A DNA stretch of 64,000 bases from a virus. Location of the stretch: positions 3,413 through 67,412 of the IMG/VR virus record IMGVR_UViG_3300009164_000068. One strand, 5' to 3'. A model generated the notes under the pieces. The model worked only from the letters and a program-made list of their open reading frames with translations. It was not told the origin of the DNA and did no database searches. Position numbers and translations under genes: made by a program. Positions 1 to 64,000 of the stretch are shown piece after piece; within the stretch, counting starts at the first letter, position 1, and every line of letters starts with the position of its first letter.

Positions 1-369
1 TGTACTCTCAGCCGCTTGCTCGTGATCGTCTACAAAAAATTTCATAACTGTGGGTTTACGCCCACGTTCGATGCGATAATTTGATCCGTCTTTTTCAAAT
101 GATAACGTAACAAGCATATTCTTGTTGTTAATTTTATTAATTAAGTTATCTTTTTTAATGTTTGTTAGGGCTGTGCCATAAAGTGCATAACTTAGTGCGT
201 TAACAATAGTAGTTTTACCAGTACCATTTCGGCTTCCGTTATCATCACCGCCTTGATCTAAGTTCTCACCCAACACTAATGTTAGCTGTTCACGTCCAAA
301 GTCCACTGCTTGGGTCTGATTACCCACGCTCATAAAATTTTTAACTGTTAGTTCTTTTATTTTAATCAT
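1..369 (-). CDS. gp46: Recombination endonuclease ATPase subunit (T4 gp46/SbcC/Rad50-like), N-terminal part, runs off the window edge
   Basis: Not in the ORF track. Manual translation from ATG 369 gives MIKIKELTVKNFMSVGNQ...GENLDQGGDDNGSRNGTGKTTIVNALSYALYG (KNF.S and Walker A motifs). The start overlaps the gp47 stop. Confidence 0.9.
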   Translation of the reverse strand, partial: MIKIKELTVKNFMSVGNQTQAVDFGREQLTLVLGENLDQGGDDNGSRNGTGKTTIVNALSYALYGTALTNIKKDNLINKINNKNMLVTLSFEKDGSNYRIERGRKPTVMKFFVDDHEQAAEST

Positions 370-1379
370 AGATTATTATAGATACTCAATAACACCTTAG
401 TGTCAAATGTGTCGCTTTCGATATTAACTAATTGATTACTTACAATTTGATCAACGCTTTCAAATGATTGAATATCCATAGCTGTGTTAATTTCAACTTC
501 TTTCTTTTCGGCGATAAGTGTTAATTCGCGAATGTCATACTTTTTCATAAAGTCTTCTTTGATAAAACTTGCTTCTTCATAAGTTATATCAATGTCAAGA
601 GAAACTCGTAAGTGCATCTTAGTCTGCATCAACTTATCTGCATCGTCAATTAACTGGCTTAGTTTAACTGTTCTAAATTTAGGACAGTCAGTCCAGTTAA
701 TGTATTCAGGCTCACCGCCCCACTCAAGAATCATCATTCCTCGGTCATCATCCCAAGTATCTGCATAATTGTGCGGAAAAGCGTTACCAATATAAATCAT
801 GTTGCCTTTTTGTTGACGCTTATGAAAATGTCCACTAAAGCCCAGTTCATAATTTTTAAAACTTTCAAGATTGATTTCACCATGATCAGGCATCTGTACC
901 ATTGCGTTCATAAAGAAAGTGGGCAATTCAAAGTGACCAAAGATATACTTGCCACCCTTTTTGCCTACTGCTCGCCACTCTTCTCCGACGAGCCATGGAC
1001 AGAGAGTAACACCGTCAATAGTAACGGGCTCATGAACAACAGTAATACCAGGAATATACTTGCCAAACTCAACGGAGTGTATATCTCGCTTATCTTTATA
1101 ATAAAGATCGTGATTACCGGGAAAGAAATAAAACTTATCAAAGGCCTTACCCAACTTTTCCAAGGCCCTAAGGCTATAGTCCATAGTAGTGATATTAAGA
1201 CTATTTCGGTTGTGATGCCAGTCTCCCATAAAGATGCCAACATCGCACTTCTCCTCTTTTGCTTTGGCAATATACCAGTCTACAAAATCCTCGCAGTCTT
1301 GGTTATGCGTTGAACTATTGCTCTTGAGACCAAAATGAATGTCTGTAAAGCAGGCCACTTTTTTAAATAAATTACTCAA
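366..1379 (-). CDS. gp47: Recombination endonuclease nuclease subunit (T4 gp47/SbcD/Mre11-like metallophosphoesterase)
   Basis: Motifs DIHFG, GDWHH, GNHD, GHFE, SGHFH; adjacent to gp46; TTG start with GGAG Shine-Dalgarno. Confidence 0.92.
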   Translation of the reverse strand: MSNLFKKVACFTDIHFGLKSNSSTHNQDCEDFVDWYIAKAKEEKCDVGIFMGDWHHNRNSLNITTMDYSLRALEKLGKAFDKFYFFPGNHDLYYKDKRDIHSVEFGKYIPGITVVHEPVTIDGVTLCPWLVGEEWRAVGKKGGKYIFGHFELPTFFMNAMVQMPDHGEINLESFKNYELGFSGHFHKRQQKGNMIYIGNAFPHNYADTWDDDRGMMILEWGGEPEYINWTDCPKFRTVKLSQLIDDADKLMQTKMHLRVSLDIDITYEEASFIKEDFMKKYDIRELTLIAEKKEVEINTAMDIQSFESVDQIVSNQLVNIESDTFDTKVLLSIYNNL

Positions 1380-1399
1380 TATTTTATCTCCGATACAGT

Positions 1400-1428
1400 A
1401 TTGTAAACGTTTTAATGCAATAGGTCAA
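1400..1428 (-). promoter_or_regulatory. sigma70-type promoter for gp47/gp46
   Basis: Minus strand TTGACC-17 nt-TACAAT upstream of the gp47 RBS. Confidence 0.65.
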
Positions 1429-2246
1429 TCGGTTTCATTTTCAAAACGTTTCATAGCATTGGCGTGTTCGCCCGCACCAGTTCTACTGTAGCTTGGATTC
1501 ATCCCGTTTATTTCTAATAAGTCATCTCGAATGTTTTGATTGCGTTTTTCAAGATTAATGATTCGAACAAAACTGTTAGTAACGGCAGCAGTGAAATAAG
1601 CAAACGGATTATCTGACTTTGATTCGTCAAACTGCAATCCAATCTGCGTTAATTGCAAAATGGCCTGTCCTTTCATTTCGTCATTATATGTATAGCCACG
1701 AACATTACCGCGAGTAGCATAACGTTCACATAATTTAATATACATGCGAGCAAGTGTATTAGTAACTTGCCCGTGATCTTTGTTAAACTTGCCAGTATCT
1801 AAGTCACCTTGCCAGTGACTTTTTCCAACGCAGACAGCAATATCGTTCTCATTAAACTTCCAATGCTGGAAAGGTGGAAAATTAACTTTATCTCTATGGT
1901 CAGCAAGCGTCTTTGGATTCTTTTTACGTGTGCCGTTTAACGGGATATGGTCAAATGTCATAATTCTAAACACAATATCCGTTTTGGCTATTTTTTTATA
2001 ATCTACTTCGCAGTCTGCTTGTTTGACTTTATCGCCTAATGCCTTGCGACGTTGATATTCTTCGTTGCCTTGGCGTTTAGCTTGGGCTCGTTTTGCTTCT
2101 GCAATAGTTCGAATATTAATTTTATCAACAGTTGGCAATATTAAGTCATATCTGTGATATTTTGGATCAGTGAAAGAACAAAACGTGTTTTTTGATTTGT
2201 GTATTTCTTCCAATAAATCTTTGTTGTTTAAGTAATTTACTTTCAT
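1425..2246 (-). CDS. gp55: Late-transcription sigma factor (T4 gp55-like)
   Basis: N-terminal NYLNNKDLL and C-terminal GYTYNDEM...FDESKSDNPFAYFT...NSFVRII resemble T4 gp55; lies upstream of gp47/gp46. Confidence 0.85.
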   Translation of the reverse strand: MKVNYLNNKDLLEEIHKSKNTFCSFTDPKYHRYDLILPTVDKINIRTIAEAKRAQAKRQGNEEYQRRKALGDKVKQADCEVDYKKIAKTDIVFRIMTFDHIPLNGTRKKNPKTLADHRDKVNFPPFQHWKFNENDIAVCVGKSHWQGDLDTGKFNKDHGQVTNTLARMYIKLCERYATRGNVRGYTYNDEMKGQAILQLTQIGLQFDESKSDNPFAYFTAAVTNSFVRIINLEKRNQNIRDDLLEINGMNPSYSRTGAGEHANAMKRFENETD

Positions 2247-2266
2247 AAGAATCCCGGTTAATTAGT

Positions 2267-2295
2267 ATTATAAACTATGCACTTTATTTTGTCAA
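2267..2295 (-). promoter_or_regulatory. Consensus sigma70 promoter for the gp55-like gene
   Basis: Minus strand TTGACA (2295-2290), 17-nt spacer, TATAAT (2272-2267). Confidence 0.85.
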
Positions 2296-2302
2296 CTAAA
2301 TA
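2296..2302 (+). promoter_or_regulatory. Putative late promoter (CTAAATA) for the structural module
   Basis: Resembles the T4 late consensus TATAAATA; upstream of AAGGAG RBS and ATG 2323; the motif recurs before other genes. Confidence 0.55.
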
Positions 2303-2322
2303 ATGTACAAAAGGAGAAATTG

Positions 2323-3354
2323 ATGGCGTTTGATTTCAGTTCAACGATAAACTCGGTAGCCAGTGCTGCCACAGGCGCATTAAGCTCTGTTGGCGGCGCA
2401 TTACAAACAGCAAGTAAATTAGCTGGCGCACTTAATAATTTATCTAACCCAGCGGCCTTGATCTCTTCATTACGAAGTTTAAACTTACCAAAAGGTGGAG
2501 AAGCTGGCGGTGTGTTATCAAATGCTTCGGCAGCATTTGGCGGATCTGATGCAAGTAGTGATTGGAGAGTTCGACTAAGCGTTCCTGCATCCTTTGCCAG
2601 CAGCTCAATGCTACAGCCGTTGGTGCAAGCTGGCGGATTAGTGTTCCCGTACACTCCAAGTATCACTATTAGTAGCAATGCTCAATATGAAGATACTACA
2701 TTGACTCATCAAAATTATCAATTTATAAGTTATCAAAACAGCAGAGTAAGTGAAATTCAAATCGAAGCTCCGTTCAACGTAGAAGACGGTGCGCAGGCAA
2801 TGTATTGGTTAGCCGCAGTTCATATGTTACGCAGTGCTACAAAGATGTTTACAGGTGCTGGAGACCTGCAAGGTAATCCTCCTCCTATTTTAAAACTTAA
2901 CGGCTACGGCGATTATGTGTTTAAGAATGTTCCTGTGGTTATACAAAGTTTTAGCGTTAACTTATCATCGGATACTAACTATATCAATACCAGCATGGCA
3001 GCCGCAGGCTCGTCTGTAACCGGCGGTACAGGATTAACGAGCTCAATAGCTGGCATAGCTGGAGTATCATCAGGCCTTGCAGGACTTGCCGGCGCACTTG
3101 GCTCAAATAAATTAGCAGGCGCATTGGGTGCAGTTGGTATGATAGGTGGAGCAGTTGCAGGCGTCAGCAAACTTATTGGATCAGTTCAGTCCGTTGCCGG
3201 CGGCGGCTCGTTTGCAACATCCGGAAACAGCTGGGTCCCAGTTAAAAGCACTATGAGCATCACGGTAAAACCTATATATAGTAGAGAAAGTGTTAGACAA
3301 TTTAGTTTACAAAAATTCGTAAACGGCGAATACGTTAGCGGAGGTTACATCTAA
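2323..3354 (+). CDS. Baseplate/tail-tube initiator-like structural protein (gp48/gp54-like) with Gly/Ala-rich insert
   Basis: LVFPYTPSI...THQNY and PPPILKLNGYG..F.NVPVVI motifs of tube-initiator folds; precedes the gp53-like gene; ATG 2323 with AAGGAG. Confidence 0.6.
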   Translation: MAFDFSSTINSVASAATGALSSVGGALQTASKLAGALNNLSNPAALISSLRSLNLPKGGEAGGVLSNASAAFGGSDASSDWRVRLSVPASFASSSMLQPLVQAGGLVFPYTPSITISSNAQYEDTTLTHQNYQFISYQNSRVSEIQIEAPFNVEDGAQAMYWLAAVHMLRSATKMFTGAGDLQGNPPPILKLNGYGDYVFKNVPVVIQSFSVNLSSDTNYINTSMAAAGSSVTGGTGLTSSIAGIAGVSSGLAGLAGALGSNKLAGALGAVGMIGGAVAGVSKLIGSVQSVAGGGSFATSGNSWVPVKSTMSITVKPIYSRESVRQFSLQKFVNGEYVSGGYI

Positions 3355-3653
3355 TGGCCAAGTATGCTACTACCAGCCCGTGGTTTAACACAGGGTCAGT
3401 TCAGAATTATCTAAATATTTTAACTATACGTCCAGTTGCTGCCGAAGCAGATGATTTTTTATACGCAATAGAACCTCAATATACACACCGACCAGATTTG
3501 TTAAGCTACGACTTATACGGAACACCAAGACTTTGGTGGGTTTTTATACAACGTAATCTTGATGTATTACAAGACCCAGTCTTTGATTTTGTTCCAGGGA
3601 CTCAAATTTACATTCCTAAGCGTTCAGGTTTGCAGAAAGTATTAGGACTATAA
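3354..3653 (+). CDS. gp53: Baseplate wedge protein, gp53/LysM-like
   Basis: RPDLLSYDLYGTPRLWWVF motif; 99 aa; baseplate context. Confidence 0.75.
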   Translation: MAKYATTSPWFNTGSVQNYLNILTIRPVAAEADDFLYAIEPQYTHRPDLLSYDLYGTPRLWWVFIQRNLDVLQDPVFDFVPGTQIYIPKRSGLQKVLGL

Positions 3654-3654
3654 C

Positions 3655-6102
3655 ATGCCAAGTTTTGATTTTGGTGGAGCCGCAACTTCATTAACTAAAT
3701 CTGCTAACAAAGTTCTTTCTGATTCAGGATTAGCTAAAGGATTATCTGCTGCCGGGTCCGCTATTAGCAAAGTTAAAGATTCAATAACATCAGGGCTAAG
3801 TGTAAACATCAGTAGTATTACATCATCATTGCCTGGCTTTTCTGAAATACAATCTGCGTTAGAAAATGCCAAGAGCAACATTAATAAACTTGGAAATCTT
3901 GCTGACAATGCGGCTAATTCAGTAACTAAGGTTTCATTAGGTGCGGAACCTCCGTTCCCTAATATCTTACATAGCTATACTTCTTATAACTATATTTTTA
4001 CTCTAAGTGTGCTCGACGACGCAGCATTGAATTTCCCAAACGAAACTTATCGTCGAGGATTACTGGGCCCACTAATTTTAAAAAGCGGCAGCGGCAATCC
4101 TGCAGATCGTGTGCCAACTGCAAATAAAACTGCATCAAACCCATCAGGTAGTTTTGATTTCTACATTGAAAATTTACAGATAACCAGCGTTATAGGTTTT
4201 GATAAAAGTACAGGCAATACTAATGCCAGCGGAATTAAGTTTAAACTGATTGAGCCATATAGCATGGGAACCTTTTTTCAAACTTTGCAAGCCGCCGCCA
4301 AAACTGCTGGACATAGAAACTATCTTGATATGCCGCTACTGCTAACAGTTGAGTTCAAAGGGCACATAGATGCTGATTTGCAAAACGTACAAATTGATAA
4401 AACTACAAAATACTTTCCTGTTAAACTTAGAAAATTTGGTATGAAGGTCAGCGGCAAAGGCGCTGAGTACGACATTGATTCTTACCCAATTAACGAAAAA
4501 GCCTACAGTAAAACTTATAGCGAGTTAAAAACTGATGTTTCAATCTCAGGAAAATCTGTTGGGGAAATGTTACAAACTGGTGAAAAAAGTCTTCAACGAG
4601 TATTAAATGATAGATTACAAGAAGCAGTAAAACGTAAAGACGTTAATGTGGCAGATCAAATTTTAATTAGCTTTCCTAAAGATTTAAAAACAGGCGATGC
4701 CGCTGGTGCACCGTCTGAAGATTCTACGTCAGGAAACAGCGCAACTATAAATCCTAATAGTACTGGCCCGGATATGAACTTGTTTAAAAAACTTGGAGTA
4801 AAGACCAGTAGCATAAACAAAACACAAGTACAAGAAGACGGCAATATAAACGACATCGGTGCCAGTACTATGGGTTTTAATTTATATAATAACGGCGGCA
4901 CCCCGTTTGCTAAAGATAACGTAGCATATGATGCCGACACCGGAACATACAAACGTGGAAATATCACTATTAATCCAACAATTGGTGAATTTAAATTTGC
5001 ACAAGGTAGTGATGTAATTAATGCAATTAATCAAGTTATACTAATGAGTGAGTATGGTAGAACATCATTGAGTCAAATATCTCAAGACGGTACTATCTTA
5101 TGGTGGCGAATAGAAACTCACCTATATCATATTCCCACAGATGCAAACCTTGCAAAGACTGGTATTAAACCTAAATTAGTAGTGTACAGAGTTGTGCCAT
5201 ACGAAGTAGATGCAAGTTATTTCTTACCTCCTAATACTCCAAAGCCCGGAACTGAAAAAGTTAAAAAACTTGTTATAAAAGAATACAACTACATATATAC
5301 TGGAAAAAATATTGATGTAATGGATTTTGACATTGATTTCAACGCTGGATTTTATACCTCATTAAATGCAGACTCTGGAAAGAATAACGAAGGCGCTAAT
5401 CTGAAAGAAAACCAAGGCGGCGCAGCCGAAGCTGGCGAGTCAGGTAAAGAAGCCCCAGCAGCAGGACAAGCTCCTAAAGATAATCAGCTGCCAACTACTC
5501 AATTAAAAGACGGAGTACTAACATCAACCGGCGGCAAAGGCGGCGGAGGCCTTGATGACAGTGCAAGTCTTGCCGCCAGACAATTTCACGATGCTATTAC
5601 GGCAGGTGTTGACATGATTAATTTACAGCTAACTATTCTTGGTGATCCGTTTTATCTTGGTGATAGCGGCATGGGAAATTACAGTGCAGTTGCTACTGAC
5701 AATAAATTCATCAACGCAGACGGTGCAATGAATTGGCAGAACGGAGAAGTATTAATCACTGTAAATTTTAGAACGCCAATTGACATTGAGCAGACTACTG
5801 GGTTGTACGAGTTCAATAGTTCTGCCGCAGTACCACAGTTTAGCGGATTATTTAAAGTAACTAACGTTGTTTCGTACTTTAATAAAGGTAAATTTACTCA
5901 ACAACTTAAAACATTAAGACTGCGCGGCCAAGAAATCAAAAGCACCACGCCACCTATGTTAGCAGCAAGTCCGCAACCTCCGTTCAACAACCCAACAGTT
6001 CAAACATTTGACGATGGTTCAAGTATACAAACATTTGACGATGGTTCTACATTAACAACTGATACAGAAGGCGCCACATCATCAACACCGTCTACAGAAT
6101 AA
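3655..6102 (+). CDS. Putative baseplate hub protein (gp27-like), 815 aa
   Basis: Between the gp53-like gene and the spike; C-terminal I.GDP...F.G.FKVT.V...F..GKFTQ.L pattern seen in hub proteins. Confidence 0.5.
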   Translation: MPSFDFGGAATSLTKSANKVLSDSGLAKGLSAAGSAISKVKDSITSGLSVNISSITSSLPGFSEIQSALENAKSNINKLGNLADNAANSVTKVSLGAEPPFPNILHSYTSYNYIFTLSVLDDAALNFPNETYRRGLLGPLILKSGSGNPADRVPTANKTASNPSGSFDFYIENLQITSVIGFDKSTGNTNASGIKFKLIEPYSMGTFFQTLQAAAKTAGHRNYLDMPLLLTVEFKGHIDADLQNVQIDKTTKYFPVKLRKFGMKVSGKGAEYDIDSYPINEKAYSKTYSELKTDVSISGKSVGEMLQTGEKSLQRVLNDRLQEAVKRKDVNVADQILISFPKDLKTGDAAGAPSEDSTSGNSATINPNSTGPDMNLFKKLGVKTSSINKTQVQEDGNINDIGASTMGFNLYNNGGTPFAKDNVAYDADTGTYKRGNITINPTIGEFKFAQGSDVINAINQVILMSEYGRTSLSQISQDGTILWWRIETHLYHIPTDANLAKTGIKPKLVVYRVVPYEVDASYFLPPNTPKPGTEKVKKLVIKEYNYIYTGKNIDVMDFDIDFNAGFYTSLNADSGKNNEGANLKENQGGAAEAGESGKEAPAAGQAPKDNQLPTTQLKDGVLTSTGGKGGGGLDDSASLAARQFHDAITAGVDMINLQLTILGDPFYLGDSGMGNYSAVATDNKFINADGAMNWQNGEVLITVNFRTPIDIEQTTGLYEFNSSAAVPQFSGLFKVTNVVSYFNKGKFTQQLKTLRLRGQEIKSTTPPMLAASPQPPFNNPTVQTFDDGSSIQTFDDGSTLTTDTEGATSSTPSTE
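6001..6047 (+). repeat. Exact 20-bp direct repeat (CAAACATTTGACGATGGTTC x2, 27-nt period) encoding QTFDDGS twice
   Basis: Copies at 6001-6020 and 6028-6047. Confidence 0.9.
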
Positions 6103-6110
6103 GGTATTAA

Positions 6111-7688
6111 ATGGCAGAAGAAACACGATCAGCACCCGGCGAAGGTAAATCAAGTCCAGGTCCGTATTTGGCTAAAATTGTTAGTCATCTTGATCCCACC
6201 TACATGGGTACGTTAGAAGTGCAACTTATGCACGAAGTAGGTAATGACGAAGCTAAACAAGGGCAACTACATCAAGTAAAGTACCTAAGTCCGTTTGGTG
6301 GTCAGACCAGTGTTGATTATGTTGGCGAAGACCCAGACGATTTTAATAATACACAAAAAAGTTACGGATTTTGGATGATACCTCCTGATGTAGGAGCAGT
6401 AGTTGTAGTAATTTTTATCGACGGAGATCCTCGTAAAGGCTATTGGATAGGCTGCGTACAAGATCAGGCTATGAACTTTATGGTGCCAGGTCAAGCAGCT
6501 ACTTCTTTTAACGTTGACGGTACTGAAGAACGTGTACCTGTTGGTGAGTACAATAAAATAGCTCAAGCGTCAACAGTTGACCCAACTGCTATCCCTAAAC
6601 CTGCCAGTCCTTTACAAGATGTATTAAATGACCAAGGCCTATTAAAAGATGATATCCGCGGCATAACATCAAGTAGTGCCCGTAGAGAAATACCATCAAT
6701 GGTCTTTGGAATTTCTACCCCGGGCCCAATAGATAAACGTCCCGGTGCAAAGAAAGGTAAAATTGGAAAAGCTGAACACAAGGTGTCAGCTGGCTTTGTT
6801 AGTAGATTTGGCGGCAGCACATTTGTTATGGATGACGGAGACGATAAGTTTTTACGTAGAACAACTGCCAGCGAAGGCCCTCCTGATTATGCTGCTGTTG
6901 AACAAGACGAAGATGACGGCCTACCAGAAATCCCACATAACGAATTATTTCGATTAAGAACTCGCACCGGACATCAAATACTAATGCACAATAGCGAGGA
7001 TCTAATCTACATTGGAAATGCTCGAGGAACTACTTGGATAGAATTATCCAGCGATGGAAAAGTTGATATCTATGCAGAAGACAGCATTAGTATGCATACT
7101 AAACAAGATTTTAATTTTTATGCTGACCGTGATATTAATATGGAAGCGGGTCGCAATTTTAATCTAAAAGTTGCAGATCGTCATCAAACAGAAGTTGGCG
7201 GCGACTTAAATTTATTGATTGCAGGAAATAAAAATGTTTCTATAGACGGGGACATAGGTATAACAGTGGGCGGAAATAACTTAATTACTACGGCAGGAGA
7301 TTTTGATCTGAATACTGCTGGAGCAAATAAATTTACTGCCGGCGGAACAACAGACATATTATCTGGAGGTAATCATACAGAAACTGCTGCTGCTATTCAT
7401 ATGAATGGCCCTGGAGCAGCATCAGCCGGATCAGCTACTCCTCCAGAACCGTTACCTACATTTGCAAATCCAGACGAAACAGAAAGTGCAATAGATAGCA
7501 TTATGCTACGTATTCCAAGCCATGAACCATGGCCGCATCATGAAAATCTTGATCCGTTAAGTTTTAAACCCGATATGACTGACAGAGAAGCAGGTAGTGA
7601 TATTGCTGTTCCAGATGCTTGGAATGCTTATTCTACACTAACCGATACCTTTGCTAAGATCAAAGGCAACGAAGAAGAACAAGGTTAA
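6111..7688 (+). CDS. gp5: Baseplate central spike (gp5/VgrG-like OB-fold plus beta-helix), no evident lysozyme domain
   Basis: GFWMIPPDVG..V.V.F..GD...YWIGC OB-fold motif; RTRTGHQILM; glycine-periodic beta-helix repeats; followed by gp25. Confidence 0.78.
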   Translation: MAEETRSAPGEGKSSPGPYLAKIVSHLDPTYMGTLEVQLMHEVGNDEAKQGQLHQVKYLSPFGGQTSVDYVGEDPDDFNNTQKSYGFWMIPPDVGAVVVVIFIDGDPRKGYWIGCVQDQAMNFMVPGQAATSFNVDGTEERVPVGEYNKIAQASTVDPTAIPKPASPLQDVLNDQGLLKDDIRGITSSSARREIPSMVFGISTPGPIDKRPGAKKGKIGKAEHKVSAGFVSRFGGSTFVMDDGDDKFLRRTTASEGPPDYAAVEQDEDDGLPEIPHNELFRLRTRTGHQILMHNSEDLIYIGNARGTTWIELSSDGKVDIYAEDSISMHTKQDFNFYADRDINMEAGRNFNLKVADRHQTEVGGDLNLLIAGNKNVSIDGDIGITVGGNNLITTAGDFDLNTAGANKFTAGGTTDILSGGNHTETAAAIHMNGPGAASAGSATPPEPLPTFANPDETESAIDSIMLRIPSHEPWPHHENLDPLSFKPDMTDREAGSDIAVPDAWNAYSTLTDTFAKIKGNEEEQG

Positions 7689-7691
7689 ATA
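7685..7691 (+). promoter_or_regulatory. Putative late promoter TTAAATA, 5 nt before the gp25 ATG
   Basis: TTAAATA-ttact-ATG; no well-spaced strong SD. Confidence 0.4.
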
Positions 7692-7696
7692 TTACT

Positions 7697-8140
7697 ATGA
7701 CAGCAAGCCAACGTTTATTTGATAAAGTAGTTTTAAAAAGTCCAGCTAAGAACAGGGATGTACCGGGTTCTAAAACTTATAAAGGATTTAGTTCTATTAG
7801 CGGAGATAGTAAGAGCTATAGTCTCTACGACTTGGCGCTGATTAAGCAAGATTTAATAAATCATTTCCATATACGCCAAGGTGAGCGCCTTGAAAATCCA
7901 GCATTTGGCACAATAATTTGGGATGTTCTATTCGAACCACTAACTGAAGAGATGAAAAATATCATTGTTAAAAATGTTGAAGACATTATAAACCATGATC
8001 CTCGAGTGGTTGCTGACAATGTAGTTGTTACTACGTATGAGAGTGGGATACAAATTGAATGTATGCTGACATATTTGCCATATAACATCCAGGAAGCACT
8101 GCAATTTAAGTTTGATCAAGACAACGGCCTGATTGCTTAA
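7697..8140 (+). CDS. gp25: Baseplate wedge subunit gp25-like
   Basis: IKQDLINHF.IRQGERLENPAFGT.IWD.LFEP...DPRV motif of the GPW/gp25 family. Confidence 0.88.
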   Translation: MTASQRLFDKVVLKSPAKNRDVPGSKTYKGFSSISGDSKSYSLYDLALIKQDLINHFHIRQGERLENPAFGTIIWDVLFEPLTEEMKNIIVKNVEDIINHDPRVVADNVVVTTYESGIQIECMLTYLPYNIQEALQFKFDQDNGLIA

Positions 8141-8165
8141 TTAAACTACCACATAATAAAATCCG

Positions 8166-8172
8166 ATAAATA
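8166..8172 (+). promoter_or_regulatory. Putative late promoter ATAAATA
   Basis: Intergenic, about 20 nt upstream of the gp6 ATG. Confidence 0.6.
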
Positions 8173-8192
8173 TCTGATAATGGGAAGCAGAT

Positions 8193-11100
8193 ATGTCAGC
8201 AACAGATAGACAAAATAGACTGTTAGTCGCGGAAGACTGGAAACGTATATACCAAAGTTTCCGTAACGCAGATTTCCAAAGTTACGACTTTGAAAACTTA
8301 CGCCGCGTAATGATCAACTATATTAGGGAAAATTACCCTGAAGATTTTAACGATTATGTTGAAAGTAGCGAATACCTTGCATTAATTGACCTTATTGCGT
8401 TCTTAGGACAGAGTATTGCATTCCGTGTTGACCTAAATGCCCGTGAAAACTTCTTAGAATTAGCAGAGCGTCGCGAGAGTGTACTACGTCTTGCTCGATT
8501 ATTAAGCTATAAATCTAAGCGTAACATTGCCGCCAGCGGATTATTAAAATTTACCACAGTTAGCTCAACACAAAACGTGTATGACAGCAACGGACGCAAT
8601 TTATCCGGCCAAGTAATCAGCTGGAACGACCCGGCTAATGCCAATTGGTATGATCAATTCATTAAAATTTTAAACGCCGCTCTGCCCGCTACTCGACAGT
8701 TTGGTAATCCCGACGACAAAGGATCCGTATACGGAATCCCTACAGAACAGTACCGCTTTCAAAGCGCAAATACCGATGTTCCAGTATATGCATTTAACAA
8801 AACAGTTGACGGCAGATCAATGAATTTTGAAATTGTATCTACTACATTTAGCGGTGGCGACAAAATATACGAAGAACCTCCTTCTATAGGCAACAGCCTT
8901 GCGTTTTTATATAGAGATGACGGCAAAGGTAGAGGTAGTTCTAATACAGGATTCTTTTTACGATTTACACAAGGTACGTTGAACCAAGGTAGCTTTACAT
9001 TAGCACAACCTGCAACAGACGAAACAGTAGATCTTGATGCAGTTAACATTAACAATGATGATGTTTGGTTATATAGACTCGATAATAATGCAATTGAAAG
9101 CGAATACTGGGCGCAAGTTCCAAGTTTTGAAGGTAACAATATTATCTATAATAGTTTAAACAAGAGCATTAGAAACATTTATGGAGTTGTTACCAGAGCC
9201 AACGATAGAGTTAGTCTTGTATTCAGCGATGGCACATTTGGTAACTTACCACAAGGTACATTTAGAGTTTACTATAGAATTAGTAACGGATTAAGTTATA
9301 CAATAAATTCGAAAGATGTTAAGAATGTATCTATAGATATTCCCTACATTTCAAATGTTGGACAAACTGAAACACTTACTGTTACTTTAAGTTTACAAAG
9401 CTCTGTAGCAAATTCATCTCCTACAGAAACTAACGACAGTATTAAAGCTCGAGCCCCTGCAACCTATTATACTCAAAATCGAATGATTACAGGCGAGGAT
9501 TATAATATTAGTCCGTTAAGTGTAAGTCAACAGGTTGTTAAAGTTAAAGCAGTTAATAGAACTGCCAGCGGCATCAGTCGTTACTTTGATTTAGTAGACC
9601 CTACAGGCAAGTATTCTAAAACTAATTTGTTTGCTGACGATGGTGCCCTGTACAAACAAGAATACACTGATAGTTTTAGATTTAGTTACCTAACACGTAC
9701 AGACATTGAAGCTGTCATTTACAATGATTTATTTGATGTGCTCAAGTCTTCAAATCTTAAGAATTTCTATTATGCAAATTTTGAAAGAACTCCAACAACA
9801 TTCTTAAACATTGAGTGGTTCAATCGAACTATCGATACTAATCAAAGTACTGGGTACATCAAAGATAATGTTACTGAGACTATTCAGCAAGTTGGATCAT
9901 ATACAGGGACGTTATTACGATTCTTTACTGTTGGTGCATTAGTTAAATTTGCAGCTCCTACAGGCTATTATTTTGACAAAGCAAATAACAATAAACTTAC
10001 ATTAGGTACTGCTACGTCCCTAAATTCATCAACAGTACTGTGGGCAAAAGTAGTCAGCATTGCGGGCGATGGAACTAACAACGGCACAGGACAGTTGCTT
10101 GACGGGTCGGGACCGATTGTATTAAATGATATTATTCCTGATGCAGTGACAGTTCTTACAGAAACATTTGCTCCATCGATTACGGAAATTATTCCTACTT
10201 GGAGAACAACAATAGATTCGTCAACGGTTACTGCAATAGTTGACTTAGTGTTTGGAAATAAACCATTTGGCCTACGCTACGATACAGAAACCCGCACTTG
10301 GAAAATCATTACAGAAAACAATTTAAATACTTCGGAAGTGTTTAGTCTTGGACGTCAGGGCGATGTAAGTAATCAAAAGGTTGACTCCAGCTGGTTAGTG
10401 TTATTCACTACGGATACTGAATTTTATACTGTAACATCTCGATTGGTGCGTTACATATTTGAAAGCGAGCAACAGGTAAGATTTTTCTTTGACTCAAGCG
10501 ATAAGATATATGATACCAGAAACAACACAGTAGTCAAAGATGTTATACGAGTACTTGGTATAAATCATAAACCGGATTCAACTTCATCATTTACCTATGA
10601 TAGAGATTGGGAAATTACTGAAGAATTTAAAGGCCTTGACGGATATGTTGATAGCAAAAAGATTCAGTTAGCATTTAACGACAGTGACGATGATGGCGTA
10701 GTAGATAATCCTGATTTGTTTGAAGAAATTGTTGCACCTGATGTTAGTCCATTAGACAAATATGTTGTAATGGAAAAATATTCTATTGCCCAAGGCCAAG
10801 AAGATTACAGATTTGTTTCTAATGACAACAATACAACTTACGGGCTAATTGAAATATTAGAATCACAACAGCCAGTTAATATTAACAATTATGCAGACGG
10901 CCAATATTTTTATTTTACAAATACTAAAACTGTAAAACGTCTTGATAAAGTTGCATCAGAATTTATTCCTACGCTTGATTACAGAGTATATGTTGGTAGA
11001 GACAACATTAAATTTCAATACATTCATAACGCAGACTACGAATCAAGAATTGATCCGGGATTGACAAACGTTATTGATATTTTTGTACTAACTAAGCCTT

Positions 11101-11678
11101 ACGATATTGCTTATAGACAGTGGCTTAACGGATCATTAACTACACAACCGTTGCCACCAAGCAGCGACGAGTTATACAATTTGTTAAGTCCAGACCTCAG
11201 TAAAATTAAATCAATTAGCGATGAAATAATTTATCATCCTGTAAAATATAAAGTACTGTTTGGAAGTAGAGCAAGTTCAGATGTACAAGCAACTTTTAAA
11301 GTTGTAAAAAACACAGAAGTTGTGATTAGCGATAACGATATTAAAACACGAGTATTAGTTGCAATTTTAGAATTCTTTGCATTGGAAAATTGGGAATTTG
11401 GAGACAATTTCTACTTTAGTGAATTGTCAGCTTATGTGATGAATAAGCTAAGTCCTAATATTGTAAACTTTGTTATAGTTCCTAAACAAAGCGAATTGAG
11501 TTTTGGTAGTCTGTACGAAATTCGATCAGAAAGTGATCAGTTGTTTATTAACGGTGCAACTATCGACGACATAGAAATTATTTCTACTATTACAGCAAGT
11601 AAAATTAAGAGTGCTGTAATTGTAGCTAACCAGGCAGCAGTAAGTCAGCAGTCAATTACCAGCTCCGGGAGCATTTAA
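8193..11678 (+). CDS. gp6: Baseplate wedge subunit gp6-like, 1161 aa
   Basis: DFENLR, FLELAERRESVLRLA, F.DGTFGNLP and ETNDSIKARAP..Y.TQNRMIT.EDY motifs of gp6/baseplate J proteins. Confidence 0.82.
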   Translation: MSATDRQNRLLVAEDWKRIYQSFRNADFQSYDFENLRRVMINYIRENYPEDFNDYVESSEYLALIDLIAFLGQSIAFRVDLNARENFLELAERRESVLRLARLLSYKSKRNIAASGLLKFTTVSSTQNVYDSNGRNLSGQVISWNDPANANWYDQFIKILNAALPATRQFGNPDDKGSVYGIPTEQYRFQSANTDVPVYAFNKTVDGRSMNFEIVSTTFSGGDKIYEEPPSIGNSLAFLYRDDGKGRGSSNTGFFLRFTQGTLNQGSFTLAQPATDETVDLDAVNINNDDVWLYRLDNNAIESEYWAQVPSFEGNNIIYNSLNKSIRNIYGVVTRANDRVSLVFSDGTFGNLPQGTFRVYYRISNGLSYTINSKDVKNVSIDIPYISNVGQTETLTVTLSLQSSVANSSPTETNDSIKARAPATYYTQNRMITGEDYNISPLSVSQQVVKVKAVNRTASGISRYFDLVDPTGKYSKTNLFADDGALYKQEYTDSFRFSYLTRTDIEAVIYNDLFDVLKSSNLKNFYYANFERTPTTFLNIEWFNRTIDTNQSTGYIKDNVTETIQQVGSYTGTLLRFFTVGALVKFAAPTGYYFDKANNNKLTLGTATSLNSSTVLWAKVVSIAGDGTNNGTGQLLDGSGPIVLNDIIPDAVTVLTETFAPSITEIIPTWRTTIDSSTVTAIVDLVFGNKPFGLRYDTETRTWKIITENNLNTSEVFSLGRQGDVSNQKVDSSWLVLFTTDTEFYTVTSRLVRYIFESEQQVRFFFDSSDKIYDTRNNTVVKDVIRVLGINHKPDSTSSFTYDRDWEITEEFKGLDGYVDSKKIQLAFNDSDDDGVVDNPDLFEEIVAPDVSPLDKYVVMEKYSIAQGQEDYRFVSNDNNTTYGLIEILESQQPVNINNYADGQYFYFTNTKTVKRLDKVASEFIPTLDYRVYVGRDNIKFQYIHNADYESRIDPGLTNVIDIFVLTKPYDIAYRQWLNGSLTTQPLPPSSDELYNLLSPDLSKIKSISDEIIYHPVKYKVLFGSRASSDVQATFKVVKNTEVVISDNDIKTRVLVAILEFFALENWEFGDNFYFSELSAYVMNKLSPNIVNFVIVPKQSELSFGSLYEIRSESDQLFINGATIDDIEIISTITASKIKSAVIVANQAAVSQQSITSSGSI

Positions 11679-14600
11679 TGGCATATAACAAAGATCAAAA
11701 CGAGCCCAAAGTACCTGTTTCAAATGTGGAAAAACGAACATCGTCTGACCTACTTCCAAGATTTTATAGAACAAAAGGTAATAAAAAGTTTCTACAGGCT
11801 ACCCTTGATCAGTTGATCCAACCTGGTACTGTTAAAAAAATAAACGGATACATTGGTAGAGAAACTGCAAAAGCTGTTAAGAGTTCGGATATATTTTTAC
11901 AAGCCGCGGATACCACACGACAAAATTATCAACTTGAGCCAGCAGCAGTTATACAAGATTATCTTGGCAACACTACTTTCTTTAAGGATTACATTGACCA
12001 CATTAATCACATTGGAGTGTTTGATGGAGTTAACACTAACCATAGTAGATTAAACAAACAAGAATTCTACAGTTGGAATCCTCATATCGCCTGGGATAAA
12101 TTTGTTAATTACCAACAATACTATTGGCTACCATTTGGTCCAGACCCTATAGAAGTACTGGGAAATCAACTTGAAATACAAAGTACCTACACAGTAAAAG
12201 GTGTAGACGAGGAAGATAATGTTGCATATTTGTTCACACCTAACGGACTAACTCGTAATCCTACACTGAGATTATTTAGAGGCCAGACTTATACATTTGA
12301 CATCGATGCAGAAGGCCACCCGTTCAGTATTAAAACACAACGAACATCGGGCAATCTTAATCGATACACTTACGGAGTAGATAAGTTTGCTGTGGAAAAA
12401 GGCACTATTACTTTTACAGTTCCTGTTAATGCGCCTGATGTATTGTTTTATGTAAGTGAAAATGCAGTAGACACAGGCGGCGTATTTCATGTACTTGACA
12501 TTGACGAAAATACATCTATTGATCTAACACAAGATTTTCTTGGTAAGAAGGATTACATTATTCCTAATGGTACCAGCAAAGGATTACGTATCAGTAACGG
12601 TATGAAATTAAGTTTTGGTGGTCAAGTTACTCCTGAAAAGTACGGAACAAATTTTTGGTATGTTGAAGGAGTAGGTACTGCTATTAGATTAGTTGCCGAC
12701 AGAGATCTCGAAGTTAAAACTTCGTATAATGTTGAAACAAATATTTTATTTGATGATACCCCGTTTGACCAACTGCCATTTGGTGATGCATCTACACTAC
12801 CCAGTACAAAAGATTATATAACTATTAATCGTGCAAGTCCTGACTTAAACCCATGGAGTCGTTACAACAGGTGGTTCCATCAAGATGTAGTTGTAGCATC
12901 AGCTTTAGCCAATGGGCAAGTTGCAGATTTAGATCAAACGTTTCGTGCGACCCGTCCTATTATAGAATTTGATGCAGGTATCAAATTATACAATTACGGA
13001 TTAGTTTCTAAACAGGCAGTTGATGTAATTGATAATTTTACTACTGATGTTTTTAGTACAATTGAAGGTAGCCTGGGGTATAATGTTGACGGTATTGACC
13101 TTGCTACTGGTATGCGTATATTATTTACGGCCGACTTAGACAGCAAAGTTAAAGACAAAATATTTAAAGTTAACTTTATTGATGTAACACCGCCAGCCAG
13201 ACAGATTTCTTTTATCCCCGAATTTGTAGTTGATGTTAATACCAATATCTTTACGTTTCCAACTGAACACGGATTACCTAATTACGCAAGAGTAACTTAC
13301 CTTGTTAATGGCAACGACCCAATGTCCGGGTTGACTAATAGACAAGTCTATTATGTAAAAGTTTTAAATACTTTTGCAATAGAGTTACACACTACTCCGC
13401 AACTTAATAAGCAAGCTGATATTTTTACAATTACTTCTGGTACTCACAAACTTGAAGTGTACATTGGCAAACGTAGACAAATCTATCTTGAAGAAGCGGT
13501 TGATTCTTCACCTATATTATATGAAACAGTTGCAGTCAATTACGGTACAGCCGACACAGTAACAGCTGACATTAAAGGTAATCAAGGACAAACTTACTGG
13601 TATAACGGAACAACTTGGAAGTTAGCCCAACTAAAAACAGCCGTAAACCAACCTCCGTTATTCGATGTATTTGATAGCAACGAAATTAGTTACAGTGATA
13701 ACACTGTCTATGACGGCTCTACGTTTACCGGAACTAAGATCTTTAGTTATAAAGTGGGTCTCGGCACAGCCGATCCTACATTAAAGTTTCCGCTGACCTA
13801 TCAAAATATTAATAACATTGGCGATATTGTATTTGAATTTAATTTGTTAACAGACTCGTTTGCTTATAAAAATGTCACTGACGTTCTATATAAAAATACA
13901 GACGTAGGTTATTTAAAAGTCAGTATTGACTTTGAACAAGTGTCTTTTGAAAATGCATGGACTACTTCATTAATTGTTGATGCCCAGCCAGTTGTTAGAG
14001 TTTTTAAAGAAAGCAATTTAACTAATAATTTTCCAATTGATGTATATGATGATAAGAATGATCTTGCCGACCTCGAAGTTAGAGTTTATATAAATGGCAA
14101 GCGCCTTGCTAAGAATTTATATACAATTGTTGATGCTGTCATTCGTAAAATTGTTAATCTTAACACTGACGTTGCACTTACTGATGTAGTAACATTACGT
14201 TGTTTTGCTAAACAGGCTAAAAATAATAACGGCTACTATGAAATACCAGGAAGTTTACAAAACAATCCGCTAAACAATAATGTTGAAAAGTTTACTCTTG
14301 GCGAAGTAATTGATCACGTTGATAGTATTATCGATAACATTTCTACATTTGCTGGTGCTTATCCAGGTAACGGAAATTTAAGAGACCTCGGTAATCTTGC
14401 AGCATACGGAACACGATTTGTACAACATAGTGGCCCAATAAATTTGAGCTTATATCATCTTGGTAATAAATCTGCTAATATAATCAAAGCACTTGATCAA
14501 GCACGAAATGACTACGGCAAGTTTAAAAGATCATTTATTATTGCCGCAACTGACAGCGGCATAGATACCGATGCTCGTCGACATGTAGACTTTGTACTTC

Positions 14601-17600
14601 AACAGGTTAATAAAGATAGACCTAAAACAAGTCCGTATTTCTTAACTGACATGTTTGGGTATACTGCGTCTAACAGAATTGAATATACAGTATTAGATGC
14701 CCGTATCAAAACGTATCCATTAACTAATAAATTTAATCTTACCACATTGTCAAACAAGAGTGTTAACATTTATCTAAACGGTGAACAATTAATTCACGGC
14801 AGAGATTATCAGTTTGGTGACGATGTATTCTTTGAATTATTAATTGATATTTCTGAAGACGATCTTATTGAAGCATATGAATATGAAACTACTGATGGAT
14901 GTTTCTGTCCAGCAACACCAAGCAAGTTAGGGTTGTATCCTAAGTTTGAACCTAAGAAATATATTGACGATACTTATGTTGAACCAACAGAAGTTATTCA
15001 AGGACATGACGGCAGTATAACTGTAGCGTTCGGTGATTACCGCGATGACTTGATCCTTGAATTAGAAACACGTATCTTTAATAATATTAAAGTTAACTAC
15101 GATTCAACTATTTTTGATATATGGGAATACGTTCCTGGTTATAATAGAGATACTGCCTACACCAGAGAAGAATTTGATAAAATTTTATCAAAATATTTCT
15201 TTCAATGGACGTCAAACATACAGCAAGACTATACTAAGCATATCGGTTACGATCAAACAAATACATTTACCTATAATTATAGAGGCAACTACTCTCCGGC
15301 ACAAGAAGATGTACCGGCAGCATGGAGAGGAATTTATAAATGGTATTTTGACACAGACCGTCCACATACTAATCCGTGGGAGTGTATTGGCTATTCTATT
15401 GAACCAAGATGGTGGCAAGAAGTCTACGGCCCAGCCCCTTATACCAGCGACAATTTAATTTTATGGGATGACATTAAACAAGGTATTGTTAGAGAGCCTG
15501 GTGTTCCTATCCGTCGATTAGCAAAGTTTGCTAAACCCATTTTAAATTCAGGACTACCTGTAAACGATCAAGGTGTACTACTAAGCCCGTTAGATGCAGG
15601 TCTTGTACAAGGTTTCATACGCCTCAATGACGGCGGCTATTTTGTGTTTGGAGATCAATCTACAGTTGAATCAGCATGGCGCAGATCAAGTTATTTGCCT
15701 TTTGCGTTAATAACGACATGCCTGTTAATGCAGCCTAATGCTGTGTTAGGCAGATGCTTAGATCGAAGTCGAGTTATTAGAAATAAAAATAGTCAATTAA
15801 TTTATTCTAACACTGGTTTACGTATTAGATTACAAGATATTTTAATTCCGTCAACCGCAAATAGAAATAACAATACTCGCACTTATACGTCTGGATTAAT
15901 TAATTACATTGTTGATTATTTGTCAAGCGAAAACACTGCTCAAATTGACGCATATGCTTCAGATCTGCAACTGCTAACAAATAAAATTGCTACTAAACTT
16001 GGAGCCTTTACGAGTCAAGCAAAGTATAAAATACTATTAGACAGCAAAAATCCCTCCAGCACAGGTGGTGTATTTGTTCCGGAAGAAAACTATTTTGTTG
16101 ATCTTAATGTATCAAGCGCAATCCGTAAAGTAATTTACAGCGGTGTAATGATTACAAAATTTGCTGACGGTTTTGAACTTCGTGGTTATAACTTTGACAA
16201 TCCGTATTTTACGTACTATGGTTATAGACAAGATAACCGTGTAATTAATGTTGGCGGAATAAGTGAAAGTTATATTAATTGGAACAGCAGTCAGTTATAT
16301 ACTGCTGGTAAATTAGTTAAAGCCAACAATCAATATTATAGAGTTAAATCAACTCATACCACTGGCGAAGTTTTTGATGATCAGTATTATGTAAGATTAG
16401 CAGAATTGCCAGTAACCGGTGGACGAGAAGCAATTATAAGAAAGTCGTTTGATTCATCAGACGTACAAACTATTGCTTACGGAACTAAGCTAACAACTAT
16501 TCAAGAGGTTGCAGATGTATTGCAAGGGTATGGCGCTTACCTTGAAGATCAGGGATTTGTATTTGATGACTTCAACAACGAAATGGGAGTTATTACAAAC
16601 TGGGAAACATCAGTTAAAGAATTTATGTTCTGGTCAACACAGAACTGGAGTGTTGGTGCAGTAATTAGTCTAAGCCCAAGTGCTGATAAATTAATTTTTA
16701 AATCAAATATTTCAGTTGTGGGAGACATTACAGATCCATTCTATAGCTACAGTGTTTATAGAGTTGACGGTCAAAAACTTGATCCAGAATTTATTTCTAC
16801 ATATAGAAACGATGGTGTGTTCACAATAGAACCTGAAAACACAAACTATGGCATTTTTGGAATTACACTATACCTATTACAAAAAGAGCATATTGTAGTC
16901 CTTGATAATACTACATTGTTTAATGACACTATCTATGATCAAGAAGCAGGGTACCGTCAAGAACGAATTAAAGTAATAGGATATACAACCAGTAACTGGA
17001 AGGGAAGTTTTGAAATTCCAGGATTTATCTATGACCAAGCAATAATAAACGCATGGGAGCCATGGACTGATTACAATCTCGGCGATATTGTTAAGCACAA
17101 AGAGTTCTATTATAGTGCTGGCAAGTTTTTAATTGGCACACAAGAGTTTGAAAATGAAAACTGGATCTTATTAGAAGAAAAACCTAAAGCGGCATTGCTG
17201 CCTAACTGGGACTACAAAGCAGAAACATTTACAGACTTTTATGATCTTGACACAGATAACTTTGATGCAGGTCAACAAAAGATCGCACAGCATCTAATAG
17301 GATATCAAAAGCGCCAGTACCTTGAAAATATTATACAGAATGATGTAAGTCAGTATAAGTTCTATCAAGGTATGATTATTGAAAAAGGTACACAAAATGT
17401 ATTGAATAAATTATTTGATGTACTAAGCGCAGACGGCCAAGACAGTTTAACCTTTGATGAAGAATGGGCGTTCCGTGTTGGAGAATATGGTGCAGTAGAC
17501 ACGTTTGATGAAATAGAATTTGTACTTAACGAAAGCCAGTTTAAAATAAATCCTCAGCCAGTTGAGCTTGTTTCAACAATTGATCTAACAATTAATGATT

Positions 17601-20600
17601 TTGTTTATAGACAACGCCCCTCTGATATATACATCAAACCTTTAAATTATACAAATGACATTTGGCCAATAAGCACGGCTACTCCGTATCTAAGAACACC
17701 TGGATATGTAAAATCAGAAGATGTCAAATTAAGTGTAGATAAGTTAGATGATTTATTAACGTATGACATAGCTTCGTTTATTGAAGGTGAATATGTATGG
17801 TGTGCGTTTGAAAATAGATCATGGAATGTTTATAGATTTAGCAAGACAGCATTTAACATTACAAATGTCAGCTATGCTAATTCTGTTGTTACTGTAAGTT
17901 GTAACAAGACATTGACTATTGAGCCTGGAGATATTGTTGGTATAGAAGGCAGCGATAAACTTGCTGGATTTCATAAAGTTGTATCAGTATCTCTTAATAC
18001 ATTTACAGTTTCTAAAAAGATAGAAGGCTGGACACCATTTGCAGATGCTGACACTATCTTATCTTATAGTTTTAATCAGCAGCGTATAGGAAATGTTGAT
18101 GATGCTAACAGCATTATTCCACGTTACATTAAACCAGACGAACTATTCTGGGCCGACGATACAGGCAACGGCACTTGGTCAACTTATAAGAATGCAGGAG
18201 TGTTTAGAAAAGGATCGCTTTTAAATGCTACCCCAACAGCTAATTTAAAATTTGGATCAAGTACCTCAGTAGATCAAACTGGCAATATAGCAGCAGTTGT
18301 GGATCGTGATGGAGTTACTGTTTATGAAAAAGGTAGTTCTGATAACTTATGGAGTTCTACTTATAGATTATTAGTTGACCCAACAATGTCTGCAACTACA
18401 CCACTGTTTGGCTCTACTGTTAAATTTTCCCAAGACGGTAAATGGCTTGCAGTGGCAGCACAAGATGCATTGGGAATTGACTACGGCTATGTGTCAATGT
18501 ATAAGCGAGAGTTAAATGGCTCATATCAATTCCTTAGATTCTTAAAGAGTCCATCACCTGCTGTCAATGAAAAATACGGGTCATCAATTTGTTTTGGAAA
18601 AAAGACTAATCCCGAAGCAGTGTATACTGCATTAACTGGCAGCTACGATAACACAGGCGAAGGCGCCCGATGGACTGTTAGGCGAGTCGGTGCTTTATAT
18701 TCAGTAACTAATTCAGTTAAGGGTGTTTCCTATGCAATTGGTGATACAATTGTAATTAGCGGATCAGAACTTGGTGGCGACTCTCCTGACAACAACTTGA
18801 CAATAACAGTTACAAATGTCAACGCCGCTACCGGCGCAATAGAATCGTTTAACTATACTGGAACAGGATTACCTGATACTTATTTCCTTGCCATTGCTGC
18901 ACAGGGTTATAATGCTAATCAAGGACGAGTATATACATATCAGTATACAGAAAATACTGGGTGGTCACTACTTGGATTTTTACCCACTACTACTATTTCC
19001 GGTGACCAGTTCGGATACGACATTGCTATGTCAGCTACTGGGGGTAAACTTATAGTATCAGCACCAGCTGCGAATCAAGATACTGGCAGCGTATTTGTCT
19101 ACTCGTTTAATTCTGTATTAGATGTTTATCAACCAACACAGACAATTACTGGCTCAATAAATGATGACGCAGAACGATTTGGAGAGAGTATTGCAATTTC
19201 CAACAGCGGAGATTACATAGCAGTTGGCGCACCGTTAATTAATGTAGGCAGTAAGAAAGATGTTGGACAAGTTTTAATTTACAAGAGACCTGCTAATAAT
19301 ACTTCTGCTCTGCATTTGTTGTACCAGACAATTAATAGTCCTCGAAAAGAAGTTAACGAACGATACGGCACTGATATTGAATTTATGAACGGTGAAGATA
19401 CTCTTGTGGTATTTTCTAAGTACGGGGATATTGAAAATATTGCAACGTTAGATTCTGGTGATACTACATTTGATAACAATAGTTTACAATTATTAGACGT
19501 TGAGAGTGATATAGGACGTATTGATATCTTTGATAGATACAATACTAAATTTATCTATGGTGAAAGTTTAAAAAATAGTAGCGTACCATTATCTGGCTAC
19601 GGCAATGAGATTGCTGTAGGATCAAATACTATATTAGTATCTGCAATTAATGAAATTGATACTGGCTCAGTGAATTCTGGCAATGTATATTCCTATGTTA
19701 AAACAGCTAACACCAGCAGTTGGTCAGTATTACACTCTCAAATTGCAAAAGTTGATGTATCAAAAATTAAAAAAGCATTCTTATACAATAAAGTTACAAA
19801 TCAAATTGTCAAATATCTTGATGTAATAGATCCAATACAAGGAGAAATTCCAGGTATTGCAGACCAAGAAGTAAAGTATAAAACTTATTTTGATCCTGCT
19901 GTATATTCTATAGGCACAGACGAAGTTATTGTCGATGACGGAATGAATTGGACATCTAATCAAGTTGGAATGTTATGGTGGGATTTAACAAATGCTAAGT
20001 TTATTGACACACAATCCGGCGATGTAATTTATAGAACGTCGACGTGGAACAGGTTATATGACACTGCTTCAATAGATGTATACGAGTGGGTTGAAACTAC
20101 ACTATTACCGAGCGCATGGAACAAGATTGCAGATACCGAAAATGGGTATGCTAAGGGTGTGAGCGGAACAACTAAGCACGGTGACAATATCTATAGCGTA
20201 AAGAAACGCTACGATTCTATTAGTAAAACATTTAAAGAAACATATTACTATTGGGTAAAGAATAAAAAAATTACTCCAAACATAGAAGGTCGACAGTTGA
20301 GTTCATCAGATGTTGCAAATCTAATATCAGATCCGGTAGGATACGGTTATTCTTGCATTGCGTTTACCAGTACAAATAGTTTTAGTTTAATTAATTGCGA
20401 ACAATACTTGCAAGGCACTGACGTTGTACTAAGTGTACAATATTGGTTATCGGATGTAACTAACAGCAACTTCCATAGCCAGTGGAAACTATTAAGCACT
20501 AATAGAAATACTATTATTCCTACAGCAATAGAAACTAAGTGGTTTCACAGCCTGGTTGGTAAAGATGCAAATGACAGAGTAGTTCCTGACATAAACTTAC

Positions 20601-23600
20601 CAACAAAACAACGTTACGGAATAGAATTCCGCCCACGTCAGAGCATGTTTGTAAATCGTATAGAAGCACTTAAACAGGTTATTGAAAGAACAAATTCTTC
20701 ATTACGTAATGTGCTTATAGCCGACGACTATGACCTTTCTGACTTAGAGCAATACGAAGCTGCCCCAAGTAAAATTACAGGACTGTGGGACATCACAATT
20801 GACACTGATGCTGAATTACGATTTGTTTCTACAGTGTTAGCTCAAACTGCAAGTTTAGATGCTGTATTAGAAGACGGCCGAGTAACTTCTGTTAATATTA
20901 TGCGAGCCGGAGCAGGCTACGGAAAGTTAGCCCCTGTTCCGGTAAGTTTGAGATCAGACAGCGTAGACATTGACGGTGATCCAGTGTTGTGGTATGGTCC
21001 TAATGCTAAGATATTTGGCAGCGGCGCAGGCGCAGTTATTAAGACTATTGTGGATACTACAGGCGGCATTGTTGACACTGTGATTTTAAATCAGGGTGAG
21101 GGATACGATGCGCAAACGTTTATGTCAGTTAGAGACTTCAGCGTTTTAGTATTAAGCGATAGCTCTACAATTGACACATGGAGTGTATACTCTTGGAATT
21201 TTGCAGCCAGAGAATGGTTGCGTGTCAGAAGCCAATCTTATAACGTAAGAAAATACTGGGACTATATTGATTGGTTTGACACAGGGTATAACCAGTTTAT
21301 CAAAGTTGATTATCTTGTAGAAAATACCTACGAGCTTGTTACTACAGATATAAGCATTGGTGAAATTGCCAAAGTTAGAAACGTTGGATCAGGCGGATGG
21401 TTGTTATTGGAAAAATACAGCGACTTGCAAACAATCGATTACACTTTGAATTTCAAAGTCATCGGCCGCCAAAATGGTACAATACAGTTTTCGGATAAGC
21501 TGTATAACTTTGCCGACACTACATTAGGATATGATGGTCCGTTGTTTGACTCAGATGTGTTTGATAATAGTCCGACAACTGAAATTAGAATTATACTTAA
21601 CACATTACGAGACAATATATTAGTTGATGAATTAAGAATTGAATATTTAAAATTATTCTTTTCAAGTGTGCGATATGCAATGTACGAACAAACTTTCCTT
21701 GACTGGGCGTTTAAAACCAGTTTTGTTAAGAGTATGCATAACGTAGGCGAGTTGCAACAAAAGGTCACGTATAACAGTGACAATCTTGAATTTTTTGAAG
21801 AATATATTAAAGAAGTTAAACCTTATCGTACAACCATACGAGAGTACGTTAGTAACTATGCTAAGTTAGAAAATTCAGAAACCGCGGTAACTGATTTTGA
21901 TTTGTTGCCAGTGATTGATGAAGCATTGAATGTTACTCCGTTAACAGTTAATGTAACAAACACTGGTCAGGTATCAACATCGTATGATGAAATTAATACG
22001 TATCCTTGGAAATTCTGGAAAGATAATCTTGGATTTGAAATAACATCATTACAGGTTATTGCAAATGGCAGAGGATATGTAACACGCCCAGTTGTAGAAA
22101 TTATTGGCCCTCAACTACCTGGCGGCGTTCCAGCAGAGGCCAAAGCATATATTGCCAACGGTAGCGTATACCGTGTAGATTTAACTAATCCGGGCTCTGG
22201 ATATATTACCACTCCCCGTGTGCGCATTGTTGGAGGAGTTAATCTTGCTACAGGCCGAGCCGCCGCAGTAGTCGCACAATTAGGCAACGGCGTTATTCGT
22301 TCGTCACGTATGAAAATTAAATTTGATAGAATTTCTAAAACATATGAAATTACAAATTTAACACAAATTGAAACATTTACAGGAACAGGTACTCGAACAC
22401 AATTCAGTTTACGATGGAGTCCAGATATTAACATAGGCAATTCTTATGTTACAGTAAACGGCATTGAACTGTTACGAGATCAATATTTGTTAGCTGAAGT
22501 TGAACTTGGTAGAGGCACTGCTACACAGTTAGGTTACACCAGTTATTCAGGACTGATTACGTTTGAAACTGCGCCTGCACGTGGCGCAAGTATTCTTGTT
22601 GAGTACAAAAAAGATTTTAGACACTTATCTGCAACAGACAGAATTACACATTACTACAATCCTACAACAGGCATGTTAGGTAAAGACTTTGCACAGTTAA
22701 TGTCTGGAGTTGATTATGGCGGCGTTCAAATAACTGGTCTTGATTTTGGTATCAGTGTAGGATGGGATGCCCTTCCGTGGTTTACTGAATCTTGGGACAG
22801 TGTAGATCCTACTTTTGAAGATTATATTTTAACATTCACTGGTTCTCGAGTTGAAGTATTAGTAGATGTTAATGGCACCACACCGCCTGTAGGTTCTGGA
22901 TATGTATTAGTAGAAGATGGCGAAACTACCCAAATCTTGCCAGGCTGGATTATGACCGATGCCGGCGGCAACGAATACACTGTTACGTTTTCGGGACATA
23001 ATAGCCTATTCAATGGTTGGGGCATCGGCTTTGCAAGTGCAATTAATATCACTTGGCCACTTGTGTTTACAAGTCCCGGATACATTAACGAATTCCGTAT
23101 GCCATATGTTCCAGAATTGGAACAAGATATTAATGTATACGTTTCAAAATTTGATACAGATACTGCATCGTACTTGCCTTCGATTAGAATAGATGACCCT
23201 GATTTTGCCACTATAAATCAAACAAATAACAACGCTATAATGACAACGTTCGTTGGCGATGGCGAAGTTGATATTATTATTTTACCATCAACTGCAAATT
23301 TAGATTATAATGATAGAATTATATTCCGTAAAGATACCAGTGACGGCAGTTATGCTCCACGTGACGATGAGTACGACACTCAACTAACAGGCGGCGACTT
23401 AGCATACTCGTCAGCAACAGGTGTAGCACCTGATGACATTATACTTGACGGCGACGATCTTGTAAGTGCAACTACCAGCAATGCTCCGGAAGAAGTAGTA
23501 CCTGGACAAGTAATGGACACTGTTGCTATTAAGGTTTTTCATAGACCAAGCGGCGGCTGTCCAAATATCTTGTTTACTAACTATCAAGGTGATGGATCGA

Positions 23601-25882
23601 CTACAGATTATGTCATCGGACAATATTTTCCAAATGACAGCTCAGTAGTTGTTAAAGTTGAAAATACTGTATTAGAAATAGTTACAGACTACGCAATTGA
23701 TTATCAAAATAATCTAATTAGTTTTATTACAGCACCGAATGTAGGCGACACAATTAGCATTATGAGTATTAGTTTTAATTCTGCCAATGTTCTTGATCTT
23801 GATTATTTTGTGTCAGATGGTACAACTACAGAATATATTACACGAGCTAATTGGTTGCCTACTATGTCGTCTACAGTTTTAGTTAACGGACAAATTACAG
23901 ACTACTTGTTATTCAGCACTGACGATCAGTACACTGCTATAGTTGGACAAACGTGGAGATCTCGAACCGGTATACGATTTGCTGAGCCTCCTGCCGCTGG
24001 CGCAATTATTAATTATATTATAGATACAGCTGATATTGAGAAAACCGCCAGCGTGGTTAAAAATGAAACTATAACTTACGTTACTGGCACAAGCACTTAT
24101 CAACTAACTAACACTGTGGGCGTTAATAGGCCGCTTGATCAAAATGTATTAGTTAAAAATAATCAAACAATTTTAAAACCAGCCAGCGCAACTTACTTTA
24201 CAATGCAAAATGGTAACTTGTCTTATTCATTAGCAGACCATAAGTATGTTGGAGTTAGCATTGATTCCAGCGATATCAAAGTCTACAAAAATGCAAATTT
24301 ATTAACATTTGGCCCAGGATATACTGTGTTATTTGATTATGCTGATTCATTGTACGGTGTGTTAGAAAGCTCTATAATAATAGACGGCGGTACTGGATAT
24401 GTATTAGGTGAAACATTAGATGCAGAAGGCGGCACCGTCGGACCGTCTGGTTCCGGAGCTAAGTTTCAAGTCTCACAAGTTAACGGCATGGGAACTATTC
24501 AGCAAATTGAATTAATTGATGCAGGTTCCTACATAACTGCTCCAACAGCACCATTTGTATTAGTTGGCGGAACAGGCACTGCCGCTGCGATTACTGCAGA
24601 GTTTGAGCTTATAGAAGATCATCCTAACATCACAATTAATTTAAAACCAGGCATGTTTACTAATAATGCAAAGCTAACTGTATTAGTAGACTCCGATGCT
24701 GACTACGTAATTAATTCTAATAACACTATAACTTTTAATAAGATATTTGCTAACAACACACCTATCACAATTACCAGTTATTATAATCACAATATATTAG
24801 GTATCGAGCGTACAATAGATACATTAGTTCCTGCTATCTCTGTTACAAACGGCACTACTGAATATTATGAGTTATCTGGAAAACTTGGTGGACTATTTAA
24901 ACTTAGAAACACCGCAGTAGCTGGCGACTTTGTTTGGGTAATTAAGAACAGCGAGTTCTTAATGCATAATATTGACTATGTCTTAGAAGACGATCTAATC
25001 ACAGTTAGATTAAAAGATTACTTATTCGATACTGATGTTATTCAAATAATGGCCTTTACTAACACAGTAGTCCATGAAAATTTTGCCTACATGCAGTTTA
25101 AAGACATGTTGAATCGTGTGCATTACAAACGCCTTAACAAAGCTAAGTCTACGTTATTGTCAAAGGATTTAACTCAGTTTGATGTTAGTATTACTGTAGA
25201 TGATTCTACAGTGTTGGATACTCCAAATGCTGCAAAAAATGTTCCTGGCATTATCGAAATCAATGGCGAGCGTATTGAATACTTTGTTAAAGTTGGTAAC
25301 GTATTAAGCCAGATACGTCGAGGTACTTTAGGTACAGGTGTTCCTGCATACCACAGTAAGGATAGTAATGTACAAAATATAGGCTCAAGTGAAACTATTC
25401 CGTACAAGGATGAATTTATTGTTACAACACACACGTCTGACGGTGTTTCAAGAATAGTTGCACTGCCGTACATTCCAAAGATAAACGATATGGAAGTATT
25501 TGTAGGCGGCCTACGACTTAAGAAAAATCAATATAAGATTTACGGAAAGTTAGATCAAGGAAATGTAGTAGACCCCGAGTATCCAGAAAGTACAGCAGGA
25601 GACATCACGTTGCCCGCTGAATTTAGTATAACAGGTCGAGCAGAGCTTCGATTAACAACTATCCCTCCTATGGGCGTAAAGATTTCCGTAATTAAAAAGC
25701 AAGGTAAACTTTGGAATGATGTTGGACAGCGATTAGCTAAGTCTAACAATATTGTTGCTAACTTTATTAAAGAAGCCGCCAGTCCTTGGGTAGACACATA
25801 CCTGGATAAATATGAAAACAGAATAGTTAGTAGTGACGGAAATCCGTTACAAACCGGCGACGGAGAACCACTGGAATATTAA
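11678..25882 (+). CDS. Giant multidomain virion protein (4734 aa), gp7-like baseplate wedge/fiber scaffold with FG-GAP-like propeller repeats
   Basis: Uninterrupted 14.2-kb ORF coupled to gp6; FG.S.....G...AVGAP repeats at about 18240-19720; G(S/T/R)GY and (G/S)DG.T repeats; VKPYRT..RE motif. Confidence 0.7.
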   Translation: MAYNKDQNEPKVPVSNVEKRTSSDLLPRFYRTKGNKKFLQATLDQLIQPGTVKKINGYIGRETAKAVKSSDIFLQAADTTRQNYQLEPAAVIQDYLGNTTFFKDYIDHINHIGVFDGVNTNHSRLNKQEFYSWNPHIAWDKFVNYQQYYWLPFGPDPIEVLGNQLEIQSTYTVKGVDEEDNVAYLFTPNGLTRNPTLRLFRGQTYTFDIDAEGHPFSIKTQRTSGNLNRYTYGVDKFAVEKGTITFTVPVNAPDVLFYVSENAVDTGGVFHVLDIDENTSIDLTQDFLGKKDYIIPNGTSKGLRISNGMKLSFGGQVTPEKYGTNFWYVEGVGTAIRLVADRDLEVKTSYNVETNILFDDTPFDQLPFGDASTLPSTKDYITINRASPDLNPWSRYNRWFHQDVVVASALANGQVADLDQTFRATRPIIEFDAGIKLYNYGLVSKQAVDVIDNFTTDVFSTIEGSLGYNVDGIDLATGMRILFTADLDSKVKDKIFKVNFIDVTPPARQISFIPEFVVDVNTNIFTFPTEHGLPNYARVTYLVNGNDPMSGLTNRQVYYVKVLNTFAIELHTTPQLNKQADIFTITSGTHKLEVYIGKRRQIYLEEAVDSSPILYETVAVNYGTADTVTADIKGNQGQTYWYNGTTWKLAQLKTAVNQPPLFDVFDSNEISYSDNTVYDGSTFTGTKIFSYKVGLGTADPTLKFPLTYQNINNIGDIVFEFNLLTDSFAYKNVTDVLYKNTDVGYLKVSIDFEQVSFENAWTTSLIVDAQPVVRVFKESNLTNNFPIDVYDDKNDLADLEVRVYINGKRLAKNLYTIVDAVIRKIVNLNTDVALTDVVTLRCFAKQAKNNNGYYEIPGSLQNNPLNNNVEKFTLGEVIDHVDSIIDNISTFAGAYPGNGNLRDLGNLAAYGTRFVQHSGPINLSLYHLGNKSANIIKALDQARNDYGKFKRSFIIAATDSGIDTDARRHVDFVLQQVNKDRPKTSPYFLTDMFGYTASNRIEYTVLDARIKTYPLTNKFNLTTLSNKSVNIYLNGEQLIHGRDYQFGDDVFFELLIDISEDDLIEAYEYETTDGCFCPATPSKLGLYPKFEPKKYIDDTYVEPTEVIQGHDGSITVAFGDYRDDLILELETRIFNNIKVNYDSTIFDIWEYVPGYNRDTAYTREEFDKILSKYFFQWTSNIQQDYTKHIGYDQTNTFTYNYRGNYSPAQEDVPAAWRGIYKWYFDTDRPHTNPWECIGYSIEPRWWQEVYGPAPYTSDNLILWDDIKQGIVREPGVPIRRLAKFAKPILNSGLPVNDQGVLLSPLDAGLVQGFIRLNDGGYFVFGDQSTVESAWRRSSYLPFALITTCLLMQPNAVLGRCLDRSRVIRNKNSQLIYSNTGLRIRLQDILIPSTANRNNNTRTYTSGLINYIVDYLSSENTAQIDAYASDLQLLTNKIATKLGAFTSQAKYKILLDSKNPSSTGGVFVPEENYFVDLNVSSAIRKVIYSGVMITKFADGFELRGYNFDNPYFTYYGYRQDNRVINVGGISESYINWNSSQLYTAGKLVKANNQYYRVKSTHTTGEVFDDQYYVRLAELPVTGGREAIIRKSFDSSDVQTIAYGTKLTTIQEVADVLQGYGAYLEDQGFVFDDFNNEMGVITNWETSVKEFMFWSTQNWSVGAVISLSPSADKLIFKSNISVVGDITDPFYSYSVYRVDGQKLDPEFISTYRNDGVFTIEPENTNYGIFGITLYLLQKEHIVVLDNTTLFNDTIYDQEAGYRQERIKVIGYTTSNWKGSFEIPGFIYDQAIINAWEPWTDYNLGDIVKHKEFYYSAGKFLIGTQEFENENWILLEEKPKAALLPNWDYKAETFTDFYDLDTDNFDAGQQKIAQHLIGYQKRQYLENIIQNDVSQYKFYQGMIIEKGTQNVLNKLFDVLSADGQDSLTFDEEWAFRVGEYGAVDTFDEIEFVLNESQFKINPQPVELVSTIDLTINDFVYRQRPSDIYIKPLNYTNDIWPISTATPYLRTPGYVKSEDVKLSVDKLDDLLTYDIASFIEGEYVWCAFENRSWNVYRFSKTAFNITNVSYANSVVTVSCNKTLTIEPGDIVGIEGSDKLAGFHKVVSVSLNTFTVSKKIEGWTPFADADTILSYSFNQQRIGNVDDANSIIPRYIKPDELFWADDTGNGTWSTYKNAGVFRKGSLLNATPTANLKFGSSTSVDQTGNIAAVVDRDGVTVYEKGSSDNLWSSTYRLLVDPTMSATTPLFGSTVKFSQDGKWLAVAAQDALGIDYGYVSMYKRELNGSYQFLRFLKSPSPAVNEKYGSSICFGKKTNPEAVYTALTGSYDNTGEGARWTVRRVGALYSVTNSVKGVSYAIGDTIVISGSELGGDSPDNNLTITVTNVNAATGAIESFNYTGTGLPDTYFLAIAAQGYNANQGRVYTYQYTENTGWSLLGFLPTTTISGDQFGYDIAMSATGGKLIVSAPAANQDTGSVFVYSFNSVLDVYQPTQTITGSINDDAERFGESIAISNSGDYIAVGAPLINVGSKKDVGQVLIYKRPANNTSALHLLYQTINSPRKEVNERYGTDIEFMNGEDTLVVFSKYGDIENIATLDSGDTTFDNNSLQLLDVESDIGRIDIFDRYNTKFIYGESLKNSSVPLSGYGNEIAVGSNTILVSAINEIDTGSVNSGNVYSYVKTANTSSWSVLHSQIAKVDVSKIKKAFLYNKVTNQIVKYLDVIDPIQGEIPGIADQEVKYKTYFDPAVYSIGTDEVIVDDGMNWTSNQVGMLWWDLTNAKFIDTQSGDVIYRTSTWNRLYDTASIDVYEWVETTLLPSAWNKIADTENGYAKGVSGTTKHGDNIYSVKKRYDSISKTFKETYYYWVKNKKITPNIEGRQLSSSDVANLISDPVGYGYSCIAFTSTNSFSLINCEQYLQGTDVVLSVQYWLSDVTNSNFHSQWKLLSTNRNTIIPTAIETKWFHSLVGKDANDRVVPDINLPTKQRYGIEFRPRQSMFVNRIEALKQVIERTNSSLRNVLIADDYDLSDLEQYEAAPSKITGLWDITIDTDAELRFVSTVLAQTASLDAVLEDGRVTSVNIMRAGAGYGKLAPVPVSLRSDSVDIDGDPVLWYGPNAKIFGSGAGAVIKTIVDTTGGIVDTVILNQGEGYDAQTFMSVRDFSVLVLSDSSTIDTWSVYSWNFAAREWLRVRSQSYNVRKYWDYIDWFDTGYNQFIKVDYLVENTYELVTTDISIGEIAKVRNVGSGGWLLLEKYSDLQTIDYTLNFKVIGRQNGTIQFSDKLYNFADTTLGYDGPLFDSDVFDNSPTTEIRIILNTLRDNILVDELRIEYLKLFFSSVRYAMYEQTFLDWAFKTSFVKSMHNVGELQQKVTYNSDNLEFFEEYIKEVKPYRTTIREYVSNYAKLENSETAVTDFDLLPVIDEALNVTPLTVNVTNTGQVSTSYDEINTYPWKFWKDNLGFEITSLQVIANGRGYVTRPVVEIIGPQLPGGVPAEAKAYIANGSVYRVDLTNPGSGYITTPRVRIVGGVNLATGRAAAVVAQLGNGVIRSSRMKIKFDRISKTYEITNLTQIETFTGTGTRTQFSLRWSPDINIGNSYVTVNGIELLRDQYLLAEVELGRGTATQLGYTSYSGLITFETAPARGASILVEYKKDFRHLSATDRITHYYNPTTGMLGKDFAQLMSGVDYGGVQITGLDFGISVGWDALPWFTESWDSVDPTFEDYILTFTGSRVEVLVDVNGTTPPVGSGYVLVEDGETTQILPGWIMTDAGGNEYTVTFSGHNSLFNGWGIGFASAINITWPLVFTSPGYINEFRMPYVPELEQDINVYVSKFDTDTASYLPSIRIDDPDFATINQTNNNAIMTTFVGDGEVDIIILPSTANLDYNDRIIFRKDTSDGSYAPRDDEYDTQLTGGDLAYSSATGVAPDDIILDGDDLVSATTSNAPEEVVPGQVMDTVAIKVFHRPSGGCPNILFTNYQGDGSTTDYVIGQYFPNDSSVVVKVENTVLEIVTDYAIDYQNNLISFITAPNVGDTISIMSISFNSANVLDLDYFVSDGTTTEYITRANWLPTMSSTVLVNGQITDYLLFSTDDQYTAIVGQTWRSRTGIRFAEPPAAGAIINYIIDTADIEKTASVVKNETITYVTGTSTYQLTNTVGVNRPLDQNVLVKNNQTILKPASATYFTMQNGNLSYSLADHKYVGVSIDSSDIKVYKNANLLTFGPGYTVLFDYADSLYGVLESSIIIDGGTGYVLGETLDAEGGTVGPSGSGAKFQVSQVNGMGTIQQIELIDAGSYITAPTAPFVLVGGTGTAAAITAEFELIEDHPNITINLKPGMFTNNAKLTVLVDSDADYVINSNNTITFNKIFANNTPITITSYYNHNILGIERTIDTLVPAISVTNGTTEYYELSGKLGGLFKLRNTAVAGDFVWVIKNSEFLMHNIDYVLEDDLITVRLKDYLFDTDVIQIMAFTNTVVHENFAYMQFKDMLNRVHYKRLNKAKSTLLSKDLTQFDVSITVDDSTVLDTPNAAKNVPGIIEINGERIEYFVKVGNVLSQIRRGTLGTGVPAYHSKDSNVQNIGSSETIPYKDEFIVTTHTSDGVSRIVALPYIPKINDMEVFVGGLRLKKNQYKIYGKLDQGNVVDPEYPESTAGDITLPAEFSITGRAELRLTTIPPMGVKISVIKKQGKLWNDVGQRLAKSNNIVANFIKEAASPWVDTYLDKYENRIVSSDGNPLQTGDGEPLEY

Positions 25883-25885
25883 AAT

Positions 25886-26725
25886 ATGGCAACAATTAAC
25901 TCTTTACCTACCATTGTAACTCCCGCAGCCGATTCTGTAGTTGTAGTTACAGATAGCACATCTTCTAAGAAAATTACCATTTCTGATTTAAGAAATGCAA
26001 TGATTCCGACAGCGTCTTCGGTAACCGCTGGCGCAGTAAAAATTGGCACCGGGTTGCAAATTAATCAAGCAGGGGTAGTTTCAGTATCTAACTACAGCGG
26101 ATATACATTACCGGCAGCAACTAATGGCTCGCTCGGTGGCGTCATTGTAGGCAACGGACTTACTGTATCTGCAGAAGGTGTATTAAATCTTAGCTCGTTA
26201 GTAATACCTGTTGCAAGTAGGTTTGTTTCAGGTACTGTAAAAGTTGGCACCGGCCTGCAAATAGACACTAATGGCGTTTTAAACAACACAATTCCAGTAT
26301 ACCAGTTACCGTCAGCAACTCAATCAGTATTAGGTGGCATCAAAGTGGGATACGGATTAGTAATGACTAATTCGTTTCTATCAACTGAAGCAAAAACTTA
26401 TGTAGTTGAAGGGAATCAGTTAATCGATGAAGATTATACCACTGCTGATAACAAGGTTTTATACAGTGTTGGCCCTGTAACTATCGGTAGAACTGCAACT
26501 TTTACAATTGAAAAAGCAGCAACTTGGACTATCTATACCCCAGGTGTGAGCGAAGTTTATATTCCACCACCACCGCCAGTTGTTCCAATTCAAGAGCAAG
26601 ATACACTAATTATCGATAATTACAGTATAGCCAATGGAAAAATAGCGTCAAGTATCGGTCCTATAACTATCGATCGCAACGTCACTGTAGAGATAGCCCC
26701 ATTAAGTACGTGGGTTATTTTTTAA
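25886..26725 (+). CDS. Tail fiber-like protein with four P.A....(L)GG.KVG.GL repeats and a duplicated C-terminal GP(V/I)TI...W domain
   Basis: Repeats visible in the translation; PPPPP linker between the two C-terminal copies; ATAAATA at 25806-25812 upstream. Confidence 0.6.
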   Translation: MATINSLPTIVTPAADSVVVVTDSTSSKKITISDLRNAMIPTASSVTAGAVKIGTGLQINQAGVVSVSNYSGYTLPAATNGSLGGVIVGNGLTVSAEGVLNLSSLVIPVASRFVSGTVKVGTGLQIDTNGVLNNTIPVYQLPSATQSVLGGIKVGYGLVMTNSFLSTEAKTYVVEGNQLIDEDYTTADNKVLYSVGPVTIGRTATFTIEKAATWTIYTPGVSEVYIPPPPPVVPIQEQDTLIIDNYSIANGKIASSIGPITIDRNVTVEIAPLSTWVIF

Positions 26726-26732
26726 ATAAATA
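26726..26732 (+). promoter_or_regulatory. Putative late promoter ATAAATA
   Basis: Directly after the 26725 stop, upstream of AGGAG and ATG 26755. Confidence 0.55.
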
Positions 26733-26754
26733 CATCATCAGGAGTAATTCAAAA

Positions 26755-27660
26755 ATGGCAAATCTTAAACTTTTAGGCGCAGTTTCCGGCTATACCGAGC
26801 TGGCTGCGGCCGATAATGCTGTGCCTACAGTATTTGTTCTTCCAGCAGCTGACGGAACAGTTGGACAAGTATTGAGCACAAACGGTAACGGTACTTTACA
26901 ATTTACTACAGTACAAGCAGGCGGCGCAAATTATACACTTCCAATTGCATCAACATTAACATTGGGCGGTGTAAGGGTTGACGGTACATCTATCACAATT
27001 AACGGTTCGGGAGTTATTTCCGGAGCGTCTACTTACACGCTTCCTGCTGCATCAAGCACGGTGTTAGGAGGTGTTAAAGTAGGAAACGGACTTGAAATAG
27101 TCAGTGGTGTTCTTAGTGCAACCGGCACTGCTACTGCAACACAATCTGATTCATTAAAGGTTGGTGCAAACTACAGACAAGCAGCTATTGATGAAGCAAG
27201 TCAAGGCACAGCTTATACCGTTGCTTGTAGAGATCTTGACGGCAATTTAAATGCAGTATTGTTTCAAGGTACTGCAACAAGTTCCTTATTTGCTGACTTA
27301 GCTGAACGTTATACAGCTGATGCAACATATGCTCCGGGCACAGTTCTTGAATTTGGCGGCTCCCACGAAGTTACCATTGCACAAGACGATACTCGTCGAG
27401 TTGCAGGCGTAGTTTCGTCACATCCGGGTTTCATTATGAATAATGCACTACAAGGTACTCATGTTGCAACTGTTGCGTTACAAGGTCGAGTACCATGTAA
27501 AGTAAGAGGAACAATACGTAAAGGTGACATGTTAGTAAGCGCAGGCGGCGGCTTTGCTCGTCCAACACAGACTCCACAAGTTGGTTCTGTAATTGGTAAA
27601 GCTCTCGAAGACTTTGATGGTGCTGAAGGCGTTATTGAAGTAGTAGTAGGCAGACTATAA
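26755..27660 (+). CDS. Tail fiber-like protein with C-terminal ADLAE-type intramolecular chaperone-like domain
   Basis: Start moved to ATG 26755 (AGGAG SD); two YTLP.AS...LGGV repeats; ADLAERY...GVVS..P...ALQGRVPCKV.G...KGD.LV motif. Confidence 0.65.
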   Translation: MANLKLLGAVSGYTELAAADNAVPTVFVLPAADGTVGQVLSTNGNGTLQFTTVQAGGANYTLPIASTLTLGGVRVDGTSITINGSGVISGASTYTLPAASSTVLGGVKVGNGLEIVSGVLSATGTATATQSDSLKVGANYRQAAIDEASQGTAYTVACRDLDGNLNAVLFQGTATSSLFADLAERYTADATYAPGTVLEFGGSHEVTIAQDDTRRVAGVVSSHPGFIMNNALQGTHVATVALQGRVPCKVRGTIRKGDMLVSAGGGFARPTQTPQVGSVIGKALEDFDGAEGVIEVVVGRL

Positions 27661-27677
27661 TCAACAAAGAGAAGAAC

Positions 27678-28289
27678 ATGCAAGGTAAAGATCTAACCGG
27701 AATTCACATAGAAGGGCATATCAAAATTTGGTATCCCGAAACAGGCGAAGTAGCAATTAACAAGCGTAATGCCATTCATTATGAAAATATGAGTATTGCT
27801 CTTGCTGATAGCATTGCCAATCAAGGCCAAGGATTTATCAATACCATGGCGTTCGGCAATGGCGGCACCAGTGTAGATCCAACCGGCATTATCACATACC
27901 TTACTCCTAATTCAACAGGCACAAATGCCGGACTGTATAATCAAACATATTCTAAAGTTATTAATGATAGAACATCATCGAACTTGGACCCAGTTCGAAA
28001 CAGAGTAGAGACACGCCACGTTACTGGAAAAAATTACACTGATGTATTTGTTACCTGTTTATTAGACTACGGCGAACCAAGCGGCCAAGAAGCCTTTGAC
28101 AATACCAGCAACAATGACAGTAATTATGTATTTGATGAGTTAGGTCTTGTTTCTTTCAGTACATCTGGCAATCCCCGCCTGCTAACTCACGTTATCTTTC
28201 ACCCGGTGCAAAAATCTTTGAATAGACTTATTCAAATTGATTATACTGTTAGAATTCAAAGCCTTACGGGTTTAAGTGAGGTTGCGTAA
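27678..28289 (+). CDS. Conserved virion structural protein (baseplate/fiber attachment-like)
   Basis: Within the tail module; N.IH...MAFGNGG...FDELGL...THVIFHPVQKS...I.YT pattern. Confidence 0.5.
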   Translation: MQGKDLTGIHIEGHIKIWYPETGEVAINKRNAIHYENMSIALADSIANQGQGFINTMAFGNGGTSVDPTGIITYLTPNSTGTNAGLYNQTYSKVINDRTSSNLDPVRNRVETRHVTGKNYTDVFVTCLLDYGEPSGQEAFDNTSNNDSNYVFDELGLVSFSTSGNPRLLTHVIFHPVQKSLNRLIQIDYTVRIQSLTGLSEVA

Positions 28290-30910
28290 TGGCTTATACA
28301 ATTCCGTTTACTGATACCGCAACTAATCCAGATCCGATTAGTGTTCCGGATCAGACTCTTAATAATTATGACACCAGCTTAACATTTGTAGGTAAAAACT
28401 TTCCAGGCTATGCTCAAAGTATTGGTAAAAACTTTTTACAACTCTTAGAACATTTCGCAGGCCCAACTGAACCTCCGAATAAAATAAGAGGACAATTATG
28501 GTATGATACTGGTACTTCTGTAAGTCCAGCTCGCCCTCAACTTAAAGTATACGACGGCACCCGATGGACTGAAGCCGGCAACTTAAAGAAAGGCACAATC
28601 CAACCCAGCGCCGAAAACAGTGTTCTTGGCGATTTGTGGGTTGATATTGCTAATCAGCAACTGTATTTGTATGCAGGTAGCGGATGGGTATTAGTTGGCC
28701 CACAATTTAGTGAAGGCAGTCTTTCGGGACTAAAAGCTGAACCCATTATTGATAGAGATACTAATACAGCAAAAACTGTTTTAATTTTTTATGTTAGCGA
28801 CTTGCCGGTAATCATTATTAGCAAAGATACATTTACACCTAAAGTATCAATTATTGGATTCGATATTCTTAGACAAGGTATTAATTTATCAGGGTACGAC
28901 TTTGACCTTGATGGGTCAATGTTAAACAAGTTTTGGGGTACAAGTGAAAAATCTAATGCACTTGTCATAGGAAATAATACAATTGCAGCCGCAAATTTTT
29001 TAAGAAGCGATGCAGTTAGCACAACAAATTATACACTTAATGTACGAAATGGTGGCGGCATTGTTATAGGTTCGTCACTTGAAACATCATTAACTACTTC
29101 AGTATCGGGCGCCATCCTTAATCATAAAACTCCTGGCAGTCCTATCTTATTAAAAACAACTACCACAGGCGGCATTTCTAATACTGTAATAACAGTTACC
29201 GGTGATCGTAAAGTTGGTATTAATACTAACCCTACAGCTACACTTGATATTAACGGTAGCTTCCAAGTTAACGGTCGACTAACTTCAACGAATACAACTG
29301 CATCAACTGATTCAAATAGTGGAGCAATTGTTGTATTAGGCGGTGTGGGCGTTGGTGGCGCACTGAACGTAGGCGGAAATACTAAAATAAGCGGCCACTT
29401 AACAGTTGGCGCTTTTGCAACTGCAGGTATTGGTATTGCATCAAGCAGAAATGAATATCACGATATAGGCTCGTCTGGATTAAGATTTAAACATGTATAC
29501 TCTAAAAACTTTACCGGAGATGTGTTTACTGGTAGCTTCGAAGGCGGGCTTACTGGTAACGTAAACGGTTCAGCTGCCCGACTATCTAACACATCTGCGT
29601 TTTCTATGACTGGTGATGTTACCAGCAATACTATTCCGTTTAACGGATCGTCGTTAGTTGAAACAAAAAATATTCTTACCATTGCCAGAAATGCATTGGG
29701 TATCGCAACAATTACAACTACTACTCCTCATTCTTATGTAACAGGTTATATTGTTTCTGTAAGTTGCTCAAATGCTACATTTAATTCAATTAGTACACCA
29801 ATCATAATTACTGGCCCGTCTACTTTTACATATCAAAGTTCTGGAGCAACAGTTAGTTCTGGAACTTCAGCAACTGGCACTATTACTGTTACTCCAGGCG
29901 GAAGTTTTACAACAGTTATTAGCGATAGTATTATTGCAGACAAAACAGAACTTGTTACATCAAGCGATGCTGATTATTTTCTTGTTTACAGAGCAACAGC
30001 AAGTCCTACACTAAGAAAGATTAGTAAAGCAACTTTATTTTCCACAGCAGGAACAGTACCAGTAGGATCTATTATGCCCTTTGGTGGCGACACTCCGCCG
30101 GCTGGTTACTTATTATGCGACGGCAGCGAACAAAGTAAGAGCGTATATGGTGATTTGTTTAGCATAATTGGATACAAATATAAGGCTTCAGGATTGTTGA
30201 CAGGATATCAGACATTTGCATTACCAGACTTAAGAGGCCGCTTTCCGTTGGGTCGTGATGACATGGATAATGCTAATACTGTTAATCTTGAAATTACTGC
30301 ATCGAATGCATCAAGAGCAGCAATAACAGCCATAGGTTCAATTTCTACTACCTTTGTTATTTTAAATTCTGCCACAATACATGGACCTTTTCAAGCAGGT
30401 AAAGCCCTTGAAGGTTCAGGCCTTGATATCACAGGCGGCCCTGTAATTATTACAGCAGTAGCAAATAATACTCCTTCAGTTGGATATACAACAATTACAG
30501 TTTCTATGCAATCGCAGACTACTACGTATCCAGCTGCTACTGGGTTAACTCTACGATCGTTAGGTCTCATAGATGCAGGCGGCGGAGCAGCTGGCAGAGT
30601 AGCCAGTGCAACTACGATTGGTAACGTTAGCGGAACAGCTGAAAAAACACTCGGAGTTAATCAGCTACCTGAGCACTTACATGATTTAAAAGATACATCA
30701 AACAATCAATATTATGCGCTGAGAGATGCTGACGGCACTCCGCCAGAATTAGAAGTATCAGAAGGCAATGTTCACTTTACTTCAGGTAGAGGACATTTCT
30801 TAAAGAATAGCGGCGGCATTAAAACTACAGGTAGTCTTGGACAGCCAGTGGATATAATGAACCCTTATCAAACAATTAACTATGTTATTTTTACTGGTAG
30901 GATTTTATAA
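28289..30910 (+). CDS. Tail fiber protein with tail-collar domain (T4 gp12-like tip)
   Basis: PVGSIMPFGG..PPAGYLLCDGS...F.LPDLRGRFPLG collar motif; LPEHLH (HxH); MNPYQTINYVI C-terminus. Confidence 0.8.
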   Translation: MAYTIPFTDTATNPDPISVPDQTLNNYDTSLTFVGKNFPGYAQSIGKNFLQLLEHFAGPTEPPNKIRGQLWYDTGTSVSPARPQLKVYDGTRWTEAGNLKKGTIQPSAENSVLGDLWVDIANQQLYLYAGSGWVLVGPQFSEGSLSGLKAEPIIDRDTNTAKTVLIFYVSDLPVIIISKDTFTPKVSIIGFDILRQGINLSGYDFDLDGSMLNKFWGTSEKSNALVIGNNTIAAANFLRSDAVSTTNYTLNVRNGGGIVIGSSLETSLTTSVSGAILNHKTPGSPILLKTTTTGGISNTVITVTGDRKVGINTNPTATLDINGSFQVNGRLTSTNTTASTDSNSGAIVVLGGVGVGGALNVGGNTKISGHLTVGAFATAGIGIASSRNEYHDIGSSGLRFKHVYSKNFTGDVFTGSFEGGLTGNVNGSAARLSNTSAFSMTGDVTSNTIPFNGSSLVETKNILTIARNALGIATITTTTPHSYVTGYIVSVSCSNATFNSISTPIIITGPSTFTYQSSGATVSSGTSATGTITVTPGGSFTTVISDSIIADKTELVTSSDADYFLVYRATASPTLRKISKATLFSTAGTVPVGSIMPFGGDTPPAGYLLCDGSEQSKSVYGDLFSIIGYKYKASGLLTGYQTFALPDLRGRFPLGRDDMDNANTVNLEITASNASRAAITAIGSISTTFVILNSATIHGPFQAGKALEGSGLDITGGPVIITAVANNTPSVGYTTITVSMQSQTTTYPAATGLTLRSLGLIDAGGGAAGRVASATTIGNVSGTAEKTLGVNQLPEHLHDLKDTSNNQYYALRDADGTPPELEVSEGNVHFTSGRGHFLKNSGGIKTTGSLGQPVDIMNPYQTINYVIFTGRIL

Positions 30911-33567
30911 TGACTTACAAGATTAATAAAACAGACGGCAGTCTATTAACAGAAGTCATTGACAGTGCAGTAGATACTACTGCTACAGATTTAGCCCTTA
31001 TAGGTAAAAATGTCACAGGCTACGGCGAATATTTAAATGAAAATTTTGTTAAACTATTAGAAAATTTTGCCAGTACCAGCGAGCCTAACAATCCTATTGT
31101 AGGCCAAGTATGGTTCGATCTAAGTGAAAACAGATTAAAAGTATACGACGGCAACGGATTTAGAATCGGCAGCGGCCCCATTGTTAGCGGCACTGCACCG
31201 TTAAATCCAATACAAGGTGATTTCTGGATTGACAGTAACGAAAATCAACTTTATTTTTATGATGGTACAGACAGAGTTCTTGCAGGCCCAGTTTATAAAG
31301 ACAGTCAAGGGTTGTCTGGATTTGATGTAGAGACAATAGCAGATACAGACGGAAACTCACGAGTAATTGTTAAAGTTTGGGCAAGCCAAACGCTAATGGG
31401 TATCTTTAGCAAATACACAGAATTTACTCCTGCAAGTTTAATACCAGGTTACACTGGGTCAATCAAAACAGGATTCAATGCCGGATCACTTGACGGGTTT
31501 AAAATACACGCCCGAGCAGAAAGTGCTGATGCATTAGTTAATGCAGTAGGTGAATTAAAACCTGCATCAAGTTTTATGTTTACAGATGATGATAATGTCA
31601 CCACTGGCAGCATCACTATTAATAATCCTGTACCGTTATCATTAGGTGTTGGCAATGAAAATACTATTGTTGTATCTGCAGGTACAATGCAAATACGAAG
31701 TAATGCTATTGGCCAAGATTTTAAAATAACTACACGCCCGTCGTCAATATTGCCATTTGCTGACGCAATTATGATTAAGTCTGCATCTAACAGGGTAGGT
31801 ATTTTTAATGCTGATCCGCAACAAATGTTGCATGTTGGTACACCAGCTGCTCCTGGCAATGTAATCATTGAAGGTAGCTTAACTGTTAACGGCACGACTA
31901 CTACAATTAATTCTACAGTACTTTCAGTTGATGACATTAATATTATTCTTGGCGATACTGCATCTCCTACTGATGTAACTGCTAACGGTGGCGGTTTTAC
32001 TTTAAGAGGTACTACTAACAAAACATTAACTTGGAATGACGCTACTGATTCGTGGACATCTAATCAAAATTTTGATATTGGATTTGGTAAGTCGTATAAA
32101 ATTAACGGCACTGATATTTTAACGGCATCAACACTTGGATCAACTGTAGTTAATAGTAGTCTAACTTCGTTAGGCACACTTACAACTTTACGTGTAGGAA
32201 ACTTACAAGCTACTGGTAATACAATTACTTCTACTTCAGGTAACGTTGTTATTAGTCCATTTGGCACTGCCACAGTTGACGTTGCATCGAGTTATATTAC
32301 CAGTGTATTAACACCGGATCCTAACCCTGCGGTAACTGCACAAAGAACTTATGCAGTTAACAAAGCATACGTTGATGACCTTATTGGAGTATTAGGATCT
32401 TCTTGGGTTGTAGTAAATACGGACTATCAAGCAACTGCTGGAGATAGATTATTAGTAAGTACTAACTCCGGGCCAATTTCTATACTGTTACCTAAAACAC
32501 CGGCTGTAGGTGATCAAATACGTTTTATAGATTTAGACGGTACATTTGACACTGACAACTTAACAATTAAACGTTATAGAGAACCGGATCTTGCATCGCT
32601 TGGCGGCACTTCTGGATTTAGCTCCATAGGGACATATACCGCAGTGCCTACCACAGCAGTTACCGGTATAGGTACTGGTTTAGAAGTTACCGTTAGGTTA
32701 ACTGCTACGGGAACTACATATACTTCAGCAAATACTACAATAACAGTAGTGGAGCAAGGCAACAACTACCTTGACACAAACACAATTAAGATTCTTGGTA
32801 CTGACATTGGCGGAGTAAGTCCGGCTAACGATCTTATCTTTGATATTAAATTAGATAATATTCTTGCTTTAAATTCGGATCTTGTACTTGACAAAGCTGA
32901 CAATGCATTTGGTTTAATCTATGCTAATGCCCCGCAAGGATGGAAATATGTTGAGAATTTAGATATTGTTGGCGGTATCATTACCGCGGACGTAATAGGT
33001 AATCTAACCGGGAACGTAACTGGAGATGTAACTGGAGATGTAACTGGTAACTTAGTTGGGGACGTAACCGGTAACGTAAACGGAACAGTTACTGGCATGT
33101 TAATTGGAAACGTAATTGGCAACGTAACTGGGAACGTAACTGGCGATATAACTGGAAATGTAACTGGCAACTTACTTGGCAATGTAACCGGTAATATAGT
33201 CGGGGATATAACTACAAGTAATATTCTAAGCGCACTATCGTTACAAATCAGTGCTGCAAGAAATGTTGAGTTAAACATTCCTATGCAGTTAAAAGCATAC
33301 GATACTTCTACAAGAGATACGTTATCATACAGGGGGTTGATTTATAATTCAACCTCAAAAATGGTTCAATATTATGATGGTGTCACAGGATTGTGGCAAA
33401 ATTGCGGATTAGACAATAATAATTCTGTCCCGCGATTTAGATTGCCAACATACTCGGCAGCCAGCATAGCTACATTAACTGCTGTGCAAGCAGGTGAAGT
33501 AGTGTTTGATACCGATACATTGAAAGCAAAAGTTTTTGACGGTACAGTATGGCGGGATTTGTGGTGA
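30910..33567 (+). CDS. Tail fiber protein
   Basis: N-terminal domain shared with 28289 and 33617; GSLTVNGTTTTINST; AGDRLLV...LP..PAVGD.IRFID domain; GNVT repeats. Confidence 0.75.
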   Translation: MTYKINKTDGSLLTEVIDSAVDTTATDLALIGKNVTGYGEYLNENFVKLLENFASTSEPNNPIVGQVWFDLSENRLKVYDGNGFRIGSGPIVSGTAPLNPIQGDFWIDSNENQLYFYDGTDRVLAGPVYKDSQGLSGFDVETIADTDGNSRVIVKVWASQTLMGIFSKYTEFTPASLIPGYTGSIKTGFNAGSLDGFKIHARAESADALVNAVGELKPASSFMFTDDDNVTTGSITINNPVPLSLGVGNENTIVVSAGTMQIRSNAIGQDFKITTRPSSILPFADAIMIKSASNRVGIFNADPQQMLHVGTPAAPGNVIIEGSLTVNGTTTTINSTVLSVDDINIILGDTASPTDVTANGGGFTLRGTTNKTLTWNDATDSWTSNQNFDIGFGKSYKINGTDILTASTLGSTVVNSSLTSLGTLTTLRVGNLQATGNTITSTSGNVVISPFGTATVDVASSYITSVLTPDPNPAVTAQRTYAVNKAYVDDLIGVLGSSWVVVNTDYQATAGDRLLVSTNSGPISILLPKTPAVGDQIRFIDLDGTFDTDNLTIKRYREPDLASLGGTSGFSSIGTYTAVPTTAVTGIGTGLEVTVRLTATGTTYTSANTTITVVEQGNNYLDTNTIKILGTDIGGVSPANDLIFDIKLDNILALNSDLVLDKADNAFGLIYANAPQGWKYVENLDIVGGIITADVIGNLTGNVTGDVTGDVTGNLVGDVTGNVNGTVTGMLIGNVIGNVTGNVTGDITGNVTGNLLGNVTGNIVGDITTSNILSALSLQISAARNVELNIPMQLKAYDTSTRDTLSYRGLIYNSTSKMVQYYDGVTGLWQNCGLDNNNSVPRFRLPTYSAASIATLTAVQAGEVVFDTDTLKAKVFDGTVWRDLW
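32998..33213 (+). repeat. 18 tandem 12-bp units encoding Gxxx tetrapeptides (consensus G[N/D]VT)
   Basis: GNLT GNVT GDVT GDVT GNLV GDVT GNVN GTVT GMLI GNVI GNVT GNVT GDIT GNVT GNLL GNVT GNIV GDIT. Confidence 0.9.
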
Positions 33568-33586
33568 TATACAAATACTTTATTAC

Positions 33587-33593
33587 ATAAATA
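33587..33593 (+). promoter_or_regulatory. Putative late promoter ATAAATA
   Basis: Intergenic, upstream of AGGGG SD and ATG 33617. Confidence 0.6.
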
Positions 33594-33616
33594 TATGAGT
33601 TTAGGGGTTAATCAAA

Positions 33617-35287
33617 ATGTCGTATAGCATAGACAAATACAATGGAACAACGATAGCAGTAGTTGAGGATGGTACTATTGATAGTACTCTCGATATCAAA
33701 TTGATAGGTAAAAACTACGCAGGCTACGGCGAAGTTCAGAATGAAAATTTTGTACACTTATTAGAAAATTTTGCAGGAAGTGCTTCACCACCGCGCCCTA
33801 TAACAGGTCAAATTTGGTACGACATTTCTACAAAGAAAATTAAATTTTACGATGCGTCCTCTGCACGTTGGAGAACTGCTGGCGGAGCTGAAAGCGCAGC
33901 TGGTCCTACAGGCCCAATAGGCCTTGGACAGGGCGACTTTTGGTGGGAAACAAATAACAAACAGTTATATGTATACGATGGATTATCTTATGTTTTAGTG
34001 GGTCCACAAGGTGTTGCTGGATTAGGCACAACACAAATGAAATCAGTTAGCGTTACAGACAATGCTACCGGCGCAAGTCATGCTATTGTTCAAGGTATCA
34101 CTAACGGCGAAGTAATGATGATAATCTCGGCAGACGAGTTTACTCTTAGCCTTGCCAGCGCAATTCCCGGATTTGGCACAATTAAAGAAGGTATTACGTT
34201 AGTTAACACTGACAATTCAGACGGTATTACAGACATTGGCTCTGGTAGAATTATCTGGGGAACTACCAGTAACGCTTTAAAATTAGGTGGTCACGGAATT
34301 GGCGATTTTGTTTTAATAACTCCTGGCGGTATTGAGTTTGACAGTATTGTTAGCTTTGTCGACGAAGGCTGGGTACTTGGTGACGATAATGACCTTGCAG
34401 TTTTTATTGATCCTACCGATTCAATTACTCCAATTGTTAAAACCTTAAATAACGATACAATTAAATTCCAAACTTATAATTCAGCCGCACCAGCAGTGCC
34501 CCATAAGCCTATGACGTTGCAAGGCGCACACATTTTGCCAGGCAACGATGTTACTACTGACTTAGGTGCCGCGTTGACTAAGTTTAGAAATGTCTATGCT
34601 GGATCAGTTTACGGTAACGGAGCAAACATAACAGCATTAAATGCTACAGAGTTAACAACAGGAACAGTTCCGGCAGCTCGTTTATCAGGATCATACACAA
34701 TTAATATTGTTGGCTCAGCGACTTCAGCAGGAACTGCTACTACAGCAACACAAGCTGGCTCGTTAGAAGTTGGCACCGGAACTTATAGAATAGCTAAGGT
34801 AGATAGCTTAGGAGTTGGTACTCCTAATACTATTGCTTGTCGAGATTTTGACGGCAACTTAAATGCAGTACTGTTCCAAGGCACAGCAACATCAGCATTG
34901 TTTGCTGACTTAGCCGAAAAATACTTAGCAGACGAAGAATATGAAATTGGCACAGTAGTTGTTGTAGGCGGCGAAGCCGAAGTCACAGCTTGTCAACTTG
35001 GCGAACGAGCATTTGGTGCTGTTTCGGGTAGCCCAGCTTACATGATGAATGCAGGATTAGAAGGCGGTACTTACATCGCTTTAAAAGGCCGCGTTCCGGT
35101 AAAAGTTTTAGGGCCAGTACGTAAAGGTGATAAATTAATAGCAGCAGGCAACGGTTGTGCAGGATCAGCCCATGTTATATTGAAGAACATGGCTATACGA
35201 GCAGGTAGTTTCCCAGATACGTTTGCTATCGCACTTGAAAACAGCGACGATGACGGAATTAAACTCGTCGAAGCAATTATATTATAA
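33617..35287 (+). CDS. Tail fiber protein with C-terminal ADLAE-type chaperone-like domain
   Basis: Shared N-terminal IGKNYAGYGE..NENF.HLLENFA domain; ADLAEKY...ALKGRVPVKV.GPVRKGDKL. Confidence 0.72.
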   Translation: MSYSIDKYNGTTIAVVEDGTIDSTLDIKLIGKNYAGYGEVQNENFVHLLENFAGSASPPRPITGQIWYDISTKKIKFYDASSARWRTAGGAESAAGPTGPIGLGQGDFWWETNNKQLYVYDGLSYVLVGPQGVAGLGTTQMKSVSVTDNATGASHAIVQGITNGEVMMIISADEFTLSLASAIPGFGTIKEGITLVNTDNSDGITDIGSGRIIWGTTSNALKLGGHGIGDFVLITPGGIEFDSIVSFVDEGWVLGDDNDLAVFIDPTDSITPIVKTLNNDTIKFQTYNSAAPAVPHKPMTLQGAHILPGNDVTTDLGAALTKFRNVYAGSVYGNGANITALNATELTTGTVPAARLSGSYTINIVGSATSAGTATTATQAGSLEVGTGTYRIAKVDSLGVGTPNTIACRDFDGNLNAVLFQGTATSALFADLAEKYLADEEYEIGTVVVVGGEAEVTACQLGERAFGAVSGSPAYMMNAGLEGGTYIALKGRVPVKVLGPVRKGDKLIAAGNGCAGSAHVILKNMAIRAGSFPDTFAIALENSDDDGIKLVEAIIL

Positions 35288-35299
35288 GGAACAACTAAA

Positions 35300-36328
35300 A
35301 TGGCAGAAATGGCAGTAGGCTCGAGAGCCACTACAGCAGACTATAATAATGTCCAAACTTCGATATCAAATATTCTCGGAGTTGGAACAGGCACCAGCGG
35401 TTACGGGCAGACACTTGCAAGTGCCCAAGTTAGCCCTGGCGCAGTTATTACAGCCGCACAATGGAATAATTTAAGATCTGATCTTGCAAGAGCTCGTATG
35501 CACCAAACAGGTAACGCTGTTACTGATGGACTTGCAAGTAACTCTGCTAACCGTGGATCACCATATCAAGTACTTCAAATTATTACCAGCAGTACTACTA
35601 TTAGTGATAGTATTCGAGATCAGTATACTCAATTCTCATCCGGTACAAACAGTCAACGAGACCTTGCAGTTGAATTAACACCTAACATTGCTTTACTTGG
35701 TGTACAGCCTTCTATCACTGGCGCTTTCGGCGGAACAAGTTTGCAACAATCTCGATCGATAGTTATCACGGTAACGTTTTCAGGCTATGGAGCCATATCG
35801 GCAACTAATCACGCTCGTGCATTTTTTAACGCAGGCGGCGCACTACAGTTTACAACGTCACGAACTGGCACAGCAGCAAATTCAAAAGACACAGATTGGA
35901 CATCAATGTTAAGCGGTATTGGCGAGTTTTATTTTAGAAATTCTTCAAGTAGCTTGTTAAGCGGATCGTACAACAGCGGCGGCAGTATTGCAACTGGTAC
36001 TGGTTACAGTACATTGCCGGCTACAGGTGCCGGTGTAAATGGCGGCACAAACTTATTAGTTCAAACATCTTCTGCATCTAAATATGCAGAAAATAGATTT
36101 TACATCTCAGCTAAGAAAACTAACGCATACACATTAGAATTTACTTTCTCTTATCAAGATTTAGATGTAGGTGATCTTCCAGTTGGCGCACCTCCTCCGC
36201 CATACGGACCATTAATTGACGAACCAGTAACGGGTACCATTGGTATTGTTGCACGTTACACACAACCAACTGGCAGTAACGTCAGCGTTAATGCTCCGAC
36301 GGGCTCAGTAGGACTCTGGCTCGTATAA
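35300..36328 (+). CDS. Virion structural protein (tail-associated), Ser/Thr/Gly-rich
   Basis: Last gene of the structural run; G.GYGQ...ITAAQWNNLR.D and ARAFFNAGG motifs. Confidence 0.5.
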   Translation: MAEMAVGSRATTADYNNVQTSISNILGVGTGTSGYGQTLASAQVSPGAVITAAQWNNLRSDLARARMHQTGNAVTDGLASNSANRGSPYQVLQIITSSTTISDSIRDQYTQFSSGTNSQRDLAVELTPNIALLGVQPSITGAFGGTSLQQSRSIVITVTFSGYGAISATNHARAFFNAGGALQFTTSRTGTAANSKDTDWTSMLSGIGEFYFRNSSSSLLSGSYNSGGSIATGTGYSTLPATGAGVNGGTNLLVQTSSASKYAENRFYISAKKTNAYTLEFTFSYQDLDVGDLPVGAPPPPYGPLIDEPVTGTIGIVARYTQPTGSNVSVNAPTGSVGLWLV

Positions 36329-36348
36329 AAAACTTCAAAAGAGTTGAC

Positions 36349-36397
36349 AACTCCCAGACAAATATAGTAATATATACTATATTCCTGGGAGTTTTTT
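36349..36397 (+). terminator. Long hairpin plus U-tract ending the structural module and overlapping the RBS of the next gene
   Basis: AACTCCCAG-aca-AATATAGTA-atata-TACTATATT-c-CTGGGAGTT followed by TTTT; GGGAG (36387-36391) lies in the 3' arm, GTG at 36398. Confidence 0.7.
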
Positions 36398-36748
36398 GTG
36401 GACGAAAAGATTGAAAAAGCATTTGGCATTGCCAATTACATGGCCACCTTATCAGGCCAAAAGCAAATTCTTAAAGAAGAATATCATCAAAGTTTAATTT
36501 TTTATCATAATGGTGGCATGTTTACAGCTACTCGAGAATTGATAAATTTTGTAAAAACATTGACTGATATTAGTGACGCTAACAACGCAGTTTTAGTTGA
36601 TACTAACGAGTTGCCTATTGATATTGATAATCTTGATAAGTTTCTTGAAACAGCGTTAGCAACTTACCAATATGCAATAAATGCATACTACACTGCCTAT
36701 TCAACTTTGAGAAAGAATAGAACTGTTGAAGGCATTATGAGTCTATGA
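36398..36748 (+). CDS. Hypothetical protein, first gene of the modification operon
   Basis: 116-aa ORF, GTG start with GGGAG, overlaps the next start. Confidence 0.65.
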   Translation: MDEKIEKAFGIANYMATLSGQKQILKEEYHQSLIFYHNGGMFTATRELINFVKTLTDISDANNAVLVDTNELPIDIDNLDKFLETALATYQYAINAYYTAYSTLRKNRTVEGIMSL

Positions 36749-37581
36749 CACAGGGAGTTTTATTATTTGCTCAAAATAATTCAATAGTTGATTACACTAA
36801 GTTGGCAGTCTATGCAGCCACACGAGTAAAAGAGCATCTTAATAAACCTGTATGTGTAGTTACTAACAATAAAGCTCAACTGTTAATTAATGATACTGAG
36901 AAGGTAGTTGATTGTATTGTTGAAATAGATGAGCAATCACCTTACACCAAATACTTTTACGATGGTGCAGAAACAAGTGTTAACTTACAATGGAACAACA
37001 CCAGCAGGTCTAATGCATTTTTACTATCTCCATACGACGAAACATTAGTAATTGATGTTGATTATATTATTAACTCTCCTACGTTACAGTATTGCTGGCT
37101 ACAGCCTCAAGATTTTTTAATTTATAAACATTCATTCGATATTGCACAGTGGCGAGATCAACAAGAGTTTGACCATATTAGTCAGTATTCAATTCCATTC
37201 TACTGGGCAACTGCTTTCTGGTTTAGGAAAAATAAAATAACAGAAAGTTTCTTTGAATTAGTTTCACATATCAAGACTAATTGGCACTATTATAAGTACA
37301 TCTATCAAATACACAGCACTAATTTTAGAAATGATTTTGGATTTAGTATTGCCCTTCATATGATGAATGGGTTTGACGTCAACGGCTTTGCTCAACACTT
37401 GCCCAGTAAGATGTTTTATATAACTGATCGAGATTATTTGACTAAGTCAGTAGGTAATATAATGCATTTCTTAGTTGAAAAAGAAGGCGCCCCCGGTGAT
37501 TACATACATCTTAAGACAAATAATCTTGATATGCATGTTATGAACAAGTTTAGTTTACTAAGGTGTATAGAAAATGTCTAA
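36745..37581 (+). CDS. GT-A fold glycosyltransferase-like protein
   Basis: SPYDETLVIDVDY (DxD) motif; paralog of the next gene. Confidence 0.62.
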   Translation: MTQGVLLFAQNNSIVDYTKLAVYAATRVKEHLNKPVCVVTNNKAQLLINDTEKVVDCIVEIDEQSPYTKYFYDGAETSVNLQWNNTSRSNAFLLSPYDETLVIDVDYIINSPTLQYCWLQPQDFLIYKHSFDIAQWRDQQEFDHISQYSIPFYWATAFWFRKNKITESFFELVSHIKTNWHYYKYIYQIHSTNFRNDFGFSIALHMMNGFDVNGFAQHLPSKMFYITDRDYLTKSVGNIMHFLVEKEGAPGDYIHLKTNNLDMHVMNKFSLLRCIENV

Positions 37582-38404
37582 AGGTCACGTATTCATAGCT
37601 CAGAATAGTGACGTTGACTATGTACGTCAGGCCTGCGCATTGGCTCTATCTATTAAACGGTTTAACAAAATAGAAAATAAAACTTGTTTAATTACCAATG
37701 ATATAGTTCCTGAAGTGTATAAACACGCATTTGATTATATCATTCCTATACCATGGGGTGATCTTGCTGCTGAGACCAGTTGGAAAATTGAAAACCGTTG
37801 GAAAATTATACATGCAAGCCCTTTCAAAGAAAACATTGTATATGATGTAGACATGTTGTTATTAAATTCTAACGATCATTGGTGGCAACATTTTTCTAAT
37901 CATAATTTAATGTTTACATCTACAGTAGTAGATTATAGAAAGAATCCTGTTACCAGTGATTTTTATAGAAAAACATTTACAGCTAACCAACTACCCAACA
38001 TATATGTAGGCGCATTTTATTTTAAAAAGAATGCAACGTCATTTGAATTTTTTAAATGGCTTGACGTTATTACTAAAAATTGGCAAGAGTTTTATAAAGA
38101 ATTTTTACCTAACTCTACACAAAAATTTTGCAGTATAGATGTAAGCGCAGCTCTTGCAATTAAATTTATGGGTTGTGAAGATACAGTTGTTGTTCCTGGA
38201 ACAATAATACCGAGTTTTACTCACATGAAACCAGCTATACAAGGCTGGAATACTATCCCGTTAAAATGGACTCATGTTCTTAGTTCCTATTTAGATGATA
38301 ACTGCAATCTAATAGTGGGCAATGTTAAACAACAGGGAGTGTTTCACTATGTTGAAGATGAGTTCCTAACAGAAGATATGATGCTGAAGTTATCTAAAGT
38401 ATGA
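37574..38404 (+). CDS. GT-A fold glycosyltransferase-like protein
   Basis: DYVRQACALALSI; ENRWK..HASPF.ENIVYDVDML (DxD); FTHMK. Confidence 0.65.
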   Translation: MSKGHVFIAQNSDVDYVRQACALALSIKRFNKIENKTCLITNDIVPEVYKHAFDYIIPIPWGDLAAETSWKIENRWKIIHASPFKENIVYDVDMLLLNSNDHWWQHFSNHNLMFTSTVVDYRKNPVTSDFYRKTFTANQLPNIYVGAFYFKKNATSFEFFKWLDVITKNWQEFYKEFLPNSTQKFCSIDVSAALAIKFMGCEDTVVVPGTIIPSFTHMKPAIQGWNTIPLKWTHVLSSYLDDNCNLIVGNVKQQGVFHYVEDEFLTEDMMLKLSKV

Positions 38405-38952
38405 TTATACGACCACCTACAATAATTTATTGGTATGTACAGTACGATGCAACAGGGAAAGTCCATGCATTAAGCAACGTGCCGTCGACTGTTAATAGAA
38501 ATTTTGAAATTGATAGAGAACTTGTTAAAGAGTTCATGGCTTTCGGTACAAAAAAAGCCGATAATTACACTATCGAATACTTTTTTAATCTCAGTAAAGG
38601 CATAATTGAAAAAGAAGAAGAGCAAGTCATTGTTCAAAATAATATGCCTTACTTAATTCCCCGTACTAAGTCTTATAATAACGAAATAACTATAGAACAT
38701 TATACCAGCGAAGCAAAATGGAGAATATCTGTAAGGGAAGATATTAAGGATAAATTAGAGATAGCATCTTCTTTTTTGTTTTTTGTTTCTAAAAAAGATA
38801 ACCCGCATATATTGTATACTACAATTCATGTAGATACTATTAAAATAAATGAAGATATACCGTTTAAAACCAAAGTTGAACTAAATTTATCTAAGTTTAG
38901 TTTAGTAACAAACAAACGTTTTAACTCTTACGGTATTAAGGAAATAGAATGA
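38401..38952 (+). CDS. Hypothetical protein
   Basis: 183-aa ORF coupled on both sides (ATGA overlaps). Confidence 0.6.
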   Translation: MIIRPPTIIYWYVQYDATGKVHALSNVPSTVNRNFEIDRELVKEFMAFGTKKADNYTIEYFFNLSKGIIEKEEEQVIVQNNMPYLIPRTKSYNNEITIEHYTSEAKWRISVREDIKDKLEIASSFLFFVSKKDNPHILYTTIHVDTIKINEDIPFKTKVELNLSKFSLVTNKRFNSYGIKEIE

Positions 38953-39872
38953 GTCAAAAATTTAAAGTAACAGACTGCGATATTGTATATCTCAGTTATG
39001 ACGAACCAAATGCAGAAGAAAATTATGCCGATTTATTAACAAAAGTGCCATGGGCAAAACGGGTCCACGGAGTTGAAGGCAGTGATGCCGCACACAAGGC
39101 CTGTGCTCGAATTTGCGAAACAGAAAGACTTATAGTTGTTGACGGCGATAATAAAATTCGCCCCGAGTTCCTAAAGCAGGAAATTGAATTCAAAGATGAA
39201 GTAGATCTTAATCAAAGTGTAATTAGTTGGGGAGCCCAAAATGTTATTAACGGATTAATCTACGGCAACGGCGGAATTAAATGCTGGCCGACAAAGTTAG
39301 TTCTTGATATGAAAACTCACGAAGCTGCTGAGAGTGACAATGCTAAAACTCAGGTTGACTTTTGTTGGGATATTAATTATATACAAATGGAACAATGCAT
39401 GAGTGATGTGTATAATAATGCCACTCCGCAACAAGCATGGAGAGCAGGTTTCCGCGAAGGTGTAAAGATGGGATTAAACGAAGGTTCAAAAGTTGATCCT
39501 TTAAATTTTAGCAAAGTAGTACATTGGAAAAATTTTCAAAGATTATTAGTATGGATGCACATAGGCCTTGATGTTAAAAACGGTATATGGGCAATCTATG
39601 GAGCCCGTCAAGGCTGTTATATGACTAACTGCACAGACTGGGACTATGTCAATGTGCGTGATTTCAAATGGTTAAACACTTATTGGCAAACCGACGATAG
39701 TCAAATTACAGACAAAATGTTGCCTTATGAAATTATGGGCATTGGCGAAACGCTTAAACATGAATTAAGTTTATCAATGGCAGATGCATTCACTCCTGAA
39801 CAAAGTAAGTTATTTAAATCTCTGTATACTAATCCTCCTCGTATGCCAAATACATTTATTGTAGGAAAATAA
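38949..39872 (+). CDS. Glycosyltransferase-like protein (GT-A)
   Basis: LSYDEP, KRVHGV.G...AH, VVDGDN (DxD), YGNGGIK, W+AGFRE motifs. Confidence 0.6.
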   Translation: MSQKFKVTDCDIVYLSYDEPNAEENYADLLTKVPWAKRVHGVEGSDAAHKACARICETERLIVVDGDNKIRPEFLKQEIEFKDEVDLNQSVISWGAQNVINGLIYGNGGIKCWPTKLVLDMKTHEAAESDNAKTQVDFCWDINYIQMEQCMSDVYNNATPQQAWRAGFREGVKMGLNEGSKVDPLNFSKVVHWKNFQRLLVWMHIGLDVKNGIWAIYGARQGCYMTNCTDWDYVNVRDFKWLNTYWQTDDSQITDKMLPYEIMGIGETLKHELSLSMADAFTPEQSKLFKSLYTNPPRMPNTFIVGK

Positions 39873-40546
39873 TGTACGATATTGTATTCATTAGCTATCA
39901 AGAACCTGACGCCGACGATCATTGGAATCTTTTAAAAAATAGATTTCCGTTTGCAAAACGAGTTCACGGAGTAAAAGGAATACACCAAGCACATATCACT
40001 GCCGCAGGACGCTGCTTTACTGAGATGATTTGGGTAGTCGATGGCGATGCTATCATATTAGATACTTTTATGTTTAAGTATACTCCTCGAGATACTGAAT
40101 ATGTTCATGTATGGCGTAGTTGTAATCCAGTTAATGATCTTGAATACGGCAACGGCGGAGTTAAACTGTTACCAAGACTTATGACATTAAACATGGATGT
40201 GTCTAAACCTGATATGACTACCAGCATCAGTACAAAGTTTCAAAAGGTAGAAGAAATTTCAAACGTAACTGCATTTAACAGCGATCCGTTTAACACATGG
40301 AAATCAGCATTTAGAGAATGTACTAAGTTAGCCAGTGCAGTAATAGATAGGCAGAAACAAATAGAAACTGATATTAGATTAGATGCATGGTGCTCTATGG
40401 GCATTGATAGATTGCACGGGGAATATTCTATTAAAGGTGCTATCGCAGGTAGAGAATACGGTAGGCAACATGTGGGAAACATAGAAGCATTAAAATTAAT
40501 TAATAATTTTGAATGGCTTAACCAACAATTTAAGGAATCGATATGA
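39872..40546 (+). CDS. Glycosyltransferase-like protein (GT-A), paralog of 38949
   Basis: ISYQEP, KRVHGVKG...AH, WVVDGDA, YGNGGVK, WKSAFRE. Confidence 0.6.
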   Translation: MYDIVFISYQEPDADDHWNLLKNRFPFAKRVHGVKGIHQAHITAAGRCFTEMIWVVDGDAIILDTFMFKYTPRDTEYVHVWRSCNPVNDLEYGNGGVKLLPRLMTLNMDVSKPDMTTSISTKFQKVEEISNVTAFNSDPFNTWKSAFRECTKLASAVIDRQKQIETDIRLDAWCSMGIDRLHGEYSIKGAIAGREYGRQHVGNIEALKLINNFEWLNQQFKESI

Positions 40547-41601
40547 GTGAAAGTACAAGTAGTAGTGAATTTTTGTTAGGTATCGAAGAATATTTAAAAT
40601 TTATTAATGAACTTAATAAGTCTGAAATGATTCATGTGCTATCAAAGGCCTTAGCCAGTTCTGAACCAGAAATTGAATCAATTAAAACTTATTTTCAATT
40701 TCTTACAACTGACATCAAAAATAAAAATAAAAATCTTGCAGACCTGTTGCATGGATTTTATAAAATATCATCAAATATCCAATCGTTACAACTTGTATTA
40801 CAATACCTTAATAAGATATTAAGAGACGAGGGATTTGAAATAGAAGCTGATTTAGCCAAAAGTTTTTTACGAGGATTAGATGAAGGAAACTTTATTGATA
40901 TTGTTTCAACAGCATATATGTCAATGCTTGATACACAATTTCCAAACGATAAAATTTTTCGAGGACTTGCAAGTTATATTAAAAATAACAAAGAAAAAAA
41001 TGCAATTCACGACGCATTGAGCAGAAGTCAAATGAAAAGCAAAATTTGGCTTATAGAAGAACTTGCTAAGATAGATACACACTATAACAATGTAGCAGTA
41101 ATGGCAGGTTGGTTTGGCCAACTCAAAGCTATATATGAAAAGAAATGTACATATGCAAAGATGAGAATTGTTGAAATAGATAGAGCAGCTTGCGAAACCA
41201 GCGATTATATTTTCAATTTGAGTAATTTAGAAAATTACAAAGTAAAAAGTATTTTTGCTAATATTAGTAATTTAATTTTGCACAAGAATGGATATGAGTG
41301 GGATGTTGAAAATTTTAAAGAAGGTACCGCGTACAGTGAAAAATTCTTGCCAGACTTAATTATTAACACCAGCGCAGAACATATGACTGAGGAATGGTAC
41401 AATCAAATTCGATTTAAAGAAATGGAAAGTAATCCAATTGTTGCTATACAAAGTAATAATTTATTTGATATACCAGAACACATTAATTGTGTTCACAGCA
41501 TTGATCATATGAAGAAGAAATTTCCAATGAAAGAAATTCTTTATGAAGGTGAACTACAGTTAAAAGGATATAAGCGAGTTATGCTTATAGGAAGACCATG
41601 A
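40543..41601 (+). CDS. Putative class I SAM-dependent methyltransferase with helical N-terminal extension
   Basis: SQ..SKIWL..L; VAVMAGWFG (motif I-like); IVEID; LIINTSAEH. Confidence 0.55.
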   Translation: MSESTSSSEFLLGIEEYLKFINELNKSEMIHVLSKALASSEPEIESIKTYFQFLTTDIKNKNKNLADLLHGFYKISSNIQSLQLVLQYLNKILRDEGFEIEADLAKSFLRGLDEGNFIDIVSTAYMSMLDTQFPNDKIFRGLASYIKNNKEKNAIHDALSRSQMKSKIWLIEELAKIDTHYNNVAVMAGWFGQLKAIYEKKCTYAKMRIVEIDRAACETSDYIFNLSNLENYKVKSIFANISNLILHKNGYEWDVENFKEGTAYSEKFLPDLIINTSAEHMTEEWYNQIRFKEMESNPIVAIQSNNLFDIPEHINCVHSIDHMKKKFPMKEILYEGELQLKGYKRVMLIGRP

Positions 41602-41822
41602 TTGATTTAGAAACATTTGATTTAAGAACTTTACAAAAAGAAGCAGCCAGAGCCTTATCTGCCATGAGTGCTACAAATAATAATATTCATAAATTTAATC
41701 AACAAGCACACCATGACAGTCAGAAATGGTACAAAGCAGTAATATCTTGGTACATGAATCAATACGGTGATTTGCCAAGTCGTGTTGGACCCGGTACATT
41801 AGTTAAATTGGTAATGGAATAA
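41598..41822 (+). CDS. Small hypothetical protein (74 aa) preceding the radical SAM array
   Basis: Coupled by ATGA/TAATG overlaps; AGGAAG SD. Confidence 0.65.
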   Translation: MIDLETFDLRTLQKEAARALSAMSATNNNIHKFNQQAHHDSQKWYKAVISWYMNQYGDLPSRVGPGTLVKLVME

Positions 41823-42994
41823 TGTTATACAAATATAATGATATAAAAACACTGCATCTTGAAGTTACGGACAAATGCAATGCAGCCTGCCCAATGTGTG
41901 CCAGAAACATCAATGGTGGCGAAGACAATCCGCAACTGCCTGAAGTTGAACTAACACGATCGGACGTTGAAGTTATGTTCCCCGTTGATTTTGTCAAGCA
42001 ACTTGAAAGAATGTATATGTGTGGCAATTATGGAGATCCAATTGCTGCAAAAGACACACTTGAAATATTTCAATATTTTAGATTGCACAATCCTAAGATG
42101 ACACTAAGCCTGCATACAAACGGCAGTGCTAAAAGTACCGAATGGTGGGCACATCTTGCAACAATATTAGGACCAAAAGGCTATGTGGTTTTTAGTGTAG
42201 ACGGCCTTGAAGATACTAATCATCTGTACAGACAAAATACAGTGTTTAGCAAAATCATGACTAATGCTCAGGCGTTCATTAATGCAGGCGGTAGAGCACG
42301 TTGGGATTATATTGTATTTGCACACAACGAACATCAAGTTGAGGAAGCTGAAGCACTTGCAAAAACAATGGGCTTTGAAAAATTTCAATTTAAAAAATCT
42401 GCACGTTTCTTTAGTAATGCCAGTGGTGTAACTAAAGAAATGCATCAAAGTGCAAATAGAAAAGGTATTCAAACTACCTTATTACAACCGCCAACTAATC
42501 CTAAATATCGAAATAGTGCATTACAAGAACTTAGTAAAATTGCCAGCACAACAAACGAAATTAAGTTTCTTCCAAGCAAAGTAGTTGACTTAGATTCTAT
42601 TTTAGGCAAGCAAGTGTTTCACATAGAAGAAAATAAAAAGTCTCCTATGGAAAAATACTGGGATACTGCTCATATCAAATGTAAAGTTGCCGAAGAAAAG
42701 AGCATATACGTCAGCGCCGAGGGAATAGTGCAACCTTGTTGTTGGACTGCCGGACAGATGTATGTGTGGTACTGGCATCCAGAAAGCAGTCAAATTTGGG
42801 ACCTTATTAATGCTGTTGGAAAAGATAATCTCAATGCTAAGAATACTTCGTTACAGGGTATTGTAGACGGCTTGTTTTTTCAAACACTGTTGCCCGACAG
42901 TTGGAAAAAGACAAGCTGTGCAGATGGCAAACTTGCTGTATGCGCCAAGACCTGCGGCGGTAAATATGATGCCTTTACGGAACAATTCAAATGA
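41822..42994 (+). CDS. Radical SAM protein, type A (N-terminal rSAM, C-terminal twitch/SPASM-like Cys domain)
   Basis: CNAACPMC; CGNYGDP; C-terminal C...QPCC...CAKTC. Confidence 0.9.
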   Translation: MLYKYNDIKTLHLEVTDKCNAACPMCARNINGGEDNPQLPEVELTRSDVEVMFPVDFVKQLERMYMCGNYGDPIAAKDTLEIFQYFRLHNPKMTLSLHTNGSAKSTEWWAHLATILGPKGYVVFSVDGLEDTNHLYRQNTVFSKIMTNAQAFINAGGRARWDYIVFAHNEHQVEEAEALAKTMGFEKFQFKKSARFFSNASGVTKEMHQSANRKGIQTTLLQPPTNPKYRNSALQELSKIASTTNEIKFLPSKVVDLDSILGKQVFHIEENKKSPMEKYWDTAHIKCKVAEEKSIYVSAEGIVQPCCWTAGQMYVWYWHPESSQIWDLINAVGKDNLNAKNTSLQGIVDGLFFQTLLPDSWKKTSCADGKLAVCAKTCGGKYDAFTEQFK

Positions 42995-44247
42995 CCACAA
43001 ATAAATTTTCAGAACTTTCTAATACTAACGATCCTACATGCTTATATAAATGGGCATGGAGTACAATTTTTTTACAAACAGGTAGGACATCGAGTTGTCA
43101 CAGAACTTGGAATGATCAAGTAGATCATACTAATTTTGAAACATTCCACAATACTCCTACTAAGTTGGAAACACGACAAGCTATGTTAGATGGCAAGTGG
43201 CCAGGCAAGGGTTGCGAGTATTGTAAAAAAATTGAAGACGCAGGCGGCGTAAGTGACCGAGTAGATTTAAATGGCAATGCACGAATAGAATGGATTCCTA
43301 AAGAATTAATGGAAAATAATCGAGCAATTAATATTACACCTACTATGGTAGAAGTTTATTTTAGTAATCTATGTAATATGGCCTGCGTGTACTGTGATCC
43401 CGGATACAGTTCAACCTGGGAAGTTGAAGCAAGAAAACACAACTTATACTCGAAAGAATATCTTGATAAGTTAATTTTTAACAAAGATAAGTACAGTCTA
43501 ATTTTAGAAAAGTTTTGGCAATGGCTTGATAAAAATGCTGCCAACCTTGAAAGATATAATATTCTTGGCGGTGAACCGTTTTATCAAGACGAGTTAGAAA
43601 CAAATATTGAGTTTTTTGAAACTCATCCTTGTCCTAATTTAAAACTTACTATTTTTTCTAATCTCAAAGTTAATGAGAAAAAGTTTAAAACTATCATGGA
43701 TAAAGTTAATTCTTTATTACAAAGAAAACATCTTAAAGAAGTTAAAATTACTGCCAGTATTGACTGCTGGGGTTCTCAACAAGAATACGTTAGACACAGT
43801 ATAGATTTAACTCAATGGAAGAAAAACTTTTCTATTCTCGTGCATGATTATGTAGATGTTGAATTAGAATTACATGGTACAATGAGTGGCCTAACAATTA
43901 AAACTATTCCAGAGTTAACCGAGCGCATGAATGCATGGAATGTGTTTAGAAGAAGCATAAACAAAAAAACAATCTATCAAACATTCAATCTTGTAGTGCA
44001 TCCTCCTTATATGGCACCAGGCATTTTCCCTACAGGTTTCTTTGATGCAGACTTTGATAGATTAGTAGCAGTTGTAGAACACGAATCAGATAAACGAACT
44101 ATTCGCGGATACCAATCTACTATAAACAATGCATCACACAATCCAGATATGGTAGAAAAATTAAAAACAGAGCTGACTGCAATTGACAAACGACGAAATT
44201 TAAATTGGAGAGATCATTTTGCTTGGTTAGAGGGCAGCAATGTCTGA
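42991..44247 (+). CDS. Radical SAM protein, type B (N-terminal twitch-like Cys domain plus rSAM)
   Basis: TCLYKW...SSCH...CEYC; CNMACVYC; GGEP. Confidence 0.9.
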   Translation: MTTNKFSELSNTNDPTCLYKWAWSTIFLQTGRTSSCHRTWNDQVDHTNFETFHNTPTKLETRQAMLDGKWPGKGCEYCKKIEDAGGVSDRVDLNGNARIEWIPKELMENNRAINITPTMVEVYFSNLCNMACVYCDPGYSSTWEVEARKHNLYSKEYLDKLIFNKDKYSLILEKFWQWLDKNAANLERYNILGGEPFYQDELETNIEFFETHPCPNLKLTIFSNLKVNEKKFKTIMDKVNSLLQRKHLKEVKITASIDCWGSQQEYVRHSIDLTQWKKNFSILVHDYVDVELELHGTMSGLTIKTIPELTERMNAWNVFRRSINKKTIYQTFNLVVHPPYMAPGIFPTGFFDADFDRLVAVVEHESDKRTIRGYQSTINNASHNPDMVEKLKTELTAIDKRRNLNWRDHFAWLEGSNV

Positions 44248-45322
44248 GTATTTAAAAACACCTACAAAAATTCAGTTTGAGTTGAGCAGTATGTGTAATG
44301 CATTATGCTTAGGATGTGTTCGCACAGACAACAATAATTTTAACAGAGCCAAGCCGTCAATACCAAAAAAGAAAATGGTAGATGTTGCTACAATAAAAAA
44401 GTTATTATCAAGTTCCGCAATGCACACTGTTAACATGCTTGAATTCTGCGGTACCATTGATGAACCATTAATGCATCCGGACTTCTTTGAACTATTAGAA
44501 GAAGCATATAACATTAATCCAAACTATCGAATTGTCATTCACACTAATGCGGGAGTTAGGTCTACTGACGAATGGGTAAAACTTGCCGTAATATTAAAAA
44601 AATTTAAAGTTCCGCATAAGGTACTGTTTTCTATTGACGGTATAGGAGAAACCCATGAATTTTATAGACAGCTAACAAGCTACAATAAAATTATCGAAAA
44701 TGCAGAAGCGTTTATTAAAGCTGGCGGCAATGCAGTTTGGCAATTTTTAATTTTTCCGTGGAATCAGCATCAAGTTGAAGAAGCATCAAAATTAAGCGAA
44801 CAGATGGCATTTTCTGGATTCATAACTCGTAGAGATAGATCTGTTGTCTCTGCATTGGGCACAGAAGCTATTATCACACGTAAAACTAATAATCGACGTA
44901 AAGTAACTGTAGATAGTCCAAGTATGAATGAGCTATTAGCAACGTATGAGCCTATTAATCATGCTGAGATTTTTTGTGAAAATAAAAAAGAAGGCATGTA
45001 TTTTGTAAGCCACGATAGCAGGCTTTGGCCTTGTTGTTTTATACCAAACGGATTTTTCCAACATCCGTCCGTTAAGGTAGATTATTTGAAAGAAAGATTG
45101 TATAATAACTACGGAGAAGATTTTAACAACATGACTGTAACAGCAATAGACGATATTGTTAACTCGCCGTTTTTTAAAAATGATTTAGTTGAAAGTTGGA
45201 ACAACGATGTTTCAACAGGTCCTTGCGGAAAAATTACTCGTTGTGCAGAAACTTGCAATGTTGAAAAATTAAAAGTTTTACCAATCGGTAAACATCGACT
45301 AATTAGAGGCGCTAATGAGTAA
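44240..45322 (+). CDS. Radical SAM protein, type A
   Basis: CNALCLGC; CGTIDEP; C-terminal C...WPCC...CAETC. Confidence 0.88.
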   Translation: MSEYLKTPTKIQFELSSMCNALCLGCVRTDNNNFNRAKPSIPKKKMVDVATIKKLLSSSAMHTVNMLEFCGTIDEPLMHPDFFELLEEAYNINPNYRIVIHTNAGVRSTDEWVKLAVILKKFKVPHKVLFSIDGIGETHEFYRQLTSYNKIIENAEAFIKAGGNAVWQFLIFPWNQHQVEEASKLSEQMAFSGFITRRDRSVVSALGTEAIITRKTNNRRKVTVDSPSMNELLATYEPINHAEIFCENKKEGMYFVSHDSRLWPCCFIPNGFFQHPSVKVDYLKERLYNNYGEDFNNMTVTAIDDIVNSPFFKNDLVESWNNDVSTGPCGKITRCAETCNVEKLKVLPIGKHRLIRGANE

Positions 45323-46631
45323 AACATTTTGTCCAATTCCTTGGATATTTCAAGCAGTAAGAAATAACGGAGACATACGTATTTGTTGCCAAGCTAATGT
45401 AACAGAAAATCAGGGTGTAGTTAGACATGAGGATGGCACTCCCTATAACGCCGGTCGAGACAATATGGAATCTGCTCGCAATGCTACGCTAATGAAAGAT
45501 GTTCGTAAGAACATGCTCAACGGAGAATGGAGCTCGGAGTGTGGTCGCTGTCAACAGGAAGAAGATGCAGGACTTAATAGTCGCCGACAATATGAGATAG
45601 ATAACTGGGATTTTAGTTTAGATAATGCAGTAGATATCACTGCTACAGACGGCACAATCTCTAATTCTAAACTACAATACTACGATCTACGTTTTGGTAA
45701 CTTATGTAACCTTGCTTGCCGTATGTGCGGCCCAACAGATAGTCATACTTGGTATGAGCAATGGGTTGGCTATCACGGTGGATCAACTTATAAAGATACG
45801 CACGGAACTGTGCAGTTACTTAGAAACGAAAAAGGCCGATTAACAACTGCTGACTATGACTGGCACGGATCTGAAAGCTTCTGGGAACAAATAGAAAAGA
45901 ACATCCCTAATATTGAACATGTCTATATGGCAGGCGGCGAACCTATGATGATTGAACGTCATTATGAGTTCTTGCAGAAATGTATTGATACGGGTCATAG
46001 TAAAAAAATGACCATAGAGTATAATACTAACATAAGTAACTTGCCTAATCGTGTGCTTGACATGTGGACACAGTTTAAACAAGTTCGTGTAGGCGCCAGC
46101 ATTGACGGAATGGGCGAAGTATTAGAATACCAACGCTGGCCTATCAAATGGACACAGGCTTATAAAAATCTACAAAAACTTGACGAATATGCGCAGAAAA
46201 ATTCTAACATAATTGCTTGGTTAGCTTTTACTGTCACGGTATACAATGTATGGCATGTTCCGGAATTTATGTGGTGGAAATTAAAAGAAAGTGGATTTGT
46301 TAAAATCAATTCCACACTGCGTAGACCTATTATTACACATCATGTAGCACACGGCCCCAAACGAACTAACATTAAACTATTACCTGCAGATATCAAAACT
46401 GAATTATCTGAGTTTTATAATGAATGGCTTATACGTTTTAAAAACGAGTTTAGCGAACCAATTGCAAAAAATGCAGAATCTATTTTGAATAGTATTCTTA
46501 AGTTTGCAAACGCCGGCGATATTTCAAACACTTTACCTGAATTTATTAAATTCACTAAGTACTTAGACCAAGAACGAGAACAGAATATTTTAACAGTCGT
46601 TCCCCAGTATTCAAAAATTTTTAAGGAATAA
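45315..46631 (+). CDS. Radical SAM protein, type B
   Basis: FCPIPW...ICC...CGRC; CNLACRMC; AGGEP. Confidence 0.9.
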   Translation: MSKTFCPIPWIFQAVRNNGDIRICCQANVTENQGVVRHEDGTPYNAGRDNMESARNATLMKDVRKNMLNGEWSSECGRCQQEEDAGLNSRRQYEIDNWDFSLDNAVDITATDGTISNSKLQYYDLRFGNLCNLACRMCGPTDSHTWYEQWVGYHGGSTYKDTHGTVQLLRNEKGRLTTADYDWHGSESFWEQIEKNIPNIEHVYMAGGEPMMIERHYEFLQKCIDTGHSKKMTIEYNTNISNLPNRVLDMWTQFKQVRVGASIDGMGEVLEYQRWPIKWTQAYKNLQKLDEYAQKNSNIIAWLAFTVTVYNVWHVPEFMWWKLKESGFVKINSTLRRPIITHHVAHGPKRTNIKLLPADIKTELSEFYNEWLIRFKNEFSEPIAKNAESILNSILKFANAGDISNTLPEFIKFTKYLDQEREQNILTVVPQYSKIFKE

Positions 46632-46632
46632 A

Positions 46633-47349
46633 ATGGCAGACACATTACCACTAAAAGAAGTTGTACCAAGCAATCCGATGACAGTCAAGACATCCCAAGG
46701 CGATGTTACTATTGATATCACAGTTGTACAAAAACATCCGTTTCAAACACCTGCAAAAAAAGTTGGAATTAGATTGTCGGGCGGCGCAGACAGTGCAATT
46801 ATTGCATATATGTTAGCAATTTATAAAAGAGATTACAGACCAGATCTGTTGTTACGACCAGTTACTTGTGTAAACAACTTTAAGCCATATCAAGAAATCT
46901 TTGCAAAAAATGTAGTTAAAAAAATTACTGAATTGACTGGTGTTGAATTTGACGAACATTATGTAGGGCAAGTCGACGGTGATCATTATGTAAGTCAACA
47001 AAGTACATTTAGTAATAAGTTATATGAAGAACGAAAACTTGATATACACTTTATGGGAGAAACTATGAACCCTCCTATGAACGTAGAGGATGACTGGAAA
47101 TTTCACGGCGGCGGCCGTGATAATTCACGCAACGATCCAGCCCCAACATTTATTCCAGTATGTATTAATAAACCTATCAGGAATCTTAACAAACAAGGAG
47201 TTAAGGAATTATATGACCATTTTGGTGTAACTGATACACTATTCCCTGTAACAAGAAGTTGTGAAATTCATACTTTAGATTTTACTAATCATTGTGGTCG
47301 ATGCTGGTTCTGTCTTGAACGTCATTGGGGATTCGGTCGTTATGTCTGA
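46633..47349 (+). CDS. QueC-like adenine nucleotide alpha-hydrolase (PP-loop ATP pyrophosphatase)
   Basis: LSGGADS PP-loop; C-terminal TRSC...CGRCWFCLER Zn-binding pattern. Confidence 0.75.
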   Translation: MADTLPLKEVVPSNPMTVKTSQGDVTIDITVVQKHPFQTPAKKVGIRLSGGADSAIIAYMLAIYKRDYRPDLLLRPVTCVNNFKPYQEIFAKNVVKKITELTGVEFDEHYVGQVDGDHYVSQQSTFSNKLYEERKLDIHFMGETMNPPMNVEDDWKFHGGGRDNSRNDPAPTFIPVCINKPIRNLNKQGVKELYDHFGVTDTLFPVTRSCEIHTLDFTNHCGRCWFCLERHWGFGRYV

Positions 47350-48751
47350 TAAAGAATTACCATCTGATACATTTTGTATCTTGCCCTGGGTGCATCTAAG
47401 TACACGCCCTGACGGCAGTATGCGAGTATGCTGTACTGCAAATGCCAGTAGTGTTGGAGCCACAAACGATAAACTCCACGGGGGTATGGTTGGTGTTTTA
47501 AAAACAGATGATGGTAAACCTAATAATCTAAATGTAAGCGATTTTCAAACTGCATGGAATAGCAGTTATATGAAAAACGTTCGTAAGCAAATGCTTAACG
47601 GAGAACAACCTCCAAGTTGTCTTAAATGTTACAAAGAAGAATCTGCTGGACATAAAAGTAAACGCCAGTGGGAAACCGCCTATTGGAGTAAGCGAGTCGA
47701 TGTTGATAAGTTAATTGCGGATACTGCTGAAGATGGCGGTGTGCCACCTCAGCTTGCATATATTGATTTGCGATTTGGAACAAAATGCCAACTGGCGTGT
47801 GTTATGTGTAGTCCCCATGACAGTAGTGGTTGGATTAAAGATTACAAAGCAATTTTTCCCGAAGTAGAAAATGCCAGTCTTAAACAAACAATGCTGTGGA
47901 CCGACAAAGGCAGTACTAACGGAAGTAGCTATAACTGGCATAAACAAAATCCAACGTTCTGGAAACAATTCTACGAACAGATTCCTCACATGCAACAGAT
48001 TTATTTTGCAGGTGGTGAAAGTTTAATTATTGAAGAACACTACGAAATTCTTGAAGAATGTATTCGTCAAGGTCATGCAAAGAATCTTGAGCTGCGCTAC
48101 AACAGCAATGGCGTTGAATGGCGAGAAGATTTATTTGATCTATGGAAGCATTTCAAGTTGGTTAGATTTCACTATAGTGTTGACAGCATCGGTGAAATGA
48201 ATCATTATATTCGTTATCCAAGTATGTGGGAACGCACAAAAGAAGTGTTTCATATTCTTGATACACAAACAGGCAATAACGTAGAAGTTACAGTGGCTTG
48301 TGCTGTACAGGCTTTGAACATTTATTATCTACCTGACTTTTTAAAATGGAAACTTGAAGAAGGTTTCAAGAAAATTAATATGTGGCCCTTTGGCGCAGGC
48401 GGCGTAAATTATCACTTTGTTTATCATCCACCACATTTAAATGTTAAAGTATTACCAGCTTGGTTTAAAGAAGAAGTACGTAAGAAATACGAAGCATTTT
48501 ATCCATGGTGGGAAGCTAATTGGGAAAAAGGTGTACCTACGTGGCATAAAGGTAAAGTAACTTTTGAAGACTGGCGCAATGCAGAATACGGTATTGATCG
48601 CCTTGAAGGCATGTTAAAGTTTATGGAAAGTGAAGATTGGAGTAACCGTTTATCCGAGACTAAGGAATTCTTAGATCTATGCGACAAACAACGAAATTTA
48701 AACTTTGCAGAGATATTTCCAGAGATGAAGAATATTTTTAAAGATGTATAA
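47342..48751 (+). CDS. Radical SAM protein, type B
   Basis: Start moved to ATG 47342; FCILPW...VCC...CLKC; CQLACVMC; AGGES. Confidence 0.9.
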   Translation: MSDKELPSDTFCILPWVHLSTRPDGSMRVCCTANASSVGATNDKLHGGMVGVLKTDDGKPNNLNVSDFQTAWNSSYMKNVRKQMLNGEQPPSCLKCYKEESAGHKSKRQWETAYWSKRVDVDKLIADTAEDGGVPPQLAYIDLRFGTKCQLACVMCSPHDSSGWIKDYKAIFPEVENASLKQTMLWTDKGSTNGSSYNWHKQNPTFWKQFYEQIPHMQQIYFAGGESLIIEEHYEILEECIRQGHAKNLELRYNSNGVEWREDLFDLWKHFKLVRFHYSVDSIGEMNHYIRYPSMWERTKEVFHILDTQTGNNVEVTVACAVQALNIYYLPDFLKWKLEEGFKKINMWPFGAGGVNYHFVYHPPHLNVKVLPAWFKEEVRKKYEAFYPWWEANWEKGVPTWHKGKVTFEDWRNAEYGIDRLEGMLKFMESEDWSNRLSETKEFLDLCDKQRNLNFAEIFPEMKNIFKDV

Positions 48752-51179
48752 ATTTAACGAAATTGAAATGGTGCATTTGGAAGTAACTGGCAAATGCAAT
48801 GCCGGATGTCCAATGTGCAGTCGTTACAATTTTGACGGTGATTTACATACAGGCATAATCGAGTCACATATTAGTAAAGATATATTTTATAAATTCTTTA
48901 ATGTAAGATTTATAAAACAACTTAAACATGTTTATTTTAGCGGAGTATACGGTGACCCTTGTATGCATCCTGACCTTTTAGAGTTTTGCCAACATCTAAT
49001 TTCTAACAATGTAGAAGTTAGACTGGATACTAATGCAGGCTATAGAAAACCGCAATTTTGGTCTGACCTTGCAAGAGCTGGTGTTAAAGTTAATTTTGCA
49101 GTAGACGGTTTAAAAGACACTAACCATATTTATAGACGTAATGTTATATGGGAAGTAGTCGAAGCTAATATGCGAGCATTCTCTGCTGCCGGCGGAGACG
49201 GACAATGGAATTTTATCGTATTTGAACATAACGAAAAAGATATAGAAGCCGCCGAATTATATGCTAAACAATTAAATTTTGATTTTAGAGTTAAGGTTAC
49301 TCAAAAGTTTAGAAAATTTAGTACGTGGCATGTAAAGAACAACGGACAAAAAGTATTCGAACTCAAACCATCTACTATTCCGCTATATAGGCATGACAAC
49401 GTTTCAAATCTTCCGTATGAGAGCTATGATAAGTTTATACCAGAAAAATTTAATTTATCAGATGCCAGATTTTCTGAATATGATAATGTAGAAATTCAAT
49501 GTAAATCATTAGAGCGTAAAGAATTATTTTTAAATTTTGAAGGTTATGTATTACCCTGTTGTTATGTTGGAACACTATACGGCAATGGCCCAAATCAACA
49601 ACAGTTTAAAGACGAATACGACTGGGATAAGTTTAGTTTAGTTACTCATACATTAGAAGAAGTTGTTGACAACTTATCGGTTATAAAAGACTCGTGGAGT
49701 AAAACTACAGCTGATGGAAAATTATTAACCTGTTCACAAACCTGTAATAAAGGTAAAAATGAACTTACAACATTTGTCGGAGGTGACAAAATCGAACGCT
49801 CTACATTTTGCGTCCTACCGTGGACACACGCCCAAACTAAACCAAACGGTCAAATAAAACCTTGCTGCCGATTTGATCATAAAAACGAAGCATATAAGTT
49901 AGCCGACGGCACGTTTAAATTTGATAAGTTTAATATTAATAAAGGAACTACTTATACACAGGCATTAGAATCGCCTGAGTGGCAAGAAATTCGCACATCA
50001 ATGGATAATGGTGAGCGAGTTCCTGGTTGCCGTAAATGTTATCAGGAAGAAGATTTCCAATATAATTCTATATATAAAAATCCAAAGAAACGTGTACGCA
50101 GTATGCGCAGTAAAGAAAACTGGCGCTGGAACAGAGATAATCAAGATACAATAGATGCAAATGGGATTACAGAGCCTGGCAAGATTCGTTATCTTGAATT
50201 AGCCCTTGGCACCTATTGTAATTTAAAGTGTAGAACTTGTACTGCGGATCTAAGTTCTACATGGGTAGAAGATGAAACAGCTCTTAGTAAATTCTATACT
50301 GACAGACAAGTGTATAAGCCTATTATAACTGTAGAAGAAAACTGGGATGTGAGAGATTTTGAAAATGTAGAAGAAATTAAATTCACAGGCGGTGAGCCTA
50401 TGCTACATCCAAATTTTATTAAGATTATTGATATTATCATTGCTACCGGTAGACAGCATTTAATTACTCTTGACATTTTTACTAATGCAAGTTGGGTTCC
50501 ACGAGCAAAGGTACTTGATAGACTAAAACAATTTGGAAAAGTTGTTATTAATCTAAGCGTAGACGGAGTTGGTAAAGTAAATGATTATGTTCGAGCTCCC
50601 AGCGAGTGGCCTACTGTTGAAGAGTCTGTCACTGAATGGTTAGTAGCAGAAAATACATACCCTGATACTTATATTATTAAATGGGCACCGTGCATTAGCA
50701 TTTATAATGTATGGCAGTTTGATCAAATGGTTGACTGGTGGGTTAATTTACAGCACAAAATAAAAGGACAAGGTTGGTGGCTAAGCATTACTAAAATCCA
50801 GTCTAATGATGTTATAGAAGTGCCGCAGGTTACTATGCTTGCAAACGTAGTACATGATCCTAAATATCTTTCTGCCAGTCACTATCCTGATAAGGAAGCA
50901 TTAATTGCTCAATTAGTACACCATAAGAGAAATTTTGTTAGCAAAGTTAAGGCAGAGGTTAGTAGCGAAGAAGATCAATGGGCAGTTGAATTACAACTTG
51001 AAGGAATTTATAACAAAGTTGTAGGTGCATTATACGCCCCAGCGGATCCAATAATGTTAAAAACATTTATCGAATACACCGCAGACCTTGATAAGTTAAG
51101 AGGGCAGGATCTACGTACTGATATTCCGTTTTTATGGGATAAGATTAAAGATCATGTAGAATATAAAGGCAGAATGTAA
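48744..51179 (+). CDS. Double radical SAM fusion protein (type A + type B), 811 aa
   Basis: Two CxxxCxxC motifs (CNAGCPMC, CNLKCRTC) flanking two adjacent twitch-like Cys domains. Confidence 0.9.
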   Translation: MYKFNEIEMVHLEVTGKCNAGCPMCSRYNFDGDLHTGIIESHISKDIFYKFFNVRFIKQLKHVYFSGVYGDPCMHPDLLEFCQHLISNNVEVRLDTNAGYRKPQFWSDLARAGVKVNFAVDGLKDTNHIYRRNVIWEVVEANMRAFSAAGGDGQWNFIVFEHNEKDIEAAELYAKQLNFDFRVKVTQKFRKFSTWHVKNNGQKVFELKPSTIPLYRHDNVSNLPYESYDKFIPEKFNLSDARFSEYDNVEIQCKSLERKELFLNFEGYVLPCCYVGTLYGNGPNQQQFKDEYDWDKFSLVTHTLEEVVDNLSVIKDSWSKTTADGKLLTCSQTCNKGKNELTTFVGGDKIERSTFCVLPWTHAQTKPNGQIKPCCRFDHKNEAYKLADGTFKFDKFNINKGTTYTQALESPEWQEIRTSMDNGERVPGCRKCYQEEDFQYNSIYKNPKKRVRSMRSKENWRWNRDNQDTIDANGITEPGKIRYLELALGTYCNLKCRTCTADLSSTWVEDETALSKFYTDRQVYKPIITVEENWDVRDFENVEEIKFTGGEPMLHPNFIKIIDIIIATGRQHLITLDIFTNASWVPRAKVLDRLKQFGKVVINLSVDGVGKVNDYVRAPSEWPTVEESVTEWLVAENTYPDTYIIKWAPCISIYNVWQFDQMVDWWVNLQHKIKGQGWWLSITKIQSNDVIEVPQVTMLANVVHDPKYLSASHYPDKEALIAQLVHHKRNFVSKVKAEVSSEEDQWAVELQLEGIYNKVVGALYAPADPIMLKTFIEYTADLDKLRGQDLRTDIPFLWDKIKDHVEYKGRM

Positions 51180-52438
51180 TGGATAATAAAACTTTTTGTC
51201 CCATGCCTTTTTGTCACGTTAATGTTAAACAAGAAGGTAAAGTAAGTGCTTGCTGGAGATATCCCGACCGTATTGGAGACTATACCAGCGAGTCAATAGT
51301 TGAGATATGGAACGGTGATAAATTAAAAACATTGCGTAAACAATTACTCAACGGAGAACGTCCCGAGGGATGCCGTAGTTGTTGGGACATGGAAGACAGT
51401 GGTGTTAAAAGCACACGTCAACAGACTACAGAAGATTATAAAAAAATTATTGATTTTAACACAGTCAAAGAAACTATAGCCGATGATTATTCGATGCCTT
51501 TAGGTAATCTAAAAAGTGTTGAAGTTAGATTTGATAATATTTGTAATTTAATGTGCCGTCATTGTAGTCCTGATTACAGCAGTGTTTGGGAAGTTGCTGT
51601 AAAGCGAGATGAATCTCTAAATAAAAAAATGATAGAGCTTGGTACATTTAGAAAACAAGAAGAGCATGTAAAACTTAATGATCAAATAATTGATGAAATT
51701 GGCAGCTTGTCGGATAATCTTGTTGAAGTAATGTTAGCCGGCGGCGAACCGTTATATCATAATAAACATTACAAGTTTATAGAATCGTTATTGCCCAATG
51801 CTGGTAAAATTATGCTCAGCTACAACAGTAATCTAACTACATTAGAGTACAAGGGAAAAAACATATTAGACTTGTGGAAGAACTTTAGACGAGTATTGCT
51901 CCGTGTAAGTATTGACGGTGATAGGGATTGCTATCAATATGTTCGTGTGCATAATGATTTAGATAAAGTAGAAGCTAATATTGCTCGAGTAATTGAATTG
52001 CCAAATACCAAAGTAAGTGCAACCTGTACAACCAGTCTGCTCAATATTACTCGATTAACCAGTGTTGTTGAATATTTTTTAAGTCTCGGCGCATACTTCC
52101 ATACAAGTATTGTTCAATACCCCAGAGCTTTAAATCCTAAATTATTACCCCAAGAATTAAAAGATAAAGTCACTGCTGAATGGAAAGAATGGATCAAAGA
52201 TATTGACAACAACATAGCAAAGAATGTAAAATATACACATAACACCGATTTAGAATTGCATAAGAGAAGTATTTTAAAATTTGGAAATCAAGTTGTTGAT
52301 TATATGAATTCTGCAGACTGGTATAAGCACTGGTCTGAATTTGTAGATTACACTACCACGCTTGATCTACATCTTAAAACTGATATTTTAGATGTATATC
52401 CTGAATTTGACAATTACTTCACAAAGGTTGAACTATGA
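51179..52438 (+). CDS. Radical SAM protein, type B
   Basis: FCPMPF...SACW...CRSC; CNLMCRHC; AGGEP. Confidence 0.9.
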   Translation: MDNKTFCPMPFCHVNVKQEGKVSACWRYPDRIGDYTSESIVEIWNGDKLKTLRKQLLNGERPEGCRSCWDMEDSGVKSTRQQTTEDYKKIIDFNTVKETIADDYSMPLGNLKSVEVRFDNICNLMCRHCSPDYSSVWEVAVKRDESLNKKMIELGTFRKQEEHVKLNDQIIDEIGSLSDNLVEVMLAGGEPLYHNKHYKFIESLLPNAGKIMLSYNSNLTTLEYKGKNILDLWKNFRRVLLRVSIDGDRDCYQYVRVHNDLDKVEANIARVIELPNTKVSATCTTSLLNITRLTSVVEYFLSLGAYFHTSIVQYPRALNPKLLPQELKDKVTAEWKEWIKDIDNNIAKNVKYTHNTDLELHKRSILKFGNQVVDYMNSADWYKHWSEFVDYTTTLDLHLKTDILDVYPEFDNYFTKVEL

Positions 52439-52980
52439 AAATTTTAATTACAGGTAATCCTACTAAAGGACTTGCCGCCTCATTACATAAAATTTATCCG
52501 GATGCAGAATTCGCATCAAGAGCCAACGGCTACGATTTAACAACCAAAGATGGTTATAATAAATTAGTGGCCAAGTGTACAGAGGTTGATGTGTTTATTA
52601 ATTCAAGTGCGCTATGGAAATTTAATCAAACTTTATTGCTCGATGCAGTTTATAAACGTGCCGCTGAAGCTAAACATAATTTACATATTATTTCAATTGG
52701 CTCAACTACTGATAGAACTAAGAAAGCTACTTCGTGGATGTATAATGCAGAAAAGAAAGCACTTCGCGATTTTTCTAATAGCCTAAGCCTTACAGCAGTG
52801 TGGGAAGGTGGCCCTAAGGTTAACTATATCAGTTTTGGCAGTTTATCTAATGTGCAAGAAAAACATCCTGATCGTATTTGTCTTGACATAGATGTTGCTG
52901 CAAACTATATCAAATGGATTGTTGACCAGCCATCTGGAATTTGTATCAACGAACTAAGTGTAGACCCGTTACAACGATGA
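52435..52980 (+). CDS. Minimal short-chain dehydrogenase/reductase (SDR)
   Basis: ILITGNPTKGL Rossmann start; DVFINS; ISIGS; YNAEK (YxxxK). Confidence 0.75.
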   Translation: MKILITGNPTKGLAASLHKIYPDAEFASRANGYDLTTKDGYNKLVAKCTEVDVFINSSALWKFNQTLLLDAVYKRAAEAKHNLHIISIGSTTDRTKKATSWMYNAEKKALRDFSNSLSLTAVWEGGPKVNYISFGSLSNVQEKHPDRICLDIDVAANYIKWIVDQPSGICINELSVDPLQR

Positions 52981-53696
52981 AAATAGCTATCTTCGGAGAC
53001 AGCTTTGCAGATTGCTTGTGGTTTTCAAAATTAAAAATTCAACCCCAGAACGGCCCGGGCTGGCCTGAATTATTAGCAGAGCAGTATGATGTAATAAATT
53101 TTGCCAAAGGCGGCACAAGTCTATATTATTCGTATGATCTATTTTGCAAACATCATTCTCAATTTGATAGAGTAATATTTGTATCAAGTGCCGCTGAAAG
53201 ATTTGCAGTACATTTGCCAGAATCTAACGATGTGTTTCATATAGTGCCGGGTACTGATCTTAACCAACGAATGTCAGAACTTTATCACTACAAAACGGAC
53301 TTACGTATTATACAAGCAGTCGAAGATTATATATCGTATGTTTTAGATACGGAAAAAGAACGTATCTTTGGTAAATTAATGATTGATGATATATGTCGCA
53401 TACGGAGCGATGTGCTATTATTGCCTGCATTTTGGATAAAAGACAATCACTTAATCCCGTTAGATCATTTTTCCTCTATGGAACAACAGTATTACAAATT
53501 ATCTAAGGACACAATTAATTTAAATAACTTAACTGATTTAAGAAAATGTCATCTGACAGACGAAAACAATCAAATGGTTTATCAAAAAATAGTAGATTCT
53601 ATAAACAAAAAAGTAAGTAGTATAAGTATGAGTATATCAGATTTTAAAACACCAACAAAGGAATGGAACGTGTATTGGAAGGTAATACCCTTATGA
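52977..53696 (+). CDS. SGNH/GDSL hydrolase-like protein
   Basis: IFGDSF block I; NFAKGG block II; C-terminal DLRKCH; start moved to ATG 52977. Confidence 0.55.
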   Translation: MKIAIFGDSFADCLWFSKLKIQPQNGPGWPELLAEQYDVINFAKGGTSLYYSYDLFCKHHSQFDRVIFVSSAAERFAVHLPESNDVFHIVPGTDLNQRMSELYHYKTDLRIIQAVEDYISYVLDTEKERIFGKLMIDDICRIRSDVLLLPAFWIKDNHLIPLDHFSSMEQQYYKLSKDTINLNNLTDLRKCHLTDENNQMVYQKIVDSINKKVSSISMSISDFKTPTKEWNVYWKVIPL

Positions 53697-54448
53697 ACAT
53701 AGGAATTTTTGGCGATAGCCACGCCGACTGTGACTACTTGGCATGGAAAGAATATCACCGTGAAGTTGAGCCAGGATGGCCGGAACTCTTAGCAAGTACT
53801 CGGAGATTTTCTGTGACAAATTTTGCCAAAGGCGGATCCGGCACATATTATTCTTACCAGCTATTTCTAAAGCACCATTCTCAATTTGATAAAGTAATCT
53901 TTATTTCCAGTAGCACAGGCAGGTTTAATATACAATTATCTGATCGAAACCAACAAATAATTCCTGGATTTGTACACGCAGTTGAACCGGAACTAAAAAG
54001 ATATCCTAAAGATTCGTTAGACTATAAAACTTTATCAGCTGCAATAGACTATTGCAAGTATGTAATGGATTTTGATAAAGAATTAATTTTTAATCAGTTA
54101 CTAACATCCAACGTATCAGTAGTGCGTCCCGATGTAATATATATTCCTGCATTCCAACAAAATCAACAGTTACCCAATGATTGTATTGTATTAGCTGATG
54201 TGTCTGCTAAGGAAGAAGAGCTATTAAACACTACCCGAGCAGAATTAAGAAAAGGCGTTCCAAAGTGGGACATTAGAAAATGTCATATCAGTGAAGAACA
54301 CAATAACATATTATACAAAAAAGTTCTACATGCAATTGATAATAATCAGCAATTTGCATATTTAACTGAAGCTGATATTATAAAACCATCAAAACCAATC
54401 TCGTTTTATTTTAAACCAACACCAAATGGAATGCCAGGAAATGTCTGA
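53693..54448 (+). CDS. SGNH/GDSL hydrolase-like protein, tandem paralog
   Basis: IFGDSH; NFAKGG; DIRKCH; start moved to ATG 53693. Confidence 0.55.
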   Translation: MNIGIFGDSHADCDYLAWKEYHREVEPGWPELLASTRRFSVTNFAKGGSGTYYSYQLFLKHHSQFDKVIFISSSTGRFNIQLSDRNQQIIPGFVHAVEPELKRYPKDSLDYKTLSAAIDYCKYVMDFDKELIFNQLLTSNVSVVRPDVIYIPAFQQNQQLPNDCIVLADVSAKEEELLNTTRAELRKGVPKWDIRKCHISEEHNNILYKKVLHAIDNNQQFAYLTEADIIKPSKPISFYFKPTPNGMPGNV

Positions 54449-55631
54449 AGATTTAAGCTGGTCGGCATACGACTTTACAAAAATACCCTACGATGACATT
54501 GTTCGTGTAGGACAACGAACTCTACTGTACAGAGACCTGTTCACCGTAAGCTGGTTACTTGGTAGATTCTGTAACTATCGTTGTAGTTACTGCTGGCCGT
54601 ATGCCCGCAGCGATAAGAAAGATCACAGACCAACAGAATTATGTTTAGCAACTATTGATGAGATTAAACGTCAAGCTCGTGAGCGTAACTTTAACAGTTT
54701 TCACTTTAGTCTCAGCGGAGGTGAGCCTACCTTTCATCCTGGATATATTGACATCCTTAATCATTTAAATGATGATGCAGAGAATACTAATTATACCAGT
54801 GTGCATATGACTACTAATATGAGCCGTAGTGTTAGATGGTTTGAAGAAGAATACTGCCCTGCAGTCAGTAAGTTTCATCGAGCAAGTATCACAGCCAGCT
54901 TACATACCGAACATGTAGACTCTCCTGAAAAAATGCAGGATTTTGCAGACAAGTTAATACTATGTCAAGAACACGATGTACAAGTAACTATTAACATGGT
55001 CATGGTTCCTGAGTGGTTTGAACGTGACTTTAATAACGCATTGTTCTTTCACAATCAAGGCATCAATGTAACGCTAAAACCTCAGAGCGATCCTACAGCC
55101 AGTAGAGTGGTAGATGGCTATACTGACGAAATGTTAAAGCGATTACACAACGGTATGCCGCAACGTGCATTCACTGAAGATAAAGCAACTAAGACCAAGT
55201 TAGTTAGCCGACCAGAACCTAAGTTTTACAAAACGCCTGATCCTATATATAAAGAAGAACATTCGAAAATTCCGCAACATTTTCAAGTTGAGTTTATTGA
55301 TAAGAGTAAGAAAGTTTGGTATATGGACCAAGCAGAACGATTCAATGCATTTAACTTTAATAAGTTTAATGGTTGGGAATGTAGTAGTGGATACAGGGGT
55401 ATCATCATACGTGAACCGGACGGTAGTATTAAACGTAGTTACAGTTGTCATGATGCCCCATTAGGTAACATAGAAACTGGTTTTAAATTATTTGACGGAC
55501 CAATGCCTTGCCAGAGCCCCAGTTGTGTTAGTAGCGCAGATAGTAAGATACCAAAACGTGCGCCCGGCACTAAGTTACCGCTATTTCCTGGTGACGAGAC
55601 ATATTTAAAATCTCAAGATAGTATTTCTTAA
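54441..55631 (+). CDS. Radical SAM protein, type C (distinct C-terminal Cys pattern)
   Basis: CNYRCSYC; SGGEP; C-terminal WEC..G...YSC...PCQSPSC; start moved to ATG 54441. Confidence 0.88.
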   Translation: MSEDLSWSAYDFTKIPYDDIVRVGQRTLLYRDLFTVSWLLGRFCNYRCSYCWPYARSDKKDHRPTELCLATIDEIKRQARERNFNSFHFSLSGGEPTFHPGYIDILNHLNDDAENTNYTSVHMTTNMSRSVRWFEEEYCPAVSKFHRASITASLHTEHVDSPEKMQDFADKLILCQEHDVQVTINMVMVPEWFERDFNNALFFHNQGINVTLKPQSDPTASRVVDGYTDEMLKRLHNGMPQRAFTEDKATKTKLVSRPEPKFYKTPDPIYKEEHSKIPQHFQVEFIDKSKKVWYMDQAERFNAFNFNKFNGWECSSGYRGIIIREPDGSIKRSYSCHDAPLGNIETGFKLFDGPMPCQSPSCVSSADSKIPKRAPGTKLPLFPGDETYLKSQDSIS

Positions 55632-56913
55632 TGTCAATATTTAAATATCGATCATAATTATATACTATATTATCTTTCCAACTATCATAGAGTTTTTGTT
55701 TTTCTATTAACGATAAGCCGGCAATTTCTTGCAATCGATCTATGACATAATCTAACTCGTCTAACAAATGTGGCTGAGTTGGAAATTCTAATTTAGAATA
55801 CTCTCTAAATCCTGCCTGCTTTAACTGATCTCCAATTTTATGACCACCCATAGGGATAAAAGGACATGCAGAGCCTATAGCCATAGCTGTTTTTTCAGTT
55901 AAGAATGAACTACTATGCAAAATATCTCGGTAACAGTTAGCTGCAAATGTTTCGAGTGATACGTGCAATAAACAATCAGAATTATCAAAAGTTGTTGGAC
56001 CTGAAATTGTTCCGTCAATATATCTTAAATTGTTTAAGCTATCCAACGACTCGGGCGTTATGAAATCTAATCGGCTACTTTCGTTATCCATACTACATTC
56101 ATTATATTCTTTGATAAAGTCATTTTTACCTGGAAGCATTCTACTATACTTTCCAACAGACCCTAACCCTTCATGTTCAGCCTTCAATATAAACAAACCT
56201 CGATTCAATCTGGTTTTATTTGAAAATGCTTGCCATACAAGTGTATTGTCTGTTATTTTTCTGGTGTCAACCTTATTAATCCTTGTGTCCCTATTAAGAG
56301 ACACATCCATATTAAAATTTAATCCTCTTCCATTATACTGGAAGAACGGTCCTGGAAAAATTGAATGATATGTTTTAACATTTCGTTTGATATTAATTGA
56401 GTCATTATTTAAATATGAGTACATACTACCTACAATGTAAAACTCAAGGCTACCTAAATTTCTATAATGTCGCGTCGATTGCCTACTGTGGCCGAGATTA
56501 GAAAACATAAAATTTTCTAATAGTCTACGTGACGCATCGTAATGATCAACTATTTCCATAGAGCTGTCAATAATTATTGGTATTTTATGTCTAACTAAGA
56601 AATCGCTAATATTGGGATCTATTAATAAAAAATTAGTAACATGAAAAAAATCAAGTTGATGATAGCAACTGATAAAATAGAATACATCTCGATCTTCAGG
56701 TAACTTATCTTGTTTTATAAAATCACTGGCTTTTTCAAATTTTATAAAATCTGAAGGATGGTTATTTAATAATATTGTTATCTCACTAAGCCAATGAAGA
56801 TATCCGTTGTCTTCTTCTTTTAGTTTTTCGTTTATTTTATTGTATGCTGATTCGAGTAATGTATATATTTTTCCGTCTTTAATATCGTCAACTAAGAATA
56901 TTGCTTTTTTCAT
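55570..56913 (-). CDS. Hypothetical protein with C-terminal glycosyltransferase (GT-B)-like motif
   Basis: VSLET...FLTEKT...PFIPMG...L...GF pattern; probable start ATG 56913 (AAGGA SD); 3' end overlaps the convergent rSAM gene by 62 bp. Confidence 0.45.
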   Translation of the reverse strand: MKKAIFLVDDIKDGKIYTLLESAYNKINEKLKEEDNGYLHWLSEITILLNNHPSDFIKFEKASDFIKQDKLPEDRDVFYFISCYHQLDFFHVTNFLLIDPNISDFLVRHKIPIIIDSSMEIVDHYDASRRLLENFMFSNLGHSRQSTRHYRNLGSLEFYIVGSMYSYLNNDSINIKRNVKTYHSIFPGPFFQYNGRGLNFNMDVSLNRDTRINKVDTRKITDNTLVWQAFSNKTRLNRGLFILKAEHEGLGSVGKYSRMLPGKNDFIKEYNECSMDNESSRLDFITPESLDSLNNLRYIDGTISGPTTFDNSDCLLHVSLETFAANCYRDILHSSSFLTEKTAMAIGSACPFIPMGGHKIGDQLKQAGFREYSKLEFPTQPHLLDELDYVIDRLQEIAGLSLIEKQKLYDSWKDNIVYNYDRYLNIDIKKYYLEILNMSRHQEIAVT

Positions 56914-57686
56914 ATGTTCCTTGCAGTCACTAATAAGTGCCAACCTAAATGTTTTTTAACAGCCTGCTTCATAGCATTGGGCATATGGTCAAACCAGGAT
57001 TCAAGTACAAAGTTTCCTTTTTTATACTCTGGTACATTGAACATAAAACAATGATCTTGTTCTATACTTTCTATATTAAAGTCTGTTAGTAAAGTTTTAA
57101 TATCTTCAACGGTAAAGACATCAGCATATGGACACCCTGACTGCGCTTCAAATTGATCAAGTCCTTCTTGTATCATTGCATATTTCCAGGAGTTTTTTGC
57201 ATATACCATAAATTTAAAAACACCATCTTGATCTAATAATCTATTAATACGATTAATGATATTTTGTATATTAGGGTAATGATGAAGGACACCAAAACTA
57301 TAAACTAAATCAAACTTGCCTAAATCAAACAATGATTCAGTATGTGCATCTAAATTTAGAATAGTACCCGGTAATCCGTATACGTTAAATCGTTGTTCTG
57401 CTATTTCTATACTTGCAGTGCTTATATCTATGCCTACATATTCTGCACCAGCTTTTGCAAATTCAATCCCGTCAGTGGCAATTCCACATCCTATTTCGAG
57501 AACACGTTTATTTTCCCATTTGCTAAAGTCTGCAAATTTTAAAATATGTGGCTCAGCAGTATATCTTTTATCCTTAACTTCTTCAAAGTATTCAATACTG
57601 CCTACGGGTTGATCGCTGTGTTTTATATTACAAGGTTGTGTATTCCAGTAATTAACAATTTCAGTTATTTGGTCTTGTGTTGCCAT
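56910..57686 (-). CDS. Class I SAM-dependent methyltransferase
   Basis: VLEIGCGIATD, GIDIS, FDLVYSFGVLHH. Confidence 0.88.
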   Translation of the reverse strand: MATQDQITEIVNYWNTQPCNIKHSDQPVGSIEYFEEVKDKRYTAEPHILKFADFSKWENKRVLEIGCGIATDGIEFAKAGAEYVGIDISTASIEIAEQRFNVYGLPGTILNLDAHTESLFDLGKFDLVYSFGVLHHYPNIQNIINRINRLLDQDGVFKFMVYAKNSWKYAMIQEGLDQFEAQSGCPYADVFTVEDIKTLLTDFNIESIEQDHCFMFNVPEYKKGNFVLESWFDHMPNAMKQAVKKHLGWHLLVTARNI

Positions 57687-58893
57687 AATGTATTACTGTA
57701 TACCCTTCTATTATATGCATTTTACGCCACGGATCAATAAAGACAGTACCTTTTTCAAACTCACAATATAGTTCGTCTACATTATGCTGGTCTGTATATT
57801 GATAAGTTATTGCCGCACTATGAGCTAATAACACTACGCCTTTAACTTTACCGTTAACAGTGTCTCCAGTTAGTGGATCGATATACACTGGATAATGTCC
57901 CATCTCTTTACAGTAATGCCCTACTAACAAACTGTAACTACCATCACAGTATGCTACTTTTGGTTTATATGCTTTTCCGTGAATATAAATGGACATACCA
58001 GTCTTGTCTGCCCACTTAACTAATTCCTTTGCAAGATTCTCAGCTTGTATTTCTCGAGCATCCATAATAGCTGCAAATAAGTCATAACCTAAGTCAAGCT
58101 GTTCTGCCATGTGGCGTAGTGCAATATTGTCACGAGGGTGACACCCACCGCCATCGCCCATACCTGCTGTCATATATTGCGGACCCATGATACGCATAGT
58201 ACTACGAGCAAGAGCATTAGTCACTACGTCTACATTGATGTTGCCTTGTCGAACAGCAACGTCTTGTATCATATTAACTAACCCAATCTTTGCACTGATG
58301 AATGTGTTGTAAAAAACTTTGATACACTCGCACTCGTCCCATGTACCCACTTCGTATCGCGGATTGTTCTGCATCACAGTTTTGTAAAACTCTACAAGCT
58401 GTTTAGCATCACCAGTGGCAGTTCCATCCTCTGTACCAATCATGACCATCTCAGGATTGACCATGTCCCAGCCCACACTGCCCATGGCAATCAAATAAGG
58501 ATTGTAAACAAATCTTGTATTTGTAATTAATGGAACAAACTCGCGTCTTGTAGTTCCTGGCAATACTGTAGATATCAGCACCAGTAACTGATCCTTAGTC
58601 ATGTGTGCATTTGCTTCTTTGATGCATTCTTTAACAATAGAATAATCAAAGTCTTTAGTTGGTAAATGTGCAGTAGGCGTTCTACCATCATATGCAGGAT
58701 CGTGTGGTGTAGGAACAGCAATAAAAACTATGTCGCACTTTGCAACCATTTTTTTAATGCTGTTAATTTGCTTAACCAGCGTGGCGTCTTTTATTTCAAT
58801 GTCATAACCAAAAACATTATGACCAGCTTGTGCAATTGCTTCTGCACAGGGTAAACCTAATTTACCTATTCCTATAAATCCAATATCTTTCAT
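57661..58893 (-). CDS. UDP-glucose/GDP-mannose dehydrogenase family protein
   Basis: GIGKLG Rossmann; FIAVPTP; ISTVLPGTT; YNP; IKVFYNTFIS.KI; GGGCHPRD catalytic Cys; GKAYKP. Confidence 0.9.
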   Translation of the reverse strand: MKDIGFIGIGKLGLPCAEAIAQAGHNVFGYDIEIKDATLVKQINSIKKMVAKCDIVFIAVPTPHDPAYDGRTPTAHLPTKDFDYSIVKECIKEANAHMTKDQLLVLISTVLPGTTRREFVPLITNTRFVYNPYLIAMGSVGWDMVNPEMVMIGTEDGTATGDAKQLVEFYKTVMQNNPRYEVGTWDECECIKVFYNTFISAKIGLVNMIQDVAVRQGNINVDVVTNALARSTMRIMGPQYMTAGMGDGGGCHPRDNIALRHMAEQLDLGYDLFAAIMDAREIQAENLAKELVKWADKTGMSIYIHGKAYKPKVAYCDGSYSLLVGHYCKEMGHYPVYIDPLTGDTVNGKVKGVVLLAHSAAITYQYTDQHNVDELYCEFEKGTVFIDPWRKMHIIEGYTVIHYGNTRPNN

Positions 58894-59648
58894 GAGCGCC
58901 TTTCTATATCATCTTCGTCACAGTATGCACCATATTGTATTTCTACAAGTCGACAAGGTGTACTATACGGATTATACAATTGATGCCATTCCTGCTCTGC
59001 TATATTCACTGTTTGATGTTTTGTCAACAGCCTTGATGGCAAAGTATAGCCAGAATCCATTTTTCTACCAACTTCACACATACCGTCGACTACGTGCCAG
59101 TGTTCGGCTCTAAATTTATGACGTTGCATGGTTAAACTTTTGCCAGGCATCACAGTTAACTCTTTAACCTTAGTGCCGTTGTGTTGATATATAACACGAT
59201 AGTGTCCCCACTCTCGTTCAGTCTTAGGGGCTTTCCATTCTTCTAAAATCCAGCTACTACTATTCTTTTTATCTTCGCCACCTACACCAAACTTGAAAGT
59301 TACATCCTTCACAGACATTTCAGGTATATTGTTAGCAGTTCGATCACCACCGTTTGCAAAAATTAATTCGCTGCCCGGGTAATGAGCTCGAACCTGTTGT
59401 ATAAAATGTGTTGCTGAATTATCTTCGTCGTCAAATGTATAGACCTCATGCACCATGGACAGATTATTGATAATACATAATCTTTCATTCCAGGGCATAA
59501 ATGCTCTGCCCTTTTTACGCTCTAACCATTCATCACTATTAAGCCCAACAATTAAAATATCGCCGAGTTCTTTAGCCGCTTTAAAATAGGCTATGTGGCC
59601 AGAATGAAGGGGGTCGAAACCCCCTGTGACTAATACAATACGTTTCAT
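58890..59648 (-). CDS. Cytidylyl/adenylyltransferase (TagD/RfaE-like) fused to a type II PMI-like cupin
   Basis: TGGFDPLHSGH (HxGH), GLNSD..L.RKKG, FANGGDR, SSS; C-terminal REWG.Y...KVKEL.V.PG.SL.MQRH..RAEHW. Confidence 0.88.
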   Translation of the reverse strand: MKRIVLVTGGFDPLHSGHIAYFKAAKELGDILIVGLNSDEWLERKKGRAFMPWNERLCIINNLSMVHEVYTFDDEDNSATHFIQQVRAHYPGSELIFANGGDRTANNIPEMSVKDVTFKFGVGGEDKKNSSSWILEEWKAPKTEREWGHYRVIYQHNGTKVKELTVMPGKSLTMQRHKFRAEHWHVVDGMCEVGRKMDSGYTLPSRLLTKHQTVNIAEQEWHQLYNPYSTPCRLVEIQYGAYCDEDDIERRS

Positions 59649-59653
59649 GTACG

Positions 59654-59660
59654 TATTTAT
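59654..59660 (-). promoter_or_regulatory. Putative late promoter ATAAATA, 5 nt before ATG 59648
   Basis: Minus strand gATAAATA-cgtac-ATG; no SD. Confidence 0.55.
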
Positions 59661-59669
59661 CTTAGCATA

Positions 59670-60371
59670 TTATAGCTCATTCATAAGTGGAAAGATTTTA
59701 GCAATCATTTCTGCACAGGCAACGGCAATTGCCATATGTTCTTTCTGTGTGCCGTTAGCACTACGTAACTGAATATAATGAATCCAGCTACGTAATGTAC
59801 CGTTCATATATAGTCGAGTTTTAGTAATACCTTCGGGTAAGATCTTACGTGCTTGTTCTTTGGCAATGCCTTTGCTAATAGCCCAGTCGTATTCTTTCTT
59901 GCAATTATGTGCTACACGTTTTTGCGCATGAAGCCAATCTATTGCTAACTGACGATCTTCAGTCTCAATTGAGTTTTGACGATTCTTTTCATCCTGTAAT
60001 CGAACTTCAGAATACTCAAACATGTCGCCCATGTCTTCCGGATTAGCGTAACGTTGACTAAATTCCTGAAAAGCAAAACTACGATGACGTACAATTTGGT
60101 GTGCAATATCACGAGTAGTGTCAATTTCTAAACAGGCATTGACCATTTCAAGCGGCGACCAGTGTGCATGTTTAATCAAATACTTGATAAGTTTAGTACT
60201 TGTTTCTTCATTCATCTGGTTAGCTGGATTACTTACTCTTGCACAGTAAGCAATTAAATCTTGAATATCTGCAAATTCGGGTTCAGTCTTACCACGCTCA
60301 CGTGCTTCTGCTTGGCACTCTGTTACAAAGTCTGGATCTGCTACACTGTAGCTTACGGTACGTACTTTCAT
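59670..60371 (-). CDS. thyX: FAD-dependent thymidylate synthase
   Basis: ARVS, HWSPLE and the RHRSFAFQEFSQRY ThyX signature; AKEQAR..LP. Confidence 0.95.
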   Translation of the reverse strand: MKVRTVSYSVADPDFVTECQAEARERGKTEPEFADIQDLIAYCARVSNPANQMNEETSTKLIKYLIKHAHWSPLEMVNACLEIDTTRDIAHQIVRHRSFAFQEFSQRYANPEDMGDMFEYSEVRLQDEKNRQNSIETEDRQLAIDWLHAQKRVAHNCKKEYDWAISKGIAKEQARKILPEGITKTRLYMNGTLRSWIHYIQLRSANGTQKEHMAIAVACAEMIAKIFPLMNEL

Positions 60372-60685
60372 TTTAATTTTTTATTATTTAAGAATTTTTT
60401 TGTATGCTTAGTAATATCTTTTTTAATTCGATCGGTGTCAAGTTTAAAATCAACATTTTCGATATTATCTTCGTATTGAGACATTGTCTCTTTAACTTGT
60501 TTTTCAAAGTTATCCCAATCTAACTTTGCATCTTTTTGTAATTCTATTTCCCAAACTTTACCATTTTTAAAAGTAATTTTTACCGCATGGAGATATTGAA
60601 GAGGCACAACATTAAGTGTTATCTCTCCAAAAACTTCGGGCCAGCGATCAATTACATCTTTGGGAAGAGGCTTCCCATTGGTCAC
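60368..60685 (-). CDS. Hypothetical protein
   Basis: 105-aa ORF coupled to both neighbours. Confidence 0.65.
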   Translation of the reverse strand: MTNGKPLPKDVIDRWPEVFGEITLNVVPLQYLHAVKITFKNGKVWEIELQKDAKLDWDNFEKQVKETMSQYEDNIENVDFKLDTDRIKKDITKHTKKFLNNKKLK

Positions 60686-61317
60686 TTTGCCTTTTTGGTC
60701 GGAACCAAGTCCTCAGCCTTTCTGCGAAAGTCTGCCGCTTGTTTTGCAAATTTATCTGCTTGACTACGGTAAAATTTTGCAGCCGATTCTGGGCTATCAG
60801 TTGGTACCTCTGTGTCTACCATTGGTTGCACATCTTCTGTAACCGACCCAGATGTTGTTTTACCACCAGGCGACATATCTTGTATTTTAGCAACTTCCTG
60901 AACTTCAACATTTGCAGTACCGGCAGACATATTCTTAATAGATAAGTCATCGATTGCAAGGCCACGCTGATCTGCAATGATTTGATTTAAATCAGACAGT
61001 GTAACTCGAGCATGAAAGTTTGGAGTCATCTCAATAGCATCTGTTGCAATTTTTACTAATCTATTTTGTGTATGTAATGCAGGAAGCATTGTACTACCGT
61101 CTGGAAATTTAGCTCTTGCAAGTACTTCTGCAAATTCAAAAGATGATTGACCAGATGGCGATTCAACTAATTGTATTAGTGCATCGTGATAGTTATCGGG
61201 CAGATTTTCTGTAGGTACCACAAGGCAATTGTATGCATCGCCTGGCAATGTTCTAAATGCAACAAGAACTTTTTTGCCTGTCGATTTGACGCGGCCAACG
61301 TGTTTCATATCTTGCAT
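60682..61317 (-). CDS. Hypothetical protein with C-terminal coiled coil
   Basis: 211 aa; AAGGAG SD. Confidence 0.7.
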   Translation of the reverse strand: MQDMKHVGRVKSTGKKVLVAFRTLPGDAYNCLVVPTENLPDNYHDALIQLVESPSGQSSFEFAEVLARAKFPDGSTMLPALHTQNRLVKIATDAIEMTPNFHARVTLSDLNQIIADQRGLAIDDLSIKNMSAGTANVEVQEVAKIQDMSPGGKTTSGSVTEDVQPMVDTEVPTDSPESAAKFYRSQADKFAKQAADFRRKAEDLVPTKKAK

Positions 61318-61318
61318 A

Positions 61319-61549
61319 TTATTCTCCTTTTGCAGGAGCTTGTTGCTGTGCTGCTTCTAAGAAACGATTGAGCTTATCAAATAGCGTACCGACTCCGGAA
61401 AGTTCGGTAGCTTTGAAAGCGCCTCGTTGTGTAACTACATCAATTAAACTACGCATTGCAATTAAATCGTTAATATTTAATTCTGGTGCCGCAGTTTGTG
61501 TTGCTTCGGGTGCGGTTTCCGTACCGGTATCCACGGTTTGTTCAGTCAT
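61319..61549 (-). CDS. Small hypothetical protein, paralog of 61546-61755
   Basis: MTEQT...NDL.AM.S.ID....RG.FK..E...VG....KLN.FLE; AAGGAG SD. Confidence 0.75.
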   Translation of the reverse strand: MTEQTVDTGTETAPEATQTAAPELNINDLIAMRSLIDVVTQRGAFKATELSGVGTLFDKLNRFLEAAQQQAPAKGE

Positions 61550-61755
61550 TTAGTTTCTCCTTGAGATTGTTTAATACTTTCGAGGAAAGTATTTAATTTG
61601 TTATATGTTTGGCCGACTACTATCATTTCGTTAGGTTTAAATGTACCTCGTGCGCTGGCAATATCAATGATACTTTTCATTGCGGCTAAGTCATTTAATG
61701 TAAGCTGATTTGCTTCTGTAGCAGTATCAGTGGGTTGTGCTGTTTGTTCAGTCAT
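61546..61755 (-). CDS. Small hypothetical protein, paralog of 61319-61549
   Basis: Same motif set; AAGGAG SD. Confidence 0.75.
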   Translation of the reverse strand: MTEQTAQPTDTATEANQLTLNDLAAMKSIIDIASARGTFKPNEMIVVGQTYNKLNTFLESIKQSQGETK

Positions 61756-61796
61756 AACATCTCCTTATAAGATTATATATGTATATTAATTATCAA

Positions 61797-62075
61797 TTAG
61801 ACTAAATGTGGACACGCAAGTCTGAAGAAACTTAGTTCTTTTTCCTGCTCAAATCCAATACGGGTGGTATAGACTAAGGTATTATCAACGATACTTATGT
61901 ATTGACCAACAAAGTATCGACTATTTAAATTTTGATAAATCCATTTATCGAGATTAGCATTTAAAATAGGATTGTACTTGGGAAAGATGGTATAATGAAA
62001 ATGATGCGCTGGAAACGAGACCTTTCTCAAATCCAGCGCATTGAGGGCATTAACTTTACCGTTTTTTAATGCCAT
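61797..62075 (-). CDS. Hypothetical protein
   Basis: 92-aa ORF coupled to the VWA gene stop. Confidence 0.6.
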   Translation of the reverse strand: MALKNGKVNALNALDLRKVSFPAHHFHYTIFPKYNPILNANLDKWIYQNLNSRYFVGQYISIVDNTLVYTTRIGFEQEKELSFFRLACPHLV

Positions 62076-63280
62076 TAACTATGTGCTTCTTCTTCGTAAT
62101 ACGCATGAGCACCCCAGGGTGGTACAATACTGGTTGTACCGTGAATAATGAATACTGTATCACAGTAGTTCTCATCACCCCATGAGTTCCAAGGATAGCC
62201 ATCTGTAAACATGATAAACTTCTTAGGATTAATATCGTGTTTTTTCATGTAATCCCAATTACAATCAAACTCTGTACCGCCGCCGCCCATAGGTTGGTAT
62301 TCAGTAATGTCATTGCCGCCGTAGCCGTCAAAGTCCTGTTCGTTATATACTTTAGTATCAAAACACCAAACTTTAATGTTGTAATCTTTGTACTCGTCCA
62401 TAATGCCTTTAATTTCTGTTAAGAAATCTTTAGCCTGAGCATCACTAATAGAACCTGACATGTCAATACTAATACAAATATCAATAGTTTCGTCAAAGTT
62501 CATACCTGGCAAGATTGCACCAGTATGCCAACCTTTACGTGACGGACGAGAAAAAGTATAATCATTTCGAACAGTGCTTTGAATTTGTTGACGTAAAATT
62601 TGACGCCAGTTCATTTTAGGCTCAGTGAGTTCACGAATCATACGCTGGATCTCAGCTGGCACATTTCCTGCACCCGCTGCCTGAGCCGCTGTAATAGACG
62701 CTTCACGTACCTCGTCTCGAATCTTACGTAATTCTTCTTTTGAATACTGTGGCTTGTTGCCTTGACCCTTGCCGTCTTTATCGCCAGTGCCATCGCCTTC
62801 CCAGTCAATATGCTCGTCAAGTAATTGACCTAACGCCGATAAACTTTCCTCGTCCATCTTTTCGTAAATCTCGTCATAGACTTGTTCAGCACTCTTACCA
62901 TAATGCTTAGTGTCGTGGAATATATTGATGCCTTTTGGCTGATCGCCGATACGATCACGTACTAACTGTCCGTTTACACAATAGTCAATAGCGGCATTCC
63001 AAATACCTTTATTACGACCTTCTGTGCGAGAAATGTGATCAAATACATTATGCAAGATTTCATGTGCTACAACAAACTCAACTTCTTTAGCACTAAGTTT
63101 TTCAAAGAACGGTCGGCTATAGTAGAGGTGGCGACCATCTGTAGCCGCAGTATTGCACCAATCGCTGGCATCAACAATCCTTAGACGAGTTGCCATATTA
63201 CCAAAAAATGGATGACGAAGTAGTAGACCAATACGTGCTACGATAATCTTATCTACAACAGGATCTAAGTGATGTGACAT
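62075..63280 (-). CDS. HEXXH metallopeptidase-like plus VWA domain protein (DUF2201-like)
   Basis: TAATDG, AHEILH, WN.A.DY..N; DMSGS MIDAS; GGGGT.F; FTDG. Confidence 0.85.
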   Translation of the reverse strand: MSHHLDPVVDKIIVARIGLLLRHPFFGNMATRLRIVDASDWCNTAATDGRHLYYSRPFFEKLSAKEVEFVVAHEILHNVFDHISRTEGRNKGIWNAAIDYCVNGQLVRDRIGDQPKGINIFHDTKHYGKSAEQVYDEIYEKMDEESLSALGQLLDEHIDWEGDGTGDKDGKGQGNKPQYSKEELRKIRDEVREASITAAQAAGAGNVPAEIQRMIRELTEPKMNWRQILRQQIQSTVRNDYTFSRPSRKGWHTGAILPGMNFDETIDICISIDMSGSISDAQAKDFLTEIKGIMDEYKDYNIKVWCFDTKVYNEQDFDGYGGNDITEYQPMGGGGTEFDCNWDYMKKHDINPKKFIMFTDGYPWNSWGDENYCDTVFIIHGTTSIVPPWGAHAYYEEEAHS

Positions 63281-63312
63281 ATTTTGCTCCTAAGTATTTA
63301 CTGTATGTATAT

Positions 63313-63341
63313 ATTATAACAGGACCCAAAGGTCCTGTCAA
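63313..63341 (-). promoter_or_regulatory. Consensus sigma70 promoter with an 8-bp inverted repeat across the spacer
   Basis: Minus strand TTGACA-ggacctttgggtcctgt(17)-TATAAT; ACAGGACC/GGTCCTGT at 63319-63338. Confidence 0.82.
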
Positions 63342-63358
63342 TTGAATTTGGCTACTAA

Positions 63359-64000
63359 TTAACGCTTTTCTGTAGCCGCCGCAATGTACTTACCAAACTT
63401 AGCATGGAATGCGTCAAAGCACTCAATCTCATCTGGATCTAACGGTAATTGGTATTGCGTCAGTGCAAGTTTAGTGCCCATAACAACCAATTCAGTTTCA
63501 AAATTATCCATCATAAATTGGAAGAAGCAGTTAACTTGTTTGTTCCAATCTTTAACGTTCTTATCAGCGGCATCTTTGAGCTCGTAGCACAATGACACAG
63601 TCAATGAATACATAGCACTAATTTCCTTAGTATCCATTTTCTTAACCTTGCCCTTAAGGATGTCTGTAGGATTAGGCAGTTTAGAAGCAACCTTACGGTG
63701 CGCCATAAACTTAATAGCCAAACCTTCACCAACCGCACCCGATACCAAATCAGTTAGTGTACTTACATCCTCATCTTCGTCAAACAACAGTTCGGAAACA
63801 AATGACCAGCTACGTGGAGTAGCAAATGCCTTAGAGCCAGAACGTGGGTCAAAGTCGTACAAGTCCTTCTTAGAGAAGGTCAAGAAGCCAACTACGTCTT
63901 TATGGATCTTGTTATCAACAGCCCAACCAAAATAGTCATCCCAGTTAACAGCCATTTCCAAGTGAACGAAACGGTTAGCCAACGGCGCAGGCATACGATA
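63359..64000 (-). CDS. MoxR/dynein-related AAA+ ATPase, C-terminal part (starts beyond the window)
   Basis: MPAPLANRF (Arg-finger region) and FATPRSW (sensor II-like); adjacent to a VWA partner. Confidence 0.8.
   Translation of the reverse strand, partial: YRMPAPLANRFVHLEMAVNWDDYFGWAVDNKIHKDVVGFLTFSKKDLYDFDPRSGSKAFATPRSWSFVSELLFDEDEDVSTLTDLVSGAVGEGLAIKFMAHRKVASKLPNPTDILKGKVKKMDTKEISAMYSLTVSLCYELKDAADKNVKDWNKQVNCFFQFMMDNFETELVVMGTKLALTQYQLPLDPDEIECFDAFHAKFGKYIAAATEKR

Follow-up and report, generated by a model that had tools for sequence, protein, structure and literature searches.

Why would a phage carry, directly behind its tail-fibre genes, a long run of radical SAM enzymes mixed with transferase-like proteins? 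The question arises from a window of 64,000 nucleotides belonging to an uncultured giant (jumbo) freshwater phage. We found that the island consists of a + strand operon of 20 genes (36398-55631, 19,234 bp; the list of open reading frames plus one extra small frame) in which all genes overlap or abut, with junctions of -56 to +1 bases, bearing out the preliminary description of a compact operon of about 19 kb. It is followed by a convergent nucleotide-sugar operon (55570-59648, -). The + strand features, with genes named hereafter by their first coordinate, are:

36344..36373, +, promoter-like site of sigma70 type (TTGACA-18-TAATAT), within the 69 nt that separate the last tail gene from the island
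36398..36748, +, 116-aa protein opening the operon, conserved in phage RsoM2USA and in related phages
36745..37581, +, GT8 (glycogenin)-like protein, invariant DxD (D104, D106; alignment A2)
37574..38404, +, GT8-like paralogue of 36745 (phrog_1903, E 4.6e-4; 39% to RsoM2USA)
38401..38952, +, 183-aa protein, poorly conserved (five orthologues at 27-30%)
38949..39872, +, GT-A-fold protein, paralogue of 39872, DGD at 65-67 (alignment A1)
39872..40546, +, core GT-A-fold protein (AF2 model, Foldseek, VIA)
40543..41601, +, core methyltransferase-fold protein (AF2 pLDDT 82.9)
41598..41822, +, conserved 74-aa gene overlapping the 40543 stop and the 41822 start
41822..42994, +, core radical SAM, class A (PF04055, 26.9 bits; phrog_21308, E 1.7e-21)
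42991..44247, +, N-terminal-twitch radical SAM (NF033640, 231.9 bits)
44240..45322, +, radical SAM, class A paralogue (PF04055, 35.1 bits; phrog_21308, E 6e-22)
45315..46631, +, N-terminal-twitch radical SAM (NF033640, 379.4 bits)
46633..47349, +, PP-loop ATP pyrophosphatase, SGGADS (Pfam QueC, 24.4 bits)
47294..48751, +, core N-terminal-twitch radical SAM (NF033640, 429.5 bits)
48744..51179, +, fusion of class A (residues 1-340) and N-terminal-twitch (353-797) radical SAM
51179..52438, +, N-terminal-twitch radical SAM (NF033640, 325.9 bits)
52435..52980, +, short SDR-like protein, 181 aa (adh_short, E 0.0049)
52941..53696, +, FGDS-motif protein, weakly SGNH/GDSL-like (Lipase_GDSL, E 0.19)
53663..54448, +, FGDS-motif paralogue of 52941 (motif; no family match)
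54426..55631, +, core radical SAM, third class, last gene of the operon (PF04055, 55 bits)

Our preferred answer, whose chances we consider evenly balanced, is that the island, transcribed from its own promoter, encodes soluble cytoplasmic enzymes that build an unusual sugar through oxygen-independent radical reactions and then attach it to an acceptor. Judging from family, fold and context, an activated sugar would come from the convergent operon (nucleotidyltransferase-cupin 58890, NDP-sugar dehydrogenase 57661 and methyltransferase 56910) and would be edited by the core (38949/39872, 40543, 41822, 47294 and 54426). Variable extra enzymes, namely class A / N-twitch pairs (fused in 48744), the PP-loop carboxylate-activating enzyme, the short SDR and the two FGDS proteins, may then introduce lineage-specific modifications, after which the GT8-like and GT-A-like proteins would transfer the product. 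A fibre protein of the virion, assembled in the cytoplasm, is the leading, likewise inferred, candidate for the acceptor. The core itself comprises GT-A-fold proteins, a methyltransferase-fold protein (fused with them in certain related phages) and a radical SAM from each of the three classes. Cytoplasmic action is favoured because the hydrophobicity of 19-residue windows stays below 1.6 throughout the island proteins, and hence no membrane segment was found.

A sugar substrate is favoured because three proteins of the convergent operon belong to NDP-sugar families:

55570..56943, -, 457-aa protein of a virus-only family (nearest Atlas clusters viral hypotheticals, 0.97)
56910..57686, -, class I SAM methyltransferase (Methyltransf_12, E 5e-19; phrog_22502, E 3.5e-67)
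57661..58893, -, nucleotide-sugar dehydrogenase family protein (UDPG_MGDP_dh_N and central domains; phrog_9148, E 1.3e-96)
58890..59648, -, nucleotidyltransferase (RfaE domain II / cytidylyltransferase-like) with a mannose-6-phosphate-isomerase-type cupin

These profile matches agree with what had been described for 58890, 57661 and 56910. In 58890, CTP_transf_like (E 2.4e-12) and MannoseP_isomer (E 1.3e-24) both match, and TIGR02199 and TIGR01479 match partially; 57661 scores 149.8 bits against TIGR03026, below the cut-off of 189.8. For the earlier glycosyltransferase-like label of 55570, our analysis yielded a single Atlas lead, to GT10 (0.81); Pfam, PHROG and NCBIfam searches gave it no family, and its structural neighbours include forms from clusters with epimerase or methyltransferase families. 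Further favouring sugar, 57661 homologues lie within the islands of other phages, at five loci, and beside N-terminal-twitch genes at three Bdellovibrionota loci. In Bdellovibrio sp. HCB2-146 (named by its record title), orthologues of 47294 (61%), 54426 (55%) and 41822 (48%) and a homologue of 40543 (27%) sit in a sugar-biosynthesis locus, the radical SAM genes being interleaved with two UDPG_MGDP_dh genes, two epimerase/dehydratases, a DegT aminotransferase, five GT2 matches, a GNAT and a polysaccharide lyase.

A transferase role is favoured by the glycogenin-like match of 36745/37574, whose profile finds glycogenin-1 (E 9e-4) with the DxD aligned, and by the fold of 39872. The AF2 model of the latter (pLDDT 93.3) has a nucleotide-diphospho-sugar transferase (GT-A) fold in residues 1-135 followed by a helical C-terminal domain, with D57 nearly invariant and D59 invariant. 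Its Foldseek matches are ppGalNAc-T, WrtF and PBCV-1 A64R (E 1.5e-4 to 6e-4), and VIA gave Z scores of 10-11.6 (rmsd 2.6-3.7, 131-136 residues aligned). Thus, of the four DxD glycosyltransferase-like genes proposed earlier, two are GT8-like by profile and two GT-A-like by fold; however, none of the four proteins (36745, 37574, 38949, 39872) matched any Pfam model, GT models included, and the GT-A fold is shared, at equal Z, with nucleotidyltransferases such as IspD and MobA. Both points count against the sugar reading, as does the absence of the GT8-like pair from 13 of 29 related loci whose upstream DNA is long enough (16 have it). The methyltransferase claimed for this operon was recovered in 40543, which had no Pfam or PDB sequence match: its predicted structure joins a helical N-terminal domain to a C-terminal class I SAM methyltransferase fold, with Foldseek matches to PsoF, Rv2258c, CalH, BchU, PhzM, DnrK and TehB (E 6e-7 to 1e-5, probability 1.0). 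In 10 of 46 distinct ORFs homologous to 40543, a single frame of 798-1127 aa unites the homologues of 38949, 39872 and 40543 (fusion checked for four of the 10). These fusions, the conserved gene order described below and the placement of an N-terminal-twitch radical SAM between two GT-A genes in RsoM2USA and five other loci favour a functional linkage.

The eight radical SAM genes with nine CxxxCxxC domains were confirmed: Pfam PF04055 matched eight proteins, 48744 twice, and a six-frame search of the record gave nine matches, 7/9 above the curated cut-off and all with the motif. Five domains belong to NF033640 (N-terminal twitch), an uncharacterised NCBIfam family with a cut-off of 170 bits, three to a second class (class A) and one to a third. 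Besides its N-terminal motif, 41822 has a C-terminal Cys-rich (SPASM/twitch-like) region with invariant Cys (alignment A6). In 51179, SPASM (7-69) is N-terminal to PF04055 (120-274), and the fusion 48744 carries SPASM at 356-433, NF033640 (307.3 bits) at 353-797 and CxxxCxxC at residues 18 and 492. The nearest solved structures are the peptide thioether synthase SkfB for the N-terminal-twitch profile of 47294 (E 4e-5) and NifB for 41822 (E 1.4e-5), with no PDB sequence relative of 54426 at E<=0.01 (42 bits against the viperin model, cut-off 180); for this reason a sugar is only their putative substrate, and the distance of every island enzyme from characterised ones counts against the sugar reading.

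The gene order 39872-40543-41822...47294...54426 is kept in 80 phage loci, in which 47294, the most conserved island gene, is 75-91% identical and 54426 69-89%. The same core occurs in Bdellovibrionota chromosomes at 40-66% identity (39872, 40%; 41822, 45-49%; 47294, 58-63%; 54426, 53-66%). Co-occurrence of radical SAM and glycosyltransferase-like genes, posed earlier as a test, was found in these 80 loci of related phages, in RsoM2USA, a cultured Ralstonia phage with a minimal form whose single radical SAM is 32% identical to 42991, and in these chromosomes. The number of radical SAM enzymes, previously thought exceptional, is ordinary within this phage clade (6-13 matches, median 9, across 8.5-19.5 kb in 40 loci), and such hypervariable content between anchors fits a diversifying tailoring function. 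Together with the HCB2-146 locus, the co-occurrence upholds the earlier idea of a real biosynthetic or tailoring cluster, most likely of sugar chemistry; its exact substrates are less secure, given the distance from characterised enzymes.

Expression bears on the argument for a virion target. The promoter-like site overlaps an inverted repeat (CTCCCAG/CTGGGAG) that has a T-run behind it. In 10 of 11 sequences, the window among them, TTGAC-N17/18-TAxAxT (read by eye) lies in the equivalent place before the orthologue of 36398. A promoter of the same type precedes sbcD, DUF2201 and the gene for the late sigma factor. Therefore, although the island does follow directly on the tail genes, as described, it does not merely extend their operon. 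The promoter suggests expression separate from the fibre genes, which weakens the positional argument for a virion target, and the expected synteny with tail modules held in part, 17 of the 29 loci having a fibre-like gene no more than 7 kb away.

This early-type promoter, common to the island and the three genes named, is also what one would expect if the island remodelled the host envelope, an explanation that we regard as rather unlikely. The enzymes, produced early, would divert host nucleotide sugars and, working from the cytoplasmic side, place the edited sugar on the LPS core or some other envelope glycan, masking receptors against superinfection, much as has been proposed for glycosyltransferases of the pelagimyophage host recognition cluster. 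GT8 is mainly an LPS family, PMC7029224 gives O-chain modification as the reading, and the bacterial homologues lie in surface-glycan-type loci with GT-C-like PMT_2 and GT2 proteins. However, the island encodes no membrane protein, flippase, polymerase or lipid-carrier transferase, and it is the fibre module, not a set of early genes, that constantly adjoins it. Bdellovibrionota versions have membrane partners (PMT_2 and a long GT2 at one locus, an ORF with eight hydrophobic segments in HCB2-146) that the phage lacks; phage and bacterium may therefore differ in end-point, which also counts against the preferred reading.

The 74-aa gene, which fills the island's only apparent gap, is one argument for RiPP-like chemistry, to which we give little credence: SPASM/twitch enzymes would cross-link or modify the 74-aa protein or fibre proteins, with no sugar, and the PP-loop and methyltransferase enzymes would add further peptide tailoring. 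The gene sits, translationally coupled, between 40543 and 41822, and 3316 protein clusters match it at an E-value of 0.001 or lower; of the 120 matches listed, nearly all are 74 aa long. SPASM/twitch radical SAM enzymes more often act on peptides, and this, with the gene's place within the operon, counts against sugar. The SkfB likeness and weak NCBIfam matches to the peptide maturases PapB, HxsB/HxsC and ScmE/F point the same way. Yet the core module occurs without the gene in the Bdellovibrionota loci, RsoM2USA and 17 of 80 phage loci (63 have it), the protein, with about 50 conserved residues, 21 invariant columns (alignment A5) and no Cys, resembles a folded subunit more than a leader-plus-core precursor, and the sugar-enzyme context points the other way.

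Equally improbable in our view is a diffusible nucleoside- or aminoglycoside-like compound, made from an NDP-sugar and directed against the prey cell or competitors. All enzymes are soluble, the 40543 fold is of small-molecule type (DnrK, PhzM, PsoF), a weak match to BlsE (cytosylglucuronate decarboxylase) has E 1.8e-12, and the module is common to two kinds of bacterial predator, phages and predatory bacteria. PMC12801897 terms a cyanophage trio of radical SAM, aminotransferase and amidinotransferase 'antibiotic synthesis genes'. The family matches, however, all fall far below curated cut-offs, the island has no exporter or resistance gene, and four transferase-like proteins point to attachment to a macromolecule.

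Hypermodification of DNA or nucleotides, with glycosylated or 7-deazaguanine-type bases, is very improbable: the QueC-like enzyme, QueE-like PHROG matches, thyX upstream in the convergent operon, the early-type promoter and the known role of radical SAM enzymes in thymidine hypermodification speak for it, but 46633 reaches 19.4 bits against the QueC equivalog TIGR00364 (cut-off 150.3), QueE-type NCBIfam matches are weak, Bdellovibrionota keep the core inside sugar loci, and DNA as an alternative acceptor is further weakened by the absence of TGT/DpdA-family matches in 3/3 related phage genomes (92-100% complete) and of a ThyA-type (hydroxymethylase family) match in the closest complete relative.

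Among the remaining genes, 46633 has the PP-loop motif reported before, its likeness to QueC being confined to the C-terminal 60 residues (175-236), and one to three paralogues occur per locus in phages and Bdellovibrionota. The SDR call is weakly based, on the adh_short match and on TG..G and YxxxK motifs read by eye; orthologues are 55-73% identical in 14 phage sequences, and Bdellovibrionota homologues match adh_short. Both proteins called SGNH-like carry the FGDS motif, and one of them has the Lipase_GDSL match. Pfam, PHROG and NCBIfam searches found no match for 36398 (orthologues 32-56%; RsoM2USA 34%), and 38401 has no family match. Finally, the island type is not rare, with 387 IMG/VR stretches matching it; this commonness, the 74-aa gene and the island promoter are additions to the preliminary description.

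The island comprises 20 genes on the + strand (36398-55631, 19,234 bp, with a 74-aa ORF included), named here by their start coordinates, and every junction between them falls between -56 and +1 bases. The preliminary description had noted nine radical SAM domains in eight genes of an operon with nearly all genes overlapping or abutting, and this observation was borne out: PF04055 matched nine times in eight genes (26.9-86.6 bits per protein, with seven matches exceeding the cut-off in a six-frame search), and the CxxxCxxC motif was found in all nine domains, as expected for members of that superfamily. The island is real, widespread and uncharacterised. Its most likely role is to tailor a sugar and pass it to an acceptor, a reading that we hold with moderate confidence.

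An IMG/VR scan with the radical SAM protein 47294 matched 387 stretches, from which 80 loci were kept (75-91% identity). The gene order 39872-40543-41822 ... 47294 ... 54426 was conserved, with intervening genes that varied in number and kind. In the 40 loci with both anchors, radical SAM hits numbered 6-13 (median 9) and the stretch measured 8.5-19.5 kb; the window, which has nine domains in 13.8 kb, is a typical member of the phage set. Three related near-complete genomes contained 14-20 PF04055 matches apiece. Where enough upstream DNA was present (29 loci), the GT8-like pair represented by 36745 and 37574 occurred in 16, and 17 had a detectable fibre-like gene no more than 7 kb upstream. 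The methyltransferase-fold protein is fused to both GT-A-like proteins in 10 of the 46 distinct ORFs homologous to 40543, giving a single polypeptide of 798-1127 aa, and therefore 38949, 39872 and 40543 are functionally linked. Freshwater and lake metagenome runs from several studies contain DNA near-identical to the window; the contigs of one run (X4) left most of 48.4-55 kb without coverage at 90% likeness.

The only cultured phage with the GT-A-like gene was the Ralstonia phage RsoM2USA (43% identity), whose ORFs 347-354 (MG752970, ~216-222 kb) form a minimal island in a cultured jumbo phage. As in the window, homologues of 36398, 36745, 37574, 38949, one N-twitch radical SAM gene, 39872 and the C-terminal methyltransferase domain of 40543 follow one another in the same order (27-43%). 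Unlike the window, RsoM2USA has a single radical SAM gene, without the class of 41822, a 54426-type gene, the 74-aa gene or the PP-loop enzyme. All of these genes are annotated as hypothetical, and no mention of them was found in the available text of the RsoM2USA paper (PMC8504454). The radical SAM block had no megablast match among cultured phages, and with 47294 and the fused 48744 as queries no pelagiphage or cyanophage appeared among cultured phage records.

NCBIfam sorted the nine radical SAM domains into three classes. Five belong to the N-twitch family NF033640, scoring above its curated cut-off of 170 bits (42991, 231.9; 45315, 379.4; 47294, 429.5; 48744 residues 353-797, 307.3; 51179, 325.9), whereas 41822, 44240 and 54426 scored 40-60 bits and are not members. 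The second class consists of 41822, 44240 and 48744 (1-340), which have a C-terminal Cys-rich region and phrog_21308 matches, and 54426 is the sole domain of the third; a PDB sequence search with 54426 was empty. Pfam SPASM matches at 28-113, 356-433 and 7-69 lay upstream of the PF04055 stretches, which places an auxiliary-cluster domain of twitch/SPASM type at the N-terminus. In the alignment of the five N-twitch paralogues, four N-terminal Cys are invariant before CxxxCxxC. Because the paralogues share these residues and reach only 25-27% identity to 51179 (the top row of that alignment), they are old rather than recent duplicates. We found no characterised member of NF033640, so membership says nothing about substrate; our literature search returned no paper naming the family and none on this island or on Bdellovibrio radical SAM clusters. 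A viperin-type (pVip) assignment was not supported, with best scores of 45.3 bits (48744) and 42.1 bits (54426) against an NCBIfam cut-off of 180; PADLOC reported partial pVip and QueC similarities only, and the pVip matches were limited to the cluster-binding N-terminal part.

The four glycosyltransferase-like genes and the methyltransferase named in the preliminary description stand at the level of fold but not at that of sequence family, as the seven genes from 36398 to 41601 had no Pfam or NCBIfam match and, one weak exception apart, none in PHROGs. A profile of 28 homologues of 36745/37574 matched glycogenin-1 (GT8) with E 9e-4 over 90 positions, its invariant DxD in register with the glycogenin DAD; no Pfam family matched either protein at E<=0.01. 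From 34 homologues, the 38949 paralogues among them, an AlphaFold model of 39872 was built (pLDDT 93.3); it recovered ppGalNAc-T, WrtF and PBCV-1 A64R in Foldseek at E 1.5e-4 to 6e-4 (A64R, PDB 2p6w, 4.8e-4). The model aligned with Z 10-11.6 over 131-136 residues to B4GALNT1, WrtF, ThuS/SunS and SpsA, and equally to the nucleotidyltransferases IspD and MobA. D59 is invariant in the family and D57 nearly so, and a PDB sequence search with the 39872/38949 alignment was empty. The predicted structure of 39872 is a GT-A fold, and its transferase activity is putative.

The model of 40543 (pLDDT 82.9) combines a helical N-terminal domain with a class I methyltransferase fold and gave at least 500 Foldseek matches at E<=0.001, the top ones all methyltransferases; it is thus a predicted SAM-binding protein of that fold. 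No sequence family matched 40543, and a PDB search with its alignment returned chance-level matches only. The N-terminal domain is a hot spot of variation. At window 40552-41331, the stretch that encodes this domain, a contig from the lake run X4 swaps 778 bases for 688 other letters and otherwise follows the window, and in the related locus L015 the domain is enlarged to a series of repeats with the motif ...NL.S[IV]F[RK].L....

The proposed QueC-like enzyme 46633 carries the PP-loop motif SGGADS and remains a PP-loop ATPase, but it is not QueC: its Pfam QueC match is limited to residues 175-236, it scored 19.4 bits on the TIGR00364 equivalog against a cut-off of 150.3, and its PDB sequence search was at chance level. 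The SDR and SGNH calls are weak; both candidate SGNH proteins, 52941 and 53663, have FGDS motifs near their N-termini, and Lipase_GDSL matched the first at E 0.19 only and the second not at all.

Evidence on what these enzymes act upon came from bacteria. Scanning one genome per species with the N-twitch alignment gave 72 loci, 56 of which came, by record titles, from Bdellovibrio-type lineages (Bdellovibrionales, Bacteriovoracaceae, Pseudobdellovibrionaceae, Bdellovibrionia and Oligoflexia). Many of these loci hold the whole core (47294 at 54-62%, 54426 at 53-66%, 41822 at 34-49%, 39872/38949 at ~36-45% and 40543 at 22-31%) together with extra radical SAM paralogues, PP-loop triplets and a short SDR. 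Their flanks are ordinary chromosomal genes, such as those for tRNA synthetase and flotillin, and one locus (L101) adds a PMT_2 and a GT2 protein. All four Bdellovibrionota genomes that we examined had a 60-62% orthologue of 47294 and 8-21 N-twitch matches; of 201 genomes sampled from the phylum, 22 had matches with E<=1e-20 and 7 had an orthologue at 58% or higher. In the genome of Bdellovibrio sp. HCB2-146, a region of ~45 kb interleaves radical SAM and sugar genes, and the adjoining region holds a Peptidase_S74 protein of 1965 aa as well as an ORF in which 8 hydrophobic segments occur:

HCB2-146, ~45-kb region: two UDP-glucose/GDP-mannose dehydrogenase family genes, two epimerase/dehydratases, a DegT/DnrJ/EryC1 aminotransferase, five GT2 matches, a GNAT, a polysaccharide lyase and a short SDR
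HCB2-146, L164:12084-17978, - strand: 1965-aa protein with a C-terminal Peptidase_S74 domain (endosialidase chaperone), of the kind found in phage tail spikes

This gene neighbourhood is the strongest evidence that the family may act on sugars.

Other loci filed as bacterial are probably phage contigs binned into bacterial genomes. Island contigs occur in MAGs of Bacteroidota, Neisseriaceae, Gammaproteobacteria, Rickettsiales, Planctomycetota and others (L090-L092, L095, L096, L112, L114-L116). Several show phage gene order, and L091, L092, L095 and L112 hold the phage-only 74-aa gene; L090-L092, L095 and L112 either are 71-80% identical or combine phage gene order with that gene.

With regard to the acceptor, no island protein has a hydrophobic stretch fit for a membrane segment, and no flippase, polymerase or lipid-carrier transferase was found in the island, and the pathway of the phage accordingly has a cytoplasmic end-point, which may be protein, a nucleotide-linked sugar that host enzymes take over, a small molecule or DNA. 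Virion proteins are favoured by the position of the island beside the fibre genes. Upstream of it, PHROG matches identified baseplate and fibre genes (wedge, hub, a 4734-aa ORF and fibre-type proteins to 36328), the last of these being:

28289-36328: fibre-type genes, upstream of the island

The host envelope is favoured by an early-type promoter and by the view of GT8 genes as O-chain modifiers that the pelagimyophage authors take in the available text of their paper (PMC7029224). The 69-nt gap behind the last tail gene contains TTGACA-18-TAATAT, and TTGAC-N17/18-TAxAxT recurs at the same place in 10 of the 11 sequences compared, the window counted. The strict form TTGAC-N17-19-TANAAT occurs at 5 sites in the window against 1.03 expected, and three of these consensus sigma70-type promoters precede other genes:

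1400-1428, - strand: before sbcD
2267-2295, - strand: before the gp55-like late sigma factor gene
63313-63341, - strand: before the DUF2201/VWA gene

Because the site in the gap is conserved and the same type of site stands before sbcD, the sigma factor gene and the DUF2201 gene, the island seems to be a separate transcription unit with a candidate early-type promoter, rather than run-on from the fibre operon. A generic scan for promoters and terminators found 81 sites where 78.5 were expected and so was uninformative. The T4 late motif TATAAATA was ruled out as this phage's late promoter by its scarcity (1 occurrence in the window against 10.2 expected), and late promoters of this clade must therefore look different.

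DNA, the other acceptor put forward in the preliminary description, is unlikely, because PF01702 (TGT/DpdA family) was found in none of three related phage genomes that are 92-100% complete, PF00303 (ThyA family) was absent from the closest complete relative (the other two gave full-score ThyA-type matches) and the window phage has thyX. The closest relative gave no sign of 7-deazaguanine or hydroxymethyl-pyrimidine hypermodification by these two family searches, the window's own source record (67,412 bases) being rated 14% complete by CheckV; the failed QueC equivalog also counts against this alternative.

A 74-aa gene at 41598-41822 (+), which overlaps the 40543 stop and the 41822 start, had been missed in the first reading of the sequence. 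Its alignment of 24 sequences has 21 invariant columns, and a profile search matched 3316 protein clusters; among the 120 listed, nearly all are 74 aa and all are unnamed. The gene occurs in 63 of 80 related phage loci and follows a 40543 homologue in the loci inspected; its end is no more than 40 nt from the 41822 orthologue in 42 of 72 loci. The ESM Atlas gave no usable match. We considered a RiPP precursor, which would be expected to co-occur with its maturase wherever the maturase occurs, and the distribution does not fit: the Bdellovibrionota loci and RsoM2USA have the radical SAM core but lack the gene, as do 17 of the 80 phage loci. Four loci (L022, L035, L050 and L087) have an extra ORF of ~160-220 aa between the 74-aa gene and the 41822 orthologue, absent from the window, in which a kinase-like HxDLxxxN motif was seen by eye.

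Among described systems, the nearest counterpart belongs to pelagimyophages and cyanomyophages: their host recognition cluster (HRC; Zaragoza-Solas et al. 2020, PMC7029224) is a hypervariable island that adjoins the fibres and includes GT8s, rfaE, UDP-glucose dehydrogenase and radical SAM cassettes. Like the HRC, the window island is hypervariable, lies in the structural region beside tail-fibre genes, carries sugar-related genes and varies in content between conserved anchors. The window phage differs in being of another lineage, and the available text of the HRC paper gives no analysis of the HRC radical SAM enzymes (PMC7029224). Mycobacteriophage virion glycosylation (Freeman et al. 2023, as cited in the available text of PMC12619734) and the PBCV-1 A64R system resemble the window in their virus-encoded GT-A-type transferases. 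Those systems decorate virion proteins in the cytoplasm without radical SAM enzymes, whereas in the window clade a virion glycan is putative. A cyanophage trio of radical SAM, aminotransferase and amidinotransferase has been labelled "antibiotic synthesis genes" without tests (PMC12801897, available text). In the available text of the "moraphage" paper (PMC12619734), we found no mention of radical SAM or Atu_ph07 and no link to this clade.

PDB searches gave no sequence match of the island radical SAM enzymes to BtrN or to any sugar-acting radical SAM enzyme. BtrN is a sugar-acting twitch radical SAM enzyme; it and the epimerases named in the preliminary description share with the window enzymes a radical SAM core and one twitch domain in a carbohydrate context, but in the window the twitch domain is N-terminal.

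In a quick tree of 47294, with SH-aLRT support only and the long-branched 45315 paralogue group as the root, the phage sequences make up a single clade nested in a Bdellovibrionota grade, which is at most suggestive of bacteria-to-phage transfer of this gene. The Peptidase_S74 fibre lies beside the cluster in one of the four Bdellovibrionota genomes examined and is elsewhere or absent in the other three, and its adjacency is only a lead. Taking the nesting of the phage clade and the 1965-aa fibre of the HCB2-146 isolate as hints, one could propose that jumbo phages and Bdellovibrionota share a toolkit of combinatorially edited sugars on prey-contacting fibres, and that phages took the core from Bdellovibrionota, expanded it into a hypervariable array and added the 74-aa protein as an adaptor. 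The three-class radical SAM core, with the GT-A/methyltransferase protein, would then edit sugars without oxygen. We regard this proposal as improbable.

Radical SAM enzymes are oxygen-sensitive and costly, and here an abundant aquatic jumbo-phage clade spends 8-20 kb on arrays of uncharacterised families of them. If the product were known, the chemistry of NF033640 and of the two other radical SAM classes would be defined, and it would become clear whether radical chemistry serves phages in diversifying a surface or host glycan and why predatory bacteria keep the same core. The question is testable because forms of the cluster exist in two cultured organisms, one a Ralstonia jumbo phage and the other a Bdellovibrio isolate.

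The window phage is an uncultured jumbo myophage, since the nearest cultured-phage relative of its wedge protein (8193-11678) is Agrobacterium phage Atu_ph07 (36.3%), followed by Salicola phage SCTP-2 and then Rak2-like jumbo phages (range 34-36%), and since related IMG/VR records rated 92-100% complete measure 342-383 kb. The 4734-aa ORF fills 11678-25882, with the baseplate wedge gene on one side and fibre-type genes on the other, and is presumably a giant structural or fibre protein. At 61318-61796, where the 80-aa ORF list shows nothing, the - strand seems to contain two short ORFs that resemble each other; the upstream end of each is a ...TTCAGTCAT start region that has a GGAG-like site, and they look like tandem small paralogues. 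At 62075-63994 (-), a DUF2201 metallopeptidase/VWA-like protein adjoins a phrog_1297 ATPase, the two forming a conserved pair beside thyX.
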